This document shows positions 1 to 59,315 of a stretch of DNA of 59,315 nt, in pieces (position 1 is the stretch's first letter; every line of letters starts with the position of its first letter). Origin of the DNA: an uncultured virus (IMG/VR IMGVR_UViG_3300044678_003809). Lineage: Duplodnaviria > Heunggongvirae > Uroviricota > Caudoviricetes. Location: the IMG/VR virus record IMGVR_UViG_3300044678_003809; one strand, given 5' to 3'. The notes below the pieces were generated by a model, which was given only the letters and a program-made list of their open reading frames with translations, had not been told where the DNA came from and made no database searches. The translations under genes were made by a program, and so were the position numbers.

Positions 1-2
1 GC

Positions 3-79
3 CTCCGCGTCCTCAGCTCTGGTGGCGCGTACACCTGCTGCGCTGTTGCAACGGTACTTCTGCCCCCGGGGGTGTCCGC

Positions 80-83
<4 letters not shown>
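3..83 (+). CDS. 3' end of a CDS truncated by the window edge
   Basis: Open frame LRVLSS...PPGVSA ending in TGA 81-83, overlapping the next ATG (ATGA coupling). Confidence 0.4.
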
Positions 84-2292
<2,209 letters not shown>

Positions 2293-2325
2293 CTTTAAAT
2301 CAAAGCCTTCTGACTTAGTTACCTA

Positions 2326-5062
<2,737 letters not shown>

Positions 5063-5224
5063 ATTCGACTGAGTGGCAGATGTACTTGGAGCAACGCGGA
5101 GTTCGCCAGTGGTGGGCTCCGCGTTTTACATTTAAAACGGCTAGTTTCCGTCCTACCGACGTGTACGATGCAATTTACAGGTGGCCGAACAGGCCCCGTA
5201 ATTTGCGTAATGTGGGGTCGGCTT

Positions 5225-6292
5225 GTGCGCATTTGTGTTTACGCAATCTCGAAGAACGAAGAATTGTTCGTAGAACGCTGCATCCGTAGCGCGGCAGACG
5301 CCGATTTGTTTGTGCTCTGCGATACGGGCAGCACTGATCGGACGGTAGAGCTTGCGCGTGACGCAGGCGCCACGGTCTACGACATCACCGTCCGCCCGTG
5401 GCGCTTCGACCACGCGCGTAACATCGCGATGGGGTTGATTCCATCGGACGTGGACGTGTGCATCAGCCTCGATGTCGATGAAGTGCTGGAACCGGGATGG
5501 CGCCAGCATATCGAGCAGCATTGGAGGCCCAACACGACGTCGATGCGCGTGTTGTTTGATTGGGGTGGTGGTGTTTTCGGCCAGACACGGATTCACAGTC
5601 GCCATGGTTGGATGTGGCGCCACCCGTGTCACGAGGCGTTGTACCTCGATTCGCGCGTGGCGGGGAGTCCAACGGACTTGAACGTACTGCTATTGCGGCA
5701 CTTGCCTGATCCAACCAAGTCGCGTGCTCAGTATCTCGACTTGCTTAGGGCTGGAGCAACGGAAGACCCGTTTTGTTCGCGTAACAGCTTCTACTACGCG
5801 CGTGAGTTGACGTACCACCGGCTGTGGGCCGAAGCCGCCACCGAGTTGGAGCGATACCTAGCACTTCCGACAGCGGTGTGGCCTGCGGAGCGGGCCTTGG
5901 TGGCGCGTCTCTTGGGTGATGCGTGTGAAGCTCTGAACCGCGGGGATGCGGCGTTGGAGTGGTACAAGCGGGGTACGTCGGAAGACCCGTTGCGCCGTGA
6001 GCCCTGGGTTGCATTGGCTGACGCCATGTACCGGCGCGCGCAATGGTCCGAGTGCTTGGCTGCCGCAATGAAAGCCCTACAAATCGTCGATTTCAGGACG
6101 ACGTGGCCGAACGACGCCACGGCCTGGGGCTGGAAACCGCACGACTTGGCTGCCATTGCGGCCTACCGGCTTGGCCACGCGGATTTGGCGGTGACGCAGG
6201 GCCGATTGGCCCTAGAATATGCGCCAGCAGATCAGAGATTGAACACCAACATGAAGTTCTACGAAGAACTTGCACGAGGTAAACCTGAATGA
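5225..6292 (+). CDS. Glycosyltransferase family 2 with TPR repeats
   Basis: ICVYAISKNEE, DTGSTDRT, FDHARN, LDVDE (DxD) and HE motifs, with helical TPR-like C-terminus. Likely GTG start at 5225. Confidence 0.9.
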   Translation: MRICVYAISKNEELFVERCIRSAADADLFVLCDTGSTDRTVELARDAGATVYDITVRPWRFDHARNIAMGLIPSDVDVCISLDVDEVLEPGWRQHIEQHWRPNTTSMRVLFDWGGGVFGQTRIHSRHGWMWRHPCHEALYLDSRVAGSPTDLNVLLLRHLPDPTKSRAQYLDLLRAGATEDPFCSRNSFYYARELTYHRLWAEAATELERYLALPTAVWPAERALVARLLGDACEALNRGDAALEWYKRGTSEDPLRREPWVALADAMYRRAQWSECLAAAMKALQIVDFRTTWPNDATAWGWKPHDLAAIAAYRLGHADLAVTQGRLALEYAPADQRLNTNMKFYEELARGKPE

Positions 6293-6483
6293 AGTCGGTG
6301 GTGAGCGTAACGTGTGCGAATTGCGGAACCAAGTATCGGACGACGTTTCGTAAAGGCGGGCGAAAGCCCGCCCGTACGTGCCCGGCTTGCAACAGTGACC
6401 AGTTCGTGCTGACGCCGACGATGCTTGATGATCAGAACGTCTCCGGCTCGAATTTGTTGGATGACGGCGGGCGCCAGTCCTGA
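6289..6483 (+). CDS. Small zinc-ribbon protein
   Basis: CANC...CPAC. ATGA overlap with the upstream gene. Confidence 0.65.
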   Translation: MKSVVSVTCANCGTKYRTTFRKGGRKPARTCPACNSDQFVLTPTMLDDQNVSGSNLLDDGGRQS

Positions 6484-6674
6484 CCCGGAAGATGGTCGGT
6501 GCTCGCTTCCAGATGTACGCGGAGGTCAGCGCGAACGCCTACCGATTGGGCGTCGTCGCGCACTCTGGAACCACGACGAGTACCCCCCCGTGGGGGACTT
6601 GACAGCCAACTCCTCGGTTGAGTCTTGCCTTTCCCGCCCATCCTGGCATCTTGACTACTTACAGGAGCCACGTC

Positions 6675-6884
6675 ATGTCGACATCCCCATCCTCAAACGG
6701 CCTCGGACCCTGGCGGACAATCATACTCGCCATGTTCGCCATCTTGGCGATCATGGTCGTGGTGTTCATGGAGCGCCCCGAGGGCGTCACCATGAAGGCG
6801 ATCGAAACCATCGCGTACATCGCCGGTGGTGGGGCGGTTTACAGGTACTTGGCCGACCGCAACAAGATCGGAAAGGACGCCTGA
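6675..6884 (+). CDS. Small two-TM membrane protein (holin-like)
   Basis: AGGAG RBS, two hydrophobic segments and a charged C-terminal tail. Confidence 0.6.
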   Translation: MSTSPSSNGLGPWRTIILAMFAILAIMVVVFMERPEGVTMKAIETIAYIAGGGAVYRYLADRNKIGKDA

Positions 6885-7267
6885 TGGCCAGCCCACAGAG
6901 CAGCATTCTGGACCCCGAGAAAACCCGTATTCACCTGCTCCCCCGACATCTCGTCGCGCTGGCGGCCCTGCTCCTGGGCGGGGCGGCCTACGCATACGAT
7001 TTGCGGTCGGAAGTCGCTCGGTTGGGCATGCGACTTGACGGTTTGGGTGACGCCCCGGGCATCTCGGTTCGCGTACAACACGTCGAAACAGAGCAGGGTG
7101 GGCTGCGCGACAGTATGCGCAGCTTGGAAGAACAATTCCGGCAACTGCGTGCCCAAGTCGAAACGCGGGACCGACTGGACATGGAAGACCGACGTCGTCT
7201 CGGTGAGCTGCTCACCCGGATCGAGAAACAACTGGACAGCTCACGCACACCCAGTCGGAGACCCTGA
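6884..7267 (+). CDS. Single-TM coiled-coil protein
   Basis: TGATG coupling. LVALAALLLGGAAYAY TM followed by a heptad-rich helix. Confidence 0.65.
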   Translation: MASPQSSILDPEKTRIHLLPRHLVALAALLLGGAAYAYDLRSEVARLGMRLDGLGDAPGISVRVQHVETEQGGLRDSMRSLEEQFRQLRAQVETRDRLDMEDRRRLGELLTRIEKQLDSSRTPSRRP

Positions 7268-7497
7268 TGGCGTCTCTGATTCTACAAGTCCTTCTCCAAG
7301 CAGCGTTCCTGCTCTCCGACGGCTCCCCACCGCCACCCGCGGATGCCTTGATCGCACACGCCGAGAGCCTGCTACGCCGACTCCAAGTGCGAACGGTTGG
7401 TGTGCGAGGTCCTGTCCCAACGGCCCCGAGTCTGCCGGCGAAGGAGCAAGATGTTGCGGCGGCAACACCCGCCAGCCCGGGGGACGGTTCCCCATGA
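7267..7497 (+). CDS. Small protein with hydrophobic N-terminus
   Basis: TGATG coupling with the upstream gene. Confidence 0.45.
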   Translation: MASLILQVLLQAAFLLSDGSPPPPADALIAHAESLLRRLQVRTVGVRGPVPTAPSLPAKEQDVAAATPASPGDGSP

Positions 7498-7540
7498 GAA
7501 TCGGCATTCAACTCTAATCGATGTACTGGATACCTCAGGC

Positions 7541-7849
7541 ATGAGTCGTGTGGGCATAAAAAGTCGGCAAGATGGCGCCGTCGTGTATCTTGACTTCTTC
7601 GCGGTGAGCAACAAGGGGGAAGGTCGGAAAGCCTACAATCAGTGGGAGCAAGCACAACCCCCCGATGTCGAACGCGTCGTCATTGAATCCGTCGAAGGTG
7701 CCGAGGGTTTTTGGCGCAAGATGGGCTTCACACGCATGTACCTTGAGGACCCGGACCCCGACTTCAATGTGCCTGCCATCATGGTCAAAGGTATCAACGG
7801 GTACCCGACACCGACGCCTGTAGACTATGTCACGGATGATGCGTGGTAG
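7541..7849 (+). CDS. GNAT-like acetyltransferase
   Basis: KGEGR (motif A-like) and AEGFWRKMGF (motif B-like). Ends in TAG. Confidence 0.55.
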   Translation: MSRVGIKSRQDGAVVYLDFFAVSNKGEGRKAYNQWEQAQPPDVERVVIESVEGAEGFWRKMGFTRMYLEDPDPDFNVPAIMVKGINGYPTPTPVDYVTDDAW

Positions 7850-7933
7850 GTCCGCAACGCCTTGGGAAGACAAGAAGGGTTGAAGAATCAGCCCGTGCGC
7901 GGCATGGTGATCACGTCCAACAGGAGTGATCAC

Positions 7934-9712
7934 ATGCCGGCACCCAGCGCCTCCGCGAAAGACCCCATCGCCCGAGCGGTCAAGCACACCGCGGGCGGCT
8001 CGTCCGCACCCGTCGCCTCCCTCCGTTCACCGCTGACCATCGAGCAGTACGTCAACGCGGGCCTCGCAAACATCGTTTCGAGCTGCCGACACGGTTGGTG
8101 GCCGACGCGACTGCCCGTCGAGAGCATCCTCGGGCTCAGTGCGGCCGACCCCCAGGTGGTCGACCTGGTCATCTGCCTGCAGCAGCGCCTCGGCCTGCCG
8201 GTGACGGGGCAGGTCGACGAGGCGACTTGGGTCGCCTTCCAGCGGGAAGCGGCAGCTCGCACGGGTGAGGGCCTCCGCATCCGGGGGGCCTTCAACCTCG
8301 ATGCACCGGCGGCCAGCCTGCCCGTGCGGCTCTGCGGCGGTCGGGTCGCTCGCCACGGTACGTGGTCTGCCACCGCAGCGGAAACGCGATCTGCACTGGC
8401 GGCTCGTGACGCCACGCCCGCACGGCGGACGCCGATCACGGTTCATCCCTGGCGAAATACGGTTTCCGTGCTCGGTCGCCGTCAGCGGACGGGCAACACG
8501 GGGACCGAGGTCTTCGGCTTGACCTTCGGCCAGGTGCTTCAGGCGTGCGTGTGGAACCGCTATGTGGCGGCCCTCGCCCCGGGGCAGAGCACCGTCTACA
8601 GCCGACCCGACGACGCGCTGGTGGGGCTGCGGGTCCGCCCGAACGTGCCGCGCCCGCTGACCCGGTTGTCCGGGGCCGACAGCCCCATCTTGGCCCTCTG
8701 GGTCGCGCAGTGGGAGCTGACGAAGGGCTGGGCGCCCAAGGGCATGTTCACGGCCCGCATCTCGTCGGCCATTCGTGAGGAGATGCGCGCCGGCACCGAC
8801 TGGGGACGTCGATTCAGCCTCCTGATCATGTTCAGTTCGGAGCAGACGACCCGGCCCCAGGTCGACGAACTGAACGCCCGGCGGCGGGCGGCGGCGCAGC
8901 GCGGGACTCGGAGTGACGGTGTCGTGTCGAACCTGCAGCCCAAGCTCGTGGGCGCACAGGCGAGCGGCACCGAGAAACTTCGCCTGGCCACGCAGGTGCA
9001 GCGCGATCAGTATGCGCGAGAGCAGAGCCTGACGGCATCGAGCAAGGGACTGGTCGCGCAGTGGAAGCAGGACGTCGGCAACTCCGCTGCCGCGGCGGGC
9101 CGTGGCGCCATGCCGGCGACGGGGGGCCGTGGCGGCTTCGTCACGCCGACCCTCGCGAGCAAGATGGCCAACCCCGTATTCGACTTCGGGGGGCCCCTTG
9201 TGCGTACCAGCAACCCGACCGGGCAGACGCCCGCGGGGGATGCGACGAACGACAGCGAGATCGTGGGCACAGCCCAGACACCCGCGGGTGAGGTGACAAA
9301 CGACAGCGAGATCGTGGATACGACCGCCGACGTCGCCTTCGACTCGAGCGACCCCGGCGCGGGTACTCCCGGGACGCCCATCGTGCCCGAGGTGACGGCC
9401 ACTCGGAGTGGTGGCAGCGGTGGCGGATCGGAGCCCAGCGCGTTCAACGCCGGCAACGCCGCTTGGTCCTCCGCTTCCGCTGCGGACATCGAGCGTGCCC
9501 GCGGTGACGACAGCGAAGACGCGTGGGCTTTCGACGGTTCGGCGGCACAAGCGGACGTTCCCGTGGTGGCCGGACCGCAGGAAGTCGCCAACATCCAGCC
9601 CGCGGGGGCTCCTCCGGCCACGACGGCCCCGCGGCGGAACGCCAAAGGGGTCTTCCTCTTCATTGGCGTCGCCGCCGGCCTCTTCTTCCTGCTCCGATCA
9701 CCCGCAAACTGA
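7934..9712 (+). CDS. Protein with a peptidoglycan-binding-like motif and C-terminal TM anchor
   Basis: AGGAG RBS. LQQRLGLPVTGQVDEATW (PG_binding_1-like). C-terminal GVFLFIGVAAGLFFLL. Confidence 0.7.
   Translation: MPAPSASAKDPIARAVKHTAGGSSAPVASLRSPLTIEQYVNAGLANIVSSCRHGWWPTRLPVESILGLSAADPQVVDLVICLQQRLGLPVTGQVDEATWVAFQREAAARTGEGLRIRGAFNLDAPAASLPVRLCGGRVARHGTWSATAAETRSALAARDATPARRTPITVHPWRNTVSVLGRRQRTGNTGTEVFGLTFGQVLQACVWNRYVAALAPGQSTVYSRPDDALVGLRVRPNVPRPLTRLSGADSPILALWVAQWELTKGWAPKGMFTARISSAIREEMRAGTDWGRRFSLLIMFSSEQTTRPQVDELNARRRAAAQRGTRSDGVVSNLQPKLVGAQASGTEKLRLATQVQRDQYAREQSLTASSKGLVAQWKQDVGNSAAAAGRGAMPATGGRGGFVTPTLASKMANPVFDFGGPLVRTSNPTGQTPAGDATNDSEIVGTAQTPAGEVTNDSEIVDTTADVAFDSSDPGAGTPGTPIVPEVTATRSGGSGGGSEPSAFNAGNAAWSSASAADIERARGDDSEDAWAFDGSAAQADVPVVAGPQEVANIQPAGAPPATTAPRRNAKGVFLFIGVAAGLFFLLRSPAN
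9224..9317 (+). repeat. 51-bp-period tandem duplication (QTPAGxxTNDSEIV x2)
   Basis: Copies start at 9224 and 9275. Confidence 0.85.
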
Positions 9713-9793
9713 CATCGACGGCCCTCTCGTTTTTGGTGCGACACGGCGCGTCATGCGCTACCGTGTCGTGGAAGCACAAATGGAGAGGCCTGC

Positions 9794-10612
9794 ATGCACT
9801 ATTTCGCAAACCCCACAGCCAAATCCGTTCGCCAGCCTCGTGGTGTACGGGGGCTGATGGGCGTCAACATGGCCAACCTCGCGGATTGGGCCAAGCGGAT
9901 CGACTTCGCCGCAGCTCGGGCATACAACGCGCGGTCAAGTCGCGACAACGGGTGGACGATCCACCCCGGCGTGGGGGTCGACCCGGGGTCCGACGACTTC
10001 GTGATGTATGTCGCCGCGTTCCAGCACGGGGCCGGGCTCACGGTCGACGGTCAACTCGGACCACGCACCATCGCCAAGGTCCAAAGCGGCATCATCGTGC
10101 CATTCGACAACGGCACCCTCGGCAAGACGGTCGTTTTCGGTGGCATCGACACCGCGTTCGCCGGCCGGTACAACCAGCAGTCCGCCGTCGCGCACGGGTG
10201 GACCACGATCGCCGGGAAGGCCTACACCTCTCCCGCCGATCCGAAGCTGGCGCAGGACGTCGCCGCCGTGCAGCGGGCGAACAACATCCGCGTGACCGGT
10301 ACGCTCGATGAGCCCACCCGCGCGCTGTTCATCCGCCTCATCAACGAGTGCGCCCGACCGGGGCAACTGATCTCCGACAGCCTGCGCTTCCCCGGTGCCT
10401 CCTGCGGCACCCCCCTTCCTCGCGACGAACCCGCCGTGAAGCCCAAGAAGGAGAAGACGCCGGTCAAGAAGGAGGTCGCCCCGCGACGCGACGAGGCACC
10501 TCCCGCCCGCGAGAAGGCCGACACGCCCCCCGCCGCCAAGAAGAGCAGCGCCGGTCTCGTGGTCGGCATCATGGCCGCCGCTGCCGGCGCCTACTACCTT
10601 ACCCAGGGGTGA
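9794..10612 (+). CDS. Protein with two peptidoglycan-binding-like domains and a C-terminal TM anchor
   Basis: VAAFQHGAGLTVDGQLGPRT and VAAVQRANNIRVTGTLDEPT. Ends GLVVGIMAAAAGAYYLTQG. Confidence 0.8.
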   Translation: MHYFANPTAKSVRQPRGVRGLMGVNMANLADWAKRIDFAAARAYNARSSRDNGWTIHPGVGVDPGSDDFVMYVAAFQHGAGLTVDGQLGPRTIAKVQSGIIVPFDNGTLGKTVVFGGIDTAFAGRYNQQSAVAHGWTTIAGKAYTSPADPKLAQDVAAVQRANNIRVTGTLDEPTRALFIRLINECARPGQLISDSLRFPGASCGTPLPRDEPAVKPKKEKTPVKKEVAPRRDEAPPAREKADTPPAAKKSSAGLVVGIMAAAAGAYYLTQG

Positions 10613-10616
10613 CACG

Positions 10617-11408
10617 ATGCGCTACGTTAAAAGCCGTTTGCGGGGCCTCTCCGCTCCCATTTTGAGCGGATCGGCCGCCGGTTGGAACGCCCGGAAAGCG
10701 GGCGGCCTCGGGTGGTCCGTGCGCGCAGGCGGACCCTACAGTGGGGTCGGCGACTCCAAGCTCGCCCGCGATCTCTACTGCTTCATTCACGACACGAACA
10801 TGCTCCGCAAGGCCCTCGGGCCCAACAACCCCGACTGGCCGCAGGTTCAATACTGCGATGGCGCGTGCAACCCAGACGTCGCGCAGGGAACGAAGGACCA
10901 CAACTGCTACAACAGAGACGGCATGCTCGGTGAACGGTCCATCGCGGAGATCGCCAACGTGATCGGTGTTCACCTTGACGGTGACACGGTCGCGTTCCCG
11001 AGCGGTCGTGACTGGGGCGAGCACTGGTATCGTGCCCTCGACCTCTCACGCACCCGATGTCCCCCGTCCGCTGGCAAGCGGTACCCGGTACCCTCCGCCA
11101 GCGGCCCCGCTGGGTGGGTCGTGCAAAGCGGCCAACAGCAGACCGCCGTCGAGGCCTGCGTGGCCCAGGGCAACAGCGCCTCGACGTGCGCCCCGCCGCC
11201 GCCCCCCGATGCTGCGCCCCCGCCTCCCGCGCCGCCCGCTCCGCCTCTGCCCCCCCGGAAGGAAAAGAAGCCCCCGGCGAAGAAGCCTCCGGCGAAGAAG
11301 CCTCCGGCGAAGAAGCCTCCGGCGAAGCCCCCCACCAAGTCCAACACGGGGGTCGTCGTCGGACTGATGGCGGCGGCTGCCGGTGCGTACTACCTCACCC
11401 AGGCCTGA
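10617..11408 (+). CDS. Cys-rich protein with Pro/Lys linker and C-terminal TM anchor (paralogous tail)
   Basis: Several Cys, KKPPA repeats. Ends GVVVGLMAAAAGAYYLTQA. Confidence 0.75.
   Translation: MRYVKSRLRGLSAPILSGSAAGWNARKAGGLGWSVRAGGPYSGVGDSKLARDLYCFIHDTNMLRKALGPNNPDWPQVQYCDGACNPDVAQGTKDHNCYNRDGMLGERSIAEIANVIGVHLDGDTVAFPSGRDWGEHWYRALDLSRTRCPPSAGKRYPVPSASGPAGWVVQSGQQQTAVEACVAQGNSASTCAPPPPPDAAPPPPAPPAPPLPPRKEKKPPAKKPPAKKPPAKKPPAKPPTKSNTGVVVGLMAAAAGAYYLTQA
11265..11330 (+). repeat. 15-bp tandem repeat encoding KKPPA x4
   Basis: aagaagcc(t/c)ccggcg x4. Confidence 0.9.
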
Positions 11409-11419
11409 ACGAGGACTCC

Positions 11420-13831
11420 ATGCCCCGCAAGCAGCCTCCCTCGCGCACGAAGCGTACGCGCCGGAATGCCGATCAGCCGGCAACCCCGCCGGTCGTCACC
11501 CCCACAGTCACCGAGAGCCCCACCGTGGCGCAGGTCATCAAGGCCGACGCCACGCCGGTAGCACCCACGGCCGCTCCGGCCCCCGGTGCGGCTCGGCCGA
11601 ATCGGGGGGCACCCCCCTCCCCCATCGAGACCGGCGCGGCTCAGGGGCGTTCCGGTCCTCGTGAGTCCCTCCGAACGCCGGTCGTCCTGCAGCACACGGC
11701 GCTGCAGGTCTATCGATCGCTCCGCAAGAAGATCGCGGACCCCAGCGAGCGCCGACAGCGGGCCTTCGCCATCGCTACGGCCTCCATGCAGAACGCCGGG
11801 GTCATGGTGCCCGGCAGCCGGCGGCTGACCCCGTATGGTCGGCGCATCGAGCGCGAGCACGTTCGCGAGGACCCCGAAGTCCTCGCCCGGAAGCTGCGCG
11901 CCTACGAGCGCATGCTCCGGGCCGGCGACTTCGATCGGGCAGTGGCTGAGGGCCGCATGAACGGGGCGTCTGCCGAGTGGTTCGTCACTCTCGAGGACAA
12001 CGGGGTGTGCGAGATCGAATCGCACTGGCCCGACGAGGCCCGAGCCAACGGTCACCGCGACCAGGTCGACGACTCGATCCGTCGGGGCGTGTGGCGGACG
12101 ATCAATGGCGGTTCACCCACAGCCGTCGTGCGCCACCGAAGCCACTTCGTCGGCCAGCCCCGCAACAACGGGGACGACCTCATCGCCAAGATCCGCGAGA
12201 CTGCCCAGAAGGCTGCCGACTTCCGTCTCCACGGCGCCATCGATCAGGCGAAGCACCTCGACGCGGAACTCGACCATCTCATGGCGAGGGCCGAGCGACT
12301 TGGGCAGCACGACGCGGCCGTCGAGGCCGAAGAGACGGGCCGAGAAGCCGCTCGTGGGCGTCGCAACGGCCAGGTCGAAGATGAGAGCACGGCGCCCCAG
12401 TGGATTCATCTCTCCCCCGACGTGGCCCAGATGGCGCAGCACTGGTGGTGGGGGCAGGGCGACCCTCTCTACGCCGTCGTGTCACGGCACTTCGCGGGAC
12501 TGTCCACCTGGGACGTCAGCGGCTCCCGAACGCTGATCCAGGCGACCCCCGACGAGATCGAGCGCCTGCAGCAAGTCGCGGCCGAGCAACTCGAGGCCGA
12601 AGGCTCGGACGAGGAGATGTCCGCTGCATACTCGGTCGTCCACGAGGGCGCGCTCTTCGACATCGGCGAGGGCCCCGAGCGCAGCAACGCGCATCGACCC
12701 AACGGCCGCCGTACCGCCGAGCGTCCGCCCGTTGCGGTGTCGGACCTGGTGCGGATGGGGCACGACCTGATGGCCGTGCTGCCGAACTGGAGTCCGGGGA
12801 ACGCGAGCGAGTCCGAGATTCGACGCCTGCACCGCCAGCACTTCCCCGCCCAGTACCGCGGGCAGCAGCCCTCGAGCCCCTCGCGCTCCAACGCGGGGGC
12901 CTGCATGAACCCCCAGCACCGTCGCAACGGATCTCACCAGGGCTCGGCGTGTCGCCCCTCGCGGATGAATGCCGCCGCCTGTGCGAACCCCCAGCACCGC
13001 CGCAACGGCTCTCACGCGGGGTCGTCGTGCGAGATGCCGCGCTCGAACGCCACGGGTTGGGCGTTCAAGCTCGACGTCGAGGCCATGGACGCCGCCCTGC
13101 TGCGGGTGGGCAACACGGCGGCCTCCGAGGTCACCGACTGGATGGTCGAGACCGCCAAGACGGGCGGTGCGCAGTCGGCTGCCCGGGTTCTCCTGCTGCG
13201 GGCCTACGATGGTCAGGAGCGGGACGTCCCGCAGGTCGTTCGGCTCCTCGAAAGCCACAACTACGACGAGGCCGTGGCCATCGCCGCGGGGACGCGGCAG
13301 AACGGTCGGTCCACGGGGCACCGCGAGATGCTCGAGGAGATCCGCCACCTCGCCGAGGAGACGGAGGTCGCCGAGGCCAACGGCTCGTACGGACTCGCCA
13401 GGCGTCTGCGGGGCACGCTCCACAGCCTGCTCGAGCAGGCCTCGATCTCGGGGTCGGAGGTCCGGTTCGAGGCCGACAAGGCGGTCGAGCGCGGGGTTCG
13501 TGCCGCGAAGCACCAAGTCGGCCGCGCCAACCCGACCGCGCTCCAGATGGCCGAGTGGGACGCCGCACACACGATGTCCGCCGAGCAGAACGAGCTGCTG
13601 AAGCGCATCTGGCAATGCGGCTACGACATGGCGAAGCCGGGAGCGCCCCGGTCCGCCGAGGCCCTCCGGCTCAACGAATTGGCCGGCGAACTGCGGGCCG
13701 CCGCCAAGCTGGCCAAGATCCCCGTCGCCTACATCGAGCAGGCCGAGGAAGATGGCTTCATGCGGGGGTGCGACTACTCCATGCCCCGCAGTAGCCGGTC
13801 CCGTCCCGCCCCGCGCCGCAAGCGCCGGTGA
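11420..13831 (+). CDS. Large modular protein punctuated by R-x-N-[G/A/P] motifs (putative polyprotein)
   Basis: GAGGA RBS before ATG 11420. 803 aa with more than 12 RxN[GAP] motifs between small helical modules. Confidence 0.75.
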   Translation: MPRKQPPSRTKRTRRNADQPATPPVVTPTVTESPTVAQVIKADATPVAPTAAPAPGAARPNRGAPPSPIETGAAQGRSGPRESLRTPVVLQHTALQVYRSLRKKIADPSERRQRAFAIATASMQNAGVMVPGSRRLTPYGRRIEREHVREDPEVLARKLRAYERMLRAGDFDRAVAEGRMNGASAEWFVTLEDNGVCEIESHWPDEARANGHRDQVDDSIRRGVWRTINGGSPTAVVRHRSHFVGQPRNNGDDLIAKIRETAQKAADFRLHGAIDQAKHLDAELDHLMARAERLGQHDAAVEAEETGREAARGRRNGQVEDESTAPQWIHLSPDVAQMAQHWWWGQGDPLYAVVSRHFAGLSTWDVSGSRTLIQATPDEIERLQQVAAEQLEAEGSDEEMSAAYSVVHEGALFDIGEGPERSNAHRPNGRRTAERPPVAVSDLVRMGHDLMAVLPNWSPGNASESEIRRLHRQHFPAQYRGQQPSSPSRSNAGACMNPQHRRNGSHQGSACRPSRMNAAACANPQHRRNGSHAGSSCEMPRSNATGWAFKLDVEAMDAALLRVGNTAASEVTDWMVETAKTGGAQSAARVLLLRAYDGQERDVPQVVRLLESHNYDEAVAIAAGTRQNGRSTGHREMLEEIRHLAEETEVAEANGSYGLARRLRGTLHSLLEQASISGSEVRFEADKAVERGVRAAKHQVGRANPTALQMAEWDAAHTMSAEQNELLKRIWQCGYDMAKPGAPRSAEALRLNELAGELRAAAKLAKIPVAYIEQAEEDGFMRGCDYSMPRSSRSRPAPRRKRR

Positions 13832-13868
13832 GCCGCAAGGTCCACCCGCAGGCCGCCTCCTGACCTTC

Positions 13869-14606
13869 TCAAGCCCCCGTCGTACAGAGCACCCCGCACT
13901 CGATGTCGGGCTCGTCCTCGAGCCTGCCCGCCAGGGGGTCCAGCTCGTCCAAGAACACCCGCACCCGCACCCCACGGACCTGCTTCGACAGGATGGCCAC
14001 GTTCAGGTCCCGCTCCTGTCGCGCCATCTTCTGGAAGATGTCGGGGAAGTCCCGCCGCACCTTGTTCCAGTAGCCCATCCCGCCCTTCACGCACCCGATG
14101 CAGTTGTTGTTCTTGTACCCGAGGCGGTACATCATCGGGAGCTGGATTCCAGCCTCGCGGACGATGCGGTGACAGTCGTCCTTGGTGAGGCCCTGCTCGA
14201 ACAGCGGGAACCGCGCGTTGATCTCCGGGTTCTCCTGATGGAAGCGCACGATGCGCACCCCCTCGTCGACCGTGTACCCGAAGATGTGCAGGTCGTCGAC
14301 CCGCTGGTACCGCTTGCGCACCACCTTCTTCAGCTCGGTGGTACAGCGCGCTCCCTTGGGGCCGACCAAGTAACGCGTCTTCTCGAAGACGTCGTAGATG
14401 TCTCGGTAGTCCGGGTTCTTGAGCACTTGGATGGGCTGGCCGACCCATCGTTCCACGTCGTGGAGGAAGCGGATGTTGTCCGGGTGCTCATACGCCAGCG
14501 TGTCGCAGTACAGCACCTCGACGCCCTGGTACTGCTCGACGGCGATGCGGGCCGCGACGGCCGACGCATCACCACAGGAGAACCAACTCAGGACTCGAGG
14601 TTCCAT
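13869..14606 (-). CDS. PAPS reductase-family (adenine nucleotide alpha hydrolase) protein
   Basis: SWFSCGDASAVA PP-loop-like, CTTELK, NNCIGC and terminal CGVLC. Confidence 0.85.
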   Translation of the reverse strand: MEPRVLSWFSCGDASAVAARIAVEQYQGVEVLYCDTLAYEHPDNIRFLHDVERWVGQPIQVLKNPDYRDIYDVFEKTRYLVGPKGARCTTELKKVVRKRYQRVDDLHIFGYTVDEGVRIVRFHQENPEINARFPLFEQGLTKDDCHRIVREAGIQLPMMYRLGYKNNNCIGCVKGGMGYWNKVRRDFPDIFQKMARQERDLNVAILSKQVRGVRVRVFLDELDPLAGRLEDEPDIECGVLCTTGA

Positions 14607-15154
14607 CAACTGCTCCAAGTCGTCGTATCCGAGAAGAACTGCAACTCCCTCTGCATACCACACCACTCCTCGTGGGTCATCTGCCGCCGGACCCCGAGAT
14701 GATGGGTAACGACCACAAGACTGTTTCGCGGGTGAGGCACGTAGGCGTGGAGATGGCGCCGCCGCAAGTAGAAAAACAGGGCCTCCGAGCCGCAGGTCGT
14801 CCCGTTGACGTTCGAGCCCAGGTACATCACCGTAGGCGCCCTCTGCAGCCACCGTTCGGTCTCGATGGGCCAATGGCGTGTGGGCCAACTGATCATGGCC
14901 ACGTCATAACGGAGCTTCCCGGGTCCATCTTCTATGTTCCGGCTGATTGGCGCCGTCTCGTGTTGGTCGACCTCAAGGACGGAAGTCGCGCCCGCTTCAC
15001 GAAGCTGGTTGGCCACGAACCCCGTCCCGCAGCCGAGGTCCAAAACGGTTTTTCCGGCGACCACCTGGGCCACCGTCTCCATCTGGAGGCCCGATTGGAT
15101 GATGCCCCACGAGCGCGTGGGCTCGAACAGTCGACCCCCGATCAACATGGCCAC
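14606..15154 (-). CDS. Class I SAM-dependent methyltransferase
   Basis: VLDLGCGTG motif I and YDVAMISWP. Confidence 0.75.
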   Translation of the reverse strand: MAMLIGGRLFEPTRSWGIIQSGLQMETVAQVVAGKTVLDLGCGTGFVANQLREAGATSVLEVDQHETAPISRNIEDGPGKLRYDVAMISWPTRHWPIETERWLQRAPTVMYLGSNVNGTTCGSEALFFYLRRRHLHAYVPHPRNSLVVVTHHLGVRRQMTHEEWCGMQRELQFFSDTTTWSS

Positions 15155-15345
15155 TACCCCTCTGATGGCGGCCTAATGCCCCGCCGGGCCTGGTCGCACG
15201 CGATCAGTTCACGCACCGCGCCCACGACGCCACGCACAAACGGGTCTGGGTGCTGGTCGAGGTCCGGGGACGGCGGCGCCACCTCACCGTTGAGGTAGAT
15301 CCGGCTGTAGGGGCTCGGAACTTCTTGGGGGGTCTTTTCACTCAC
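15154..15345 (-). CDS. Hypothetical protein
   Basis: Overlap-coupled in the minus-strand operon. Confidence 0.5.
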   Translation of the reverse strand: MSEKTPQEVPSPYSRIYLNGEVAPPSPDLDQHPDPFVRGVVGAVRELIACDQARRGIRPPSEG

Positions 15346-15664
15346 CCAGAGCCTCCAGTTGCATTTGCGTGCTCACGGCCACGACGAACCGCTGAAACAC
15401 CTGTGATCCGAGCCATCCCGGGCGCTTCCGCAGAACCCAAGCCAACGACTGCAGACACGGGTCAAGGTCGGCCAGGGTCAACAGGCCCCCCGTTCGACCC
15501 GTGCTGCCCAGCGTGCGCAATCGATCAAGCAGGCAGTCCGAGCACATGACGCCCTGCCGTAGCGCCACGGCCCGCTTCAGGTCCTCACGGAGCACAGGCC
15601 CACACGTCTTGCGGGTGATGGGCACCGTGCAGACGGCGCACGGAGCCGGCACCGAGCGCGTCAC
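15338..15664 (-). CDS. Hypothetical zinc-finger-like protein
   Basis: CAVC...CSDC, coupled overlaps. Confidence 0.55.
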   Translation of the reverse strand: MTRSVPAPCAVCTVPITRKTCGPVLREDLKRAVALRQGVMCSDCLLDRLRTLGSTGRTGGLLTLADLDPCLQSLAWVLRKRPGWLGSQVFQRFVVAVSTQMQLEALGE

Positions 15665-16038
15665 AGGGCAAGCTCCGACCAGCCGGGCAGGACCCCGTCA
15701 AGCCACGCATGGTGCGCCTCGATAGTCTCGGTCGGGGGGTACATGCGCCCCGCGCGCAACAGCCCCATGGTCATGCCCGCAGGCAGCCGATACGAGTCGA
15801 CTCGGTCGTTGCCCACCGCCACGCGGGCGGCCTCGAAGTCCATCCCCGGGTGGACGAGGCCGTCGGCGCTCGCGCAATCACGGCAGCACTTACCCGAGCC
15901 GTCCCGGGCCTGTGGGGCGAACGCCCCCAGCGGCAGACGCTGTAGCATCTCGGCGTCAAGACGACGCGCCGACACAAGCGCCAGGCACCGGGGGCACGGG
16001 TCATTCGGCATCGGGACGCTATGGGACAGACTGGTCAT
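15661..16038 (-). CDS. Hypothetical Cys-containing protein
   Basis: ATG 16038 overlaps the upstream stop. CPRC...CCRDC. Confidence 0.6.
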   Translation of the reverse strand: MTSLSHSVPMPNDPCPRCLALVSARRLDAEMLQRLPLGAFAPQARDGSGKCCRDCASADGLVHPGMDFEAARVAVGNDRVDSYRLPAGMTMGLLRAGRMYPPTETIEAHHAWLDGVLPGWSELAL

Positions 16039-16286
16039 TCCTGGCCTCGGTCGCGGTAGCAGTGGTCGAAGAACCGAACCCCGGTCTCCGTGTCGACCAC
16101 CCAGCCCTCGGGTGTCTCGGTGACGCGCGCCGCCGTCGCCGATATTGGATGCTCTTGGCCTGCGTCGTCCTGGCAGCGCCAAGCCAACTGACGGTGGCTC
16201 AGGTGGTAGTACCACCCCAGCAACGAGATGCCGATGGCGACGATGATCCAGATGCCCCTCTCGGGGCCTTTGTTCCGGTTGTACAT
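16035..16286 (-). CDS. Small single-TM protein
   Basis: GIWIIVAIGISLLGWYY. Confidence 0.6.
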   Translation of the reverse strand: MYNRNKGPERGIWIIVAIGISLLGWYYHLSHRQLAWRCQDDAGQEHPISATAARVTETPEGWVVDTETGVRFFDHCYRDRGQE

Positions 16287-16330
16287 GCTCAGGTTCTCGT
16301 TCGTGTACGCGAAGAATGTGAAGTCGCCGG

Positions 16331-16540
16331 CTACTTGTCAACCGGATTGTGCATATCCTTGAGGGCGTCGATGGCCATACGGAGAGCGACGGCCTCGTCT
16401 CGGTAGACGGCTACCGCGACGAGGTGGCTGGCCTTTCGGGCCCTGTCACTCACGCTGCGGCGGGTGTAGTCGTCAACCTTCCGGTCTAGGTGGACGACCA
16501 TCGCATCGAGAATCTCTAGCGCGGCATCACGGGTCATCAT
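16331..16540 (-). CDS. Hypothetical helical protein
   Basis: ORF coupled to the upstream gene. Confidence 0.55.
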   Translation of the reverse strand: MMTRDAALEILDAMVVHLDRKVDDYTRRSVSDRARKASHLVAVAVYRDEAVALRMAIDALKDMHNPVDK

Positions 16541-16755
16541 GTCGGGCTCTGGGTGTAGGCAAGCCTGTTTCTCCGCAAGAAGGCGTACAACCGTACGACC
16601 CTCGCGATGTCCAGGGGCAGGTGCGGGCGCTCGGCGATGGCATGCCGCACGTACACGTTGACATCTCCAGCCAGTTGGACCACGAGGTCCGGGGGCAGGT
16701 CGGCGCGTTGCGCCATCGCGTGACGCTGCCGATCCTCCTCCAATTCGATAATCAT
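16537..16755 (-). CDS. Leucine-rich-repeat-variant (LRV)-like small protein
   Basis: LPPDLVVQLAGDVNVYVRHAIAERPHLP. AAGGAG RBS. Confidence 0.6.
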   Translation of the reverse strand: MIIELEEDRQRHAMAQRADLPPDLVVQLAGDVNVYVRHAIAERPHLPLDIARVVRLYAFLRRNRLAYTQSPT

Positions 16756-17014
16756 CTCGGCTCCTTCAGAGGCTGAAGTGGACGCACGACAGGGAGCGGT
16801 ATTTTCTCCGGGTTCTCGTTCGTCCTGCCCCTGTCGACGCACGGCCCCTACAATAAATTCACAGGATCTCGTTTTTCGTTATTTTTTACCTCGGCAGCTC
16901 CTGGGGGAAGCTGCGGTAACGAAAATTGCGTGGGAAACGCTTTTTTATGAATTTTCTGTGGGGGTCGTGCGTCGGGAAGGGCAGGAAGAACAAGAACGCG
17001 AACAAGGAGACGTC
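16756..17014. promoter_or_regulatory. AT-rich divergent intergenic control region
   Basis: Poly-T/A tracts between divergently oriented operons. No clean -35/-10 pair identified. Confidence 0.45.
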
Positions 17015-17542
17015 ATGTGGCTCAAAGTGAGCTACCTGACCACTGGGGACATCCAGTGGTTCGGGGAATCGGCGGCGTGGGTGGAACGCCTGCGTCGCTG
17101 TGGCCAACGGAGCCCGCGGGGGCTCCGAGCAGCCCTCAAGAGCTTGCCCGTGGTGGGGTCGGCCACAAACTGTGGCCCATACCGTATCGAGCACGCCCAG
17201 GGATTGTGGGGTGATAAGCTCCGCGAAGTCGCGCAACAATTGCGAGCAGGGCAGTCGCTGCCCGAGGCGGTCGACTACGTGATGGGCGACTATGTCTACG
17301 CTGCCCTCGAATGGCAGCGCAGGATGGACGAGGCAGACGGGATCGACCTGGTCGTCGACATGGACGAGATCACGATCGTCCTCGGTGCGAGCCGGGCGTA
17401 CCTATCTCGCATGGCCGGAGGCATACAACTCTGCGACCCGACATCCGGTATCCGATTTCTACACGAAAGCGAAACGCTGGTGAGCGTCGTACAGCAAGTG
17501 TGGGCCCGGTCTGGGGTCTACGGAAAGTGGGCGCTGAAATGA
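17015..17542 (+). CDS. Hypothetical protein
   Basis: AAGGAG RBS before ATG 17015. Confidence 0.65.
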   Translation: MWLKVSYLTTGDIQWFGESAAWVERLRRCGQRSPRGLRAALKSLPVVGSATNCGPYRIEHAQGLWGDKLREVAQQLRAGQSLPEAVDYVMGDYVYAALEWQRRMDEADGIDLVVDMDEITIVLGASRAYLSRMAGGIQLCDPTSGIRFLHESETLVSVVQQVWARSGVYGKWALK

Positions 17543-18030
17543 CTACTGCCCGAGAACTCGCAGCCCTTTTCGGTGACAACGGGCAGACCCGTCACACGGC
17601 CGACGGCCGCAACATGCTCGAGGTGGCACGCGACCTCGGCGCGGCCGTCGAGTACCCCAACGGCCACGGCCACGGCCACGGCCAGGCGCCACTCGTCTAC
17701 GTGTTCGACGACGGCTCCGCGGTGGTCGAGATGGACGGCGGGTGGGACTACCGCGCCGAGGGCTGCGAAACGACGTGCTGGGCGGGCGTGGGCTGCCAGT
17801 GCGCAACCACGAACGTCCGAGAGGCCGTTCGGGGCTACGATGGACATTCGGTCCTGTGCGGGACATGGGCCGGGCCGCCGACCGACGCGGCGAACGACGA
17901 CGCCCGAGGCAAGGTCCTCGAAGGCCTGCGCACGGCCGGATTTCACGTATTCAGCGAGGACCTGTCGGTACTCAACGACGGGACCTGGGAAGTCGACGCA
18001 CACGACGCGCCGGAGGATGACGTATGCTGA
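17539..18030 (+). CDS. Hypothetical acidic protein
   Basis: ATGA coupling. Contains a GHGHGHG micro-repeat. Confidence 0.6.
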   Translation: MTTARELAALFGDNGQTRHTADGRNMLEVARDLGAAVEYPNGHGHGHGQAPLVYVFDDGSAVVEMDGGWDYRAEGCETTCWAGVGCQCATTNVREAVRGYDGHSVLCGTWAGPPTDAANDDARGKVLEGLRTAGFHVFSEDLSVLNDGTWEVDAHDAPEDDVC

Positions 18031-18296
18031 AATACGAACGGTTCCTTTCGGATTTCATCAGCGGCAACAAGAGGTTGCCGGCCCCCCGCGGGGCCCGGGA
18101 GAGATGCTTGGAGGCCGAGATGGCCGACCTCCCCGAAGAGGCCCTCGCGCGTCTGGCGGGCGACCCAGACCCTCGGGTCCGTATTCGGGTTGCAGCCCGG
18201 GAAGGGCTCCCTGAGCAAGTCGTCCGCATGCTCGCAGGCGACCCCGACTGGTACGTCAGGCAGCAACTCCAGGCCGTTGCGGACAAAACGGCCTAG
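18024..18296 (+). CDS. LRV-repeat-like protein
   Basis: LPEEALARLAGDPDPRVR and LPEQVVRMLAGDPDWYVR. Confidence 0.65.
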   Translation: MLKYERFLSDFISGNKRLPAPRGARERCLEAEMADLPEEALARLAGDPDPRVRIRVAAREGLPEQVVRMLAGDPDWYVRQQLQAVADKTA

Positions 18297-18387
18297 CTGC
18301 CCCTGGGCGGCACGAACAATGAAAACGGCTACTACCCCAGCGGGGTACCCATGGAAACGCCCGTAAACGGGCGGCTGGAGGCCTTCC

Positions 18388-18690
18388 TTGACCCATCAAG
18401 AGGTCGACGTGGCGGAGTTCTACTCCATCGCCCCCAATGTCGTGGGGGCATGGAGGTCGACATGCGCTGCCGCCGTCGCCCTGTGGGCCGCGCAGCAACG
18501 GCGGCCCCAGCGGGCCCTCGCGGTCCTGCGGGACGCGATGTCGCAGGACGAGTACCTGGAGCGCATCGTCCTGCGGGGCGACCAACTTTGGGTCACCATT
18601 GCGCTCGACCCCAAGGGGCTCACCCCCCTACGGATTGAGTGGCAGATCCCGCAGGGGAAGTGGAAAGAGCGGGAGATGGGGCGCGCGTAG
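18388..18690 (+). CDS. Hypothetical protein
   Basis: Plausible composition. Start uncertain. Confidence 0.5.
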   Translation: MTHQEVDVAEFYSIAPNVVGAWRSTCAAAVALWAAQQRRPQRALAVLRDAMSQDEYLERIVLRGDQLWVTIALDPKGLTPLRIEWQIPQGKWKEREMGRA

Positions 18691-18695
18691 ACGCC

Positions 18696-19316
18696 CTATT
18701 CGCCTGCAGGCGCCCCGGGGGGCACCATGGGCGTCACTGCCCGGGGGCGGGACCGGCTGCGCGCCTTTACGGGGCTGCCAGAGGCCTCGGCGACGTCGTC
18801 CCACCCGGTTGGGGCGGCGACGGGGTACCCGTGGGCCTGCAGGCTCTGGAGCGCGTCGATGGCGCCGCGGCCCACGATGGTTGCCCATCCACGGGCCTGC
18901 AGCCAGGCGAGCCAGTCGGACTGCTCGCTGGCAACACGGCCGCCCGACTCGCGCTTCATCTCGAGCGCGCAGCAGCTCCGCGCATCGAGCGTCGCGAGGA
19001 GCCGGCGCACGAGCATATCCGGGGCCGCCTGCGCCACGGCCGAGCGCAGCATGGCCAGTTCCTCGTCCCCCAGCGGCAGTTCGCCATCGGGGACGGGACG
19101 CCCGACCAAGATCAGGTCCGGCACCCCCGGAACGACCCCCTGGGCCGCGAGCCGTGCTCGTTCGCCACGCTGACGGCTGCCGCCGTTCGGCACCGCGAAG
19201 AACCGGACTTGGCCGCCGCTTCGGACCTGCAGGCGGCGCAGCTCCTTCACGACGAAGATCTGGTCCGGGGTCTCTCGGGCCGTGCTGACGCTGCTCTTCC
19301 GGGGGCTTCTGCGCAT
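18696..19316 (-). CDS. VRR-NUC domain nuclease
   Basis: FAVPNGG.R, GVVPGVPDL, LEMK...GR...EQ..W...L...GW. Confidence 0.9.
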   Translation of the reverse strand: MRRSPRKSSVSTARETPDQIFVVKELRRLQVRSGGQVRFFAVPNGGSRQRGERARLAAQGVVPGVPDLILVGRPVPDGELPLGDEELAMLRSAVAQAAPDMLVRRLLATLDARSCCALEMKRESGGRVASEQSDWLAWLQARGWATIVGRGAIDALQSLQAHGYPVAAPTGWDDVAEASGSPVKARSRSRPRAVTPMVPPGAPAGE

Positions 19317-19355
19317 GCCGAGCACTAGGCCAGAACGAGGCCCCGAGGTCAATTC

Positions 19356-19830
19356 CTGTAGGGTTCGGGTCTCGGATGTAGGGTTTGCAACGAACCCTAC
19401 AGCGTCTCCAGGCCGCATGGCACTAGGCCGCTGTAGGGTTCTGTAGGGTCTGTAGGGTTGTTTATATGCGTACAGGATCGCCCACCCGCATAGCATAGCG
19501 TAGCGCATAGCGCGCATCACGCGTTACGCACGCTATACGCTACGCTACGCTACGCTACGCGCATCGTGCGCATACGGGATCGCGCGAGGAACCCTACATA
19601 CCCTACAGCGGCCCGTTTTCCCTTTTGGGAACGCAGGTTTACAGCCTGTAGGGTTGCTCCCCAGGGTGGCCTGAACCCTACAGTCGAGGCCCATCCCTAC
19701 AGCCTTCGGCCCCGTTTCGACCCCCGCGGGATGGCGTATCAGACCACACATGGTGATCTCAGCACGCCTACATCCACACCCGTAACCACATTAGGCCGAC
19801 TGTGGTCCCCCGTGAGTACATGTGGTCGCG
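19356..19830. other. Putative replication origin: iterons in inverted arrangement
   Basis: 11 copies of the core TGTAGGG/CCCTACA, a 14-bp inverted repeat (19426-19439 / 19600-19613) and (TACGC)5. Lies directly downstream of the primase-helicase. Confidence 0.65.
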
Positions 19831-19836
19831 GGTGGT

Positions 19837-22566
19837 CTACTTGCCTTCCGGCGACTGCCCCGGGAGCACGAGGGCCCTCCGCTCGAGGAGGTAGTACATC
19901 CCCGTTTCTTTCCGACTGTGGGGCACATCGAGCAACTTCATGCGTCGGCCCCACTTTGTGCTCGTCATGGTCTTGTGGCCGTTCATGGCGGCCCACCGGC
20001 TGAAATCCTCGTACAGGGTCGCCGAGCTGAAAAGCCCCGTCGGATTCCCGGGCGTCGGCGGCCACACATACCGGGCGTGCAGCCAACTGGACACCTGGTC
20101 CGTCGACTCGCGCCACTCCTGCACGTTGGTGCGCATCGACGCGGTCTCGGTGTACGCATCGCGCTCAAGCAGACGTGCGGCCCCCCGCAGGGCCCATGAC
20201 AGGATGCTGCCCAACTCGGTGCCGATCACGCGATCGCTGAGGCGCTTGTCCTGCTCTGCGGTGCTGAACCGCCGGTCCCACGAGATGATCAGCCAGCGTC
20301 GGAAGAACCCGTCGGTCATGTCCGTGACCGCCGGCAGGTTGTTGGCGCTGAAAATGTGTCCCGCGACGGGCCGAAACGCGAAGGGTGCCTCGCGGATGTG
20401 GCGGCCGACGACCTGGTCGCCCGAGATCATTGCCTTGATGGCCTCACTGGCCAGGATGTCGCTCTCGGGCAGCTCGCTGACCATGTTGATCCGCGAGCCT
20501 GCGAGCATCGCGCGGCGGTACTCGTTGTCCATCTCCTGGGGAGGCACCGCGGTGACGGCGTTCTTCGGAAACAGGGCCGTGATGATGGTCTGGAACGTCG
20601 ACTTACCGTTCGCGCCGTGGCCGACGAGCATCAGGCCCTTCTGGTACTTCGTCGACATGCCCATGAGAGCTGCGCCGGTGAACTCCTGCAGTACCTTGAT
20701 CTTCTCTTCGCAGTCGGTGTCATCTCGAAAACACTGCCGCAGGTACTGCAGGAACAACTCCGGTGTCGCGTTCTCCTCTGCCCTGATCGGGAGGCCGAAG
20801 AGACAGTGGTGATGGGGGTCGTGGTCGATGACCACCACGCGCCCGTCTTGGACGGTGGCGAACCCGTTCTCGCAGGCGACTCCAGGGACCTGATCCTCGT
20901 AGAAACCCTGTGCTGATGCGGCCCGGCGTACGACGTTGGCCACGGCCTCGATCTTCGCGTTGCTCAACAGCAGTGGGCGGGGGTCGCCCTTCATCGTGAG
21001 CACGGGCTCGCCGTGAAGCGACATGATCAGGGCCTCGACCACGGCGTCTGGGACGCGTCGCCAGTAGCCAAGATCGGGGTGGTACCGCCAGAGGTCGCCG
21101 AGGTCGAACACCGTGATGTAGTTCTCGCGCTCCATCTCGACGAGAACGTGCTCGGCAATGTCTTGGTCGGAGTCACTCGCGAAGCGAGGGGCTGAGGTGG
21201 GCCCGGAGGCTTGGGTCATCCGGTTCACGAGCACGCCAATCCGACGAGGCCCCACCGGCAGACCGTGGTAGTCGATGGCCCACTTAGCGTCGAGCAGGAA
21301 GTCACCACGTCCGGCAGGCCCCGCAGCCCGGTTTTGGCGCATTGCAGCGGGCGCCGCTTTGGCTTCCGCAGCCTCTGCTGTCGCCATCTCCTTCAGTACG
21401 CGGTCTCGCGCCTCCCCGGGGACACGTAGAAGCGCCGTGAGAGGGCTGCTCTTCGCCGGGGACGGTGGCGGCGGTGCCGCTTCCGGCCCGGCCAATTCGT
21501 CCTCCAGCCGGGGTGTCGGAGTCTCTTCCGGCTCGTCGAATTCGTTCTCGGGCTTGGCGCCGCCCCCAAGCCTCGGGGTGGTCTGCGTAGCCTTCGTCGC
21601 TTGCTGCACCACGGTCGATGCAGACTCGACAACCCGCTGCCGCATCGCGTGGGCGACGGCTTGGTACGTCTGGGGGGGTGACCACGAGGTGGAGGACTCC
21701 ACCATGTGGACGATCTCTTCGTCGGGCAGTGGCGGTTCGCACTGCTGCTCGTTGGTCGTTCTCACCGCCGCCAAGATGGCCTCGGGGGTGAGCCCGTTCC
21801 GGTGCAGCGACCCCACCAGCCGCACCAACTCGCTGTTCCGGTTCTGGGTGATCTTGGCGGGGACCTTGTACTGCTGCCCCGTCGCCTTGACGGCGCCGAT
21901 GCCCGCAAATGCACCAGATCCCGTTTTTCGCGTGTCTTTTGACCCCCCCGTCGGCATCGACCAGTTCAGATTCCCGAGCCGACTGAAGTCCGTGAAAAGA
22001 CGTTGGTTTTTGCCTCCTCGAACGACTTTCGGCAGCCGATAGCTGCGTCCCCAGTCGACGAGTTCGTCGGCCTCGATACCGGCGCATCGCAGCTCGGCTC
22101 GGAAGGCCTTCGCGTAGGCCAGAAACGCGTCGATGCCCATCGGCTCGGACAGCCGCCACACGAGGCGGTACCCACCTCGCGAACGGTAGATTCCGGCCGT
22201 ACTCGCCCAGGGGAGCTTGGCGACGAGCGCCTGGTGCTCGGCGAACCACTCATCGCTCGCCGGCTCATTGCTCTTGTGGGCGACGGCGTTGTCCACGTCG
22301 ATGAACAGCGCGGTCATCTCGACTCTGAAGCCCTGCTCGCCGAGCGCCTTCAGCGAGTCCTTGCGCAGCCGCGCGATGGTCGTCGGATACTCACCGTCTG
22401 CGCCGACCAAGCGACCAGGCCAGCAGTGGGCGTCTGTGGTGTACTCGCCCTCCAGGGCTTCGAGCAGTCCTTTGACGGGACAGGGGGTCAACTCCTCCAA
22501 GTGCTCGAGCGTTCCGTCCCAGCCCCTAAGGTACGGTGATTCCCAGATCGTGACCTCCGGCGTCAT
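19837..22566 (-). CDS. Primase-helicase (primase-like N-terminus, PriCT-1, D5-like SF3 helicase)
   Basis: RNSELVRLVGSL...CEPPLPDEEI (PriCT-1), Walker A GHGANGKST, VSE, KAMISGD, FFRRW. Confidence 0.9.
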   Translation of the reverse strand: MTPEVTIWESPYLRGWDGTLEHLEELTPCPVKGLLEALEGEYTTDAHCWPGRLVGADGEYPTTIARLRKDSLKALGEQGFRVEMTALFIDVDNAVAHKSNEPASDEWFAEHQALVAKLPWASTAGIYRSRGGYRLVWRLSEPMGIDAFLAYAKAFRAELRCAGIEADELVDWGRSYRLPKVVRGGKNQRLFTDFSRLGNLNWSMPTGGSKDTRKTGSGAFAGIGAVKATGQQYKVPAKITQNRNSELVRLVGSLHRNGLTPEAILAAVRTTNEQQCEPPLPDEEIVHMVESSTSWSPPQTYQAVAHAMRQRVVESASTVVQQATKATQTTPRLGGGAKPENEFDEPEETPTPRLEDELAGPEAAPPPPSPAKSSPLTALLRVPGEARDRVLKEMATAEAAEAKAAPAAMRQNRAAGPAGRGDFLLDAKWAIDYHGLPVGPRRIGVLVNRMTQASGPTSAPRFASDSDQDIAEHVLVEMERENYITVFDLGDLWRYHPDLGYWRRVPDAVVEALIMSLHGEPVLTMKGDPRPLLLSNAKIEAVANVVRRAASAQGFYEDQVPGVACENGFATVQDGRVVVIDHDPHHHCLFGLPIRAEENATPELFLQYLRQCFRDDTDCEEKIKVLQEFTGAALMGMSTKYQKGLMLVGHGANGKSTFQTIITALFPKNAVTAVPPQEMDNEYRRAMLAGSRINMVSELPESDILASEAIKAMISGDQVVGRHIREAPFAFRPVAGHIFSANNLPAVTDMTDGFFRRWLIISWDRRFSTAEQDKRLSDRVIGTELGSILSWALRGAARLLERDAYTETASMRTNVQEWRESTDQVSSWLHARYVWPPTPGNPTGLFSSATLYEDFSRWAAMNGHKTMTSTKWGRRMKLLDVPHSRKETGMYYLLERRALVLPGQSPEGK

Positions 22567-22763
22567 TGGCTGACCCCTTGATCACGGAGGGTGCTGGCGG
22601 TGACCCGGCCCGCCGACAACTTCTCGATTCGAGCCAGATGCGCGGCTCGGGGCGCGCTTCGACCATCAATCCACTGGTACACCGCCTGTTTCGTCACGCC
22701 CAACTCCCGGGCCAACCAGGGGACTCGACGTCCGATGTACCGCAGCCATTCATGCAGTGACAC
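22563..22763 (-). CDS. Cro-like HTH regulator
   Basis: LARELGVTKQAVYQWIDGRSAP...IEKLSAGRV. Confidence 0.85.
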   Translation of the reverse strand: MSLHEWLRYIGRRVPWLARELGVTKQAVYQWIDGRSAPRAAHLARIEKLSAGRVTASTLRDQGVSQ

Positions 22764-22828
22764 GGCAACTCCTGAGCTTGTACACGCTCGCGGGTATCTC
22801 ACGGCGCGAAAAAAAAGTGAAGAGGTTA

Positions 22829-22857
22829 TTGACCATTATGATGGATGCCCATATAAA
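22829..22857 (+). promoter_or_regulatory. Sigma70-like promoter of the replication operon
   Basis: TTGACC-N17-TATAAA, with an upstream A-tract (UP-like). Confidence 0.7.
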
Positions 22858-22890
22858 CGCGGGGCCAGAACGACAACGAGAAGCATCACA

Positions 22891-23241
22891 ATGACCAACT
22901 TGGAACTGCTCGTGACCCCGCCGAGCGAGATCCTCGAGAAGTGGCTGCAGGAGGCCCGTGCGGCGGGCCTCGACGTGCAGATGCTCGAAGATCTGGTGTT
23001 GGCGGTCCGTGAATTGGAAGAATCGTTTTCCGAGAAACAGACCGTGCATGCCGACTTGATGGCAGCCGTCGACTTCGGCATCGCGGCCATGCCCGACGAC
23101 GAGTCGGAGCGTTTTCGAGATGCCAACGCTCTCAAGATGGTGGAGTTCTTCGTGCAGAAGGCCGAGGACGCGGAGACGGCGCGCCAGCAATTGGTCAAGG
23201 CTCTCGAGGCCTTGATTCAGGACAGCAAGACGAAGCCCTGA
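22891..23241 (+). CDS. Hypothetical helical protein
   Basis: First ATG downstream of the promoter. Confidence 0.65.
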   Translation: MTNLELLVTPPSEILEKWLQEARAAGLDVQMLEDLVLAVRELEESFSEKQTVHADLMAAVDFGIAAMPDDESERFRDANALKMVEFFVQKAEDAETARQQLVKALEALIQDSKTKP

Positions 23242-23304
23242 GGGCCAAGCCTTCAGGCGATCATTCAGGATGCCTGCTGAACAGGCGTGGATCAGGAGAA
23301 CAAG

Positions 23305-25119
23305 ATGTCGAATCCCCTCGTGGAGATGCTCAAGAGGAAGAACGTGGCTTCAGCCACACCCGCGACGACCCCGGCTCCCGCCGTCCCCGATGAGGCGACG
23401 CAACACGCGCAGGTGGTGGAGGAGATCAAGAACACCGAGGCGTTTCGCGAGGCCATCAAGGTCTTCCGCGGCAACGACCAGGTCCAGCGCGCCAACTGGA
23501 CGCCCTACCCCGCGATGGTCGCGCACGGCATGGTGCGCCTCGAGGGCGATGCGGTGCTGCTGACGTCGTTCGGCCGCAAGGTCATCGACGCGATTCCGCT
23601 GCCCGAGGCCAGCCCCCCGGTCACGGGGAAGCCGTTGCTCGATGTGCTGCGTACGCAGCGCGAGGGGTCGACCGCGGGGGCCACGACGGCCACGCCCACC
23701 CCGACGCAGAAGGACCGCCTGCGGACGCTGTCGCCGATGTTCACGAGGGCCCAGGGTGGCACCCTCGACGACGTCAAAGCCGCCGCCGACCAGATCCGCA
23801 CTGTTCTCGGTGAGCCCACCGATGGAACGGTCGACGCCCTGATGCGGAACGTGTTCCAGGGCATGGTAAACGAGGCGGACGCTCGGATCGCCCGAGAGCA
23901 GCGCGTCTCGGTCGTGGGCCCGATCGACATCGTCGACATGCAGCCCTTCGTCGTCGATGACCCCTCTCAGCCCGAGAACGTCTCGATCGAGCAGTGGTGG
24001 CGGCAGTACGTCGGCGAGGAGTGGGGTGACCGTCGCTCGCACACACACAACGTGGCGATCGACGAGAACGGCAACGACGTGCTCTACGAGGCCTACGACA
24101 ACGGGCTGGTGACCGTCTCGCAGGGGACGATGCACATCGTGCTGGCGACGCCGACGGTGACCACCCGGTTCCTCAGGCCGATCAAGGTGCGGGCATCGAT
24201 CGCGAACGGTGTCGGGTCGACGATCAACCCCCCGGACGGCCCCGGCCCCAACGCTCCCGATGTCGACGACACAACCGCGAAGCCCGCGACGGCAGTTCCG
24301 ATCCTGCAGTTGCCCGACGGTCGCGACGCGCTGAAGTTGGGCAAGAAGGACCTCACCGACGCGCACGCCAAGGTTTTCTCTGACGTGCTCGAGGGCAGCC
24401 AGGCCGTGAAGATCTACCGCGAGTTCAGCGTCCTGCCCGCCAAGGGCCGGACCATCGAAACGCTGCTGGTCGATCTGCGCCTGATGCTCGCGCTGACGTA
24501 CAGCACCGAATGGCGTGCGGCAGCCGAAGCGTGGCGAAACACCTACGTGAGCCCCACGACGTCCCCCGCCGAGGCCGCACCACCCACGCCCGCCGCCGAG
24601 GCCGCGCCACCCATGCCCTCCGTGTCCGACGTGAACGTGGCGGTGTCGCCGGAGGCCGTCGATGACGTGCTCGCCGAGGCCAAGGCCGCGGCGAGCACGA
24701 CATCGGAGACGACGGTCCCCGTGGAGACGCCCCGTGATGTGGCCACGCGCGTCTTCAACGAGTTGTGCGACCGGACCGCGAGCTTCAGGGGTCCGATCAC
24801 GGCAGGCCCCAGCGACGACCCCGCGGAGTTCGTCCTCTACCTCAACTGCCGCCCGATGCGGGGTCCGGTCACCGACCTGGCGGACTTCCTGCGGCTCTTC
24901 GAGGCGAAGGTGGCCGAACAGAACGAGCTGGTCGACTACCAGCAGTTGCCCTGGCGGGACGGGCCCAAGTCGGTGGTCACGGCCATCGCCATGGCCGCCA
25001 ACCGCGGCGAGCTGCGACTTCCGGCGGCGCTGTACTGCGACAAGCACCACCCCTGCTACAACGAGGTCGTGGCCTACCTGACGCGGTTCGCCACCGAGGT
25101 CATCCGTACCTGCTACTGA
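23305..25119 (+). CDS. Hypothetical protein in the replication operon
   Basis: AGGAG RBS, 604 aa. No recognisable catalytic motif. Confidence 0.7.
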   Translation: MSNPLVEMLKRKNVASATPATTPAPAVPDEATQHAQVVEEIKNTEAFREAIKVFRGNDQVQRANWTPYPAMVAHGMVRLEGDAVLLTSFGRKVIDAIPLPEASPPVTGKPLLDVLRTQREGSTAGATTATPTPTQKDRLRTLSPMFTRAQGGTLDDVKAAADQIRTVLGEPTDGTVDALMRNVFQGMVNEADARIAREQRVSVVGPIDIVDMQPFVVDDPSQPENVSIEQWWRQYVGEEWGDRRSHTHNVAIDENGNDVLYEAYDNGLVTVSQGTMHIVLATPTVTTRFLRPIKVRASIANGVGSTINPPDGPGPNAPDVDDTTAKPATAVPILQLPDGRDALKLGKKDLTDAHAKVFSDVLEGSQAVKIYREFSVLPAKGRTIETLLVDLRLMLALTYSTEWRAAAEAWRNTYVSPTTSPAEAAPPTPAAEAAPPMPSVSDVNVAVSPEAVDDVLAEAKAAASTTSETTVPVETPRDVATRVFNELCDRTASFRGPITAGPSDDPAEFVLYLNCRPMRGPVTDLADFLRLFEAKVAEQNELVDYQQLPWRDGPKSVVTAIAMAANRGELRLPAALYCDKHHPCYNEVVAYLTRFATEVIRTCY

Positions 25120-25129
25120 GAGGACCCGC

Positions 25130-25963
25130 ATGCCCCGCATCTCGGACATGACCCTGACGTCGTTCGACACGGAGACGACCGGGCTCGACACCAGCACCGA
25201 CCGAGTCGTCGAGTTCGGGGCTGTGACGCACCAGGTCGGCGGCGAGCCCACGATCACACACCACTACATCGACCCGGGCGTACCGATCCCCGAAGAGGCC
25301 TCCAATGTCCACGGGATCACCGGTGCCACCGTCTTCGGGTGCCCGTCGTTCGGCGAGATTGCCCCCACCCTTGAGCGGTGCCTCTCGATGGGGGCGCTGG
25401 TCGGGTACAACGCCTCGGTCTACGACGCCAGCATCCTCAACGCCGAGTTCGCCCGCGCCGGGAACGCCTTCCGTATCGACCCGGCCAGCGTCCTCGACCC
25501 CCTGATCTTCGCTCGGTGGCACCTCCGGGGCCACAAGAGTCGGAAGTTGGGGGAGATGTGCGCGTTTTTCGACATCACCCTCGACCAGGCGCACACCGCG
25601 GTGGCCGATGCCACCGCGACACTACAATTGACTGACCGCATGGTCGTCGAGGGTATGATCCCTGATGACATCGACGAAGCCCTCGAGGAGCAGGGCCACT
25701 TCCGACAATATCTCGACGCCGAGTCCCGACAGTGGGGGCGTTGGCTGTATCGGGATCGCCTCGACGGGCACATCCGCATGGGATCTGGCAGATCGGTCGG
25801 TCATTTGCTGTCGCAGGCCGACAAGTCGTATCTGGCCTGGATCATCTCGAACGCCGACTACCTTCACGAGGGTGCGAAGCACGCCCTGGTGGCCGAAATT
25901 CGGAAGAGAAACGGTATTCGACTCACCACCGCGGGACTGCTGGGGAGAGGTGGTTGGCCATGA
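25130..25963 (+). CDS. DnaQ-like DEDDh 3'-5' exonuclease
   Basis: FDTETTG, GYNASVYD and AHTAVAD. Confidence 0.9.
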   Translation: MPRISDMTLTSFDTETTGLDTSTDRVVEFGAVTHQVGGEPTITHHYIDPGVPIPEEASNVHGITGATVFGCPSFGEIAPTLERCLSMGALVGYNASVYDASILNAEFARAGNAFRIDPASVLDPLIFARWHLRGHKSRKLGEMCAFFDITLDQAHTAVADATATLQLTDRMVVEGMIPDDIDEALEEQGHFRQYLDAESRQWGRWLYRDRLDGHIRMGSGRSVGHLLSQADKSYLAWIISNADYLHEGAKHALVAEIRKRNGIRLTTAGLLGRGGWP

Positions 25964-26853
25964 ACGCCCTTCTGGCCTCGATTCAGTCCACGCAACAAGC
26001 TCAAGCCGAGAAGCGGAGAGAGCCCAAGGTTGCCGCGTGTTCTTTCGGAGTGGGCGTACAGAGCACCACACTCGCGTTTCTCACGATGGCGAAAGACCCC
26101 GAGTTGCTGCGTTGCATGAAGGGCCTGCTGCCGACCAAGTTCGTCTTCTCGGACACGGGGGATGAGCCGGCGTCCGTGTATCGCCACCTGGAGAGCATGA
26201 AGTCGACGATGACGCAGCGCGGTCTCGAGTTGACCGTGTTGTGTCGAGGGTCGCTCGGGGAGCACATCCTGGGCCGGATCGCCTCGGGCCGCAGGGGCAT
26301 GTCGAGCCTGCCCCTTTTCGTCCGTGGAAAAGACGGGACGATGGGCCCGATGCGACGGAAATGCACCTCGGACTTCAAGAGTCGCCTGATCGACCCCTAC
26401 ATGCGGGACTACGCGGCTCCCCGCGGTTTCCTGTCCCACTGGATGGGGATTTCGATGGATGAAGCGCACCGCATGCGCACGACATTGGATGACTGGCGGG
26501 TGTTCGACTACCCGCTCGTGGAGATGCGGTGGACTCGTGAACGGTGCATCGAGTATCTCCGCGAGCAAGTGTACGTGGACGGGAATCCGACAGCGGTCGT
26601 CAAGTCGGCGTGTTACTTCTGCCCATTCCGTCGGCCCGAAGAGTGGCGTCGTCTGCGTGACGAAGACCCCGTGGAATGGCAGAGGGCCCTGGACTTCGAG
26701 GCCAAAGTGACTGCGGCTCCCCTGCCGGGAATGCGTGAGATCGGCTACTTGAATAGGCGCGGTGTCTCCATCGCGGAGTACGCCGACGTCGGTTCGACCC
26801 AGAATGCTGACGTGTCGTGGGATGCCGAGTGCGCGGGGGTATGTGGTGTCTGA
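25960..26853 (+). CDS. PAPS reductase-family protein (second family member)
   Basis: SFGVGVQST, SDTGDE, CTSDFK, GISMDE, KSACYFCP and ECAGVCGV. Confidence 0.85.
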   Translation: MNALLASIQSTQQAQAEKRREPKVAACSFGVGVQSTTLAFLTMAKDPELLRCMKGLLPTKFVFSDTGDEPASVYRHLESMKSTMTQRGLELTVLCRGSLGEHILGRIASGRRGMSSLPLFVRGKDGTMGPMRRKCTSDFKSRLIDPYMRDYAAPRGFLSHWMGISMDEAHRMRTTLDDWRVFDYPLVEMRWTRERCIEYLREQVYVDGNPTAVVKSACYFCPFRRPEEWRRLRDEDPVEWQRALDFEAKVTAAPLPGMREIGYLNRRGVSIAEYADVGSTQNADVSWDAECAGVCGV

Positions 26854-27109
26854 TCCCAACGAAATGCCGATCGCAGACCGCCTCAAGATCGCGGCCTGGA
26901 TGGTCAAGGGCGCCTCGGGGGCCGCGTGCCTATCGGGCGTGCTGACCGTACAGTCGCTCAGGCAGGGGAACGTCCGCTTGGCGCTACAGCAGGCCCTGTA
27001 CACGCCCCGCATGGCGCTGGCGGGAGCACAACTCGCGCGTCTCGGTTTCCCGGTCGTCGTGACCCCTGCCGCGGTCCTGGGATGGGTGCTCCGGGGCATG
27101 CCCCAGTGA
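26846..27109 (+). CDS. Small hydrophobic protein
   Basis: Overlaps both neighbouring genes. Confidence 0.5.
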   Translation: MSDPNEMPIADRLKIAAWMVKGASGAACLSGVLTVQSLRQGNVRLALQQALYTPRMALAGAQLARLGFPVVVTPAAVLGWVLRGMPQ

Positions 27110-29070
27110 GTTCGCTGCTCGACCAGGTTCGTAGGCTGCAGGAGCAGCAGCGGGGGGCAACAACCCCCCCGACCCCGACGAAGCTCGCGGACCTGCTGCG
27201 GGGTAGCAAACCCCCCGCGTCCCCCCCAGGGCCCTCAGCCCCCATCGTTGAGCCGGCGCCCCGGGCGCGGCTGATTGACCGTCTCAACGCGGCCATCCCC
27301 GAAGCCAAGCGACGCTCGGACCTGGTCTCGGAGGCCGTGCGGATCGTCTCCCTCCCACAGGTCGACTACTTTGGTGTCGACCTGACGTCCGAGTTCTTGC
27401 GGCCCGAAGCACGACTGCCCTTCATCGACCTCTCGGGCGCCAAGATCGAGGGTCTGAGGCCCGCGCAGAGCGCCATGCTGGCGGCCGTCAGGGCCTGCGG
27501 TGGGGCCTTCTGCCCTGTGGGGGTGGGGCACGGCAAGGCAGGCGCCGCGCTGCTCGCGCCGACGGCTCTGCAGGCCAAGATCGGCATCATCCTCACGACG
27601 TCCGGCACCATGACGCAGATGCGACGTACCTACGCGTTGTGGCGCAAGTATTTCCGCATCCTCGACAACATGCACATCCTCAGCTACGACCAACTCAGCA
27701 CGGAGGTGGGGACGACGCTGCTCGAGACGCTGTGCGCGGGCTACGAGGACAACGATGTGGCCATCGTGGCTGACGAGTGCCACAAGCTCAAGAACCCGAA
27801 ATCCGCCCGGACGAAGCGGTTTTTGCGCTTCTTTGACGGCGACCCAATCGAAGGCATCCCAGGGCATGAGGGTGCGCATTGTGTCGCCCTGAGCGGGACT
27901 ATCACCAGCAAGTCGATTCGCGACTTCTCGCACCTGACGCGCCTCGCGCTGCGCCACATGGCGCCCGTCCCACACGACCAGCACGACCTCGACGCGTGGT
28001 CGGAGTGCCTCGACGTCGAGGGTACCCCCTACGAGTTGCACTGGCAGCACATGCAGCCGCTCTGGACGTTCGGCGGCAACAGAGAGCCGATGGCCGCGGT
28101 GCCGTACTCGGACCGTCGGAGCCGCATCCGAAAGGCCTTCCAAGTGCGACTACGCAGTTGCCCCGGGGTGGTGGCCACCGAGGAACAGGCCATCGGCAGC
28201 TCCTTGCTGGTCCACGCGCACTACTTGTCGGTCCCCGAGGTGATCCTCGATGCGATGCGCAAGGCGCAGCTCCAGGGCATCGACCCCGCCGGAGAGCCGC
28301 TGCCAGACTCGATCGCGGTGGGCCGCATCCTGAAGCAACTCTCCGCGGGGTACTACTACGTGCCTGACTGGCCTCAGAACGAGCCCGACATGAACTGGCT
28401 CTTCGCGCGCAGCCGGTGGAATTCACTCGTCCGCCAAGAGATCGAGGAGCGAGCGACCGCCGGGTATGACAGCGAGTTTCTCGTGGCTTCGCGCGTGGCC
28501 GCGCAATTGGAGAGGGGGTACACGGGTGACATCCACATCGCGTACCGTCGCTGGGTCGGCGAACGGGCGAAGCGGTGGATGTGGCCCGACGGGGTCGAGC
28601 GCCCAACGCCCCCGACCAAGACGATCTGGGTCGACAAGTTCTTCGTCGACCACATGGTCAAGTTCGTGCGGAGCTTCAAAGAGCCGGTGATCCTGTGGTA
28701 CGAGTCTCGTGCGCTGCAGGAGGCCTTCCGCGAGGCTGGCCTGGTGGTCCGGGGTGCGGGCGAAGACCCCCCCGACCGGGTGACGACCTGCGCCCTGTCG
28801 TTGCGAGCGCACGCGGACGGGCTGAACTTGCAGGGCTGGCGCGTGAACGTTATGGCCGAGGTTCTCAGTTCTGGGGCGCGGACCGAGCAGGTGCTAGGCC
28901 GAACACATCGTCCGGGGTCGACGTTCGATGAGGTCGAGGCGTTTCTGCCCCAGCACACCTCACGGTACAAACAATGCTTCGCGCAGGCCCGAGAGGATGC
29001 GCGGTACATCGAGGACTCGACGGGGAATCAACAGAAGCTCAACTACGCCAATTTGATCGGCTTCAAGTAA
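27106..29070 (+). CDS. SF2 (SNF2-like) helicase
   Basis: VGVGHGK, DECH, LSGT, DGLNLQ and QVLGRTHR. Confidence 0.85.
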   Translation: MSSLLDQVRRLQEQQRGATTPPTPTKLADLLRGSKPPASPPGPSAPIVEPAPRARLIDRLNAAIPEAKRRSDLVSEAVRIVSLPQVDYFGVDLTSEFLRPEARLPFIDLSGAKIEGLRPAQSAMLAAVRACGGAFCPVGVGHGKAGAALLAPTALQAKIGIILTTSGTMTQMRRTYALWRKYFRILDNMHILSYDQLSTEVGTTLLETLCAGYEDNDVAIVADECHKLKNPKSARTKRFLRFFDGDPIEGIPGHEGAHCVALSGTITSKSIRDFSHLTRLALRHMAPVPHDQHDLDAWSECLDVEGTPYELHWQHMQPLWTFGGNREPMAAVPYSDRRSRIRKAFQVRLRSCPGVVATEEQAIGSSLLVHAHYLSVPEVILDAMRKAQLQGIDPAGEPLPDSIAVGRILKQLSAGYYYVPDWPQNEPDMNWLFARSRWNSLVRQEIEERATAGYDSEFLVASRVAAQLERGYTGDIHIAYRRWVGERAKRWMWPDGVERPTPPTKTIWVDKFFVDHMVKFVRSFKEPVILWYESRALQEAFREAGLVVRGAGEDPPDRVTTCALSLRAHADGLNLQGWRVNVMAEVLSSGARTEQVLGRTHRPGSTFDEVEAFLPQHTSRYKQCFAQAREDARYIEDSTGNQQKLNYANLIGFK

Positions 29071-29158
29071 CAGATATGCGTAAAGTGCTTGCACCGCATG
29101 GGGCGGTGATAGACACTGGTGACGCGTAACAAGAACGCGCAAGAACACGGAGGACAAG

Positions 29159-29743
29159 ATGGGTTTTTGGGACAAAGTCGGAAGTGTGAACTATGCGGGG
29201 AAGGACCCGTTCTTCGGCCCGGACGCGGAATATCTCGTGGAGATCCACGAGGTCCAGTTCTTCGACAGCCAGAACAAGAACAACAGAGGGGCGCAGTTCT
29301 TCAAGATTCGGGGGCGCGTGATCAAGACCGCTTTCGACCCCGAGGTCGATCGGGCTGCGTGTGAACCCAAGCTCGACCCGGCGACGCGGGCGGGCGCCTT
29401 CGCGGTCCACATGATCAGCCTCTCGAAGGGTGACGCCCCGCTGGGCGACATCAAGAACTTCGCCACGGCCGTCTACCGCGGCAAGGTGCTCGCGGCAGAG
29501 GGGGACGTGAGCATCGTGGACCCCAGCTCGTTCGGTGACGATGAGATCGCGCCGCTCTACAGCGTCGACCAGCCGTGCGCCGGCATGGTTCTCGGGCTTC
29601 GCACGACCATGAAGGTCACGCGCGAGAAGCAGCAGCCCTTCACGCAGCACTTCTGGCAGGCAAGGGAGGAGTTCACCTTCTCCCTCCCGATCCAGAGTGC
29701 GATCCCGCAGCCCGCGCAGGGTGAGACCTCCAAGACCGCCTGA
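29159..29743 (+). CDS. Putative single-stranded DNA-binding protein
   Basis: GGAGG RBS. Beta-rich, aromatic protein between helicase and polymerase. Assignment is positional inference. Confidence 0.45.
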   Translation: MGFWDKVGSVNYAGKDPFFGPDAEYLVEIHEVQFFDSQNKNNRGAQFFKIRGRVIKTAFDPEVDRAACEPKLDPATRAGAFAVHMISLSKGDAPLGDIKNFATAVYRGKVLAAEGDVSIVDPSSFGDDEIAPLYSVDQPCAGMVLGLRTTMKVTREKQQPFTQHFWQAREEFTFSLPIQSAIPQPAQGETSKTA

Positions 29744-29744
29744 G

Positions 29745-29778
29745 GACGTCGACACACGCGCAACGCGTGTGTCACGTC
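29745..29778 (+). terminator. Intergenic hairpin
   Basis: Perfect 10-bp stem GACACACGCG-caa-CGCGTGTGTC. Weak U-tract. Confidence 0.4.
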
Positions 29779-29795
29779 GTTTCTCCGAGGCAACG

Positions 29796-31778
29796 ATGGA
29801 CCATCGAGTCATCGCATTCGATACGGAGACGTATCGAATCCTGCCTGGCCGGACAGCACCACCCATGGTGTGTTTGTCGTGGGCGGAGGACGACCGGAGC
29901 GGTCTCGTCGACCGCGCCGATGGGCTGCGGCTCATCAAGCAGTGGCTGTCCGACGACCGCATCATGCTCGTGAACCAGAACATCGCGTTCGACCTCGCGG
30001 TGGTAGCTGCTCACGACCCCGACGAGTTCCTGCCGCTCATCTTCGATGCCTACGACGCGGACCGAATCGCATGCGTTCAGGTGTTCCAGAAGATGCGGGA
30101 CATCGCGACGGGCGATATGTCCGACAAGAGCCGATACAGCCTCGAGGCCACGGTCTCCAGGCTCTTTGGCAAGGAGATCGAGGGGAAGCACGGCGCCGAC
30201 GTCTGGCGCCTTCGGTACCGTGAACTCGAGGGGGTGGCGATTCGAGACTGGCCCGAGGAGGCCCGTCGCTACGCCATCGACGACGCGCGGTGGGCGCTGC
30301 GGGCCTTCCGCGAGCAATGTGCCCAGGGGCGCCTGCCGGACCTCGAACGGCAGATGCGGGCCGACTGGGTCCTGCAGCTCATCCGGGCCTGGGGGATCAG
30401 GACGAATGAGGAGCGCATCGATCTCCTCGAAAACCGTTTGAACACACACGTCGGGCCGAATCTTCAGCGGCTCGTAGACGTGGGCATCTACCGTCATGGG
30501 GGCACCCGCGCGGCCCCCAAGCTGGTCAAGACCGAGGCCGAAGTCCAGCGGCGGGTCTTCGCCGAGTTGGGCCAGGTCTCACCGCTCACAGAGGGCGGGG
30601 CGAAGCGCGCGGAGGCCCGTGGGTACATTGCGCAGGAGGACGTCTCGATCGCGACCGAGACCCTCGAACTGTGCCAGGACCCGGGCCTGCTGCTGCTCGC
30701 TGAGATCAGCGGCGACCAGAAGTTGTTGAACACGTACATCCCGCTGCTGCGCCAGGGCCAAGACAAGCCCCTGTGCCCGTTCTGGAACGTGCTCGTTCGC
30801 TCGGGCCGGACCAGTTGCGGAGAGCCGAATCTGCAGAACCAACCTCGGGCCCCAGGCGTTCGAGAGTGCTTCGAGCCTCGCCCCGGCTGGGTGTTCGGCA
30901 GCACGGACTATCACACCGCGGAGGTCCGGTCGCTCGCGCAAGTGCTGCTCGACGAGTTCGGCGAGAGCGAGATGGCCTCGGTCCTGCGGTCGGGCCGTGA
31001 CATCCACCTGGTGACCGGCGCGAGCATCCTCGGCATCAGCTACGATGAGATCGTCAAGTGGTACAAGGGTCCGCATGCCTCGGGCTGCGCCCCCGGGGTT
31101 TGCACCGCGGGATGCCTGAAGAAGAAGGCCACGGACGCGCGCCAACTGAGCAAGGCCGCGAATTTCGGCCTGAGTGGAGGTCTCGGCGCCGAGGCGTTCG
31201 TGCGGTATGCCGCGGGCCCCGACTACCGGATTGTGCTGACCGTCGAGCGCAGCAAGGAGATCAAAGAGGCGTGGCTGACGAGCTACCCGGAGATGCGTCG
31301 GTACTTCCGCAACATCTCGTTCCTCTGCGACCGTGGTGGTGGGCGCTTCGAGCTGACGCAGCCCCGCTCGGGGCGCATTCGAGGTGACTGTGGCTACACG
31401 GACGGCGCCAACACCAAGTTCCAGGGCTTGACCGCGGACGGCATGAAGGAGGCCGCGTACCAGGTCATCAAGGAGATGTACGACCCCCGACACCGGGCTT
31501 CCCCTCTCTACGGCACCCGGGCCAACGCGCTGATCCATGACGAGATCTTCATGGAGGCCCCGGAGACGCGCGCCGCGGAGGCTCTGGAGCGATGCGCTGT
31601 GGTGATGGTCGAGGTGATGCAGAAGTGGCTGCCGGACATCCCTGTGTCCGCGGACCCCGCGCTCATGCGGCTCTGGAGCAAGGCCGCTGGCAACCCCGTC
31701 CGTGACGCGGGTGGTCGCCTGATCCCGTACGAGGACAGCCTGCCCCCTTCAGCCGAAGGACGTCGCTATGCAGCGTAA
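29796..31778 (+). CDS. polA: DNA polymerase family A with 3'-5' exonuclease domain
   Basis: FDTET, NIAFD, YAIDD (exonuclease). SGRTS..PNLQN, DY..AE.R (motif A), R..SKAANFG (motif B), IHDE (motif C). Confidence 0.95.
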   Translation: MDHRVIAFDTETYRILPGRTAPPMVCLSWAEDDRSGLVDRADGLRLIKQWLSDDRIMLVNQNIAFDLAVVAAHDPDEFLPLIFDAYDADRIACVQVFQKMRDIATGDMSDKSRYSLEATVSRLFGKEIEGKHGADVWRLRYRELEGVAIRDWPEEARRYAIDDARWALRAFREQCAQGRLPDLERQMRADWVLQLIRAWGIRTNEERIDLLENRLNTHVGPNLQRLVDVGIYRHGGTRAAPKLVKTEAEVQRRVFAELGQVSPLTEGGAKRAEARGYIAQEDVSIATETLELCQDPGLLLLAEISGDQKLLNTYIPLLRQGQDKPLCPFWNVLVRSGRTSCGEPNLQNQPRAPGVRECFEPRPGWVFGSTDYHTAEVRSLAQVLLDEFGESEMASVLRSGRDIHLVTGASILGISYDEIVKWYKGPHASGCAPGVCTAGCLKKKATDARQLSKAANFGLSGGLGAEAFVRYAAGPDYRIVLTVERSKEIKEAWLTSYPEMRRYFRNISFLCDRGGGRFELTQPRSGRIRGDCGYTDGANTKFQGLTADGMKEAAYQVIKEMYDPRHRASPLYGTRANALIHDEIFMEAPETRAAEALERCAVVMVEVMQKWLPDIPVSADPALMRLWSKAAGNPVRDAGGRLIPYEDSLPPSAEGRRYAA

Positions 31779-31809
31779 CGAAACCGTCCGCTTGGTGTGG
31801 GAGTGAAGC

Positions 31810-32652
31810 ATGGTAGATTCGGCGCAAATGCTTGCTGGAGCTGGTATGCGCATGTGGTCAGGCACCCACGTCGAGATCCTCGAGTGGTCCCCGTTCTTCC
31901 GTGATGTGACGCTGTTCTTGCTCGAGCACTTCGACCAAGAGCAGTACAAGGACCACCTGCTGGTCCTCGGCGCTTACATCTTCAAGACGATGCACGACCT
32001 GCGGCGTGAGCACCCCGGCAAGAAGATCGTTGTGGTCCAGCTCGAGCAACTGATTCACTCGGGCTGGGCGGCCACGGCCAACTTCGTCGGATACCTCGCC
32101 GAGGCCGACGAGATCTGGGAGTACGACGACAGCAACAGCGCGTTCTTGACGGCGCGCAACATCCCGCACAGGCGGCTGCGCTTGGGGTACGCCAAGTCGC
32201 TCGACGTGGGGCTGGCGACGCCGCCCGCCGCGGGGTGCGACATCGATGTGTTGTTCTACGGTGTACTGAACGCGCGTCGGCATCGGTTCCTCGAGTCGTT
32301 CTTGAACTCCAACTACGCCTCGGGGCTCACGTTCGTGTTCGCCTACGGGGTCGCCGAGGGGCTGCTCGACGACTACATTCGGCGCAGCAAAATCGTTTTG
32401 AGCATCCACGCCTTCGAGGACGGCCTCGAAGAGCAGACGCGGCTCCTGCGGCTCTTGGCCAACGGCAAGGCCGTCGTGGCCGAGTGGTCGCCACAGACCT
32501 ACTTCCCCGGCTGCACCATCCAAGTCATCTCCTCGGCCTTCTTGAACGGGGTCGTGCAGCAACTCCTCGCCCGCCAGACCTATGTCGAGGTCGGCCGGGA
32601 CGCACGCAAGAAGTTCATGCAACTCACGACTCACCGAAAGATGCTGGAGTAG
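31810..32652 (+). CDS. GT-B-type glycosyltransferase
   Basis: DIDVLFYG.LN.RR and SKIVLSIH...EQTRL..LLANGKAVVAE. Start uncertain. Confidence 0.75.
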   Translation: MVDSAQMLAGAGMRMWSGTHVEILEWSPFFRDVTLFLLEHFDQEQYKDHLLVLGAYIFKTMHDLRREHPGKKIVVVQLEQLIHSGWAATANFVGYLAEADEIWEYDDSNSAFLTARNIPHRRLRLGYAKSLDVGLATPPAAGCDIDVLFYGVLNARRHRFLESFLNSNYASGLTFVFAYGVAEGLLDDYIRRSKIVLSIHAFEDGLEEQTRLLRLLANGKAVVAEWSPQTYFPGCTIQVISSAFLNGVVQQLLARQTYVEVGRDARKKFMQLTTHRKMLE

Positions 32653-32655
32653 TCC

Positions 32656-33063
32656 GTGTCAGCAAAGCCCACAACCCCCATCCCTCGATGCGTCTTCATC
32701 TGCAGCCCGTTCAGCGCGGACAACGATGCGGACCGATTCCGCAACATCGAGTACGCTCAGGAAGCCTCGAAGGACGCGATCTCCCGCGGCGAGAGCCCCT
32801 ACACGCCGCACTTGTTCCTGACCCAGATCCTCAAGGACGACGACCCCACCGAGCGTGCTTTGTCGCTGGAGATGGCCAAGCGGTGGCTCCGACGCTGCGA
32901 CGGGCTCGCAGTGTACATCGACTACGGGGTGAGCGTCGGGATGAAGGGAGAGATAGCGGCGGCCACAGCGGCCCACATCCCGATCTGGTACCGCGGCCTG
33001 CACGACGAGTACAACGACGACCCCAAAGACGATTCCACCGACGAGAACACCGAGGACGACTGA
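32656..33063 (+). CDS. Nucleoside deoxyribosyltransferase-like (DUF4406/DUF7768-type) protein
   Basis: VFICSPF, PYTPHL, CD.L.VY.DYGVS.GM..EI..A. Confidence 0.75.
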   Translation: MSAKPTTPIPRCVFICSPFSADNDADRFRNIEYAQEASKDAISRGESPYTPHLFLTQILKDDDPTERALSLEMAKRWLRRCDGLAVYIDYGVSVGMKGEIAAATAAHIPIWYRGLHDEYNDDPKDDSTDENTEDD

Positions 33064-33443
33064 TGCTGAAGATGGAGACGATGTCCCGCTACATGCGGGA
33101 ACTCGACACCTGGCTGGGCGAATGGCTGTTCGCGCACCGGGACACGTTCGAGATGCCCAAGAACTGCGAGATGCAGTTCCTGCGGCTTGACGACCAGGGC
33201 ATGCGGCTGCTGGCCTCCGCAATCTGTCACGACCGTCACACCGCCAACTGGGTGCCGGGGGAGGCCCTCAGCACGCGGCAGATCATCCCCAGCGTGCTGA
33301 TGCTGAGAGAGTTGGTCGGCCCCGACGGCCAGATCATGCGGCACATCTTCATCTACCCAGACGGCGCAGTCGATGTCATCGAGGTCAAAGACGAGGCATC
33401 CCGCTACGAGATGTTCGGGTATCTGCAGGGGCTCGTGGACTAG
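33063..33443 (+). CDS. Hypothetical protein
   Basis: TGATG coupling. Shares the CTAG stop palindrome with the convergent gene. Confidence 0.6.
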   Translation: MLKMETMSRYMRELDTWLGEWLFAHRDTFEMPKNCEMQFLRLDDQGMRLLASAICHDRHTANWVPGEALSTRQIIPSVLMLRELVGPDGQIMRHIFIYPDGAVDVIEVKDEASRYEMFGYLQGLVD

Positions 33444-34234
33444 AAGTAGCGCCCGGGTGAGAGCAAGTGCTCGAACCACATCACCCAGGGGCTCTGCGAG
33501 TCCGACGGCGACCGGTTCTTGCGACCGTGCAGGGTGTCGTGGGCTTCGATGTCGAAGAGCACGTCGAGCAGGATGAGGTTGCCCTCGGAGTCGGTGCCGA
33601 GGTTGCGATTCTGGAACTCGAAGATGTTGTTCCGGGTCCAGAGATCTGCGAAGTCACTGATGGTCTGCAGGGCCTCGAGCACTGCCTCTGGTACGCCGCC
33701 GTTGGCTCGTGCACAGGCGATCGTGGCCCGACGGGCCTTGTCGCCACGTTTGGCGAGGTCGAAGTCACCGCTGGCGTTGCGGATCTTGTCGATCCCTGTT
33801 TCCCGGCACGCGCGCAGGATCTCTCCGATGGCGAAGGCCTTCGCCACCTTCTTGGTCAGCGGGACACGGTACTTGGGCATCGCGAACAGTTGGGATTTCG
33901 GGGTGTCCCCACAGTAGAAGACGTGTGGTAGGTGGGCATTCTGGATGCCCTTGCGCAGGATCTCCGTCAACAGCGTCTTGCTGTAGTCGAGTTGACGGCC
34001 GTCGATGTTGTGGACTTGGGCGATCACAATCTCGGGGTGTTCGACGAGACTGTATGCAGTCACGAAAGCGCCTTCGCCGATCGGGTGAAGGGTGTACTTC
34101 GCCTTGCTGGGCGTGCGCAGTTGACGAGTGCCCTTCGTGGTGCTGATGGACCATCCGTCCTGCATCTCGTTGGCAAGCTGCGCCAGCACGACGTGGTTGG
34201 GCTGAACGGGTGGTCTCTTCTCGGGCGACGGCAT
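33440..34234 (-). CDS. Atypical protein-kinase-fold protein
   Basis: IGEGAFVTAY Gly-loop, FEFQNRNL catalytic-loop-like segment and LILLD. Confidence 0.6.
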   Translation of the reverse strand: MPSPEKRPPVQPNHVVLAQLANEMQDGWSISTTKGTRQLRTPSKAKYTLHPIGEGAFVTAYSLVEHPEIVIAQVHNIDGRQLDYSKTLLTEILRKGIQNAHLPHVFYCGDTPKSQLFAMPKYRVPLTKKVAKAFAIGEILRACRETGIDKIRNASGDFDLAKRGDKARRATIACARANGGVPEAVLEALQTISDFADLWTRNNIFEFQNRNLGTDSEGNLILLDVLFDIEAHDTLHGRKNRSPSDSQSPWVMWFEHLLSPGRYF

Positions 34235-34312
34235 GATTCCCTCAGGCTTGCGGGGCTGGTTGCCGCGAGTCTATGCTGCATCGCGACCGTGTTCAAACGC
34301 CAGGTGGTGTCC

Positions 34313-36631
34313 ATGCCGACTTTCCGTGACGATGATTGTTGCCCCGATGGCTCCCGGTACCGCGACGGGCTCGCCCCGGGCACGTACATTGGGGCCGTCG
34401 GCGGTTGGTCTGCGCTGTGGTTCATCAAGTGGGTGGACGCACAGAACCCCGAGGGCAGTGAGCGGCGGTGGAAGGTGCTCGGGTATCTCCAAGTCGCCCA
34501 GGCCGTGCTGACGAACGAGGACTGGCCCATCGAAGACGCAGTGTGCGCGCTGCAGTGGGCGGTGCATCACTACCGCCGCTGGGCGTACAGAACAGGTCGG
34601 GTGGGTGACGCCCGCGATGCCCATGACATCGCTCGGTACCTGTACGTCAGTGGTGTCACGGCCGACAAGAAACCGTTTTTGCGCCCAGGGCTCGGAGCCG
34701 ACGAAGAGCGTCGTCGGCGGTACGTTGCGCTGAAGGTGCTCCGCGTGGCGCAGTGTGACGTGGCCCGCTGGCTCGAGCAGCAATCACCGGCCACGCACTC
34801 CGCGATGGCCCTGTCCACCGCGTTCCGCGTCCCGGGGCTGCCGCTCAACTGGCGCACGAACCCGTACGTGCCCGACTGGACGAAGATGCCTTTCGGGTTC
34901 ACGCGGCCCGCCGTCGCGATGGACATGATCAAGGCCGGGATACCGGCGTTCCCGTACGCGTTCAGCAAGAAGGACCCGAACCTGCGCGACTGGCCCGCGA
35001 AGGACGACATCATCGACGATGCCATCGACCTCGTGAAGGACGCGTGGTCTTTCGTGACCGACCGGGCCATGGATGTGTTGACCTGGGTCTGCAACAACCA
35101 GGAGGCCTTCGCGGGGCTCTGTACGGGTCTGGTCGTGCTGAACGAGTGCGTGGGCACGCTGGGCTCGGGTTGCGCCGCCGCTGCGGCCTCCGCGCCCGCG
35201 CAGTACGCCCTCTTCGAGAGGGCCGTCCACACGGGGTGTGGAGCCGTTGCGGGTGCGATGGCCGTGAACATCGCCTGGAACTGGGAGGACAACGTCAAGC
35301 GGATCACGCGGTCCGTGGTCAACAAGGTTGGCATGCCGTCTGCGTTGACGGCTGAGGCTGCCAAGGTCGCGTCGACTGTCGTCCTCATCGAGAACCTGGT
35401 GGTCGACGCCCTGAAGCGCGTCCGAACGCAGGCCACGGGGCTCGTGGAGGACGAACTCGACATGCTATTCGACGCGTTGAACCGCGTGGCCGACACCGCG
35501 GGCTCACGCGACGTGGTCAAGCCACTGCTGGACTTGTTCGCGGACCGCAAGAAGCTCTCGCGGTCCATCATGCAGGCGGTCGAGACCCGGGCCCGCAGCG
35601 TCGTCACGGAATATGTCAAGCTCCGTGTCCAGGCGATGCAGAACAAGTTCTCGACGGGCAAGCGTACGGCGGTCCAGCAGGTCTTCGCCGACATCGAATC
35701 GATCCACCAGGTGGCCGGCGCGCAGAGCAGGCCCCGGGATGCCGCCCGAGCGGCGCTGGAGAAGACCCGGAAAGTGTCGGGCTACGGTGGCATGCCCGCA
35801 ACGGTGTTCTCGCCCCCCGAGCAGGGTGTGCTCGTGTCCGACGCGATCCTCGTCGGCGTCCACCCCGACATCATCAACGAGGTGCTATACCAGACGGGCC
35901 CCGTGAATGGGGGCCGGGGACCATCCCTGAGCACCGCGGCGGTGTTCAACGGACTGCGACAGCAGACCATCGAGGCGCTGAAGACCCGGGGGGTGTACTC
36001 GGTGTACATCCAGGGGGACGATGACCCAGGGGAGGTCCGCAACAGCCGTCTGGCGCTGCGCACCTCGCGGGAGGTCCTCGTCACGCTCACCGCGGAAGAC
36101 CTCGAGGTCGATCCTGGGGTCAGCACTCGACGGCAGTACGTGCCGACGAAGATGTTGGGGCCTGCGGCCAACGGTGAGTACAAGAGTAAGGGGCCGAGCG
36201 TGCCCATGCTGAGTGTGCAGCCCGCGGGTGCTGAACAAGAGTTCGCTGTGGTCACTGCTGACGACATCATGGCGTTCCTGACCGAGATGAAGAAGGACAG
36301 TCCCCGCGCGCTCGTTTCGTTGGTGCGGCTCTACCACACCAGGGCTCTGCAGAACACGGCCAAGTACGCCCAACAGTATGCGTTGCAGCAGACGGCAGAT
36401 CGCATTCGCGCCAAGGCCGATGCGGCGGCACGGTCGGCTGGCACGAAGACCAAGAAGGCCCAAGCCCAAGCGGCCCAAGACGCCGCGGTCCGACGGCGCC
36501 GGGCTGCGGCGCTGCTGGCCTCGGCCAAGAAGGGCTCGGCCAAGAAGGGCTCTGGGCCCTCCACCGGAAAACCGTTTCTGGTGCTTGCAGGGGCGGGGCT
36601 GCTGCTCTGGAAGGGATTGAGCCACGGGTAG
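34313..36631 (+). CDS. Large protein with C-terminal TM anchor
   Basis: ATG 34313. Ala/Lys-rich linker, then PFLVLAGAGLLLWK. Confidence 0.7.
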   Translation: MPTFRDDDCCPDGSRYRDGLAPGTYIGAVGGWSALWFIKWVDAQNPEGSERRWKVLGYLQVAQAVLTNEDWPIEDAVCALQWAVHHYRRWAYRTGRVGDARDAHDIARYLYVSGVTADKKPFLRPGLGADEERRRRYVALKVLRVAQCDVARWLEQQSPATHSAMALSTAFRVPGLPLNWRTNPYVPDWTKMPFGFTRPAVAMDMIKAGIPAFPYAFSKKDPNLRDWPAKDDIIDDAIDLVKDAWSFVTDRAMDVLTWVCNNQEAFAGLCTGLVVLNECVGTLGSGCAAAAASAPAQYALFERAVHTGCGAVAGAMAVNIAWNWEDNVKRITRSVVNKVGMPSALTAEAAKVASTVVLIENLVVDALKRVRTQATGLVEDELDMLFDALNRVADTAGSRDVVKPLLDLFADRKKLSRSIMQAVETRARSVVTEYVKLRVQAMQNKFSTGKRTAVQQVFADIESIHQVAGAQSRPRDAARAALEKTRKVSGYGGMPATVFSPPEQGVLVSDAILVGVHPDIINEVLYQTGPVNGGRGPSLSTAAVFNGLRQQTIEALKTRGVYSVYIQGDDDPGEVRNSRLALRTSREVLVTLTAEDLEVDPGVSTRRQYVPTKMLGPAANGEYKSKGPSVPMLSVQPAGAEQEFAVVTADDIMAFLTEMKKDSPRALVSLVRLYHTRALQNTAKYAQQYALQQTADRIRAKADAAARSAGTKTKKAQAQAAQDAAVRRRRAAALLASAKKGSAKKGSGPSTGKPFLVLAGAGLLLWKGLSHG

Positions 36632-36665
36632 CACTGCGTTATGGTTGCCGCGAATGGAGAGCACC

Positions 36666-38678
36666 ATGAGCGACAAGACCCTGACCTTGGTGTCTGCAAG
36701 TGAACAGGAGCCGTTCGGAGACACCTACGCGAACGCGTACTTCCACGACACGTTCCGACTCGCAGGGACGCCACTGCCTCCCGAGCACGAACAGCCCTGG
36801 CAGTTCGTGGTCGACTCGGATGGGATGCCGCTGGGGATGTCGACGTGTGGTCGCAGCGGGAACCACGTCACGTCGACCATCGCCGTGAACAAGTGGGCGG
36901 CCAAGGGGACTCGAGGGCGCGCCGTGGAGCGGATGTTGCGCGAGGGGCTGCCCCCCGGCGAGGTGACGGGCCCCGCGAAGGCCACGCGGCACAACCCCGA
37001 CGCCCACCAGGTCAAGGTCGAGAAGCTCCTGCGGTGCAATCCCATCGCTCAGGGGACGCAGCCCGACCTGTTCGAGGCCTCGGACACCACCGTGTCGATT
37101 CCGTGGCAGCACGCGACGCCCGAACTGCTGGTCGAGGCCGCCGAGGCGAACGCCCTGCCGTGGTCGGACCTGGCGGAGATCGACGACTACGTCGCCGAGC
37201 TGGAGTTGTGCAGCCTCCACGGTGGGGAGCCTCGCATGGTCCAGCAGCAGTACGGAGTCACGGACGCGCTCGCCGCGGTGCTCGATGAGAACTTCCTCGG
37301 GCTCCTGCACGACCTCAAGAAGTCGGTCGCCCTCGTCGATGTGAACGACGCCGAGTCCGCCGAAGAGGTACAGCGCGAGTTGGCCGCCGGCAACCCGTAC
37401 CTGCTCGACAGCATGCGCGAGGCTCTGGACGAGATCGTACACGAGTGGGAGAAGTCCAGTGATGCTTGGGGCGAAGATGAGCTACCCGACGTCGATGACA
37501 TCATCCTGAGCGAAAACTTCCGAGACGCTCTGATCGCCGAGATCGACCGTGTTGATCTCCGTGCTTCCGTCTGGCTCGTAGACCAAGAGTTGGCGGCTGA
37601 GGCGCAACGCGTTCGGAAAGCGCATGGGTGCTCGTTCGCTGTGACGACGGACCCGGGACGACACCCCGTCATATGGCGAGGAACGATGGATGCTTCCTAT
37701 TTTTTCCCATCCGACCTCGTGCCCCTCTGGGCCGATGCAGTCCCACCGGAGATGGTGGCTGAATTCTGGTCGAGTCTGGGGACTGTAGAATGGGATGCCG
37801 TTGAGGGTATCCAAGAGAACTTCGGTCATGCGGACGGTGCACACTTCTACGTCGTGTACGCAAGCCCAGGAGACCCGAACGAGTGGGCCGTCGACATGAT
37901 CAGTGCGGCCTACGACGACATGGCGGATGCAGACCCGGAGGGCGCGGCCCAGCAAGTCCTCTCCACGCTACCCGGCAGCCTGAAGTTCCAGATTGCCGAG
38001 GCCAAGCTCTCAACCAAGGAGATCGCGGACTTGGGTCGGTTGCTGTTCGACGGGTCGCATAGCACGGAAGACGACTTCGCGGAGGCCATCATGGAGATCC
38101 GCGAGTACCTCGGCGACCTGACGGCCAAAGCCCCCGACGACCGCCGGGTGCTCGCGGTCGTCGATCGCGAGCAACTCCGCCAGTGGGGCATCACCTCCGG
38201 TGTCCTGTGGGAGGAAGCGCCCTGGTCGCTCATCGTGCTCGCTCCCTCGGAGTTGCGCTACGAGGGCATGCAGATGCGGCACTGCGTCGGCGACAAGGAC
38301 ATGGGCTACATCAAGGCCGTGCGCGAGGGTGACATCGAGATCTGGAGCTTGCGGTCGGCGAATGGGAAGCCGCGGTTCACGCTTGAGGTCGTACCTCGTC
38401 TGTACCGCACACTGCGAATCAAACAGATCAAGGGGAAGGCCAACCGGCACTTCGGGTACGCCTCTGCTCGCGCCGATCGCATCGTGTTCCCAGAAGAGGT
38501 GGTCTTCTGGTGGCATTTGTTGGCGCAACTTGGGATTCCTCCCGAGGACGCGGCTGATTGTGGGGCTTTCGGGGAGGACCAGTTCGCGTCCTTGTGCTCG
38601 GAGTCGTGCAACGAGGACCCCCGCCAGAACCCCCACCGGCGTCCCGTGCGTGACTTCAACACCCCGTGGCGGCCCTGA
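36666..38678 (+). CDS. Polyvalent protein with C-terminal PcfJ-like domain
   Basis: ELRYEGMQMRHCVG...IWSLR...GKPRFTLEV...QIKGKAN. RHNP, RCNP and RQNP junction motifs. Confidence 0.8.
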   Translation: MSDKTLTLVSASEQEPFGDTYANAYFHDTFRLAGTPLPPEHEQPWQFVVDSDGMPLGMSTCGRSGNHVTSTIAVNKWAAKGTRGRAVERMLREGLPPGEVTGPAKATRHNPDAHQVKVEKLLRCNPIAQGTQPDLFEASDTTVSIPWQHATPELLVEAAEANALPWSDLAEIDDYVAELELCSLHGGEPRMVQQQYGVTDALAAVLDENFLGLLHDLKKSVALVDVNDAESAEEVQRELAAGNPYLLDSMREALDEIVHEWEKSSDAWGEDELPDVDDIILSENFRDALIAEIDRVDLRASVWLVDQELAAEAQRVRKAHGCSFAVTTDPGRHPVIWRGTMDASYFFPSDLVPLWADAVPPEMVAEFWSSLGTVEWDAVEGIQENFGHADGAHFYVVYASPGDPNEWAVDMISAAYDDMADADPEGAAQQVLSTLPGSLKFQIAEAKLSTKEIADLGRLLFDGSHSTEDDFAEAIMEIREYLGDLTAKAPDDRRVLAVVDREQLRQWGITSGVLWEEAPWSLIVLAPSELRYEGMQMRHCVGDKDMGYIKAVREGDIEIWSLRSANGKPRFTLEVVPRLYRTLRIKQIKGKANRHFGYASARADRIVFPEEVVFWWHLLAQLGIPPEDAADCGAFGEDQFASLCSESCNEDPRQNPHRRPVRDFNTPWRP

Positions 38679-39133
38679 TGCGCATCCTGTTCGTGGACGA
38701 CGACGCCTCGCGCTACCACGCGCTGCTGCGCATGCTGTGGTCGGCGCGCGTGGGCGCAGACGTGACGCACCGGGCATCCGCCGAGCAGGTGACGGACACC
38801 GATCTCTTGGAGGCCGAGGTCGTCATGCTCGACCACGACCTCTGCAACGCCCACTACATCCCTGAGGCGAGGTTCCGATGTGACCGCGTGGACACCGACG
38901 GCCGATGCCTGCACGGCACGGGCGCGGACGTGGCGAGACGGATCGCCGACTTGCCGCTCCAGGCCCATCAGGGCTTCATCGTCCACAGCCTGAACGTCGA
39001 GGGCTCGGCGAACATCATCCGCATCCTCGCGGGCAGCCGTCGCCGATGCCTGAGCCGCTGTTACGACCGCTGGGGGCGCTTCATCGGTCCCGAGTTCGTG
39101 CGGTGGCTCGGCCTTCCCCAGCGAGTCGCCTGA
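38678..39133 (+). CDS. Cyclic-phosphate-processing receiver-like domain protein
   Basis: ILFVDDD, LDHDL, TG.DVA and IVHSLN. Confidence 0.8.
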   Translation: MRILFVDDDASRYHALLRMLWSARVGADVTHRASAEQVTDTDLLEAEVVMLDHDLCNAHYIPEARFRCDRVDTDGRCLHGTGADVARRIADLPLQAHQGFIVHSLNVEGSANIIRILAGSRRRCLSRCYDRWGRFIGPEFVRWLGLPQRVA

Positions 39134-39149
39134 GCGTCAGGAGCCCTCC

Positions 39150-40418
39150 ATGCACGTCACTCCTCTGTTGCAAGCCATCCTCGACAACCCCGAGTTCGTC
39201 CGGTGGTGCGAGGGCCTGCCCGTGTTCCTTCCCGGGGAGGAGCCCAACTTTCGACGCGGATTCGTGACGGTCGCCTACCACGGCACGTTCGTGGAGGGCA
39301 TCGAGTCCTTCCGAGGGGGCTACGACACCACCCGTGAAGACGATGATGCCGAGGGCGACGAGGTGATCGGCAGTTCCGGCGACCCGAACACGTACCTCGG
39401 GGCGCACTTCACGCTCGACCCAACGGTGGCGGACTTGTTCGCCGGTGTCGGAAGTCCCCCCCGCTGGCTCAAGATGCGCCACGACGCTCTGAGGCGCCAG
39501 GGGTCCTACGGTAGCGTCTACCCCGTCTTCATCAAGGTCCGAAACCCGAAGTGGATGGTCGAGTCCGAGCTGACGGTGTTGTGCTTCTCACAGGACATGC
39601 CGTCTACCCACGACTACATGGTCGATGCGGAATTGCAAGCGTGGGCGGAGATCCACGATCTTTCCGAGGACACAGCTTTCCTCAGGTACGAACAAGACCG
39701 GGGTTTCCGAGCCGGTGTCAACGCGGGCGTCGTACAAGTGGTGACGGATAGCGAGGACGGTCTTCTAGAGCGCGAGGCCATCCTCGAGCACCTGGGCACC
39801 CAGGCCAAGCAGGTGCTGCTCGACGAAGGCCACGACGGCGTCGTCTACTACAACGAGGTCGAGGGCGGGCACGCCGTGATCGTGTTCGACCCCAGCCAGG
39901 TCAAGAGCTGGTTCAACACGGGTCGCTTCGATCCCGAAGTGCCCGACATCCGCGCCAACACCACCCACCCGTACTCGAGGTCCCCCATGCCCCACCGCCA
40001 CAACGCGCCGCCCACCGTCCTCGATCCCCAGGGCCACGATCCCCTTCGGCTGTACCGGGCCGACGACGAGCAGGGGATGCTGGAGGCCTTCCACCACAGC
40101 GCCGATTATCGCTTCGGCCACGGGTACTACTTCACGCCCGATCCTGAGGTGGCGGGGGCACCCAGAGACGAGGGCCCGTTCCACCTGACGATGGAGAACC
40201 CGCTGGTCATCGACGCGGACGAGCACCCCGAGGACGACATCCCCGTGGAGACCCGGCGAGCGGTCAACTACAAGCACCTCCACGCCATCGTCGAGGAGGT
40301 CGCGAACGAGGGGGTCCACGACGGGGTCATCGTGACCAACGTGCGCCTCGACGACGGTGACCTGACCGACGTGTATATCGTTTTCGACGAGGCCCAAGCG
40401 GTCCTCGCCGACGGGTAG
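39150..40418 (+). CDS. Tandem ADP-ribosyltransferase-like (ART-PolyVal) domains
   Basis: YHGT..G.HFT..NP..HDGVVY..VFDPSQVKS, and a second domain LYR..GYYFT..ENP..HDGVIV. Confidence 0.8.
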   Translation: MHVTPLLQAILDNPEFVRWCEGLPVFLPGEEPNFRRGFVTVAYHGTFVEGIESFRGGYDTTREDDDAEGDEVIGSSGDPNTYLGAHFTLDPTVADLFAGVGSPPRWLKMRHDALRRQGSYGSVYPVFIKVRNPKWMVESELTVLCFSQDMPSTHDYMVDAELQAWAEIHDLSEDTAFLRYEQDRGFRAGVNAGVVQVVTDSEDGLLEREAILEHLGTQAKQVLLDEGHDGVVYYNEVEGGHAVIVFDPSQVKSWFNTGRFDPEVPDIRANTTHPYSRSPMPHRHNAPPTVLDPQGHDPLRLYRADDEQGMLEAFHHSADYRFGHGYYFTPDPEVAGAPRDEGPFHLTMENPLVIDADEHPEDDIPVETRRAVNYKHLHAIVEEVANEGVHDGVIVTNVRLDDGDLTDVYIVFDEAQAVLADG

Positions 40419-40471
40419 CCTCTTCCCAAAGCGCGCGGCGGTGTGGATACTGGCCTCGAAAGAGGAAAGCC

Positions 40472-41533
40472 ATGCCCCGCAGACGGCCCGCGCCCCCCCG
40501 ACCGACCAACCCCGTCACGGAGACGGACGCCTTCCTGCGGTGGTTCGGCAACTCCCGGGTGGTCGACGCCCACGGACAGCCCCTGGTGGTCTACCACGGG
40601 ACACCTGACGCCCGGGGCATCTACCTTGCCGACGTCTCGCGCAACGGCCGTCTGGGCTTCCAGCCGAGCGAGTGGAAGCCCTCGGCGTCCTTCTACGCGT
40701 CGGACAGCCCGCGAGTCGCCCGGACCTACGCGGACGACACCCGGGCCTGGGACTACCAAGCCGCCGAGCCGCTGGTGATGCCCTTGTACTTGCGCATCGA
40801 GAACCCGATGGTCATCGACGCCCAGGGCCGCGAGTGGGCCGACACCGAGGTCCACGTCGACCGAGCGCGGCGCGCGGGGCACGACGGGCTCATCATCCGC
40901 AACAGCGTCGATGATTACAGAACCACGAAGCACAGCAAGCCGTCGACCGTGTACGTGTGGTTCGACGCGAATCAGGCGAAGTCGGCGGCCACCACGACGG
41001 CGGTGTCCATGTTCGACCACAAGCCGCTCCCCTGGGCCACCCCCAACGATGGAAGTTTCGACATGAACGACCCCGACATCCGCAGCAACCGGTCCTACCG
41101 GCGCAACGCGAACCCCGCGCCGTACCGGCGCGCGATCCTCGTGATGCCCTTTCTGCCCAAGTGGGAAGGCGCCAACCCCGAGCAGACCCTCCACCTGTTC
41201 TACGTCGAGGGCGGCTTGCTCGACGAGGCGGGGGAGCGGCAGGAGTGGATCATCGCCTCCACCGTCCCCACCAACCGGGATGAGAAGATCTGGGTGCCGA
41301 CCACGATGCTGTGGGCCGCCAACCCCGACGGGACGGATAAGACCCCGCCTCCGGGCCGTCGGCAAGCCCCGTCGATCCTCCGGGGCCACGTCGAGACGCT
41401 CGATGTGCGTGCCGTGTTCCAGCAATTCGGCCTGGTCTTTCAGGACCGGCTGATGGCGGTGCCGGACGAGCCCCGGGTTGCTCCCCAGGCCGCCCCTCAG
41501 AAACCGTGGCATCGGCGTTGGCTCGGGATGTGA
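40472..41533 (+). CDS. ART-PolyVal domain plus C-terminal unknown domain
   Basis: FLRWFGNSRVVDAHGQPLVVYHGT...HDGLIIRN...QAKS. Confidence 0.85.
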   Translation: MPRRRPAPPRPTNPVTETDAFLRWFGNSRVVDAHGQPLVVYHGTPDARGIYLADVSRNGRLGFQPSEWKPSASFYASDSPRVARTYADDTRAWDYQAAEPLVMPLYLRIENPMVIDAQGREWADTEVHVDRARRAGHDGLIIRNSVDDYRTTKHSKPSTVYVWFDANQAKSAATTTAVSMFDHKPLPWATPNDGSFDMNDPDIRSNRSYRRNANPAPYRRAILVMPFLPKWEGANPEQTLHLFYVEGGLLDEAGERQEWIIASTVPTNRDEKIWVPTTMLWAANPDGTDKTPPPGRRQAPSILRGHVETLDVRAVFQQFGLVFQDRLMAVPDEPRVAPQAAPQKPWHRRWLGM

Positions 41534-41541
41534 GGACGGCC

Positions 41542-42030
41542 ATGCCTCGCCGACGGTCCGCGCCCAACGATGGGAGCTTCGACATGCACGACCCCCGCAT
41601 CCGCAACAACCGGTCCTACCGACACAACGCCACCCCCGAGCCGGTCAAGCGCGCGGTCCTCGTGGCCCCGTTCCTGCGGGTTCCAGATCCGCTCCCCGGT
41701 CAGGTCTTCCACCTGTTCTACGTCGAGGGTGGCCTGCTCGATCACCGTGGGCAGTTGCAGGAATGGATCGTGTCCTCGTCGATTCCGCCCGACCCGGAAG
41801 AGCGTCGTTGGTACCCGAGCACGTTGCTCTTTGCGGCCCGCCCCGACGGGACTAAGAAACTGGACAGCACGCAGATCGAGAGTCCGGTTGAGCGAACGGC
41901 AAACGTCCGAGAGGTGTTCGAGGCCCTGGGGGTGATCTTCCAAGACCGGCTCGTGGCACAGCCGACTGCACTGCCCCGCGCACCTGCGACGCCCTCGAAG
42001 CGTGGCTGGAACTTCTGGAACCGTAGGTGA
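41542..42030 (+). CDS. Paralogue of the preceding gene lacking the ART domain
   Basis: Shares MPRRR, PNDGSFDM.DP.IR.NRSYR.NA, HLFYVEGGLLD and VFQDRL-like segments. Confidence 0.8.
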   Translation: MPRRRSAPNDGSFDMHDPRIRNNRSYRHNATPEPVKRAVLVAPFLRVPDPLPGQVFHLFYVEGGLLDHRGQLQEWIVSSSIPPDPEERRWYPSTLLFAARPDGTKKLDSTQIESPVERTANVREVFEALGVIFQDRLVAQPTALPRAPATPSKRGWNFWNRR

Positions 42031-43577
42031 GCGACATGGTGTCGGCGCTCTACGTGGAGACCAACGGGTGTTACTTTGGGTTGGCCGATGTCGATCCGTG
42101 GGATGTCCAGCGTGATGCCCGACGCTTCCGTGGCCCCGGGCCCGTCGTGGCCCACCCGCCGTGCGAGCGGTGGGGACGGTACTCCGAGGGCGGGCCGAGC
42201 CACCACGGGCGGTTCCGCACGGGGGACGATGGCGGCTGCTTTCACGCGGCCTTGGCGGCCGTCCTCGAGCACGGTGGCGTGCTCGAGCACCCCGAGGCGA
42301 GCAAGGCCTGGGACGCCTACGGGATCGTCAAGCCGCCACGCACCGGCGGCTGGGTGCGCCAAGGCGACCAAGTGTGGACCTGCTGCGTCTACCAAGCGCA
42401 GTACGGCCACCTGGCGCCGAAGGCGACCTGGCTGCTGTACTCCTCCCCGAGCGGCATCGAGCCCCCCGAACTGCGCTGGGGCTTCAAGGAGTCCGCGCTC
42501 CCTCCCTCGGGCAGCGAGAAGCTCAGGACCCGCGGGGAGCGAACAGCGAACGACGCCATCGAGCGTATGGGCAAGCGGCAGCGACAGGCGACCCCGCCGC
42601 CGTTCCGCGACCTCCTGCTCGGCCTGGCGAGGCACGCCGTGGGGGGTCGCCCCCCCCGGGGGCAAGAGCCGCGCAGCAACAGCGTCCCCGCGACCGATGT
42701 GGAGGCCCTCGTCGTTGTCCACCCCTCATCGATCGAGGCCTACATCGACACCCTCCGCTCCGACGGGTGTGACGTGGCCCAGGGGGAGGAGTTGCTGTTC
42801 AACATCGCGCTGACGGTCCAGGGGCACAAGGGGCCCGTGATCTGGATCGACCAGGGCTGGGACGGTCGGCACATCGGGCTGCTGCGCCGCGAGGTCGCCG
42901 GTGTCGCGAAGCACGAGATCCACTTCGACGAGGCCGAGGAGCCGTGGGCCCGGCTGTGGCCCAAGCTCCGTCGGGCGCTGCGCTCCGTGGGAGCAACCCG
43001 GGCTCTCGTGGCGGGTCTGTGGTGGGGTGAGAACAGCGGCTGCGCCAAGAACGTCTTCGACTGGCTGCAGCGACAGGGCATGCCCGTCGAGCCCGTCGAA
43101 GACGCGCTGGGCTATGAAGGAGACTGCGAGCCCATGGAAGACGACACGGGTGAACGTCCGAACGGCCGCGCCCGCTGGGGATCGCGAGGTGCAGGGGCGC
43201 TGTTCTACAGCCTCGAGACGAAACGCATCCTCCTCGGGCTGCGCTCCGACCACGTCATGGAGCCCGGGACCTGGGGGGGCTTCGGCGGCAAGATCGACGA
43301 CGACGACGTCGACCCGCTCGACGCCATGCTGCGCGAGGTCAGCGAGGAGACGGAGTACAACGCCGAGGACATGCTCGCGGCCGAGTTGCTCTGGGTCTAC
43401 GAGAAGCCGGACTTCCGCTACTACAACTACCTGGTGGTGGTCCGCGAGGAGTTCGAGCCGGTCCTCAACTGGGAGAATGAGGCGGCCGAGTGGTTCGATC
43501 CACGCCACCTGCCCAAGCCCCTGCACTACGGCCTCAAGGCGCTCCTGCCCCACCTGCGAGCGCACCTTGGGCTGTGA
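42027..43577 (+). CDS. Fusion of a C5-cytosine-MTase-like domain, an unknown domain and a NUDIX hydrolase
   Basis: AHPPC...VLEHP...KATWL, and the NUDIX box GGKID....LDAMLREVSEET. Junctions at RSNS and RPNG. Confidence 0.75.
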   Translation: MSDMVSALYVETNGCYFGLADVDPWDVQRDARRFRGPGPVVAHPPCERWGRYSEGGPSHHGRFRTGDDGGCFHAALAAVLEHGGVLEHPEASKAWDAYGIVKPPRTGGWVRQGDQVWTCCVYQAQYGHLAPKATWLLYSSPSGIEPPELRWGFKESALPPSGSEKLRTRGERTANDAIERMGKRQRQATPPPFRDLLLGLARHAVGGRPPRGQEPRSNSVPATDVEALVVVHPSSIEAYIDTLRSDGCDVAQGEELLFNIALTVQGHKGPVIWIDQGWDGRHIGLLRREVAGVAKHEIHFDEAEEPWARLWPKLRRALRSVGATRALVAGLWWGENSGCAKNVFDWLQRQGMPVEPVEDALGYEGDCEPMEDDTGERPNGRARWGSRGAGALFYSLETKRILLGLRSDHVMEPGTWGGFGGKIDDDDVDPLDAMLREVSEETEYNAEDMLAAELLWVYEKPDFRYYNYLVVVREEFEPVLNWENEAAEWFDPRHLPKPLHYGLKALLPHLRAHLGL

Positions 43578-43884
43578 GTGGCTCGAGCACCTCTACCGCC
43601 TCGAGGCGGACGGTCAGCACGATGCCGCGGTCGACATGGTGTTCGACAATGTCGATGACCTGCTACGAGCGGGGTCTTTCTCCGCATGCGACGACCTGCT
43701 CACGGTTGTTGACGTAGACCAACTCAGCACTTGGAGCATTGTCGCCTTCTTGGTGGTGACCAACGCCGCGAAGTGGCTTCTGCAGACCCGGTCGGCGTTC
43801 TGTGAACGGGCGCGTCATCGGGTGGAGGCGCTGGCCCCAGCACGGGCCCATCGCCTGCTCTCCGGGCTCATGGGGCCTCTGTAA
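43567..43884 (+). CDS. Hypothetical helical protein
   Basis: Plausible ORF tail (FDNVDDLL..G.F). TTG start inferred. Confidence 0.5.
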   Translation: MGCEWLEHLYRLEADGQHDAAVDMVFDNVDDLLRAGSFSACDDLLTVVDVDQLSTWSIVAFLVVTNAAKWLLQTRSAFCERARHRVEALAPARAHRLLSGLMGPL

Positions 43885-43914
43885 CCGTAGATTGCATAAA
43901 GCACCCGTGGTAGC

Positions 43915-44424
43915 TTGCACGGACACCATCTTCGGGGGTCGTCCTTGCGCAGGCTGAAACGGAACCGGAAGGCCAAGAGGGCTGCGCGGCACGCTCTCGA
44001 GGTGCGCCGGCTTCAGAAGCGCCACGGCATGCTTCACACGACCGCCAGACGGCTGCTGCGTGTCTTGGCGGGGAACAGGACCGTTCGGATCGCCCGCACG
44101 TTCAACCCGGCCGCGACCTACGTGACTCTCTGCATCGTTCCATCGCTGGTCCTCCGCGCCGGCCTCTGGAGCACCCCCAAGTCGAGGCGTCAACTTCCGA
44201 GCATCACGTTGCAATACGATTGTCAGCAGGGGTGGCGGTTGCTCATCTCTCGGCAGTTGTATCGTATGCGCCACGGGCTCCCCACATGGGTTCTGTGCTC
44301 GGACTGGAAGGACGTGATCCGCGCTCTTTTCGAGTTGCTGCAGGAGCAGCAAGGCCTCAACGAGACCGTGACGGCTACCAGCTTCCGCCGCGCGCTCTCG
44401 GGGATTCGGGCATGCGCCGGCTGA
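43915..44424 (+). CDS. Basic hypothetical protein
   Basis: ORF in the co-directional array. Confidence 0.45.
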   Translation: MHGHHLRGSSLRRLKRNRKAKRAARHALEVRRLQKRHGMLHTTARRLLRVLAGNRTVRIARTFNPAATYVTLCIVPSLVLRAGLWSTPKSRRQLPSITLQYDCQQGWRLLISRQLYRMRHGLPTWVLCSDWKDVIRALFELLQEQQGLNETVTATSFRRALSGIRACAG

Positions 44425-44849
44425 AACATCGCGGTCGGCGCCTCCGTCAGCGAGCCGGTCGTGTCGACGTGGCCGCCAAGTCGTTGCGCCGAATGGAAGT
44501 CGAGCTGGGTCGTTTGCTGAGACGGGGGTGCCTCGTCCTTCAGGAAGCCGACCACAACAGCGTCCATCTGTGGTTCAGCGGCCCGCTCGGAGAGCGTTGG
44601 GGCACTCGCCGGCTGAACGTCATGGTTTTCCTGGGGTACGACGATCGCCGACGTCGTTGGTTCGTGTCCGAGTTCGGCACACTCTCCTTTTTCGGAGAAA
44701 AGCCAACGTGGCGACCGACCCCCGGGCCCTTGCTGCGGTCCTGCTACGACCGTCTGATGGGCTACGGCTTCTTCGACCGGCAATTCACGTATCGGGCGTT
44801 CCGGCAGGCCGCTGGCATGCGGCTAGTCAGGCACGGGAGCACCGTGTAA
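44412..44849 (+). CDS. Basic hypothetical protein
   Basis: Overlaps the upstream ORF. Similar Arg-rich N-terminus. Confidence 0.5.
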   Translation: MRRLKHRGRRLRQRAGRVDVAAKSLRRMEVELGRLLRRGCLVLQEADHNSVHLWFSGPLGERWGTRRLNVMVFLGYDDRRRRWFVSEFGTLSFFGEKPTWRPTPGPLLRSCYDRLMGYGFFDRQFTYRAFRQAAGMRLVRHGSTV

Positions 44850-44882
44850 AGTCGCAGCATCTGAGCAACCCCCAGGTGCCCC

Positions 44883-46643
44883 ATGCGACGACTCAAAGGA
44901 CGACGACCTGCCCCGCTGACGCGCAACCGCGAGGCTGCCAACGCCATGAAGAAGTTGTCCCGAATCAGGGACGTGCTCCCTACGGTCCTGCGGCCCGGGG
45001 TCCGTTTCGAGGCCGACCTGATCTGGGGCGGGATGCCGTCCTTCGTCGTGGTGTCGGACCAGCGACTCATGGTGCGGATCGTATTTGATCCGGCCTCGGG
45101 CTGGATCACGGCAGCGCGCACATACGTACCGGGCGGCTTGCGTATCCGCCTCAAGGTCCTCGACGCGACGCTCTACGGCGAGGAAGCGGATGGTCTGCTG
45201 CAAAGCGCGTCCTCCGAGCAGGTCATCGACCGGTTCGCACAAATCCTCGTCGACACCCGCATGGTCCGGCCCGAACTGGACGTCAACGAGGTCCGACGAC
45301 GCCTGAAAGGGACCGTCGGGGGCGCGGCCACCCGGTCGAACCCGAGAAGCAGCAGACGCACGAACGGGTCCACGCCCGATCTGCAGAGCGTCGCACACAC
45401 GACGCTGCAGGCCCTGGAGGGGCTGTGGGCTCGTGGCGGGGACATGGGCTACGACCAGGGGTTGCTCGTGCAACTCGACGGGACGGTCTACGCGCTCAAG
45501 CTCGAGCTGTGGACCGATGCCTGCCTGGAGGACTTGCGACGGCCTACGCCCGCGGCTGCGCAACGCCGGGGGGAGGCCTTGGCGGCCCGGTGGAAGAAGG
45601 AGAACTGGCCCGCGACGGGGTACATCACCGAGATCGCTCCCGGGCTCTACGGGTGCTCGTGGGCTGCGGACGTCGCCAACGAAGACGAGTTGCGGCTGGC
45701 AGGGGCCGACGACATCCTCCAGCTCGACGAGCAGCCGTTCGGCGCCCCGCGGTCGAACCCGTCGGCCAGCGAGTTCCAAGAGTTGGCCGACCAAGCAAAG
45801 GTGGCGCTCGAGCACCTGACCGTGGCGAGCGACAAGGTCACCGGACTCCGGGTCAAGATGCAACTCGCGGTGGGTGCGCTCGAGCGACTGGCGCGGAGCG
45901 ACAACGGACAGCCGCTGACCCCCGAGCAAGCCAAGGACGCGGAGCGGGCGATCGACTTCCTGCACCACATCGTCTTCATCAACCCGACGGCCAGCGCGCC
46001 CCACATCCAGGCGGCCCGAGATGTGGCAGTCGATGTCGTGGACCGCGTGGGGGCCCTGTGGCGGGCCCGTGACTACCCGCAGTCCCTCGGGCGGCCGAAC
46101 CCCACCACCGCTCCCCGAGTGACGGTCGACAACTACGAGGGCCCGGTCGTGCTCGACCTCGGCCCCGCGTCGGTGCGCTTCGACAACGAGCACGGGTACG
46201 GCGCCGTGCCCAACGTGGCCAACATCCGGTACATGGGCATGGTCGTGATGATGCGGCCCTCGATGTTCCTGGCGCTCTCGCAGCGCCTGGAACACAAGCG
46301 GGAGCGGTCGCTCGAGCACCTCCCGCGCATGATGCGGACCCCCGGCTGGGGATACCCGTTCCTCGACGTCAGCCTCGATGATGGCATCTGGACCGTTCGG
46401 CAACACGAGGGGCGTCACCGGTGTCATGTACTCGTCGCGATGCAGTGCGACGAGGAGATCCCCGTGGCGGTCTTCTGCCGAGGTCAGCGAGCGCGTCACA
46501 TCCTCGCCCGAAGCATCGACCACCTGCGCGAGGGCGCCGTCTCCCAGGACAGGGCGTTCGTGCGGGGCCCCCTGTTCGGCACCGCGTTCTGCGACGGCGT
46601 CGAGTACCCACCCCCGCACGCCGGGCTGTACCCGATCGGGTGA
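44883..46643 (+). CDS. Four-module polyvalent protein with C-terminal ParB-like domain
   Basis: Modules separated by RSNP/RTNG, RSNP and RPNP. P.L.V...VRQHEGRHR. Confidence 0.75.
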   Translation: MRRLKGRRPAPLTRNREAANAMKKLSRIRDVLPTVLRPGVRFEADLIWGGMPSFVVVSDQRLMVRIVFDPASGWITAARTYVPGGLRIRLKVLDATLYGEEADGLLQSASSEQVIDRFAQILVDTRMVRPELDVNEVRRRLKGTVGGAATRSNPRSSRRTNGSTPDLQSVAHTTLQALEGLWARGGDMGYDQGLLVQLDGTVYALKLELWTDACLEDLRRPTPAAAQRRGEALAARWKKENWPATGYITEIAPGLYGCSWAADVANEDELRLAGADDILQLDEQPFGAPRSNPSASEFQELADQAKVALEHLTVASDKVTGLRVKMQLAVGALERLARSDNGQPLTPEQAKDAERAIDFLHHIVFINPTASAPHIQAARDVAVDVVDRVGALWRARDYPQSLGRPNPTTAPRVTVDNYEGPVVLDLGPASVRFDNEHGYGAVPNVANIRYMGMVVMMRPSMFLALSQRLEHKRERSLEHLPRMMRTPGWGYPFLDVSLDDGIWTVRQHEGRHRCHVLVAMQCDEEIPVAVFCRGQRARHILARSIDHLREGAVSQDRAFVRGPLFGTAFCDGVEYPPPHAGLYPIG

Positions 46644-46646
46644 TCC

Positions 46647-48749
46647 ATGAGCACGTCCGAGTTCCGAAAATGGTTTTCCGACTCCGCGGTCGTCGACACG
46701 CAGGGTCAGCCGCTCATCGTGTACCACGGGACGACGGCGCCCCCCTTCGAGGCGTTCCGGCCGCATGTGCGTCGCGACGAGCAGCTCGGCTTCGGAATTC
46801 ACTTCGCCGAGGATGACACCTTCGCGATGCGCTACGCCCACAACCCGGACGTGGCGCGCCGCGGCAAGCACCCGCGGGTCATCGCGGTGTACCTGTCCGT
46901 CCAGAAGCCGCTCTTCGCCGACAAGGTCGTGATGTCGGGTTCCCCTGAGTTCGCGCTCGCCCAGGCGCTCGCGGGTCGCCGCCTGCGGACGGAGCCTCAT
47001 CCTGACGGCCGCAGGATGGCCTACCTGCAGGGCGCCATCGACGCGACCTCCGCCTCGCGGGCCGAGCGACTCATCCGTGACGCTGGCTACGACGGAGTCT
47101 GCTACCTCGCTCAGATCTTTCACCCGATGGCCGGCGGCCGACGGGCGCGTGGGCCCGAGACTCGTGCGTGGGTGGTGTTCGATCCTCGCCAGGTGAAGAG
47201 CGTCGACAACGTCGGGACGTTCTCGCCGGAGGACCCTCGCATGCGGCACAACCCCACGGACCCGACGCGCACCAAGGCCTTCAAGCAGTGGTTCCAGGGC
47301 TCCCAGGTCGTCGACCCGAAGGGGCGCCCGCTGGTGATGCTGCACGGGACACAGGCGCACTTCGACGAGTTCAACGTGGCGTACGCCATGCGGGGTGGTC
47401 TCGGCACCGGCTTCTACTTCAGCAACGACCTGATCCTCGCCCAGCAGTACGCCCATGAAGACACGGGTGGTCGAGTCGTCCGCGCGTACCTGGCGCTCAA
47501 GAACCCGTACCGCCTCGACCGCACCGAGTCGTACCGCCTCCGGCTCGACCAGATGCGCGTGTTCAGGGGGAAGGACGCGCGGGAGCGACTCATCGAGATG
47601 GGCCACGACGGGGTGTTGTTCTTCGAGGACGACTACATCGAAGCGGTGGCCTTCTACCCAAACCAGATCAAGAGCGTCGACAACGTCGGGACGTTCTCGC
47701 CGGAGGACCCTCGCATGCGGCACAACGGTCCCTCCGACCCCCCGCGCACGACGTGGTACCACTTGACGGACAAGGCGCGATTCCGGCTGGACCCCCAGTT
47801 CGCCCCCGCGGACAACACCGTCGCGATGGAGGACCGCTCGGGGCGCCCGGGGGTCTACCTGGCGCCCGATGTGGAGCGGTGGGTGAACGGCCATGGGTAC
47901 TGGCGGCCTTTCGTCGTGGAGGTGACCGTCGACCCCAAGGTGTTCCATCTCCCGGGCGTTTCCGGTCGGTGGGGTGGGGAGTTGTTCGTTCCGGCGGCCC
48001 TGTTCGACTACGTCAAGGTCGCCCGAGTCATCCCTCTCGACGCCTCCGCCCGTGAGCAATTCGGGATGCACGGCTGGGTGGAGAGCGCGCTCGGCCGGGA
48101 GTTCGACACCAGCCTACCGGTCCCCGCCTGGGGCGCGCCGGGGTTCTCCCCCTACCCCTTCCGCGGCTACCGATACCTTGGCCCCGATGTCAGGGAGATG
48201 CCTCTTCCAGAGGTCCAGCGGCTGAAGCGGGACCTGCAGACGTTCCGACGGTCCCAGAGCCGGTGGAACCCGCAGTCGATCCCCAACCCCGTGTACCCCA
48301 GCGGGTGGCTGGTGCCCAGCGAGGAGGCTGTCGCGTGGCTGGCGGCGCAAGTGACCAACGACACGATCTTCCGAGGCATGACCTCGGACGAGTACGACGC
48401 CACCGTGGGCCGCCAGCACGCGATCTGGTCCACGGGTCGGTACTCGCTGCCGGGGGAGGGGACTTGTTTCTCGTTCTTGGCCGAGGACGCCCTCGGCTAC
48501 GTCGCTTTCGGCTGCGATGACCCCCGGAAGACGGGGCGACCCGTGTACGTGGTCGAGGTCGACCGCCCGGCGACGGCCCGCGTGGACCGGGACGGCTACG
48601 TCAAGACGAGTGTGCCGGTGCCGTTCTCCAGCGTCCGGCGCGTGTTGACCTTCACCGCGGGGCCGCAGGACACGATCGTGGCGCGGGAACTGAGTCTTCC
48701 GCAGATCCGGCCCCACCTCTTCGACGTGGCTGAGAGGATACTGCCGTGA
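46647..48749 (+). CDS. Polyvalent protein: two ART-PolyVal and two further ART-like domains
   Basis: F.KWF..S.VVD..G.PL...HGT twice, then WYHLT..GVYL..E and IFRGM modules. Junctions RHNP, RHNG and RWNP. Confidence 0.85.
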   Translation: MSTSEFRKWFSDSAVVDTQGQPLIVYHGTTAPPFEAFRPHVRRDEQLGFGIHFAEDDTFAMRYAHNPDVARRGKHPRVIAVYLSVQKPLFADKVVMSGSPEFALAQALAGRRLRTEPHPDGRRMAYLQGAIDATSASRAERLIRDAGYDGVCYLAQIFHPMAGGRRARGPETRAWVVFDPRQVKSVDNVGTFSPEDPRMRHNPTDPTRTKAFKQWFQGSQVVDPKGRPLVMLHGTQAHFDEFNVAYAMRGGLGTGFYFSNDLILAQQYAHEDTGGRVVRAYLALKNPYRLDRTESYRLRLDQMRVFRGKDARERLIEMGHDGVLFFEDDYIEAVAFYPNQIKSVDNVGTFSPEDPRMRHNGPSDPPRTTWYHLTDKARFRLDPQFAPADNTVAMEDRSGRPGVYLAPDVERWVNGHGYWRPFVVEVTVDPKVFHLPGVSGRWGGELFVPAALFDYVKVARVIPLDASAREQFGMHGWVESALGREFDTSLPVPAWGAPGFSPYPFRGYRYLGPDVREMPLPEVQRLKRDLQTFRRSQSRWNPQSIPNPVYPSGWLVPSEEAVAWLAAQVTNDTIFRGMTSDEYDATVGRQHAIWSTGRYSLPGEGTCFSFLAEDALGYVAFGCDDPRKTGRPVYVVEVDRPATARVDRDGYVKTSVPVPFSSVRRVLTFTAGPQDTIVARELSLPQIRPHLFDVAERILP
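47196..47726 (+). repeat. Perfect 57-bp direct repeat (47196-47252 and 47670-47726)
   Basis: aagagcgtcgacaac...atgcggcacaac is identical in both copies. Confidence 0.9.
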
Positions 48750-51538
48750 TCAGTGCAACCCCCAAGCTCAGGGACGACTACACCGAGGCCTTCCGCGAGT
48801 GGTTCGGCGACTCCGTGGTCATGGACGCCCAGGGCAACGCTCTCGTGGTCTACCACGGCACGAACGACGGCGGCTTCGTCGAGTTCAAGGGCACCGAAGG
48901 TCCACGCAGCGGCGGCGGGATCTTCTTCTCGAGTTCCTATGCGCTCGCCAGCAGCTACAAGCGCGGCCGGCGGGCGGACCCCACGCCACCCTGGGAGCCG
49001 GACGAGTACCTCGAGGGCGGCCAAGCGGGAGTCTACGAGGTCCACCTCCGCATCGAAGACCCCCTGATCATCGACGCGGGCGAGAGCAACTGGGACGCGA
49101 TCGAAGGCGAGACGACGAACCGTGACGGCGAGGCTGTCGGCTATTTCTTGGGGGCGACAGGATTCCTTGCCCTAGAAGCTCGCGAGATGGGCTTCGACGG
49201 CGTCATCATCCGCAACGTCAGCGACTACGGGGCCTACGGGGACGGGCTGCCCGCGGACGTCTACGTCGTGTTCGACCCCAACCAGATCAAGTCGGTGAAG
49301 CACAACATGGGCACTTTCAGCCGCACGTCCAATGACATCCGAAAGAACGGCCTCGCGAACGAGTTCCCTCGCGACCTGGCCGAGCAGGTCCGGCGGCAGT
49401 ACCCGCGCCTGTGGGCGAAGCATGGCACCGGCGGCAACCCACCGACGGCGTGGACGGGGGACGACGCCTACCGGGCGTGGGGGTGGCTCATCGATCTGCG
49501 CGAGGGACGTCACCCGCCGACGTCCGAGATCCCGGCTGCGAAGCGCGCCTACGAGCTGCTGACGGGGCAGAGGTGGTCAGGACCCACGGACGACCTCTTC
49601 CGGGCCGTCACGCGCCTCTGGGAGGCCAGGCGGGAGCGGTACGTGTCCCGCCACGCGAAGGACTTCCGCCCCGGGGGCACCATCGCGATGATCAAGTGGG
49701 GGGGCATCTTCCCCTGGGCCGAAGCCGCCGCTCCTGGCCAGGGTCACCGACCCATGCTCGAGGCCCTCGGCGCGCCGCGGTCGAACCCCGGATGGGATGG
49801 AGCGCGACCCGTCGAGTACGAGAGCACTCCACCCCGTTCGCCACGGTCCGCTGCCTTCCGCAAGTGGTTCGGGGCGTCGAAGATCGTGGACCACCGTGGG
49901 CGTCCGTTGGTCGTCTACCACGGGACACCACGCCGATTTGAGGCATTCGAGGAGCAGTACATCGGTCGCAACGACGAGGGGTGCGGAGGCCGCGGTTTCT
50001 ATTTCATGGGAGGGGCAGAGTATCCTTCGGGGTATGCTCAGTTCGGGGCCGACGAGGGGGACAACCCCATCGTGATGGCCGTCTATCTCAGGATGGAGCA
50101 TCCATTGCGCGTCGATGACTACGCGCAGATCCCAGGGTGGACGCCGGCTGTTCTGGGGGATCGAGAGGCTGCTCTCGCGGTTCAGCAACACCTTCGGGCC
50201 CTCGGATACGATGGTGTCATTCAGGACCACGAGAACCCACACTACATCGAGTACGTAGTTTTCGACCCCACCCAAGTCAAGTCCGTCAACAACATGGGCA
50301 AGTGGTCTCCGATGGACCCCCGCCTGAGGTACAACCCGTCTGCCCGTGCTCCGGGCCACCGACCCATGCTCGAGGCCCTCGGCGCGCCGCGGTCGAACGG
50401 CGCGGTGCTCATGTACCGGGGCACTCACGGCACGGACCCCAACGCCACGCAGCTCAAGACCCCGTCTTTCACGCCCTGCCTCGACGCGGCGACGATCTAC
50501 TCGGCCATCCCTGGGGATGAGTGGGGGCGCCGAGCGCCGAGCTTCTTGGAGACCTCCACCGTCCACGCGGCGTTCATTGACGCGTCGCCGGTTCTGCGGC
50601 TGGGGGGCAACGAGCCCCAGGCCAACTTGGGAGACGTGCTGCGCGACCTGAAATTCGGCCAGCCCGAAGGCATCTCGCGCGACGAGGTCGTGCGCATCTA
50701 CAACTACCTGCACAACCGGACGCTGGGCCGGACCCCCGGGGGGACGTTCAAGTACCAGGTCTTCGACGATGAAGGGACGCTGCTTGACCTCGAGGACGAC
50801 GACGTCGTGCCGTTCTCGATCAGCAGACCGCAGACCATCTTCAGCGTGTTTCGGGAGTCGTTCGATTTCTCACGAGACAACGAGATCTTGGTGGAAGCCA
50901 GTGGTCTCGTCGCCGACGCCTTCGTCTTTGCGGACACACCCGCCGTGGTGAGGGCGGCCCAGCGGCTCGGCTTCCGCGGCATCTCCTACATGGACGTCTT
51001 CGAGGGCGCCGAGGCCGCCGCACCCGTGTTGCTGTTGTGCGAGGCCGAGGACATCGACTGCATCGAGGAGTTGCAGGACCTCGAGGGCGATCTCGTGCTC
51101 TGCCACGAAACGCTGAGGCCACTCCCCGGGGCCGAGGTGAGCTACGTCTGGCATCGCCCGGCGGCGTCTCTCATGGAGAACCCACCGCCCCCGCCCGAGG
51201 ACCTCGCCGCGCGAGACAATCCAGAAGGAAGCAGTCCCCTGCTCGTCCCGCGAGACTTCTCCACGAGGTACTACCCCGACTTCCCGCCGGAGACGTGGAG
51301 CCACAAGGAGGTCGAAGACCTGCTCGGACACAGCATCGAGTGCGGCTACACCGCCCCGTTCTTCGTCGAGAACGTGCCCGACCGGGGGCCCATCGAGGTC
51401 AACGTCTGGGGCGGCGAGATGCAGGACTACTTCAACACTTGGCGCGCGACGCCCCAGCACGGCGGTTACCTCGTCGAGGGCCCGCACGCCCTTGAGCAGG
51501 CACCTGCGAGGCAGCGCGGGACCGAGCCCAGGCCATGA
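48746..51538 (+). CDS. Five-module polyvalent protein (ART, unknown, ART, ART-like, small domain)
   Basis: Two YHGT ART-PolyVal domains and an MYRGT module. Junctions RKNG, RSNP, RYNP/RSNG and RDNP. Confidence 0.85.
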   Translation: MISATPKLRDDYTEAFREWFGDSVVMDAQGNALVVYHGTNDGGFVEFKGTEGPRSGGGIFFSSSYALASSYKRGRRADPTPPWEPDEYLEGGQAGVYEVHLRIEDPLIIDAGESNWDAIEGETTNRDGEAVGYFLGATGFLALEAREMGFDGVIIRNVSDYGAYGDGLPADVYVVFDPNQIKSVKHNMGTFSRTSNDIRKNGLANEFPRDLAEQVRRQYPRLWAKHGTGGNPPTAWTGDDAYRAWGWLIDLREGRHPPTSEIPAAKRAYELLTGQRWSGPTDDLFRAVTRLWEARRERYVSRHAKDFRPGGTIAMIKWGGIFPWAEAAAPGQGHRPMLEALGAPRSNPGWDGARPVEYESTPPRSPRSAAFRKWFGASKIVDHRGRPLVVYHGTPRRFEAFEEQYIGRNDEGCGGRGFYFMGGAEYPSGYAQFGADEGDNPIVMAVYLRMEHPLRVDDYAQIPGWTPAVLGDREAALAVQQHLRALGYDGVIQDHENPHYIEYVVFDPTQVKSVNNMGKWSPMDPRLRYNPSARAPGHRPMLEALGAPRSNGAVLMYRGTHGTDPNATQLKTPSFTPCLDAATIYSAIPGDEWGRRAPSFLETSTVHAAFIDASPVLRLGGNEPQANLGDVLRDLKFGQPEGISRDEVVRIYNYLHNRTLGRTPGGTFKYQVFDDEGTLLDLEDDDVVPFSISRPQTIFSVFRESFDFSRDNEILVEASGLVADAFVFADTPAVVRAAQRLGFRGISYMDVFEGAEAAAPVLLLCEAEDIDCIEELQDLEGDLVLCHETLRPLPGAEVSYVWHRPAASLMENPPPPPEDLAARDNPEGSSPLLVPRDFSTRYYPDFPPETWSHKEVEDLLGHSIECGYTAPFFVENVPDRGPIEVNVWGGEMQDYFNTWRATPQHGGYLVEGPHALEQAPARQRGTEPRP
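49745..50398 (+). repeat. Perfect 42-bp direct repeat (49745-49786 and 50357-50398)
   Basis: caccgacccatgctcgaggccctcggcgcgccgcggtcgaac twice, flanking one ART module. Confidence 0.9.
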
Positions 51539-53250
51539 AGGTACGGCGACTGACGGACACCCACTTGGCAATCGTCCGCAAGGCCGAAGTGGACATCGTG
51601 GACGCGATCAATCACGCGCAGTCGATGCTGGATCGGCCCATGGACGTGGAGTGGTCGATCGACGACTTCGACATCGACGTCCTCTACGAGAAAACCGTTT
51701 CCTGGGTGCTCGGCCAAGAGGACTCGGGCTCTTGGCTGGAGATTGACCCGCGTGACTTTGAGGGACTCGATGAGTCGGCGCGCCTTGACGAGTTGGTCTC
51801 TTTCCGGGGTGACGATTGGCGGGCCGTGGCCGAGAGTTGGCTGACGGTGGGCATCCCCCCCGTGGTGATCATCGAAGAGCCAGGAGCCGAAGGCTTCGAT
51901 GCTGTGACCCCCAGCGCGTACCTGATCGGGGACGGCCGGGGTCGACTCCAATTCGCGCTGGCGATGGGGATCTCGGAGGTGTCTGTTATCCGTCTGACGT
52001 GGAAACGCCCTCAGGTGGCTTCCGACGCACCACCCGTTTGGCATCCCGAGGAGTGGCAGTGGGAAGAGATGGTCACCAGTTTCACCGCCTACTTCGGGGA
52101 CTCGAAAACGTATTCGCGAGAGACGCCTCTCGTGGCCGACTTGGAGCACATGGGGCTCGTGTCGGCTTTCTCGGAATGCGGCAAAGTGGGGCACATGCTG
52201 CATGAGGCGGGCGGTGGTTGCTACGAACACATCACGGAACTGATCCGCGCGCTGGAGGCCCAGGAACCACTGCCCCCTATCGTCGTCGAAGAGTGCTCGG
52301 GCAGACTTGTCGTCGTGGACGGCAACCACCGCGTGGCGGCTGCGCTGGCTGTCGGGCTACGGCATGTGCCGGCTGTCCTGCGAAAACAACCCCCGCGCCC
52401 GAACGGCTCTCTCGTGGACTTCTACCCACAGACGGCCCGGGGGCAACTCCCTGTGGGCCCGCGGGACCGCGTCTTCGACGCTGCCGGGATCGGCTTCGTG
52501 GGACCGGCGGACGGCACCATGGTGCCCGTGGCCGTGGATAACCTCGAGGCCATGCCCGAGAACATCTGGACCCAGGAGAAGATCGACGTGCTCGTCGAGG
52601 CAGCGCAACGGGGTCTCTACCCGCGGGTGTACCCGGGGTACGCCGACCTGTGGGCCGAGGATGGCGAGGTTCATGCACAAGTTCGAGATGGGAACCACCG
52701 CACCTTCGCCGCAGTCGAAGCGGGCGCCGAGTTCGTCTGGGTCCTGATGTCCGACAACACTCGTCAGCACATCGACGAGCGGAAGGCCCCCGAGGCCCTC
52801 TACCGCGCGATCCGCCGTGCGCAGGTCGAGCATGGAGCGCCTCTACTCCAGCGGCAGCGGGTTCGTGTTCGGCGGACCCCAGCAGTCGTCCGTCTGCTCG
52901 CTGCGGAGGCGGAACGACTGCGTCTCCAGCGGGCTCGGGAGCAGGTGGCGCTTGAGCAACTCGACTGGCTCGGGCCGGTCGAAGACACCGGGTGGACCCC
53001 TGCAGAGCAGCGCCAGCGACCGGACTTGTTCCTTCGTCTCCGGTTGCATGAGTTGCGGGAGCGCCAAGGGCGCGCGGCCTTGTTGGAGATGTTGGAGGAA
53101 CCCGTGTGGCAGGCGTTGGCGTCCCGAGACCGGGAGGTTTCCTCGGCACTACAAGCACTCGACATCTACGACCTGCGCAAGGCCGCAGGCTTGAACCCGG
53201 CCCGGGAGCGACTTGACCCCGTCACCGGCCAGGTCGTGCGGGCATCGTGA
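51535..53250 (+). CDS. Protein with three ParB/sulfiredoxin-like domains
   Basis: IPPVVI..IGDGRGR, LPPIVV..VDGNHR and VRDGNHR. Confidence 0.75.
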   Translation: MKVRRLTDTHLAIVRKAEVDIVDAINHAQSMLDRPMDVEWSIDDFDIDVLYEKTVSWVLGQEDSGSWLEIDPRDFEGLDESARLDELVSFRGDDWRAVAESWLTVGIPPVVIIEEPGAEGFDAVTPSAYLIGDGRGRLQFALAMGISEVSVIRLTWKRPQVASDAPPVWHPEEWQWEEMVTSFTAYFGDSKTYSRETPLVADLEHMGLVSAFSECGKVGHMLHEAGGGCYEHITELIRALEAQEPLPPIVVEECSGRLVVVDGNHRVAAALAVGLRHVPAVLRKQPPRPNGSLVDFYPQTARGQLPVGPRDRVFDAAGIGFVGPADGTMVPVAVDNLEAMPENIWTQEKIDVLVEAAQRGLYPRVYPGYADLWAEDGEVHAQVRDGNHRTFAAVEAGAEFVWVLMSDNTRQHIDERKAPEALYRAIRRAQVEHGAPLLQRQRVRVRRTPAVVRLLAAEAERLRLQRAREQVALEQLDWLGPVEDTGWTPAEQRQRPDLFLRLRLHELRERQGRAALLEMLEEPVWQALASRDREVSSALQALDIYDLRKAAGLNPARERLDPVTGQVVRAS

Positions 53251-53266
53251 CCCCCGCACGGGGATG

Positions 53267-53295
53267 TTGCACTCCCCAGATACCAAGCGTATGTT
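53267..53295 (+). promoter_or_regulatory. Sigma70-like promoter
   Basis: TTGCAC-N17-TATGTT upstream of the GT/FkbM pair. Confidence 0.45.
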
Positions 53296-53354
53296 GCATA
53301 AGGCACGGGTGGTCCGTGCCTTCCCAAGCAGCGTTCATCCCCTGAGTGTGACAC

Positions 53355-54071
53355 ATGAACCAAGACGGAGAACTGGTGCATGCCCCCCCACGGGCCATCA
53401 CACTGACGGCCTTCAACCGCCCGGCCTATCTGCGTGAAGTGCTCGCGAGCTTGCGGGCCAACAATCATCTGGACCAGTTCCATCTGCACATCGCCTTGGA
53501 GCCGGGATGTTCTGCAACGCTCGAGGTGTGCCGGGCCATCGACTTCATTCCGACGACCATCCATCAGAACGTGTCGCTTCTCGGGGTGCGGGGCAACCCG
53601 TATCGACTGCTCCAACAGGTGTTCGCAGCCGGGTACGACAGCGTCGTCTACTGCGAAGATGACGTCGTTCTCAGCCCGGACGCCATCGATCTGTCGCTCT
53701 GGTACTTGAATCATGGCACGCTGCCTCACGAGACCCGGTGTCTCTGCCTTCACAACGGAGCCAGCACCGTGCAACAGAACCCGGGTGTTGTGGGCACACA
53801 CCCCATTTCCGACTTTGCGTCGCTGGGGTTTGTCACTACCCGATTCCAGTGGGAGACCTTCTTTCAGAAACGGTGGCATGCACATGCTGGAGGGTGGGAT
53901 TGGGGTATCACCTCGGGCGCAGGCTATATCGCGGCCCCGAAAGTCTCCAGGTCCCACCACATCGGTCGTTTCGGGGGTACACACTACGTCGCCGCTGACC
54001 ATGACCGTATCTACGCGGACAACTACAGGCACCCCACGGGGACGCCGGAGGGCGGGTATCATGCAGAGTAG
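53355..54071 (+). CDS. GT-A fold glycosyltransferase
   Basis: AFNRPAYL, CEDD, WD and SRSHHIG. Confidence 0.8.
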   Translation: MNQDGELVHAPPRAITLTAFNRPAYLREVLASLRANNHLDQFHLHIALEPGCSATLEVCRAIDFIPTTIHQNVSLLGVRGNPYRLLQQVFAAGYDSVVYCEDDVVLSPDAIDLSLWYLNHGTLPHETRCLCLHNGASTVQQNPGVVGTHPISDFASLGFVTTRFQWETFFQKRWHAHAGGWDWGITSGAGYIAAPKVSRSHHIGRFGGTHYVAADHDRIYADNYRHPTGTPEGGYHAE

Positions 54072-54738
54072 TACGGTGCGACAGGCTTTTTCGTACGGTG
54101 ATGACGACCATGTGTTCACGGTCCGGCCAGACACCATTGACACTCGGGTCGTCAATGAAGTGTTCGTGGGGGACGAGTACGGCATCGGGCCCTTGATTCG
54201 TGCCGGGGATGTCGTGTTGGACGTCGGAGCGCACATTGGCAGCTTCACGGCGCGGGCGACGCTGAAAAACGATGTTCGCGTATTCTCTGTGGAGCCTGCG
54301 TTCTTCAATCTGCCACTGCTCTTGGCCAACATCCCGAGGGGCCGGAAGATCACCGTGTTCAACAACGCGCTGGGTGGGGCCGACGGCTTGCCCGTGATCG
54401 TCCGTGACACCCGCGGGGAGAACACGGGTGGTAACGAGTGCCACGGGGCATCCCCGTCCGAGATCCCAGTCCACACCCTGCGGCTGGTCACGTTGGCGAA
54501 GATGTGTGGTGTGTCGGCGTTCGACATCGTGAAGTTGGACTGCGAGGGTGGTGAGCACGCGTTGTTCGACGACGCCGCGTCCGCGAGTCTGCTGGCGCGC
54601 TCGAGGTACGTCGCCATGGAGGTGCATGGACGCGCGGACCGGGGCATCGCGTGGGCTCGTGAGCACTTCCGCTATGTCGACGTCTCCTGGTACTCCCCCG
54701 ATGTGGCATTGGTGAAGGCCCACAACCCGCGGGACTGA
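54061..54738 (+). CDS. FkbM-family methyltransferase
   Basis: VLDVGAHIGSF, VEP and KLDCEGGE. Confidence 0.9.
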   Translation: MQSSTVRQAFSYGDDDHVFTVRPDTIDTRVVNEVFVGDEYGIGPLIRAGDVVLDVGAHIGSFTARATLKNDVRVFSVEPAFFNLPLLLANIPRGRKITVFNNALGGADGLPVIVRDTRGENTGGNECHGASPSEIPVHTLRLVTLAKMCGVSAFDIVKLDCEGGEHALFDDAASASLLARSRYVAMEVHGRADRGIAWAREHFRYVDVSWYSPDVALVKAHNPRD

Positions 54739-54775
54739 CCGTCCACGGTTGCCTTTCCCTCGCCCGGGAGGCAAC

Positions 54776-56587
54776 ATGCGGGGCATGAAGAAGCTCACCC
54801 GCCCCCACACTGCCGTACTGCCCAGTCCGAAGGTCATCGTCGCTCATCGTGGCCTTGGCCCCCACCTGCATTCGGCCACGACCGACAGTACCGGGGGGCC
54901 ACGGGCGAACCGACCGCATGTCGACCTGCTCCAAGGGGGGCGTGCGGACAAGAACCGGCCGCGGGACTTCAACCGCGGGCAACTGCAGGCCGGCAGTCAT
55001 GTGGAGCGGGAGCACACGCGCAACCGGACAGTCGCTCAAGAGATCGCCATGGACCACTTGGCCGAGGACCCCGACTACTACCGGCGCCTCGCCGCGTTCG
55101 AGCGTCGGAACCCCGTCCTGGGGCCCGTACAGCCCGTCCTCCCCGGGCTCCCCGAGGTGTGGGGCACCGAGGACGTGGGGCTGGCCCAGCGGTGGCAGGA
55201 GGCGACCCCTGAGGCGCTGCAGCAGGCTGTGGAACAGCGTCTGGTCTTCGAGGACGAGTTCGCGGAGATGGAGGCGCTCGTCGAGGACGCTCAGTACCGC
55301 GGCGTCCCCGAGGCGGCCGAGCGCCACGGCGTCTCCCTGGGACTGGCGGACGCCCTGGTCGCCGGGCTCTATGACCACCTCGTGGCGCTCGCCGAGGCGA
55401 AGAGCGAGGCGCTGGTCGAACAGTTCGTCGATTTCTTCCGTCAGTACGCACAGCGTGAGATCGAGTACCGGAAGAATGACGCCGACGAATACTACGTCGA
55501 TAACTTCCTGCAGGACCCGTCTCCGCTGACGTACCGTCGATACGCGAAGGCGCTCTACGAAGAGGTTCAGGAGGCGTTCCGAGAGGCACATCCCGACGCG
55601 CCGGAATTGACGATTGACCTCTTGATGGAAGTGCTCGAGGACCCCGACCTGTACAACGTGGTGGTCACTGATCGAGGTGATCGAAAGCCGGCGCTCGCGG
55701 TGGACCAGTTCCAAGAAAATGAGAACGACCTCGAATTTGAGTGGGGACCGCGAGTGGATGAGTCATTCCGCGTGTTGGTCGAGTCCATGACCGACGCCGA
55801 GGTCCAAGAGGCGCTCGAAGCCCTCGTGAACCATGACCCGTACATCCAATTCAAGCCCTGGCCCCGGACACGCGTGATCGACCGGTCGTTCTTCCTCACA
55901 GAAGAATCCTCAACGGTTCTGTTCGATCTTGACTTAACCGTCTACTGGGTGGCGAACATGGAGCGCGTGCTGACCGCTCTGGACGGTCGGTGGCGAGAGG
56001 CCGACGCCCCTGCCGGACCATCGAAGGCGGACGAGGTCGTCTACCAGTACGGCGGCACGAACGACACGGTCGCGGGGGCCTCGGCGCGCGGCATGTACGT
56101 GGCCCGGCTGCGACCCGAGCAACTCCGTCAGGAGGGCATCGACCTGGGGATCTGCGTGGGCCGCCAGGACATGGGCTACCGGGACCAGGTCATCGACGGC
56201 ACCATCAACATCTACTCGATCCGCACCGAGGCCGGGCGCCCCAAGTTCACGATCAGCGTCTACCGCCGCCCGCTGCAGGTGTCGCAGGTCAAGGGCAAGG
56301 CGAACCGACTGCCGGGGTTCGCCGCCGCGGGCACCGTGTTCTCGAAGGAGGACGAGGTCCGCTTGGTCGTCGAGTTCCTGATGCACCTCGACATCCCGCC
56401 CGATGAGATCGAACGCGTCTTCGACCTCAAGGCGGGCCTCGCGGGGCTCCGCGCGCTCGGGCAGGACCCCTTCACGCCCAAGCCCGTGCGCGCCGCGCGA
56501 CCCCGGGACAACGGCAGCGATCGTGAGGTCGCCTACTGGGCCAAGAAGGCCTACAGCATCCCGATGGGTGGGAAGTGGGGCATCTGA
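54776..56587 (+). CDS. Polyvalent protein: DUF5661-like module, acidic domain and PcfJ-like domain
   Basis: G..VEREHT....A.EIAMDHL.EDPDYY, and LRQEG..LGICVG...QVKGKAN. Junctions RRNP and RDNG. Confidence 0.8.
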   Translation: MRGMKKLTRPHTAVLPSPKVIVAHRGLGPHLHSATTDSTGGPRANRPHVDLLQGGRADKNRPRDFNRGQLQAGSHVEREHTRNRTVAQEIAMDHLAEDPDYYRRLAAFERRNPVLGPVQPVLPGLPEVWGTEDVGLAQRWQEATPEALQQAVEQRLVFEDEFAEMEALVEDAQYRGVPEAAERHGVSLGLADALVAGLYDHLVALAEAKSEALVEQFVDFFRQYAQREIEYRKNDADEYYVDNFLQDPSPLTYRRYAKALYEEVQEAFREAHPDAPELTIDLLMEVLEDPDLYNVVVTDRGDRKPALAVDQFQENENDLEFEWGPRVDESFRVLVESMTDAEVQEALEALVNHDPYIQFKPWPRTRVIDRSFFLTEESSTVLFDLDLTVYWVANMERVLTALDGRWREADAPAGPSKADEVVYQYGGTNDTVAGASARGMYVARLRPEQLRQEGIDLGICVGRQDMGYRDQVIDGTINIYSIRTEAGRPKFTISVYRRPLQVSQVKGKANRLPGFAAAGTVFSKEDEVRLVVEFLMHLDIPPDEIERVFDLKAGLAGLRALGQDPFTPKPVRAARPRDNGSDREVAYWAKKAYSIPMGGKWGI

Positions 56588-58134
56588 TGAAGACGATCCG
56601 AGATCGCATCCTCGCGGCCGACGAGACCTTGCGAGCGCGGGACATCCTGTTGCCGGAGGCCACGCGGTGTCTGCCGGACGTCATCGCGCGCCCCTTCGGG
56701 GCCATGACCATCAAGTGGCTCGACAACCGGACCTGGGGGCAGTCGTTCGAGTTGGGCGCCAAGGTGGTGCATCTCGGCAACCGCCGCGGGGACCACTTGG
56801 CCACCCACCCGCACCTGTACGGGGTCGAGGCGAAAGAGGCTGAGCGCATTCTGCGCGCCCAGGTCGGGGGTACGCTGGTTCACGAGCTGGGGCACGCGCT
56901 GGTCGAGTCGCTGCCGAAAGAGGTGCAGCAGACCGTGCTTTCGGTGGCCGACAGCCTCTGCCGGCGAGACGGGATGTCGACCTACGGCTACAACATGCCC
57001 CACAAGCCGAACGACCCGTACGCCCAGGCGCACGAGTGCCTCGCGGAGGCCTTCCGCTACTGGTGCCACGCCGACGAGCGCCTGCGCCAGCAGTACCCTG
57101 GCTGGCACCAGCTCGTGGACGCGATGATGGAGCACGTCGCGCAGCCCCCGTGGGGGCAGTCGCCGAGCGCGCGCTCGAACCCGAAAGAGGCCTCCGAGTC
57201 CTCGAAGGGACCGAGCCCGCAGTTGTACGAGCGGTTCGCCGCGAAGGGTGCCCCCCGGCCCGGGGAAAGGGGCTATCGGGAGGTGTCCCCCGAGCGGGCG
57301 GCGGCCGAGGAGACCGCGAGCACCGCGATGCGGTACTGGACCGACGCCGAGATGGGGTGGCATGTCCTGCACGCGAGTCGGATGGCCCACGACGTCGCGC
57401 ACCTGTTCGAGGACGAGGCCCCCGACGAGCCGATGCTCGAGGCGGAAGATCTCCCGGGCCTGCTCGGGCAGCCGCTGTGGAGCCCCATGCAGGCGGGCGG
57501 GTTCATCGAGGCCGTGGGGGTGATGAAGGAGCAGTTCATGCCGGACGCGCTGGTCCGAGAGGTGCTCGCCGACGCCGTCCACCCCGCTGGCAAGCTGCGG
57601 CTGGTGAACGTCCCCAAGGACGAGGCCGTGGCGTTCATCAACCGCCACCACAGTCAGATGCCGATCGCCAACCCCCGCGGGCTCATGTACGCCATCGGGG
57701 CCATGAAGGGCAGCCGCTTGGTCGCCGTGGCGACTGCCGGCAGCCCCACGGGGCGCTGGGGCAGCGATCGTGTGGAGGTCCGCAACATCCTCGAGTTGAC
57801 GCGGATCGCCTCCGACGGGACGACGCTGGGGGCCTCGAGCTTCCTGGCGTCGCGGCTGATCGACCTGCTCGACAAGTCCAAGCGCGGTGACGAGACCGGC
57901 CCCGCGCTGTTCGTCACGTACAGCCTCACGAGCGAGGATGGGACCACCTACCGGGCCCTGCGTGACAAGGGCCTGCGGCCCGTGGCGCTCATCCGCGGCA
58001 AGTCCGCGGGCGGGGGCGGCGCGCGGGCTGGGAACCAGCTCGGTTACGCCGAGCCCGACAAGATCCGCTGGGAGGCCGGGGCCGCCGCGCTGCCCGCGCA
58101 GTGGGACTTGCTGGCCACCCCGGGCGGTACTTGA
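56587..58134 (+). CDS. Zincin-like metallopeptidase fused to an XF1762/Mom-like acetyltransferase domain
   Basis: HELGH...ECLAEAF, and FINRHH..GRW..LELTR..FVTY. RSNP lies just after the peptidase domain. Confidence 0.7.
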   Translation: MKTIRDRILAADETLRARDILLPEATRCLPDVIARPFGAMTIKWLDNRTWGQSFELGAKVVHLGNRRGDHLATHPHLYGVEAKEAERILRAQVGGTLVHELGHALVESLPKEVQQTVLSVADSLCRRDGMSTYGYNMPHKPNDPYAQAHECLAEAFRYWCHADERLRQQYPGWHQLVDAMMEHVAQPPWGQSPSARSNPKEASESSKGPSPQLYERFAAKGAPRPGERGYREVSPERAAAEETASTAMRYWTDAEMGWHVLHASRMAHDVAHLFEDEAPDEPMLEAEDLPGLLGQPLWSPMQAGGFIEAVGVMKEQFMPDALVREVLADAVHPAGKLRLVNVPKDEAVAFINRHHSQMPIANPRGLMYAIGAMKGSRLVAVATAGSPTGRWGSDRVEVRNILELTRIASDGTTLGASSFLASRLIDLLDKSKRGDETGPALFVTYSLTSEDGTTYRALRDKGLRPVALIRGKSAGGGGARAGNQLGYAEPDKIRWEAGAAALPAQWDLLATPGGT

Positions 58135-58171
58135 CGCTGCCCCGAGTCGATCCCGCGTAGCGCCCCGGGCC

Positions 58172-58447
58172 TCAGGTGGCCAGAGACAGTCCCAGCGGCC
58201 CCCAGGAGGTCGCGAACGCGGTCATCTGCCCCTGCAGGTCGGGTTCGTGGAAGCAGGCGCTCTTACCGCCCGCGGGGAGGCTCTCCCAGAGACGCAGGAG
58301 GGCTTCCTCGTTTCGGACGCTGTACACGATCACGCGGCCACGGGAGGACCCGTACCGATGGGCCCACTCGTCCATGGCGTGGATGAGCTGGGCCATCTGC
58401 CGCCCGCGGTCGATGTCGGCTCGGACGACGAAGTACAGCGCGTTCAC
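58172..58447 (-). CDS. Peptidyl-tRNA hydrolase Pth2-like protein
   Basis: YFVVRADI..G..MAQ..HA and F.EPD....TA. GTGA coupling. Confidence 0.75.
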   Translation of the reverse strand: MNALYFVVRADIDRGRQMAQLIHAMDEWAHRYGSSRGRVIVYSVRNEEALLRLWESLPAGGKSACFHEPDLQGQMTAFATSWGPLGLSLAT

Positions 58448-58926
58448 GGGGACGGCGCGATTGCCGGGGCCAGGGTCACCGTTTCGGCGATGGCACGAGC
58501 ACACGCGTCCTTGGGGCTGAGTTTGGAGCCCCACCAGGTGGTCAGCGCCTTGTGCAGTTGCGCCGGGGTGAGCCCGGTGAGGCACGTCGTCAGGTGGCCG
58601 CTGAGGTAGGCGAAGATCGGCTTGCCCTTCTTCCCCCCGGGCGCCTCGCAGAGATGTGCGGGGGTGTTGTTCAGGAACGCGAGCGCCAGGCTGAGGTGGC
58701 GCAGCGTCCAGGCCGCCGGTCGCGACCCCTGCAGGGCGCAGTTGAGTTGGTAGGCCTCGGTGCGGGCCTGCGTTTCGGTGATGTCGTCGTTGACGAGACG
58801 GGCGGTCCGTCGGGTCTGCCGCAGCTCGCCGAAGCGGCGCTTGGCCGACTTGCGGTTCTCGCGGCGGGCGGCCATCTGCAGGTTGAAGGTGGCGCGCAGG
58901 GCTTTGTGGCTCTCGGGATGGATCAT
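58444..58926 (-). CDS. Hypothetical basic protein co-transcribed with the Pth2-like gene
   Basis: GGAG RBS. LRHLSLALAFL helix. Confidence 0.65.
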   Translation of the reverse strand: MIHPESHKALRATFNLQMAARRENRKSAKRRFGELRQTRRTARLVNDDITETQARTEAYQLNCALQGSRPAAWTLRHLSLALAFLNNTPAHLCEAPGGKKGKPIFAYLSGHLTTCLTGLTPAQLHKALTTWWGSKLSPKDACARAIAETVTLAPAIAPSP

Positions 58927-59039
58927 GGTTTTCTCCGGTGAACGAATTCAGGGGGGTGAGCACTGTGGTCCGAACCATGACGCATCGGCGGGGCGCGGGC
59001 TCGTTGCAGCTAGGCTTCGTGGAGGGTGTGCATGACCAC

Positions 59040-59068
59040 AGAATATGCACGGATCGGGAGTTACGCAA
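59040..59068 (-). promoter_or_regulatory. Possible sigma70-like promoter
   Basis: TTGCGT-N17-TATTCT on the minus strand, upstream of 58926. Confidence 0.35.
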
Positions 59069-59088
59069 GCCGAATGTCAAGAAGAGGG

Positions 59089-59172
59089 TGCGCCCAGCCG
59101 GGCTCGAACCGGCGGTGTGCTTTCGCAGCGGGATTTAGAGTCCCGTGGCTTCGACCACTCGCCCATGGGCGC
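59089..59172 (-). tRNA. tRNA with CUA anticodon (amber suppressor, Tyr-like type II)
   Basis: GCGCCCA/TGGGCGC acceptor stem, GGC-GAGTGGTCGAA-GCC D-arm, CGGGA-CT[CTA]AA-TCCCG anticodon arm, TGC-GAAA-GCA variable arm, GCCGG-TTCGAGC-CCGGC T-arm, discriminator A, no encoded CCA. Confidence 0.9.
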
Positions 59173-59177
59173 GCACG

Positions 59178-59315
59178 TCAGGTCTTCGAGAGATGCTGCT
59201 GCTGGCGATCTCGGAGCGCATCTTCGCTCGCGCGGGCCTCGCGGCGCGCCATCATGTCGCGGATGAACGCGACGGCGGCCCGGTGCGCCGACGGGTAGTG
59301 CCCGCCGTGGCCCAA
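59178..59315 (-). CDS. 3' end of a CDS truncated by the window edge
   Basis: Open frame ...RDMMARREARASEDALRDRQQQHLSKT-TGA ending 5 nt upstream of the tRNA. Confidence 0.55.
   Translation of the reverse strand: MGHGGHYPSAHRAAVAFIRDMMARREARASEDALRDRQQQHLSKT

Follow-up and report, generated by a model that had tools for sequence, protein, structure and literature searches.

For the multi-domain chains known as polyvalent proteins, which phages and conjugative elements encode, it has been proposed that proteolysis frees the domains and that the proteins are delivered together with the DNA, with zincin domains as the general processing enzymes (Iyer, Burroughs, Anand, de Souza and Aravind 2017, PMC5512222). 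ART-PolyVal, PcfJ, ParB-like, NUDIX, zincin and DUF5661 domains are common to that repertoire and to the locus described below. Thus, the processing of polyvalent proteins is a known idea (PMC5512222), whereas no description of an R-x-N-[P/G] junction motif was found in the literature searched, including the available text of that paper, in which we found no junction motif of any kind.

Head-maturation proteases (T4 gp21, phiKZ gp175, SPN3US gp245 and those of herpesviruses) provide a second comparison, as their signals have the same P3-x-P1 layout as RxN. The sites of these assemblin-fold enzymes are L/I-x-E for T4 gp21, S/A/G-x-E for phiKZ gp175 and V/L-x-A|S for herpesviruses, and work on SPN3US reportedly points to a motif of the A-x-E type. 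One short signal serves many substrates (T4 IPI-III, Alt, gp22 and gp23; the inner-body and ejection proteins of phiKZ and SPN3US), and the short N-terminal leaders of T4 internal proteins end in the cleavage signal. Such leaders, multiple sites and anti-host cargo such as the ADP-ribosyltransferase Alt all have likenesses here. However, the known phage signals end in Glu, whereas RxN ends in Asn, with Arg at P3 and often Pro next, and single proteins are trimmed there, whereas here whole enzymes are chained. The polyproteins of eukaryotic RNA viruses (e.g., picornavirus 3C, Q|G/S) also have a fixed short signal at each border and a small residue after the cut, but they are needed there to express many proteins per message, and the phage has no such need.

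The window, i.e., the whole stretch of 59,315 nucleotides that was analysed, comes from an uncultured virus of the Caudoviricetes (IMG/VR IMGVR_UViG_3300044678_003809). The 33 candidate ORFs, once translated, contained 33 R-x-N-[P/G] motifs, compared with 5.1 expected from residue shuffles. Of these, 29 fall in nine ORFs, named here by their first position: nine in ORF 11420, three in 36645, one in 42027, four in 44883, three in 46647, five in 48746, one in 51535, two in 54749 and one in 56575. The first-pass annotation of this DNA had counted about 29 in nine ORFs by hand, which proved to be exact, and all 18 of the motif coordinates that it gave, from 38622 to 57172, were reproduced. For the 11 array ORFs (6810 aa), the expectation is 2.5 (sd 1.5), and none of 200 shuffles reached 29. 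Shuffling within blocks of 8, 12 and 20 residues, as a control for local composition, gave means of 3.6, 3.2 and 2.8 motifs and never more than 11, 9 and 9 in 500 runs. The control patterns in the array ORFs were at expectation, with 8 RxD[PG] (6.1 expected), 3 RxQ[PG] (3.2), no KxN[PG] (0.7) and 16 NxR (16.2). When A, S and T are allowed in the last position, RxN[PGAST] occurs 38 times (5.9 expected), while RxN followed by any other residue occurs 6 times (9.9 expected); altogether, 44 of the 177 Asn residues of the array ORFs are within RxN. The enrichment is therefore beyond what composition explains, and the R-x-N-[P/G] array is a real feature of these phage proteins. The signal is also at the protein level, as had been claimed, since the Arg codon (CGG, CGC, CGT, CGA or AGG) and the Asn codon (AAC or AAT) both vary and x has at least 14 identities. 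The primase, helicase and PolA (909, 714 and 693 aa) have no R-x-N-[P/G], also in agreement with the earlier claim. In the 23 other ORFs (9814 aa), the count is 4 motifs for an expectation of 3.0, which is neither enrichment nor depletion, at low statistical power.

All of the ORFs and motifs described here are on the + strand. ORF 36645 (36645..38678, 677 aa) consists of a 117-aa module, RHNP (36987..36998), 15 aa, RCNP (37032..37043), a 530-aa PcfJ module, with PcfJ at aa 534-602 by Pfam, RQNP (38622..38633) and a 15-aa tail. The next two ORFs have variant sites only: in the 422-aa ORF 39150 (39150..40418), RANT (39951) and RHNA (39996) separate ART-PolyVal from a weak second ART, and in the 353-aa ORF 40472 (40472..41533), RSNR (41081) and RRNA (41099) separate ART-PolyVal from a 141-aa module, with homology to other ART modules stopping at aa 206. 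In ORF 42027 (42027..43577, 516 aa), a 218-aa module is followed by RSNS (42672), a 161-aa module, RPNG (43155..43166) and a NUDIX domain, which begins 9 aa past RPN|G in Pfam. ORF 44883 (44883..46643, 586 aa) has module 1, RSNP (45333..45344), RTNG (45357..45368), module 2, RSNP (45750..45761), a helical module 3, RPNP (46092..46103) and a ParB/Srx-like module 4.

The 700-aa ORF 46647 (46647..48749) reads ART, RHNP (47244..47255), ART, RHNG (47718..47729), a 181-aa module, RWNP (48261..48272) and a 159-aa module. The longest of the array, ORF 48746 (48746..51538, 930 aa), begins with ART, RKNG (49340..49351), a 146-aa module, RSNP (49778..49789), ART and RYNP (50327..50338), and continues with a 21-aa linker, RSNG (50390..50401), a 274-aa module, RDNP (51212..51223) and a 105-aa module. 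ORF 51535 (51535..53250, 571 aa) has a ParB_N-bearing module, RPNG (52396..52407) and a 281-aa module, with a DGNHR-type motif in both modules; ParB_N stops 4 aa ahead of RPNG in Pfam. In ORF 54749 (54749..56587, 612 aa), a leader ending in RANR (54902) is followed by DUF5661, which stops at RRNP (55103..55114) in Pfam, a 467-aa PcfJ module, RDNG (56504..56515) and a 24-aa tail. The last ORF, 56575 (56575..58134, 519 aa), joins a zincin-like domain to a Mom-like module of acyltransferase fold through RSNP (57172..57183). The zincin-like domain has the HExxH sequence HELGH (56881..56895) and is a candidate processing enzyme; its Pfam zincin matches are weak (E 0.13-0.24), and ATLF/M90 clusters are among its look-alikes in the Atlas. 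The ART, NUDIX, ParB, PcfJ, DUF5661 and HExxH peptidase assignments of the first-pass annotation were thus upheld, whereas Pfam matched neither the methyltransferase that it placed at 42027-42680 nor its second ParB in ORF 51535.

Its claim that the motif lies at domain borders held as well. Besides the Pfam ends given above, homology breakpoints coincide with sites in ORF 46647 (q3-202 and q208-361) and ORF 48746 (q549). For the Mom-like module, 40 partial homologues were compared: none aligns upstream of q199, 25 start at q199-218, where the site is at 200-203, and 15 have their starts deeper in the module. Module 2 of ORF 44883 has four free-standing homologues, all of which project onto q163-290, starting at q163-172, with one site at 159-162 and the next at 290-293; for module 4, the projected start falls at q400-425 in 53 of 63 such homologues, with the site at 404-407. 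In the AlphaFold2 models of the two ORFs 44883 and 56575, pLDDT is below 50 at all five motifs (four and one), which overlap segments 145-161, 285-290 and 397-408 of the former and 187-214 of the latter. Among five polyvalent proteins of unrelated lineages, not one of 16 sites falls within a Pfam envelope. In the enzyme-bearing ORFs, most of the modules that the sites delimit measure 105-317 aa; two with PcfJ are longer, at 467 and 530 aa. R-x-N-[P/G] marks almost every domain joint of these multi-domain phage proteins.

The motif is also conserved within diverged linkers. At 14 of 16 aligned joints the R, the N and the P/G class are retained between divergent flanks (compare PWGQSPSA RSNP KEASESSK with PWGHTPPG RPNP AGGPTAEK), and the motif recurs in proteins of separate 50%-identity clusters with unrelated flanks. 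Sequence comparison shows gain or loss of whole modules, precisely from one motif to the next: in P0003, a 148-aa module is inserted with RKN|A on one side and RSN|G on the other, P0064 is without module 2, and ORF 48746 carries one more ART, flanked by two copies of GHRPMLEALGAPRSN. Short N-terminal leaders that end in the motif are found in ORF 11420, P0068, P0022, P0041 and P0054, and at 6069-7562 of L001, a relative 98% identical to the window, as a 25-aa leader with RSN|P; some of these leader-plus-motif proteins are single-domain relatives. The motif is lineage-specific. The distant ART-PolyVal proteins P0006-P0015 have 0-1 sites, the motif is missing from most relatives with equally GC-rich DNA, and loci with a Mom-like relative are enriched for it (Poisson p<0.01) in only 4 of 54 metagenome, 1 of 19 IMG/VR and 0 of 13 MAG cases. 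Lineage specificity is what a co-evolving enzyme predicts.

From these observations, we tentatively suggest that R-x-N followed by P or G (less often A, S or T) is a processing signal, at which a lineage-specific protease, most likely the head-maturation protease, cuts polyproteins that are capsid cargo. The ORFs from position 36645 to position 58134 and ORF 11420 would be such polyproteins, in which ART-PolyVal, NUDIX, ParB-like, PcfJ, DUF5661, zincin, Mom-like and unknown modules are joined by short, disordered, signal-bearing linkers. A protease of the phage lineage would read Arg at P3 and Asn at P1 to give single-domain proteins, and in the case of the head-maturation protease the cargo would be cut within the prohead and then injected with the DNA. 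Pro directly follows Asn in about half of the sites, and since X-Pro bonds resist most endopeptidases, cleavage may take place at a bond other than N|P. Different kinds of peptidase domain neighbour the motif (the HELGH zincin of ORF 56575, SprT-like in P0067, C39 in P0004), and P0065, P0068, P0069 and P0071 have none, which favours a single shared enzyme whose gene lies elsewhere, plausibly the head-maturation protease. Searches of the window, of the 10 kb past its 3' end in L001 and of the motif-positive 54-kb contig G001 turned up no capsid, scaffold, portal or head-protease gene. The array is on the same strand as the replication genes and downstream of them, outside any head module, and this position counts against the proposal. 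Also against it, we count the sites only 5-24 aa from the C-terminus in ORF 36645, ORF 54749 and P0017, where little would be gained; the giant 2506-aa ORF of G001, which has only 2 RxN[PG] (4 with S/T variants), so that some of its joints are unmarked; and the lack of depletion in the 23 other ORFs.

If the head-maturation protease acts as proposed, the Arg-rich ORF 11420 (11420..13831, 803 aa, 12% Arg) may be an internal or scaffold-like protein that is cut many times into small basic peptides. It starts at the ATG at 11420, as in the first-pass annotation, and not at that of a longer ORF at 11057, and it begins with a 13-aa leader, MPRKQPPSRTKRT, followed by RRN|A. The nine RxN[PG] sites are RMNG (11954..11965), RANG (12041..12052), RNNG (12161..12172), RRNG (12359..12370), RPNG (12695..12706), RRNG (12920..12931), RRNG (12998..13009), RQNG (13295..13306) and RANP (13523..13534), and there are six RxN[A/R] sites, RRNA (11459), RPNR (11594), RSNA (12680), RSNA (12884), RMNA (12962) and RSNA (13040). 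The pieces between these 15 sites are 5-120 aa, with some sites only 12-14 aa apart. No relative was found in Pfam, PHROG or the Atlas.

Could the enzyme instead be the zincin-like domain of the array itself, acting through HELGH on its own RSN|P in cis and on the other ORFs in trans, either in the cytoplasm or once injected? Its position is suggestive, as it opens the last array ORF and has RSNP 90 aa later at pLDDT below 50, and P0036 has the same layout (zincin, RQNP, X, RPNP, Mom-like), while in P0067 RRNP is followed by a C-terminal SprT-like zincin. The residue that zincins recognise is commonly the one that follows the cut, and a cut ahead of Arg would sidestep the X-Pro problem. We nevertheless consider this quite unlikely, since the motif-adjacent zincins have only the HExxH helix in common, the domain in the window has just two detectable relatives, both close, and the motif is shared by proteins with the C39 peptidase or with no peptidase domain. 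That zincins process polyvalent proteins has been proposed generally, but motif-negative polyvalent proteins reportedly carry such zincins too (PMC5512222, from the text available). The motif might also be bound or modified and left uncut, serving as a capsid-loading dock, as a binding site of a host hub protein, or as the Arg that the ADP-ribosyltransferases of the same proteins modify. This is unlikely in our view, although the disordered linkers resemble those of docking motifs, the motif Arg never varies, and there are many ART domains. Furthermore, in linkers of related proteins from other lineages Q[LM]x[LF][FLW], which looks like a clamp-binding peptide, occurs in 8 of 39 joints (0.17 expected), so such linkers do host binding motifs. 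A single dock per protein would be enough, yet nearly every joint is marked whatever domain flanks it, ORF 11420 has 15 sites, some of them closely spaced, and cut sites better account for leaders that end in the motif and for modules being swapped precisely there.

Asn-Pro and Asn-Gly are common turn formers, and RxN[PG] might be a favoured linker turn or cap, or a scar of cassette shuffling, with no biochemical role. A few linkers are plainly duplicated (GHRPMLEALGAPRSN and SPEDPRMRHN, twice each), and the Arg after ART domains is ancestral, as distant homologues read ..DIRFS. However, this is very doubtful given the mostly unrelated flanks, including those between separate clusters, the variable x, the sister patterns without enrichment, the retention of the motif as linkers diverge, and its absence from most equally GC-rich relatives. 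Finally, the linkers might break by themselves, the Asn side chain attacking its own peptide bond in Asn-Pro or deamidating in Asn-Gly, as a slow enzyme-free separation or timer. Asn|Pro breakage is known in YscU and reovirus mu1, and Pro after Asn blocks deamidation, leaving only the cleavage route; Asn-Gly, on the other hand, mostly deamidates rather than breaking, and the invariant Arg is given no role. Asn self-cleavage is established chemistry in viral coat proteins and YscU, and the asparagine peptide lyases (MEROPS N families) likewise break the bond at Asn, but the cases in the available text work in cis, inside a folded domain and together with partner residues (Rawlings 2011, PMC3207474), whereas here a linear signal with a required Arg is in disordered linkers. 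We therefore consider this explanation extremely improbable.

The polyprotein and effector interpretation of the first-pass annotation is thus partly supported. Under the preferred reading, a processing signal cut by a lineage-specific protease, co-delivery is the likely reason for chaining the phage enzymes.

The 59 kb of GC-rich (about 65%) DNA from this uncultured tailed phage carry collagen-like tail fibres (292–5062), a glycosyltransferase gene located between these and the genes of three proteins with a C-terminal hydrophobic anchor (7862–11408), two of which have peptidoglycan-binding domains, and an Arg-rich ORF (11420–13831). There are also a minus-strand block that includes the primase (19837–22566, minus strand), a plus-strand block with helicase, exonuclease and PolA, and an array of translationally coupled ORFs (36645–58134). 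The array domains are ART-PolyVal (six or more), NUDIX, ParB_N, PcfJ (two), DUF5661 and Mom-like by Pfam, together with an HExxH domain and many unknown modules. Several unrelated enzymatic or DNA-binding domains share single polypeptides in ORFs 36645–58134, and the tail fibres, primase and PolA provide a phage context. Thus, the array proteins are phage-type polyvalent proteins, as these are presented in the accessible text of Iyer et al. 2017 (PMC5512222). Searches by tblastn with PolA, ORF 46647 and ORF 44883 against 50 697 phage records gave only distant matches among cultured relatives; the best PolA match had 29% identity, and ORF 44883 had a single match, to its fourth module.

Several neighbouring genes have features of their own. 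The three consecutive proteins at 7862–9712, 9794–10612 and 10617–11408 share a similar hydrophobic C-terminal anchor (..GLVVGIMAAAAGAYYLTQG), and the first two have PG_binding_1 matches; RRN↓A lies immediately before the anchor of the first, and RDN↓G is found at residue 50 of the second (the arrow marks the presumed joint after Asn). All three may function in lysis or in the envelope. Modification-type genes are located at 13869–14888 (−), 25732–26853 (+), 53355–54738 (+) and 57181–58131 (+), and the set of two PAPS-reductase-like genes, a glycosyltransferase, an FkbM-type methyltransferase and the Mom-like module suggests DNA hypermodification. The small array ORF at 38666–39133, which has no RxN, gives a sub-threshold match to cREC_REC, a cyclic-phosphate receiver (E = 1.8e-4; 22.5 bits, the cut-off being 27).

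The first-pass annotation had counted about 29 R-x-N-[P/G] motifs in nine ORFs; there are exactly 29, at the positions that it gave. The enrichment holds against composition, since the 11 array ORFs have 29 sites where 2.5 are expected, and none of 200 shuffles reached 29. Over the 33 candidate ORFs, 33 sites were found (5.1 expected), while the 23 other ORFs of the window have 4 (3.0 expected). When Ala, Ser and Thr are admitted as the following residue, the array ORFs have 38 sites against 5.9 expected; RxN followed by any other residue occurs 6 times, with 9.9 expected. The sister patterns RxD[PG], RxQ[PG], KxN[PG] and NxR are at expectation in the same 11 ORFs. Shuffles confined to blocks of 8–20 residues, which preserve the local composition of linkers, still gave only 2.8–3.6 RxN[PG] (at most 11 over 500 runs). 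A quarter of the Asn residues of the array ORFs (44 of 177) lie in RxN. Only the Arg, the Asn and the following Pro or Gly are fixed. Pro, Ala or Gly are mildly preferred before the Arg, as are small residues after the motif. The R-x-N-[P/G] junction motif is real and under strong selection.

The same annotation had placed the motif at domain borders, and Pfam envelopes, homology breakpoints, the starts of free-standing homologues and low pLDDT all agree on this. The DUF5661 match ends at RRN, NUDIX begins 9 residues past RPN↓G, and the ParB_N match stops 4 residues short of RPNG. When the enzyme-bearing ORFs are split at the motif, the modules are mostly of 105–317 residues, with a few short pieces; the two PcfJ-bearing modules are larger, at 467 and 530 residues. 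BLAST matches of the array ORFs to other proteins also break there. For the Mom-like module of ORF 56575, in which the motif occupies residues 200–203, the alignments to 40 partial homologues never extend upstream of residue 199; 25 of the homologues start at 199–218 and 15 further inside, and several are free-standing proteins. In a full HMMER search, module 2 of ORF 44883 was found end to end as free-standing proteins of 116–121 residues, all four of which project onto residues 163–290. Similarly, for module 4, the projected start lies at residues 400–425, beside RPNP (404–407), in 53 of 63 free-standing homologues. For ORF 44883, the AlphaFold2 model (mean pLDDT 81) falls below 50 at 145–161, 285–290 and 397–408, the places of its four motifs; a further low segment, 82–106, is internal and has no motif. 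The low segment of ORF 56575, 187–214, contains its RSNP. With the ORF 44883 model as query, Foldseek found nothing at E ≤ 0.001; the highest-ranking domain matches, to sulfiredoxin and the Osa protein (probabilities 0.96 and 0.94), agree only weakly with a ParB/Srx fold for module 4.

At 14 of the 16 joints that could be aligned between the window and its relatives, the Arg, the Asn and the P/G/A/S/T class of the next residue are conserved, whereas x and the flanks differ; the remaining two are alignments forced across non-homologous modules. Compared with P0002, P0003 has one additional module, of 148 residues, placed exactly between RKN↓A and RSN↓G; P0064 lacks module 2, and ORF 48746 of the window has an extra ART module flanked by two copies of the linker GHRPMLEALGAPRSN. 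Judged from such comparisons, the motif is a seam for module exchange, with changes falling exactly between two motifs. It also ends short leaders. The 98%-identical relative L001 encodes, at 6069–7562, a 25-residue leader, RSN↓P and then the PcfJ module of ORF 54749; P0068 begins MAKRRTPR followed by RRN↓P; and P0022, P0041, P0054 and ORF 11420 have short leaders of this type. A separate N-terminal peptide, MKKL(T/S)R...VLP(S/T), is common to ORF 44883 (from its second Met; 44946–45000), ORF 54749 (54776–54830) and the L001 paralogue (L001:6090–6150), and may serve all of them as a leader or loading tag.

The start of the Arg-rich ORF was assigned to ATG 11420, which has GAGGA 7 nt upstream. 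The longest ORF, from ATG 11057, was rejected because it overlaps the real gene 10617–11408, and it is this gene that has the higher third-position GC in the overlap. ORF 11420 has no relative in Pfam, PHROG or Atlas. At 12893–13048, a unit of about 26 residues occurs twice in it; either copy has two Cys 16 apart, RRNG between them and R(S/M)N↓A flanking; no DNA tandem repeat was detected under its repeated peptide units. A protein encoded at L076:748–2151 (the same protein as L026:394–1797, in a motif-positive metagenome locus) has 468 residues, with a protamine-like N-terminus (14% Arg) split by RRN[G/T/A] about every 20 residues, then a hydrophobic stretch and GYGELEVMS repeats. Four genes downstream is an 889-residue Lys/Arg-rich ORF with five RxN[PG] and three RxN[S/T].

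The motif is kept in the close relatives P0002–P0004, P0017, P0063 and P0064. Distant ART-PolyVal proteins have 0–1 sites, and their ART tails read ..DIRFS or ..NIYES instead. Alignment of the Mom-like module fetched 54 metagenome, 19 IMG/VR and 13 MAG loci, the window's own contig, of about 121 kb, not among them. With ORFs called by a crude longest-ORF rule, so that counts are approximate, and a threshold of Poisson p < 0.01, 4 of the 54 metagenome loci (L001, L024, L026, L050), 1 of the 19 IMG/VR loci (L069, which shares its phage type with L026) and none of the 13 MAG loci were enriched. Two further loci, L058 and L063 (p about 0.02–0.03), were not counted, their sites not being clearly at joints, and P0070, with 22 RVNG in a 200-residue tandem repeat, was left out because it is an unrelated repeat protein. 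The independent positives come from separate 50%-identity clusters. Among them, P0069 has RxNP at all four joints of DUF5872, module 2, GNAT, ART and a ParB-like end, there are five sites in P0067 and three in P0065, and P0036 reads zincin, RQNP, another module, RPNP, Mom-like. None of the 16 sites in P0004, P0067, P0068, P0069 and P0071 lies inside a Pfam envelope. Neither the window's polyvalent proteins, P0005, P0003 nor the module-2 alignment led to IMG/VR relatives, and module 2 was not found in GTDB genomes.

The MAG contigs with related Mom-like genes (L077–L089) are assigned by their titles to Myxococcota (Nannocystis, Myxococcales), Alphaproteobacteria and Planctomycetota, and all 13 loci are motif-negative. 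Some are 0.2–2 Mb long, and the Mom-like genes on these are probably in prophages; the MAG titles hint weakly at the hosts in which this gene family occurs. In lineages that mostly lack RxN[PG], another pattern, Q[LM]x[LF][FLW] (QLDLF, QLELF, QLALF, QMRLF and similar), lies 29–46 residues before the Mom-like module; it was found in 8 of 39 distinct joints, where shuffling predicts 0.17 (L055, L057, L040, L045; P0018, P0026, P0032, P0035). It resembles the beta-clamp-binding peptide QL[SD]LF, and would aim the DNA-modifying Mom-like module at the replisome.

The signal at nearly every joint whatever the neighbours, at leader ends and in dense Arg-rich series is what would be expected of a polyprotein cut site. 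We suggest, with confidence somewhat short of even, that the chains are capsid cargo processed at RxN by a head protease. The cutting enzyme would be a head-maturation protease of the assemblin fold, encoded elsewhere. The P3-x-P1 layout is that of the assemblin-fold head proteases (T4 gp21, phiKZ gp175 and herpesvirus assemblin). There are points against this proposal. No head-protease gene was found in the 59-kb window, and no capsid, scaffold or portal gene in the window, in L001 or in the 54-kb motif-positive contig G001. The only match in the 10 kb that follow the window's 3′ end in L001 was sigma-factor-like. G001, estimated to be 35% complete, has no Phage_capsid match over the whole contig and no head, portal, terminase or protease match (PHROG, 30 ORFs; Pfam, 25 ORFs). 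Furthermore, the array adjoins replication genes, not head genes, and Pro follows the Asn at half of the sites, while most endopeptidases cannot cut the bond before Pro.

Alternatively, the array's own zincin might do the processing, for the motif-bearing set does include an HELGH sequence, at residue 103 of ORF 56575, with weak Pfam support. However, no single peptidase family travels with the motif. The window zincin has only two close relatives, and P0036 and P0067 match it at HExxH only; the peptidases beside the motif are an HELGH zincin in the window, a SprT-like zincin in P0067 and C39 in P0004, and several positive proteins, P0065 and P0069 among them, have no peptidase domain. Thus, a shared enzyme would be encoded elsewhere in these phages. 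A PDB sequence search with the zincin domain returned one chance-level match, its AlphaFold2 model has pLDDT 41–63, and a predicted complex of the domain (residues 1–192) with a 40-residue linker of ORF 48746 scored 0.00, with a mark of 0.32, which counts neither for nor against binding. We regard the zincin as a rather improbable agent, and the P3-x-P1 layout, together with the lineage restriction that a co-evolving head protease predicts, favours the head protease over it.

Other readings do without a protease. A docking or modification motif that is not cut is unlikely, though the most probable of these; R-x-N-[P/G] would then still be a strongly selected linear motif, presumably with a partner to find. 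That the motif is a passive feature of linkers is improbable. Ribosome skipping of the 2A type was considered and dropped, since it is not known to occur on bacterial ribosomes. Self-cleavage driven by the Asn is very improbable. The Asn peptide lyases, in the accessible text of Rawlings 2011 (PMC3207474), act inside folded domains, with a scissile Asn and partner catalytic residues, whereas the sites of the two modelled ORFs (44883 and 56575) are in segments of pLDDT < 50 between domains.

Head proteases with many substrates and short motifs are textbook knowledge for T4, and one is documented for SPN3US in the accessible literature on that phage. Like their substrates, the proteins described here share a short P3-x-P1-type signal at leaders and joints, in this case R-x-N at 29 sites and 12 variant sites. 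The likeness to the proposed zincin self-processing of polyvalent proteins is the HExxH domain in the set; the difference is that the peptidase family is not constant here. The proposal that polyvalent proteins are processed, and that they enter the host with the DNA, dates from 2017 (Iyer et al. 2017, PMC5512222). The accessible parts of that paper, and of the literature on prohead proteases, phage polyproteins and ejection proteins, polyvalent-protein cleavage and Asn peptide lyases, hold no description of an R-x-N signal. Most likely, the motif reflects a new protease specificity in a system whose general kind is familiar.

If the motif is a cut site, the domain borders of unknown polyvalent modules could be read straight from sequence, and about 20 domain-sized modules of the window (over 100 residues) that have no significant Pfam match would become candidate anti-defence enzymes that could be expressed alone. 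An Asn-specific, X-Pro-tolerant enzyme would be added to the small set of phage maturation specificities, and the 2017 prediction of polyvalent-protein processing would be directly testable. More tentatively, the motif may be the substrate code of a new phage protease, with Arg at P3, Asn at P1 and Pro tolerated or preferred at P1′, by which a clade of uncultured GC-rich phages loads chains of anti-host enzymes into the capsid, cuts them to single enzymes and chops the Arg-rich protein to protamine-like peptides. Such a code would be short and portable, so modules could be swapped at it, and the array would be a plug-in library of injected effectors.
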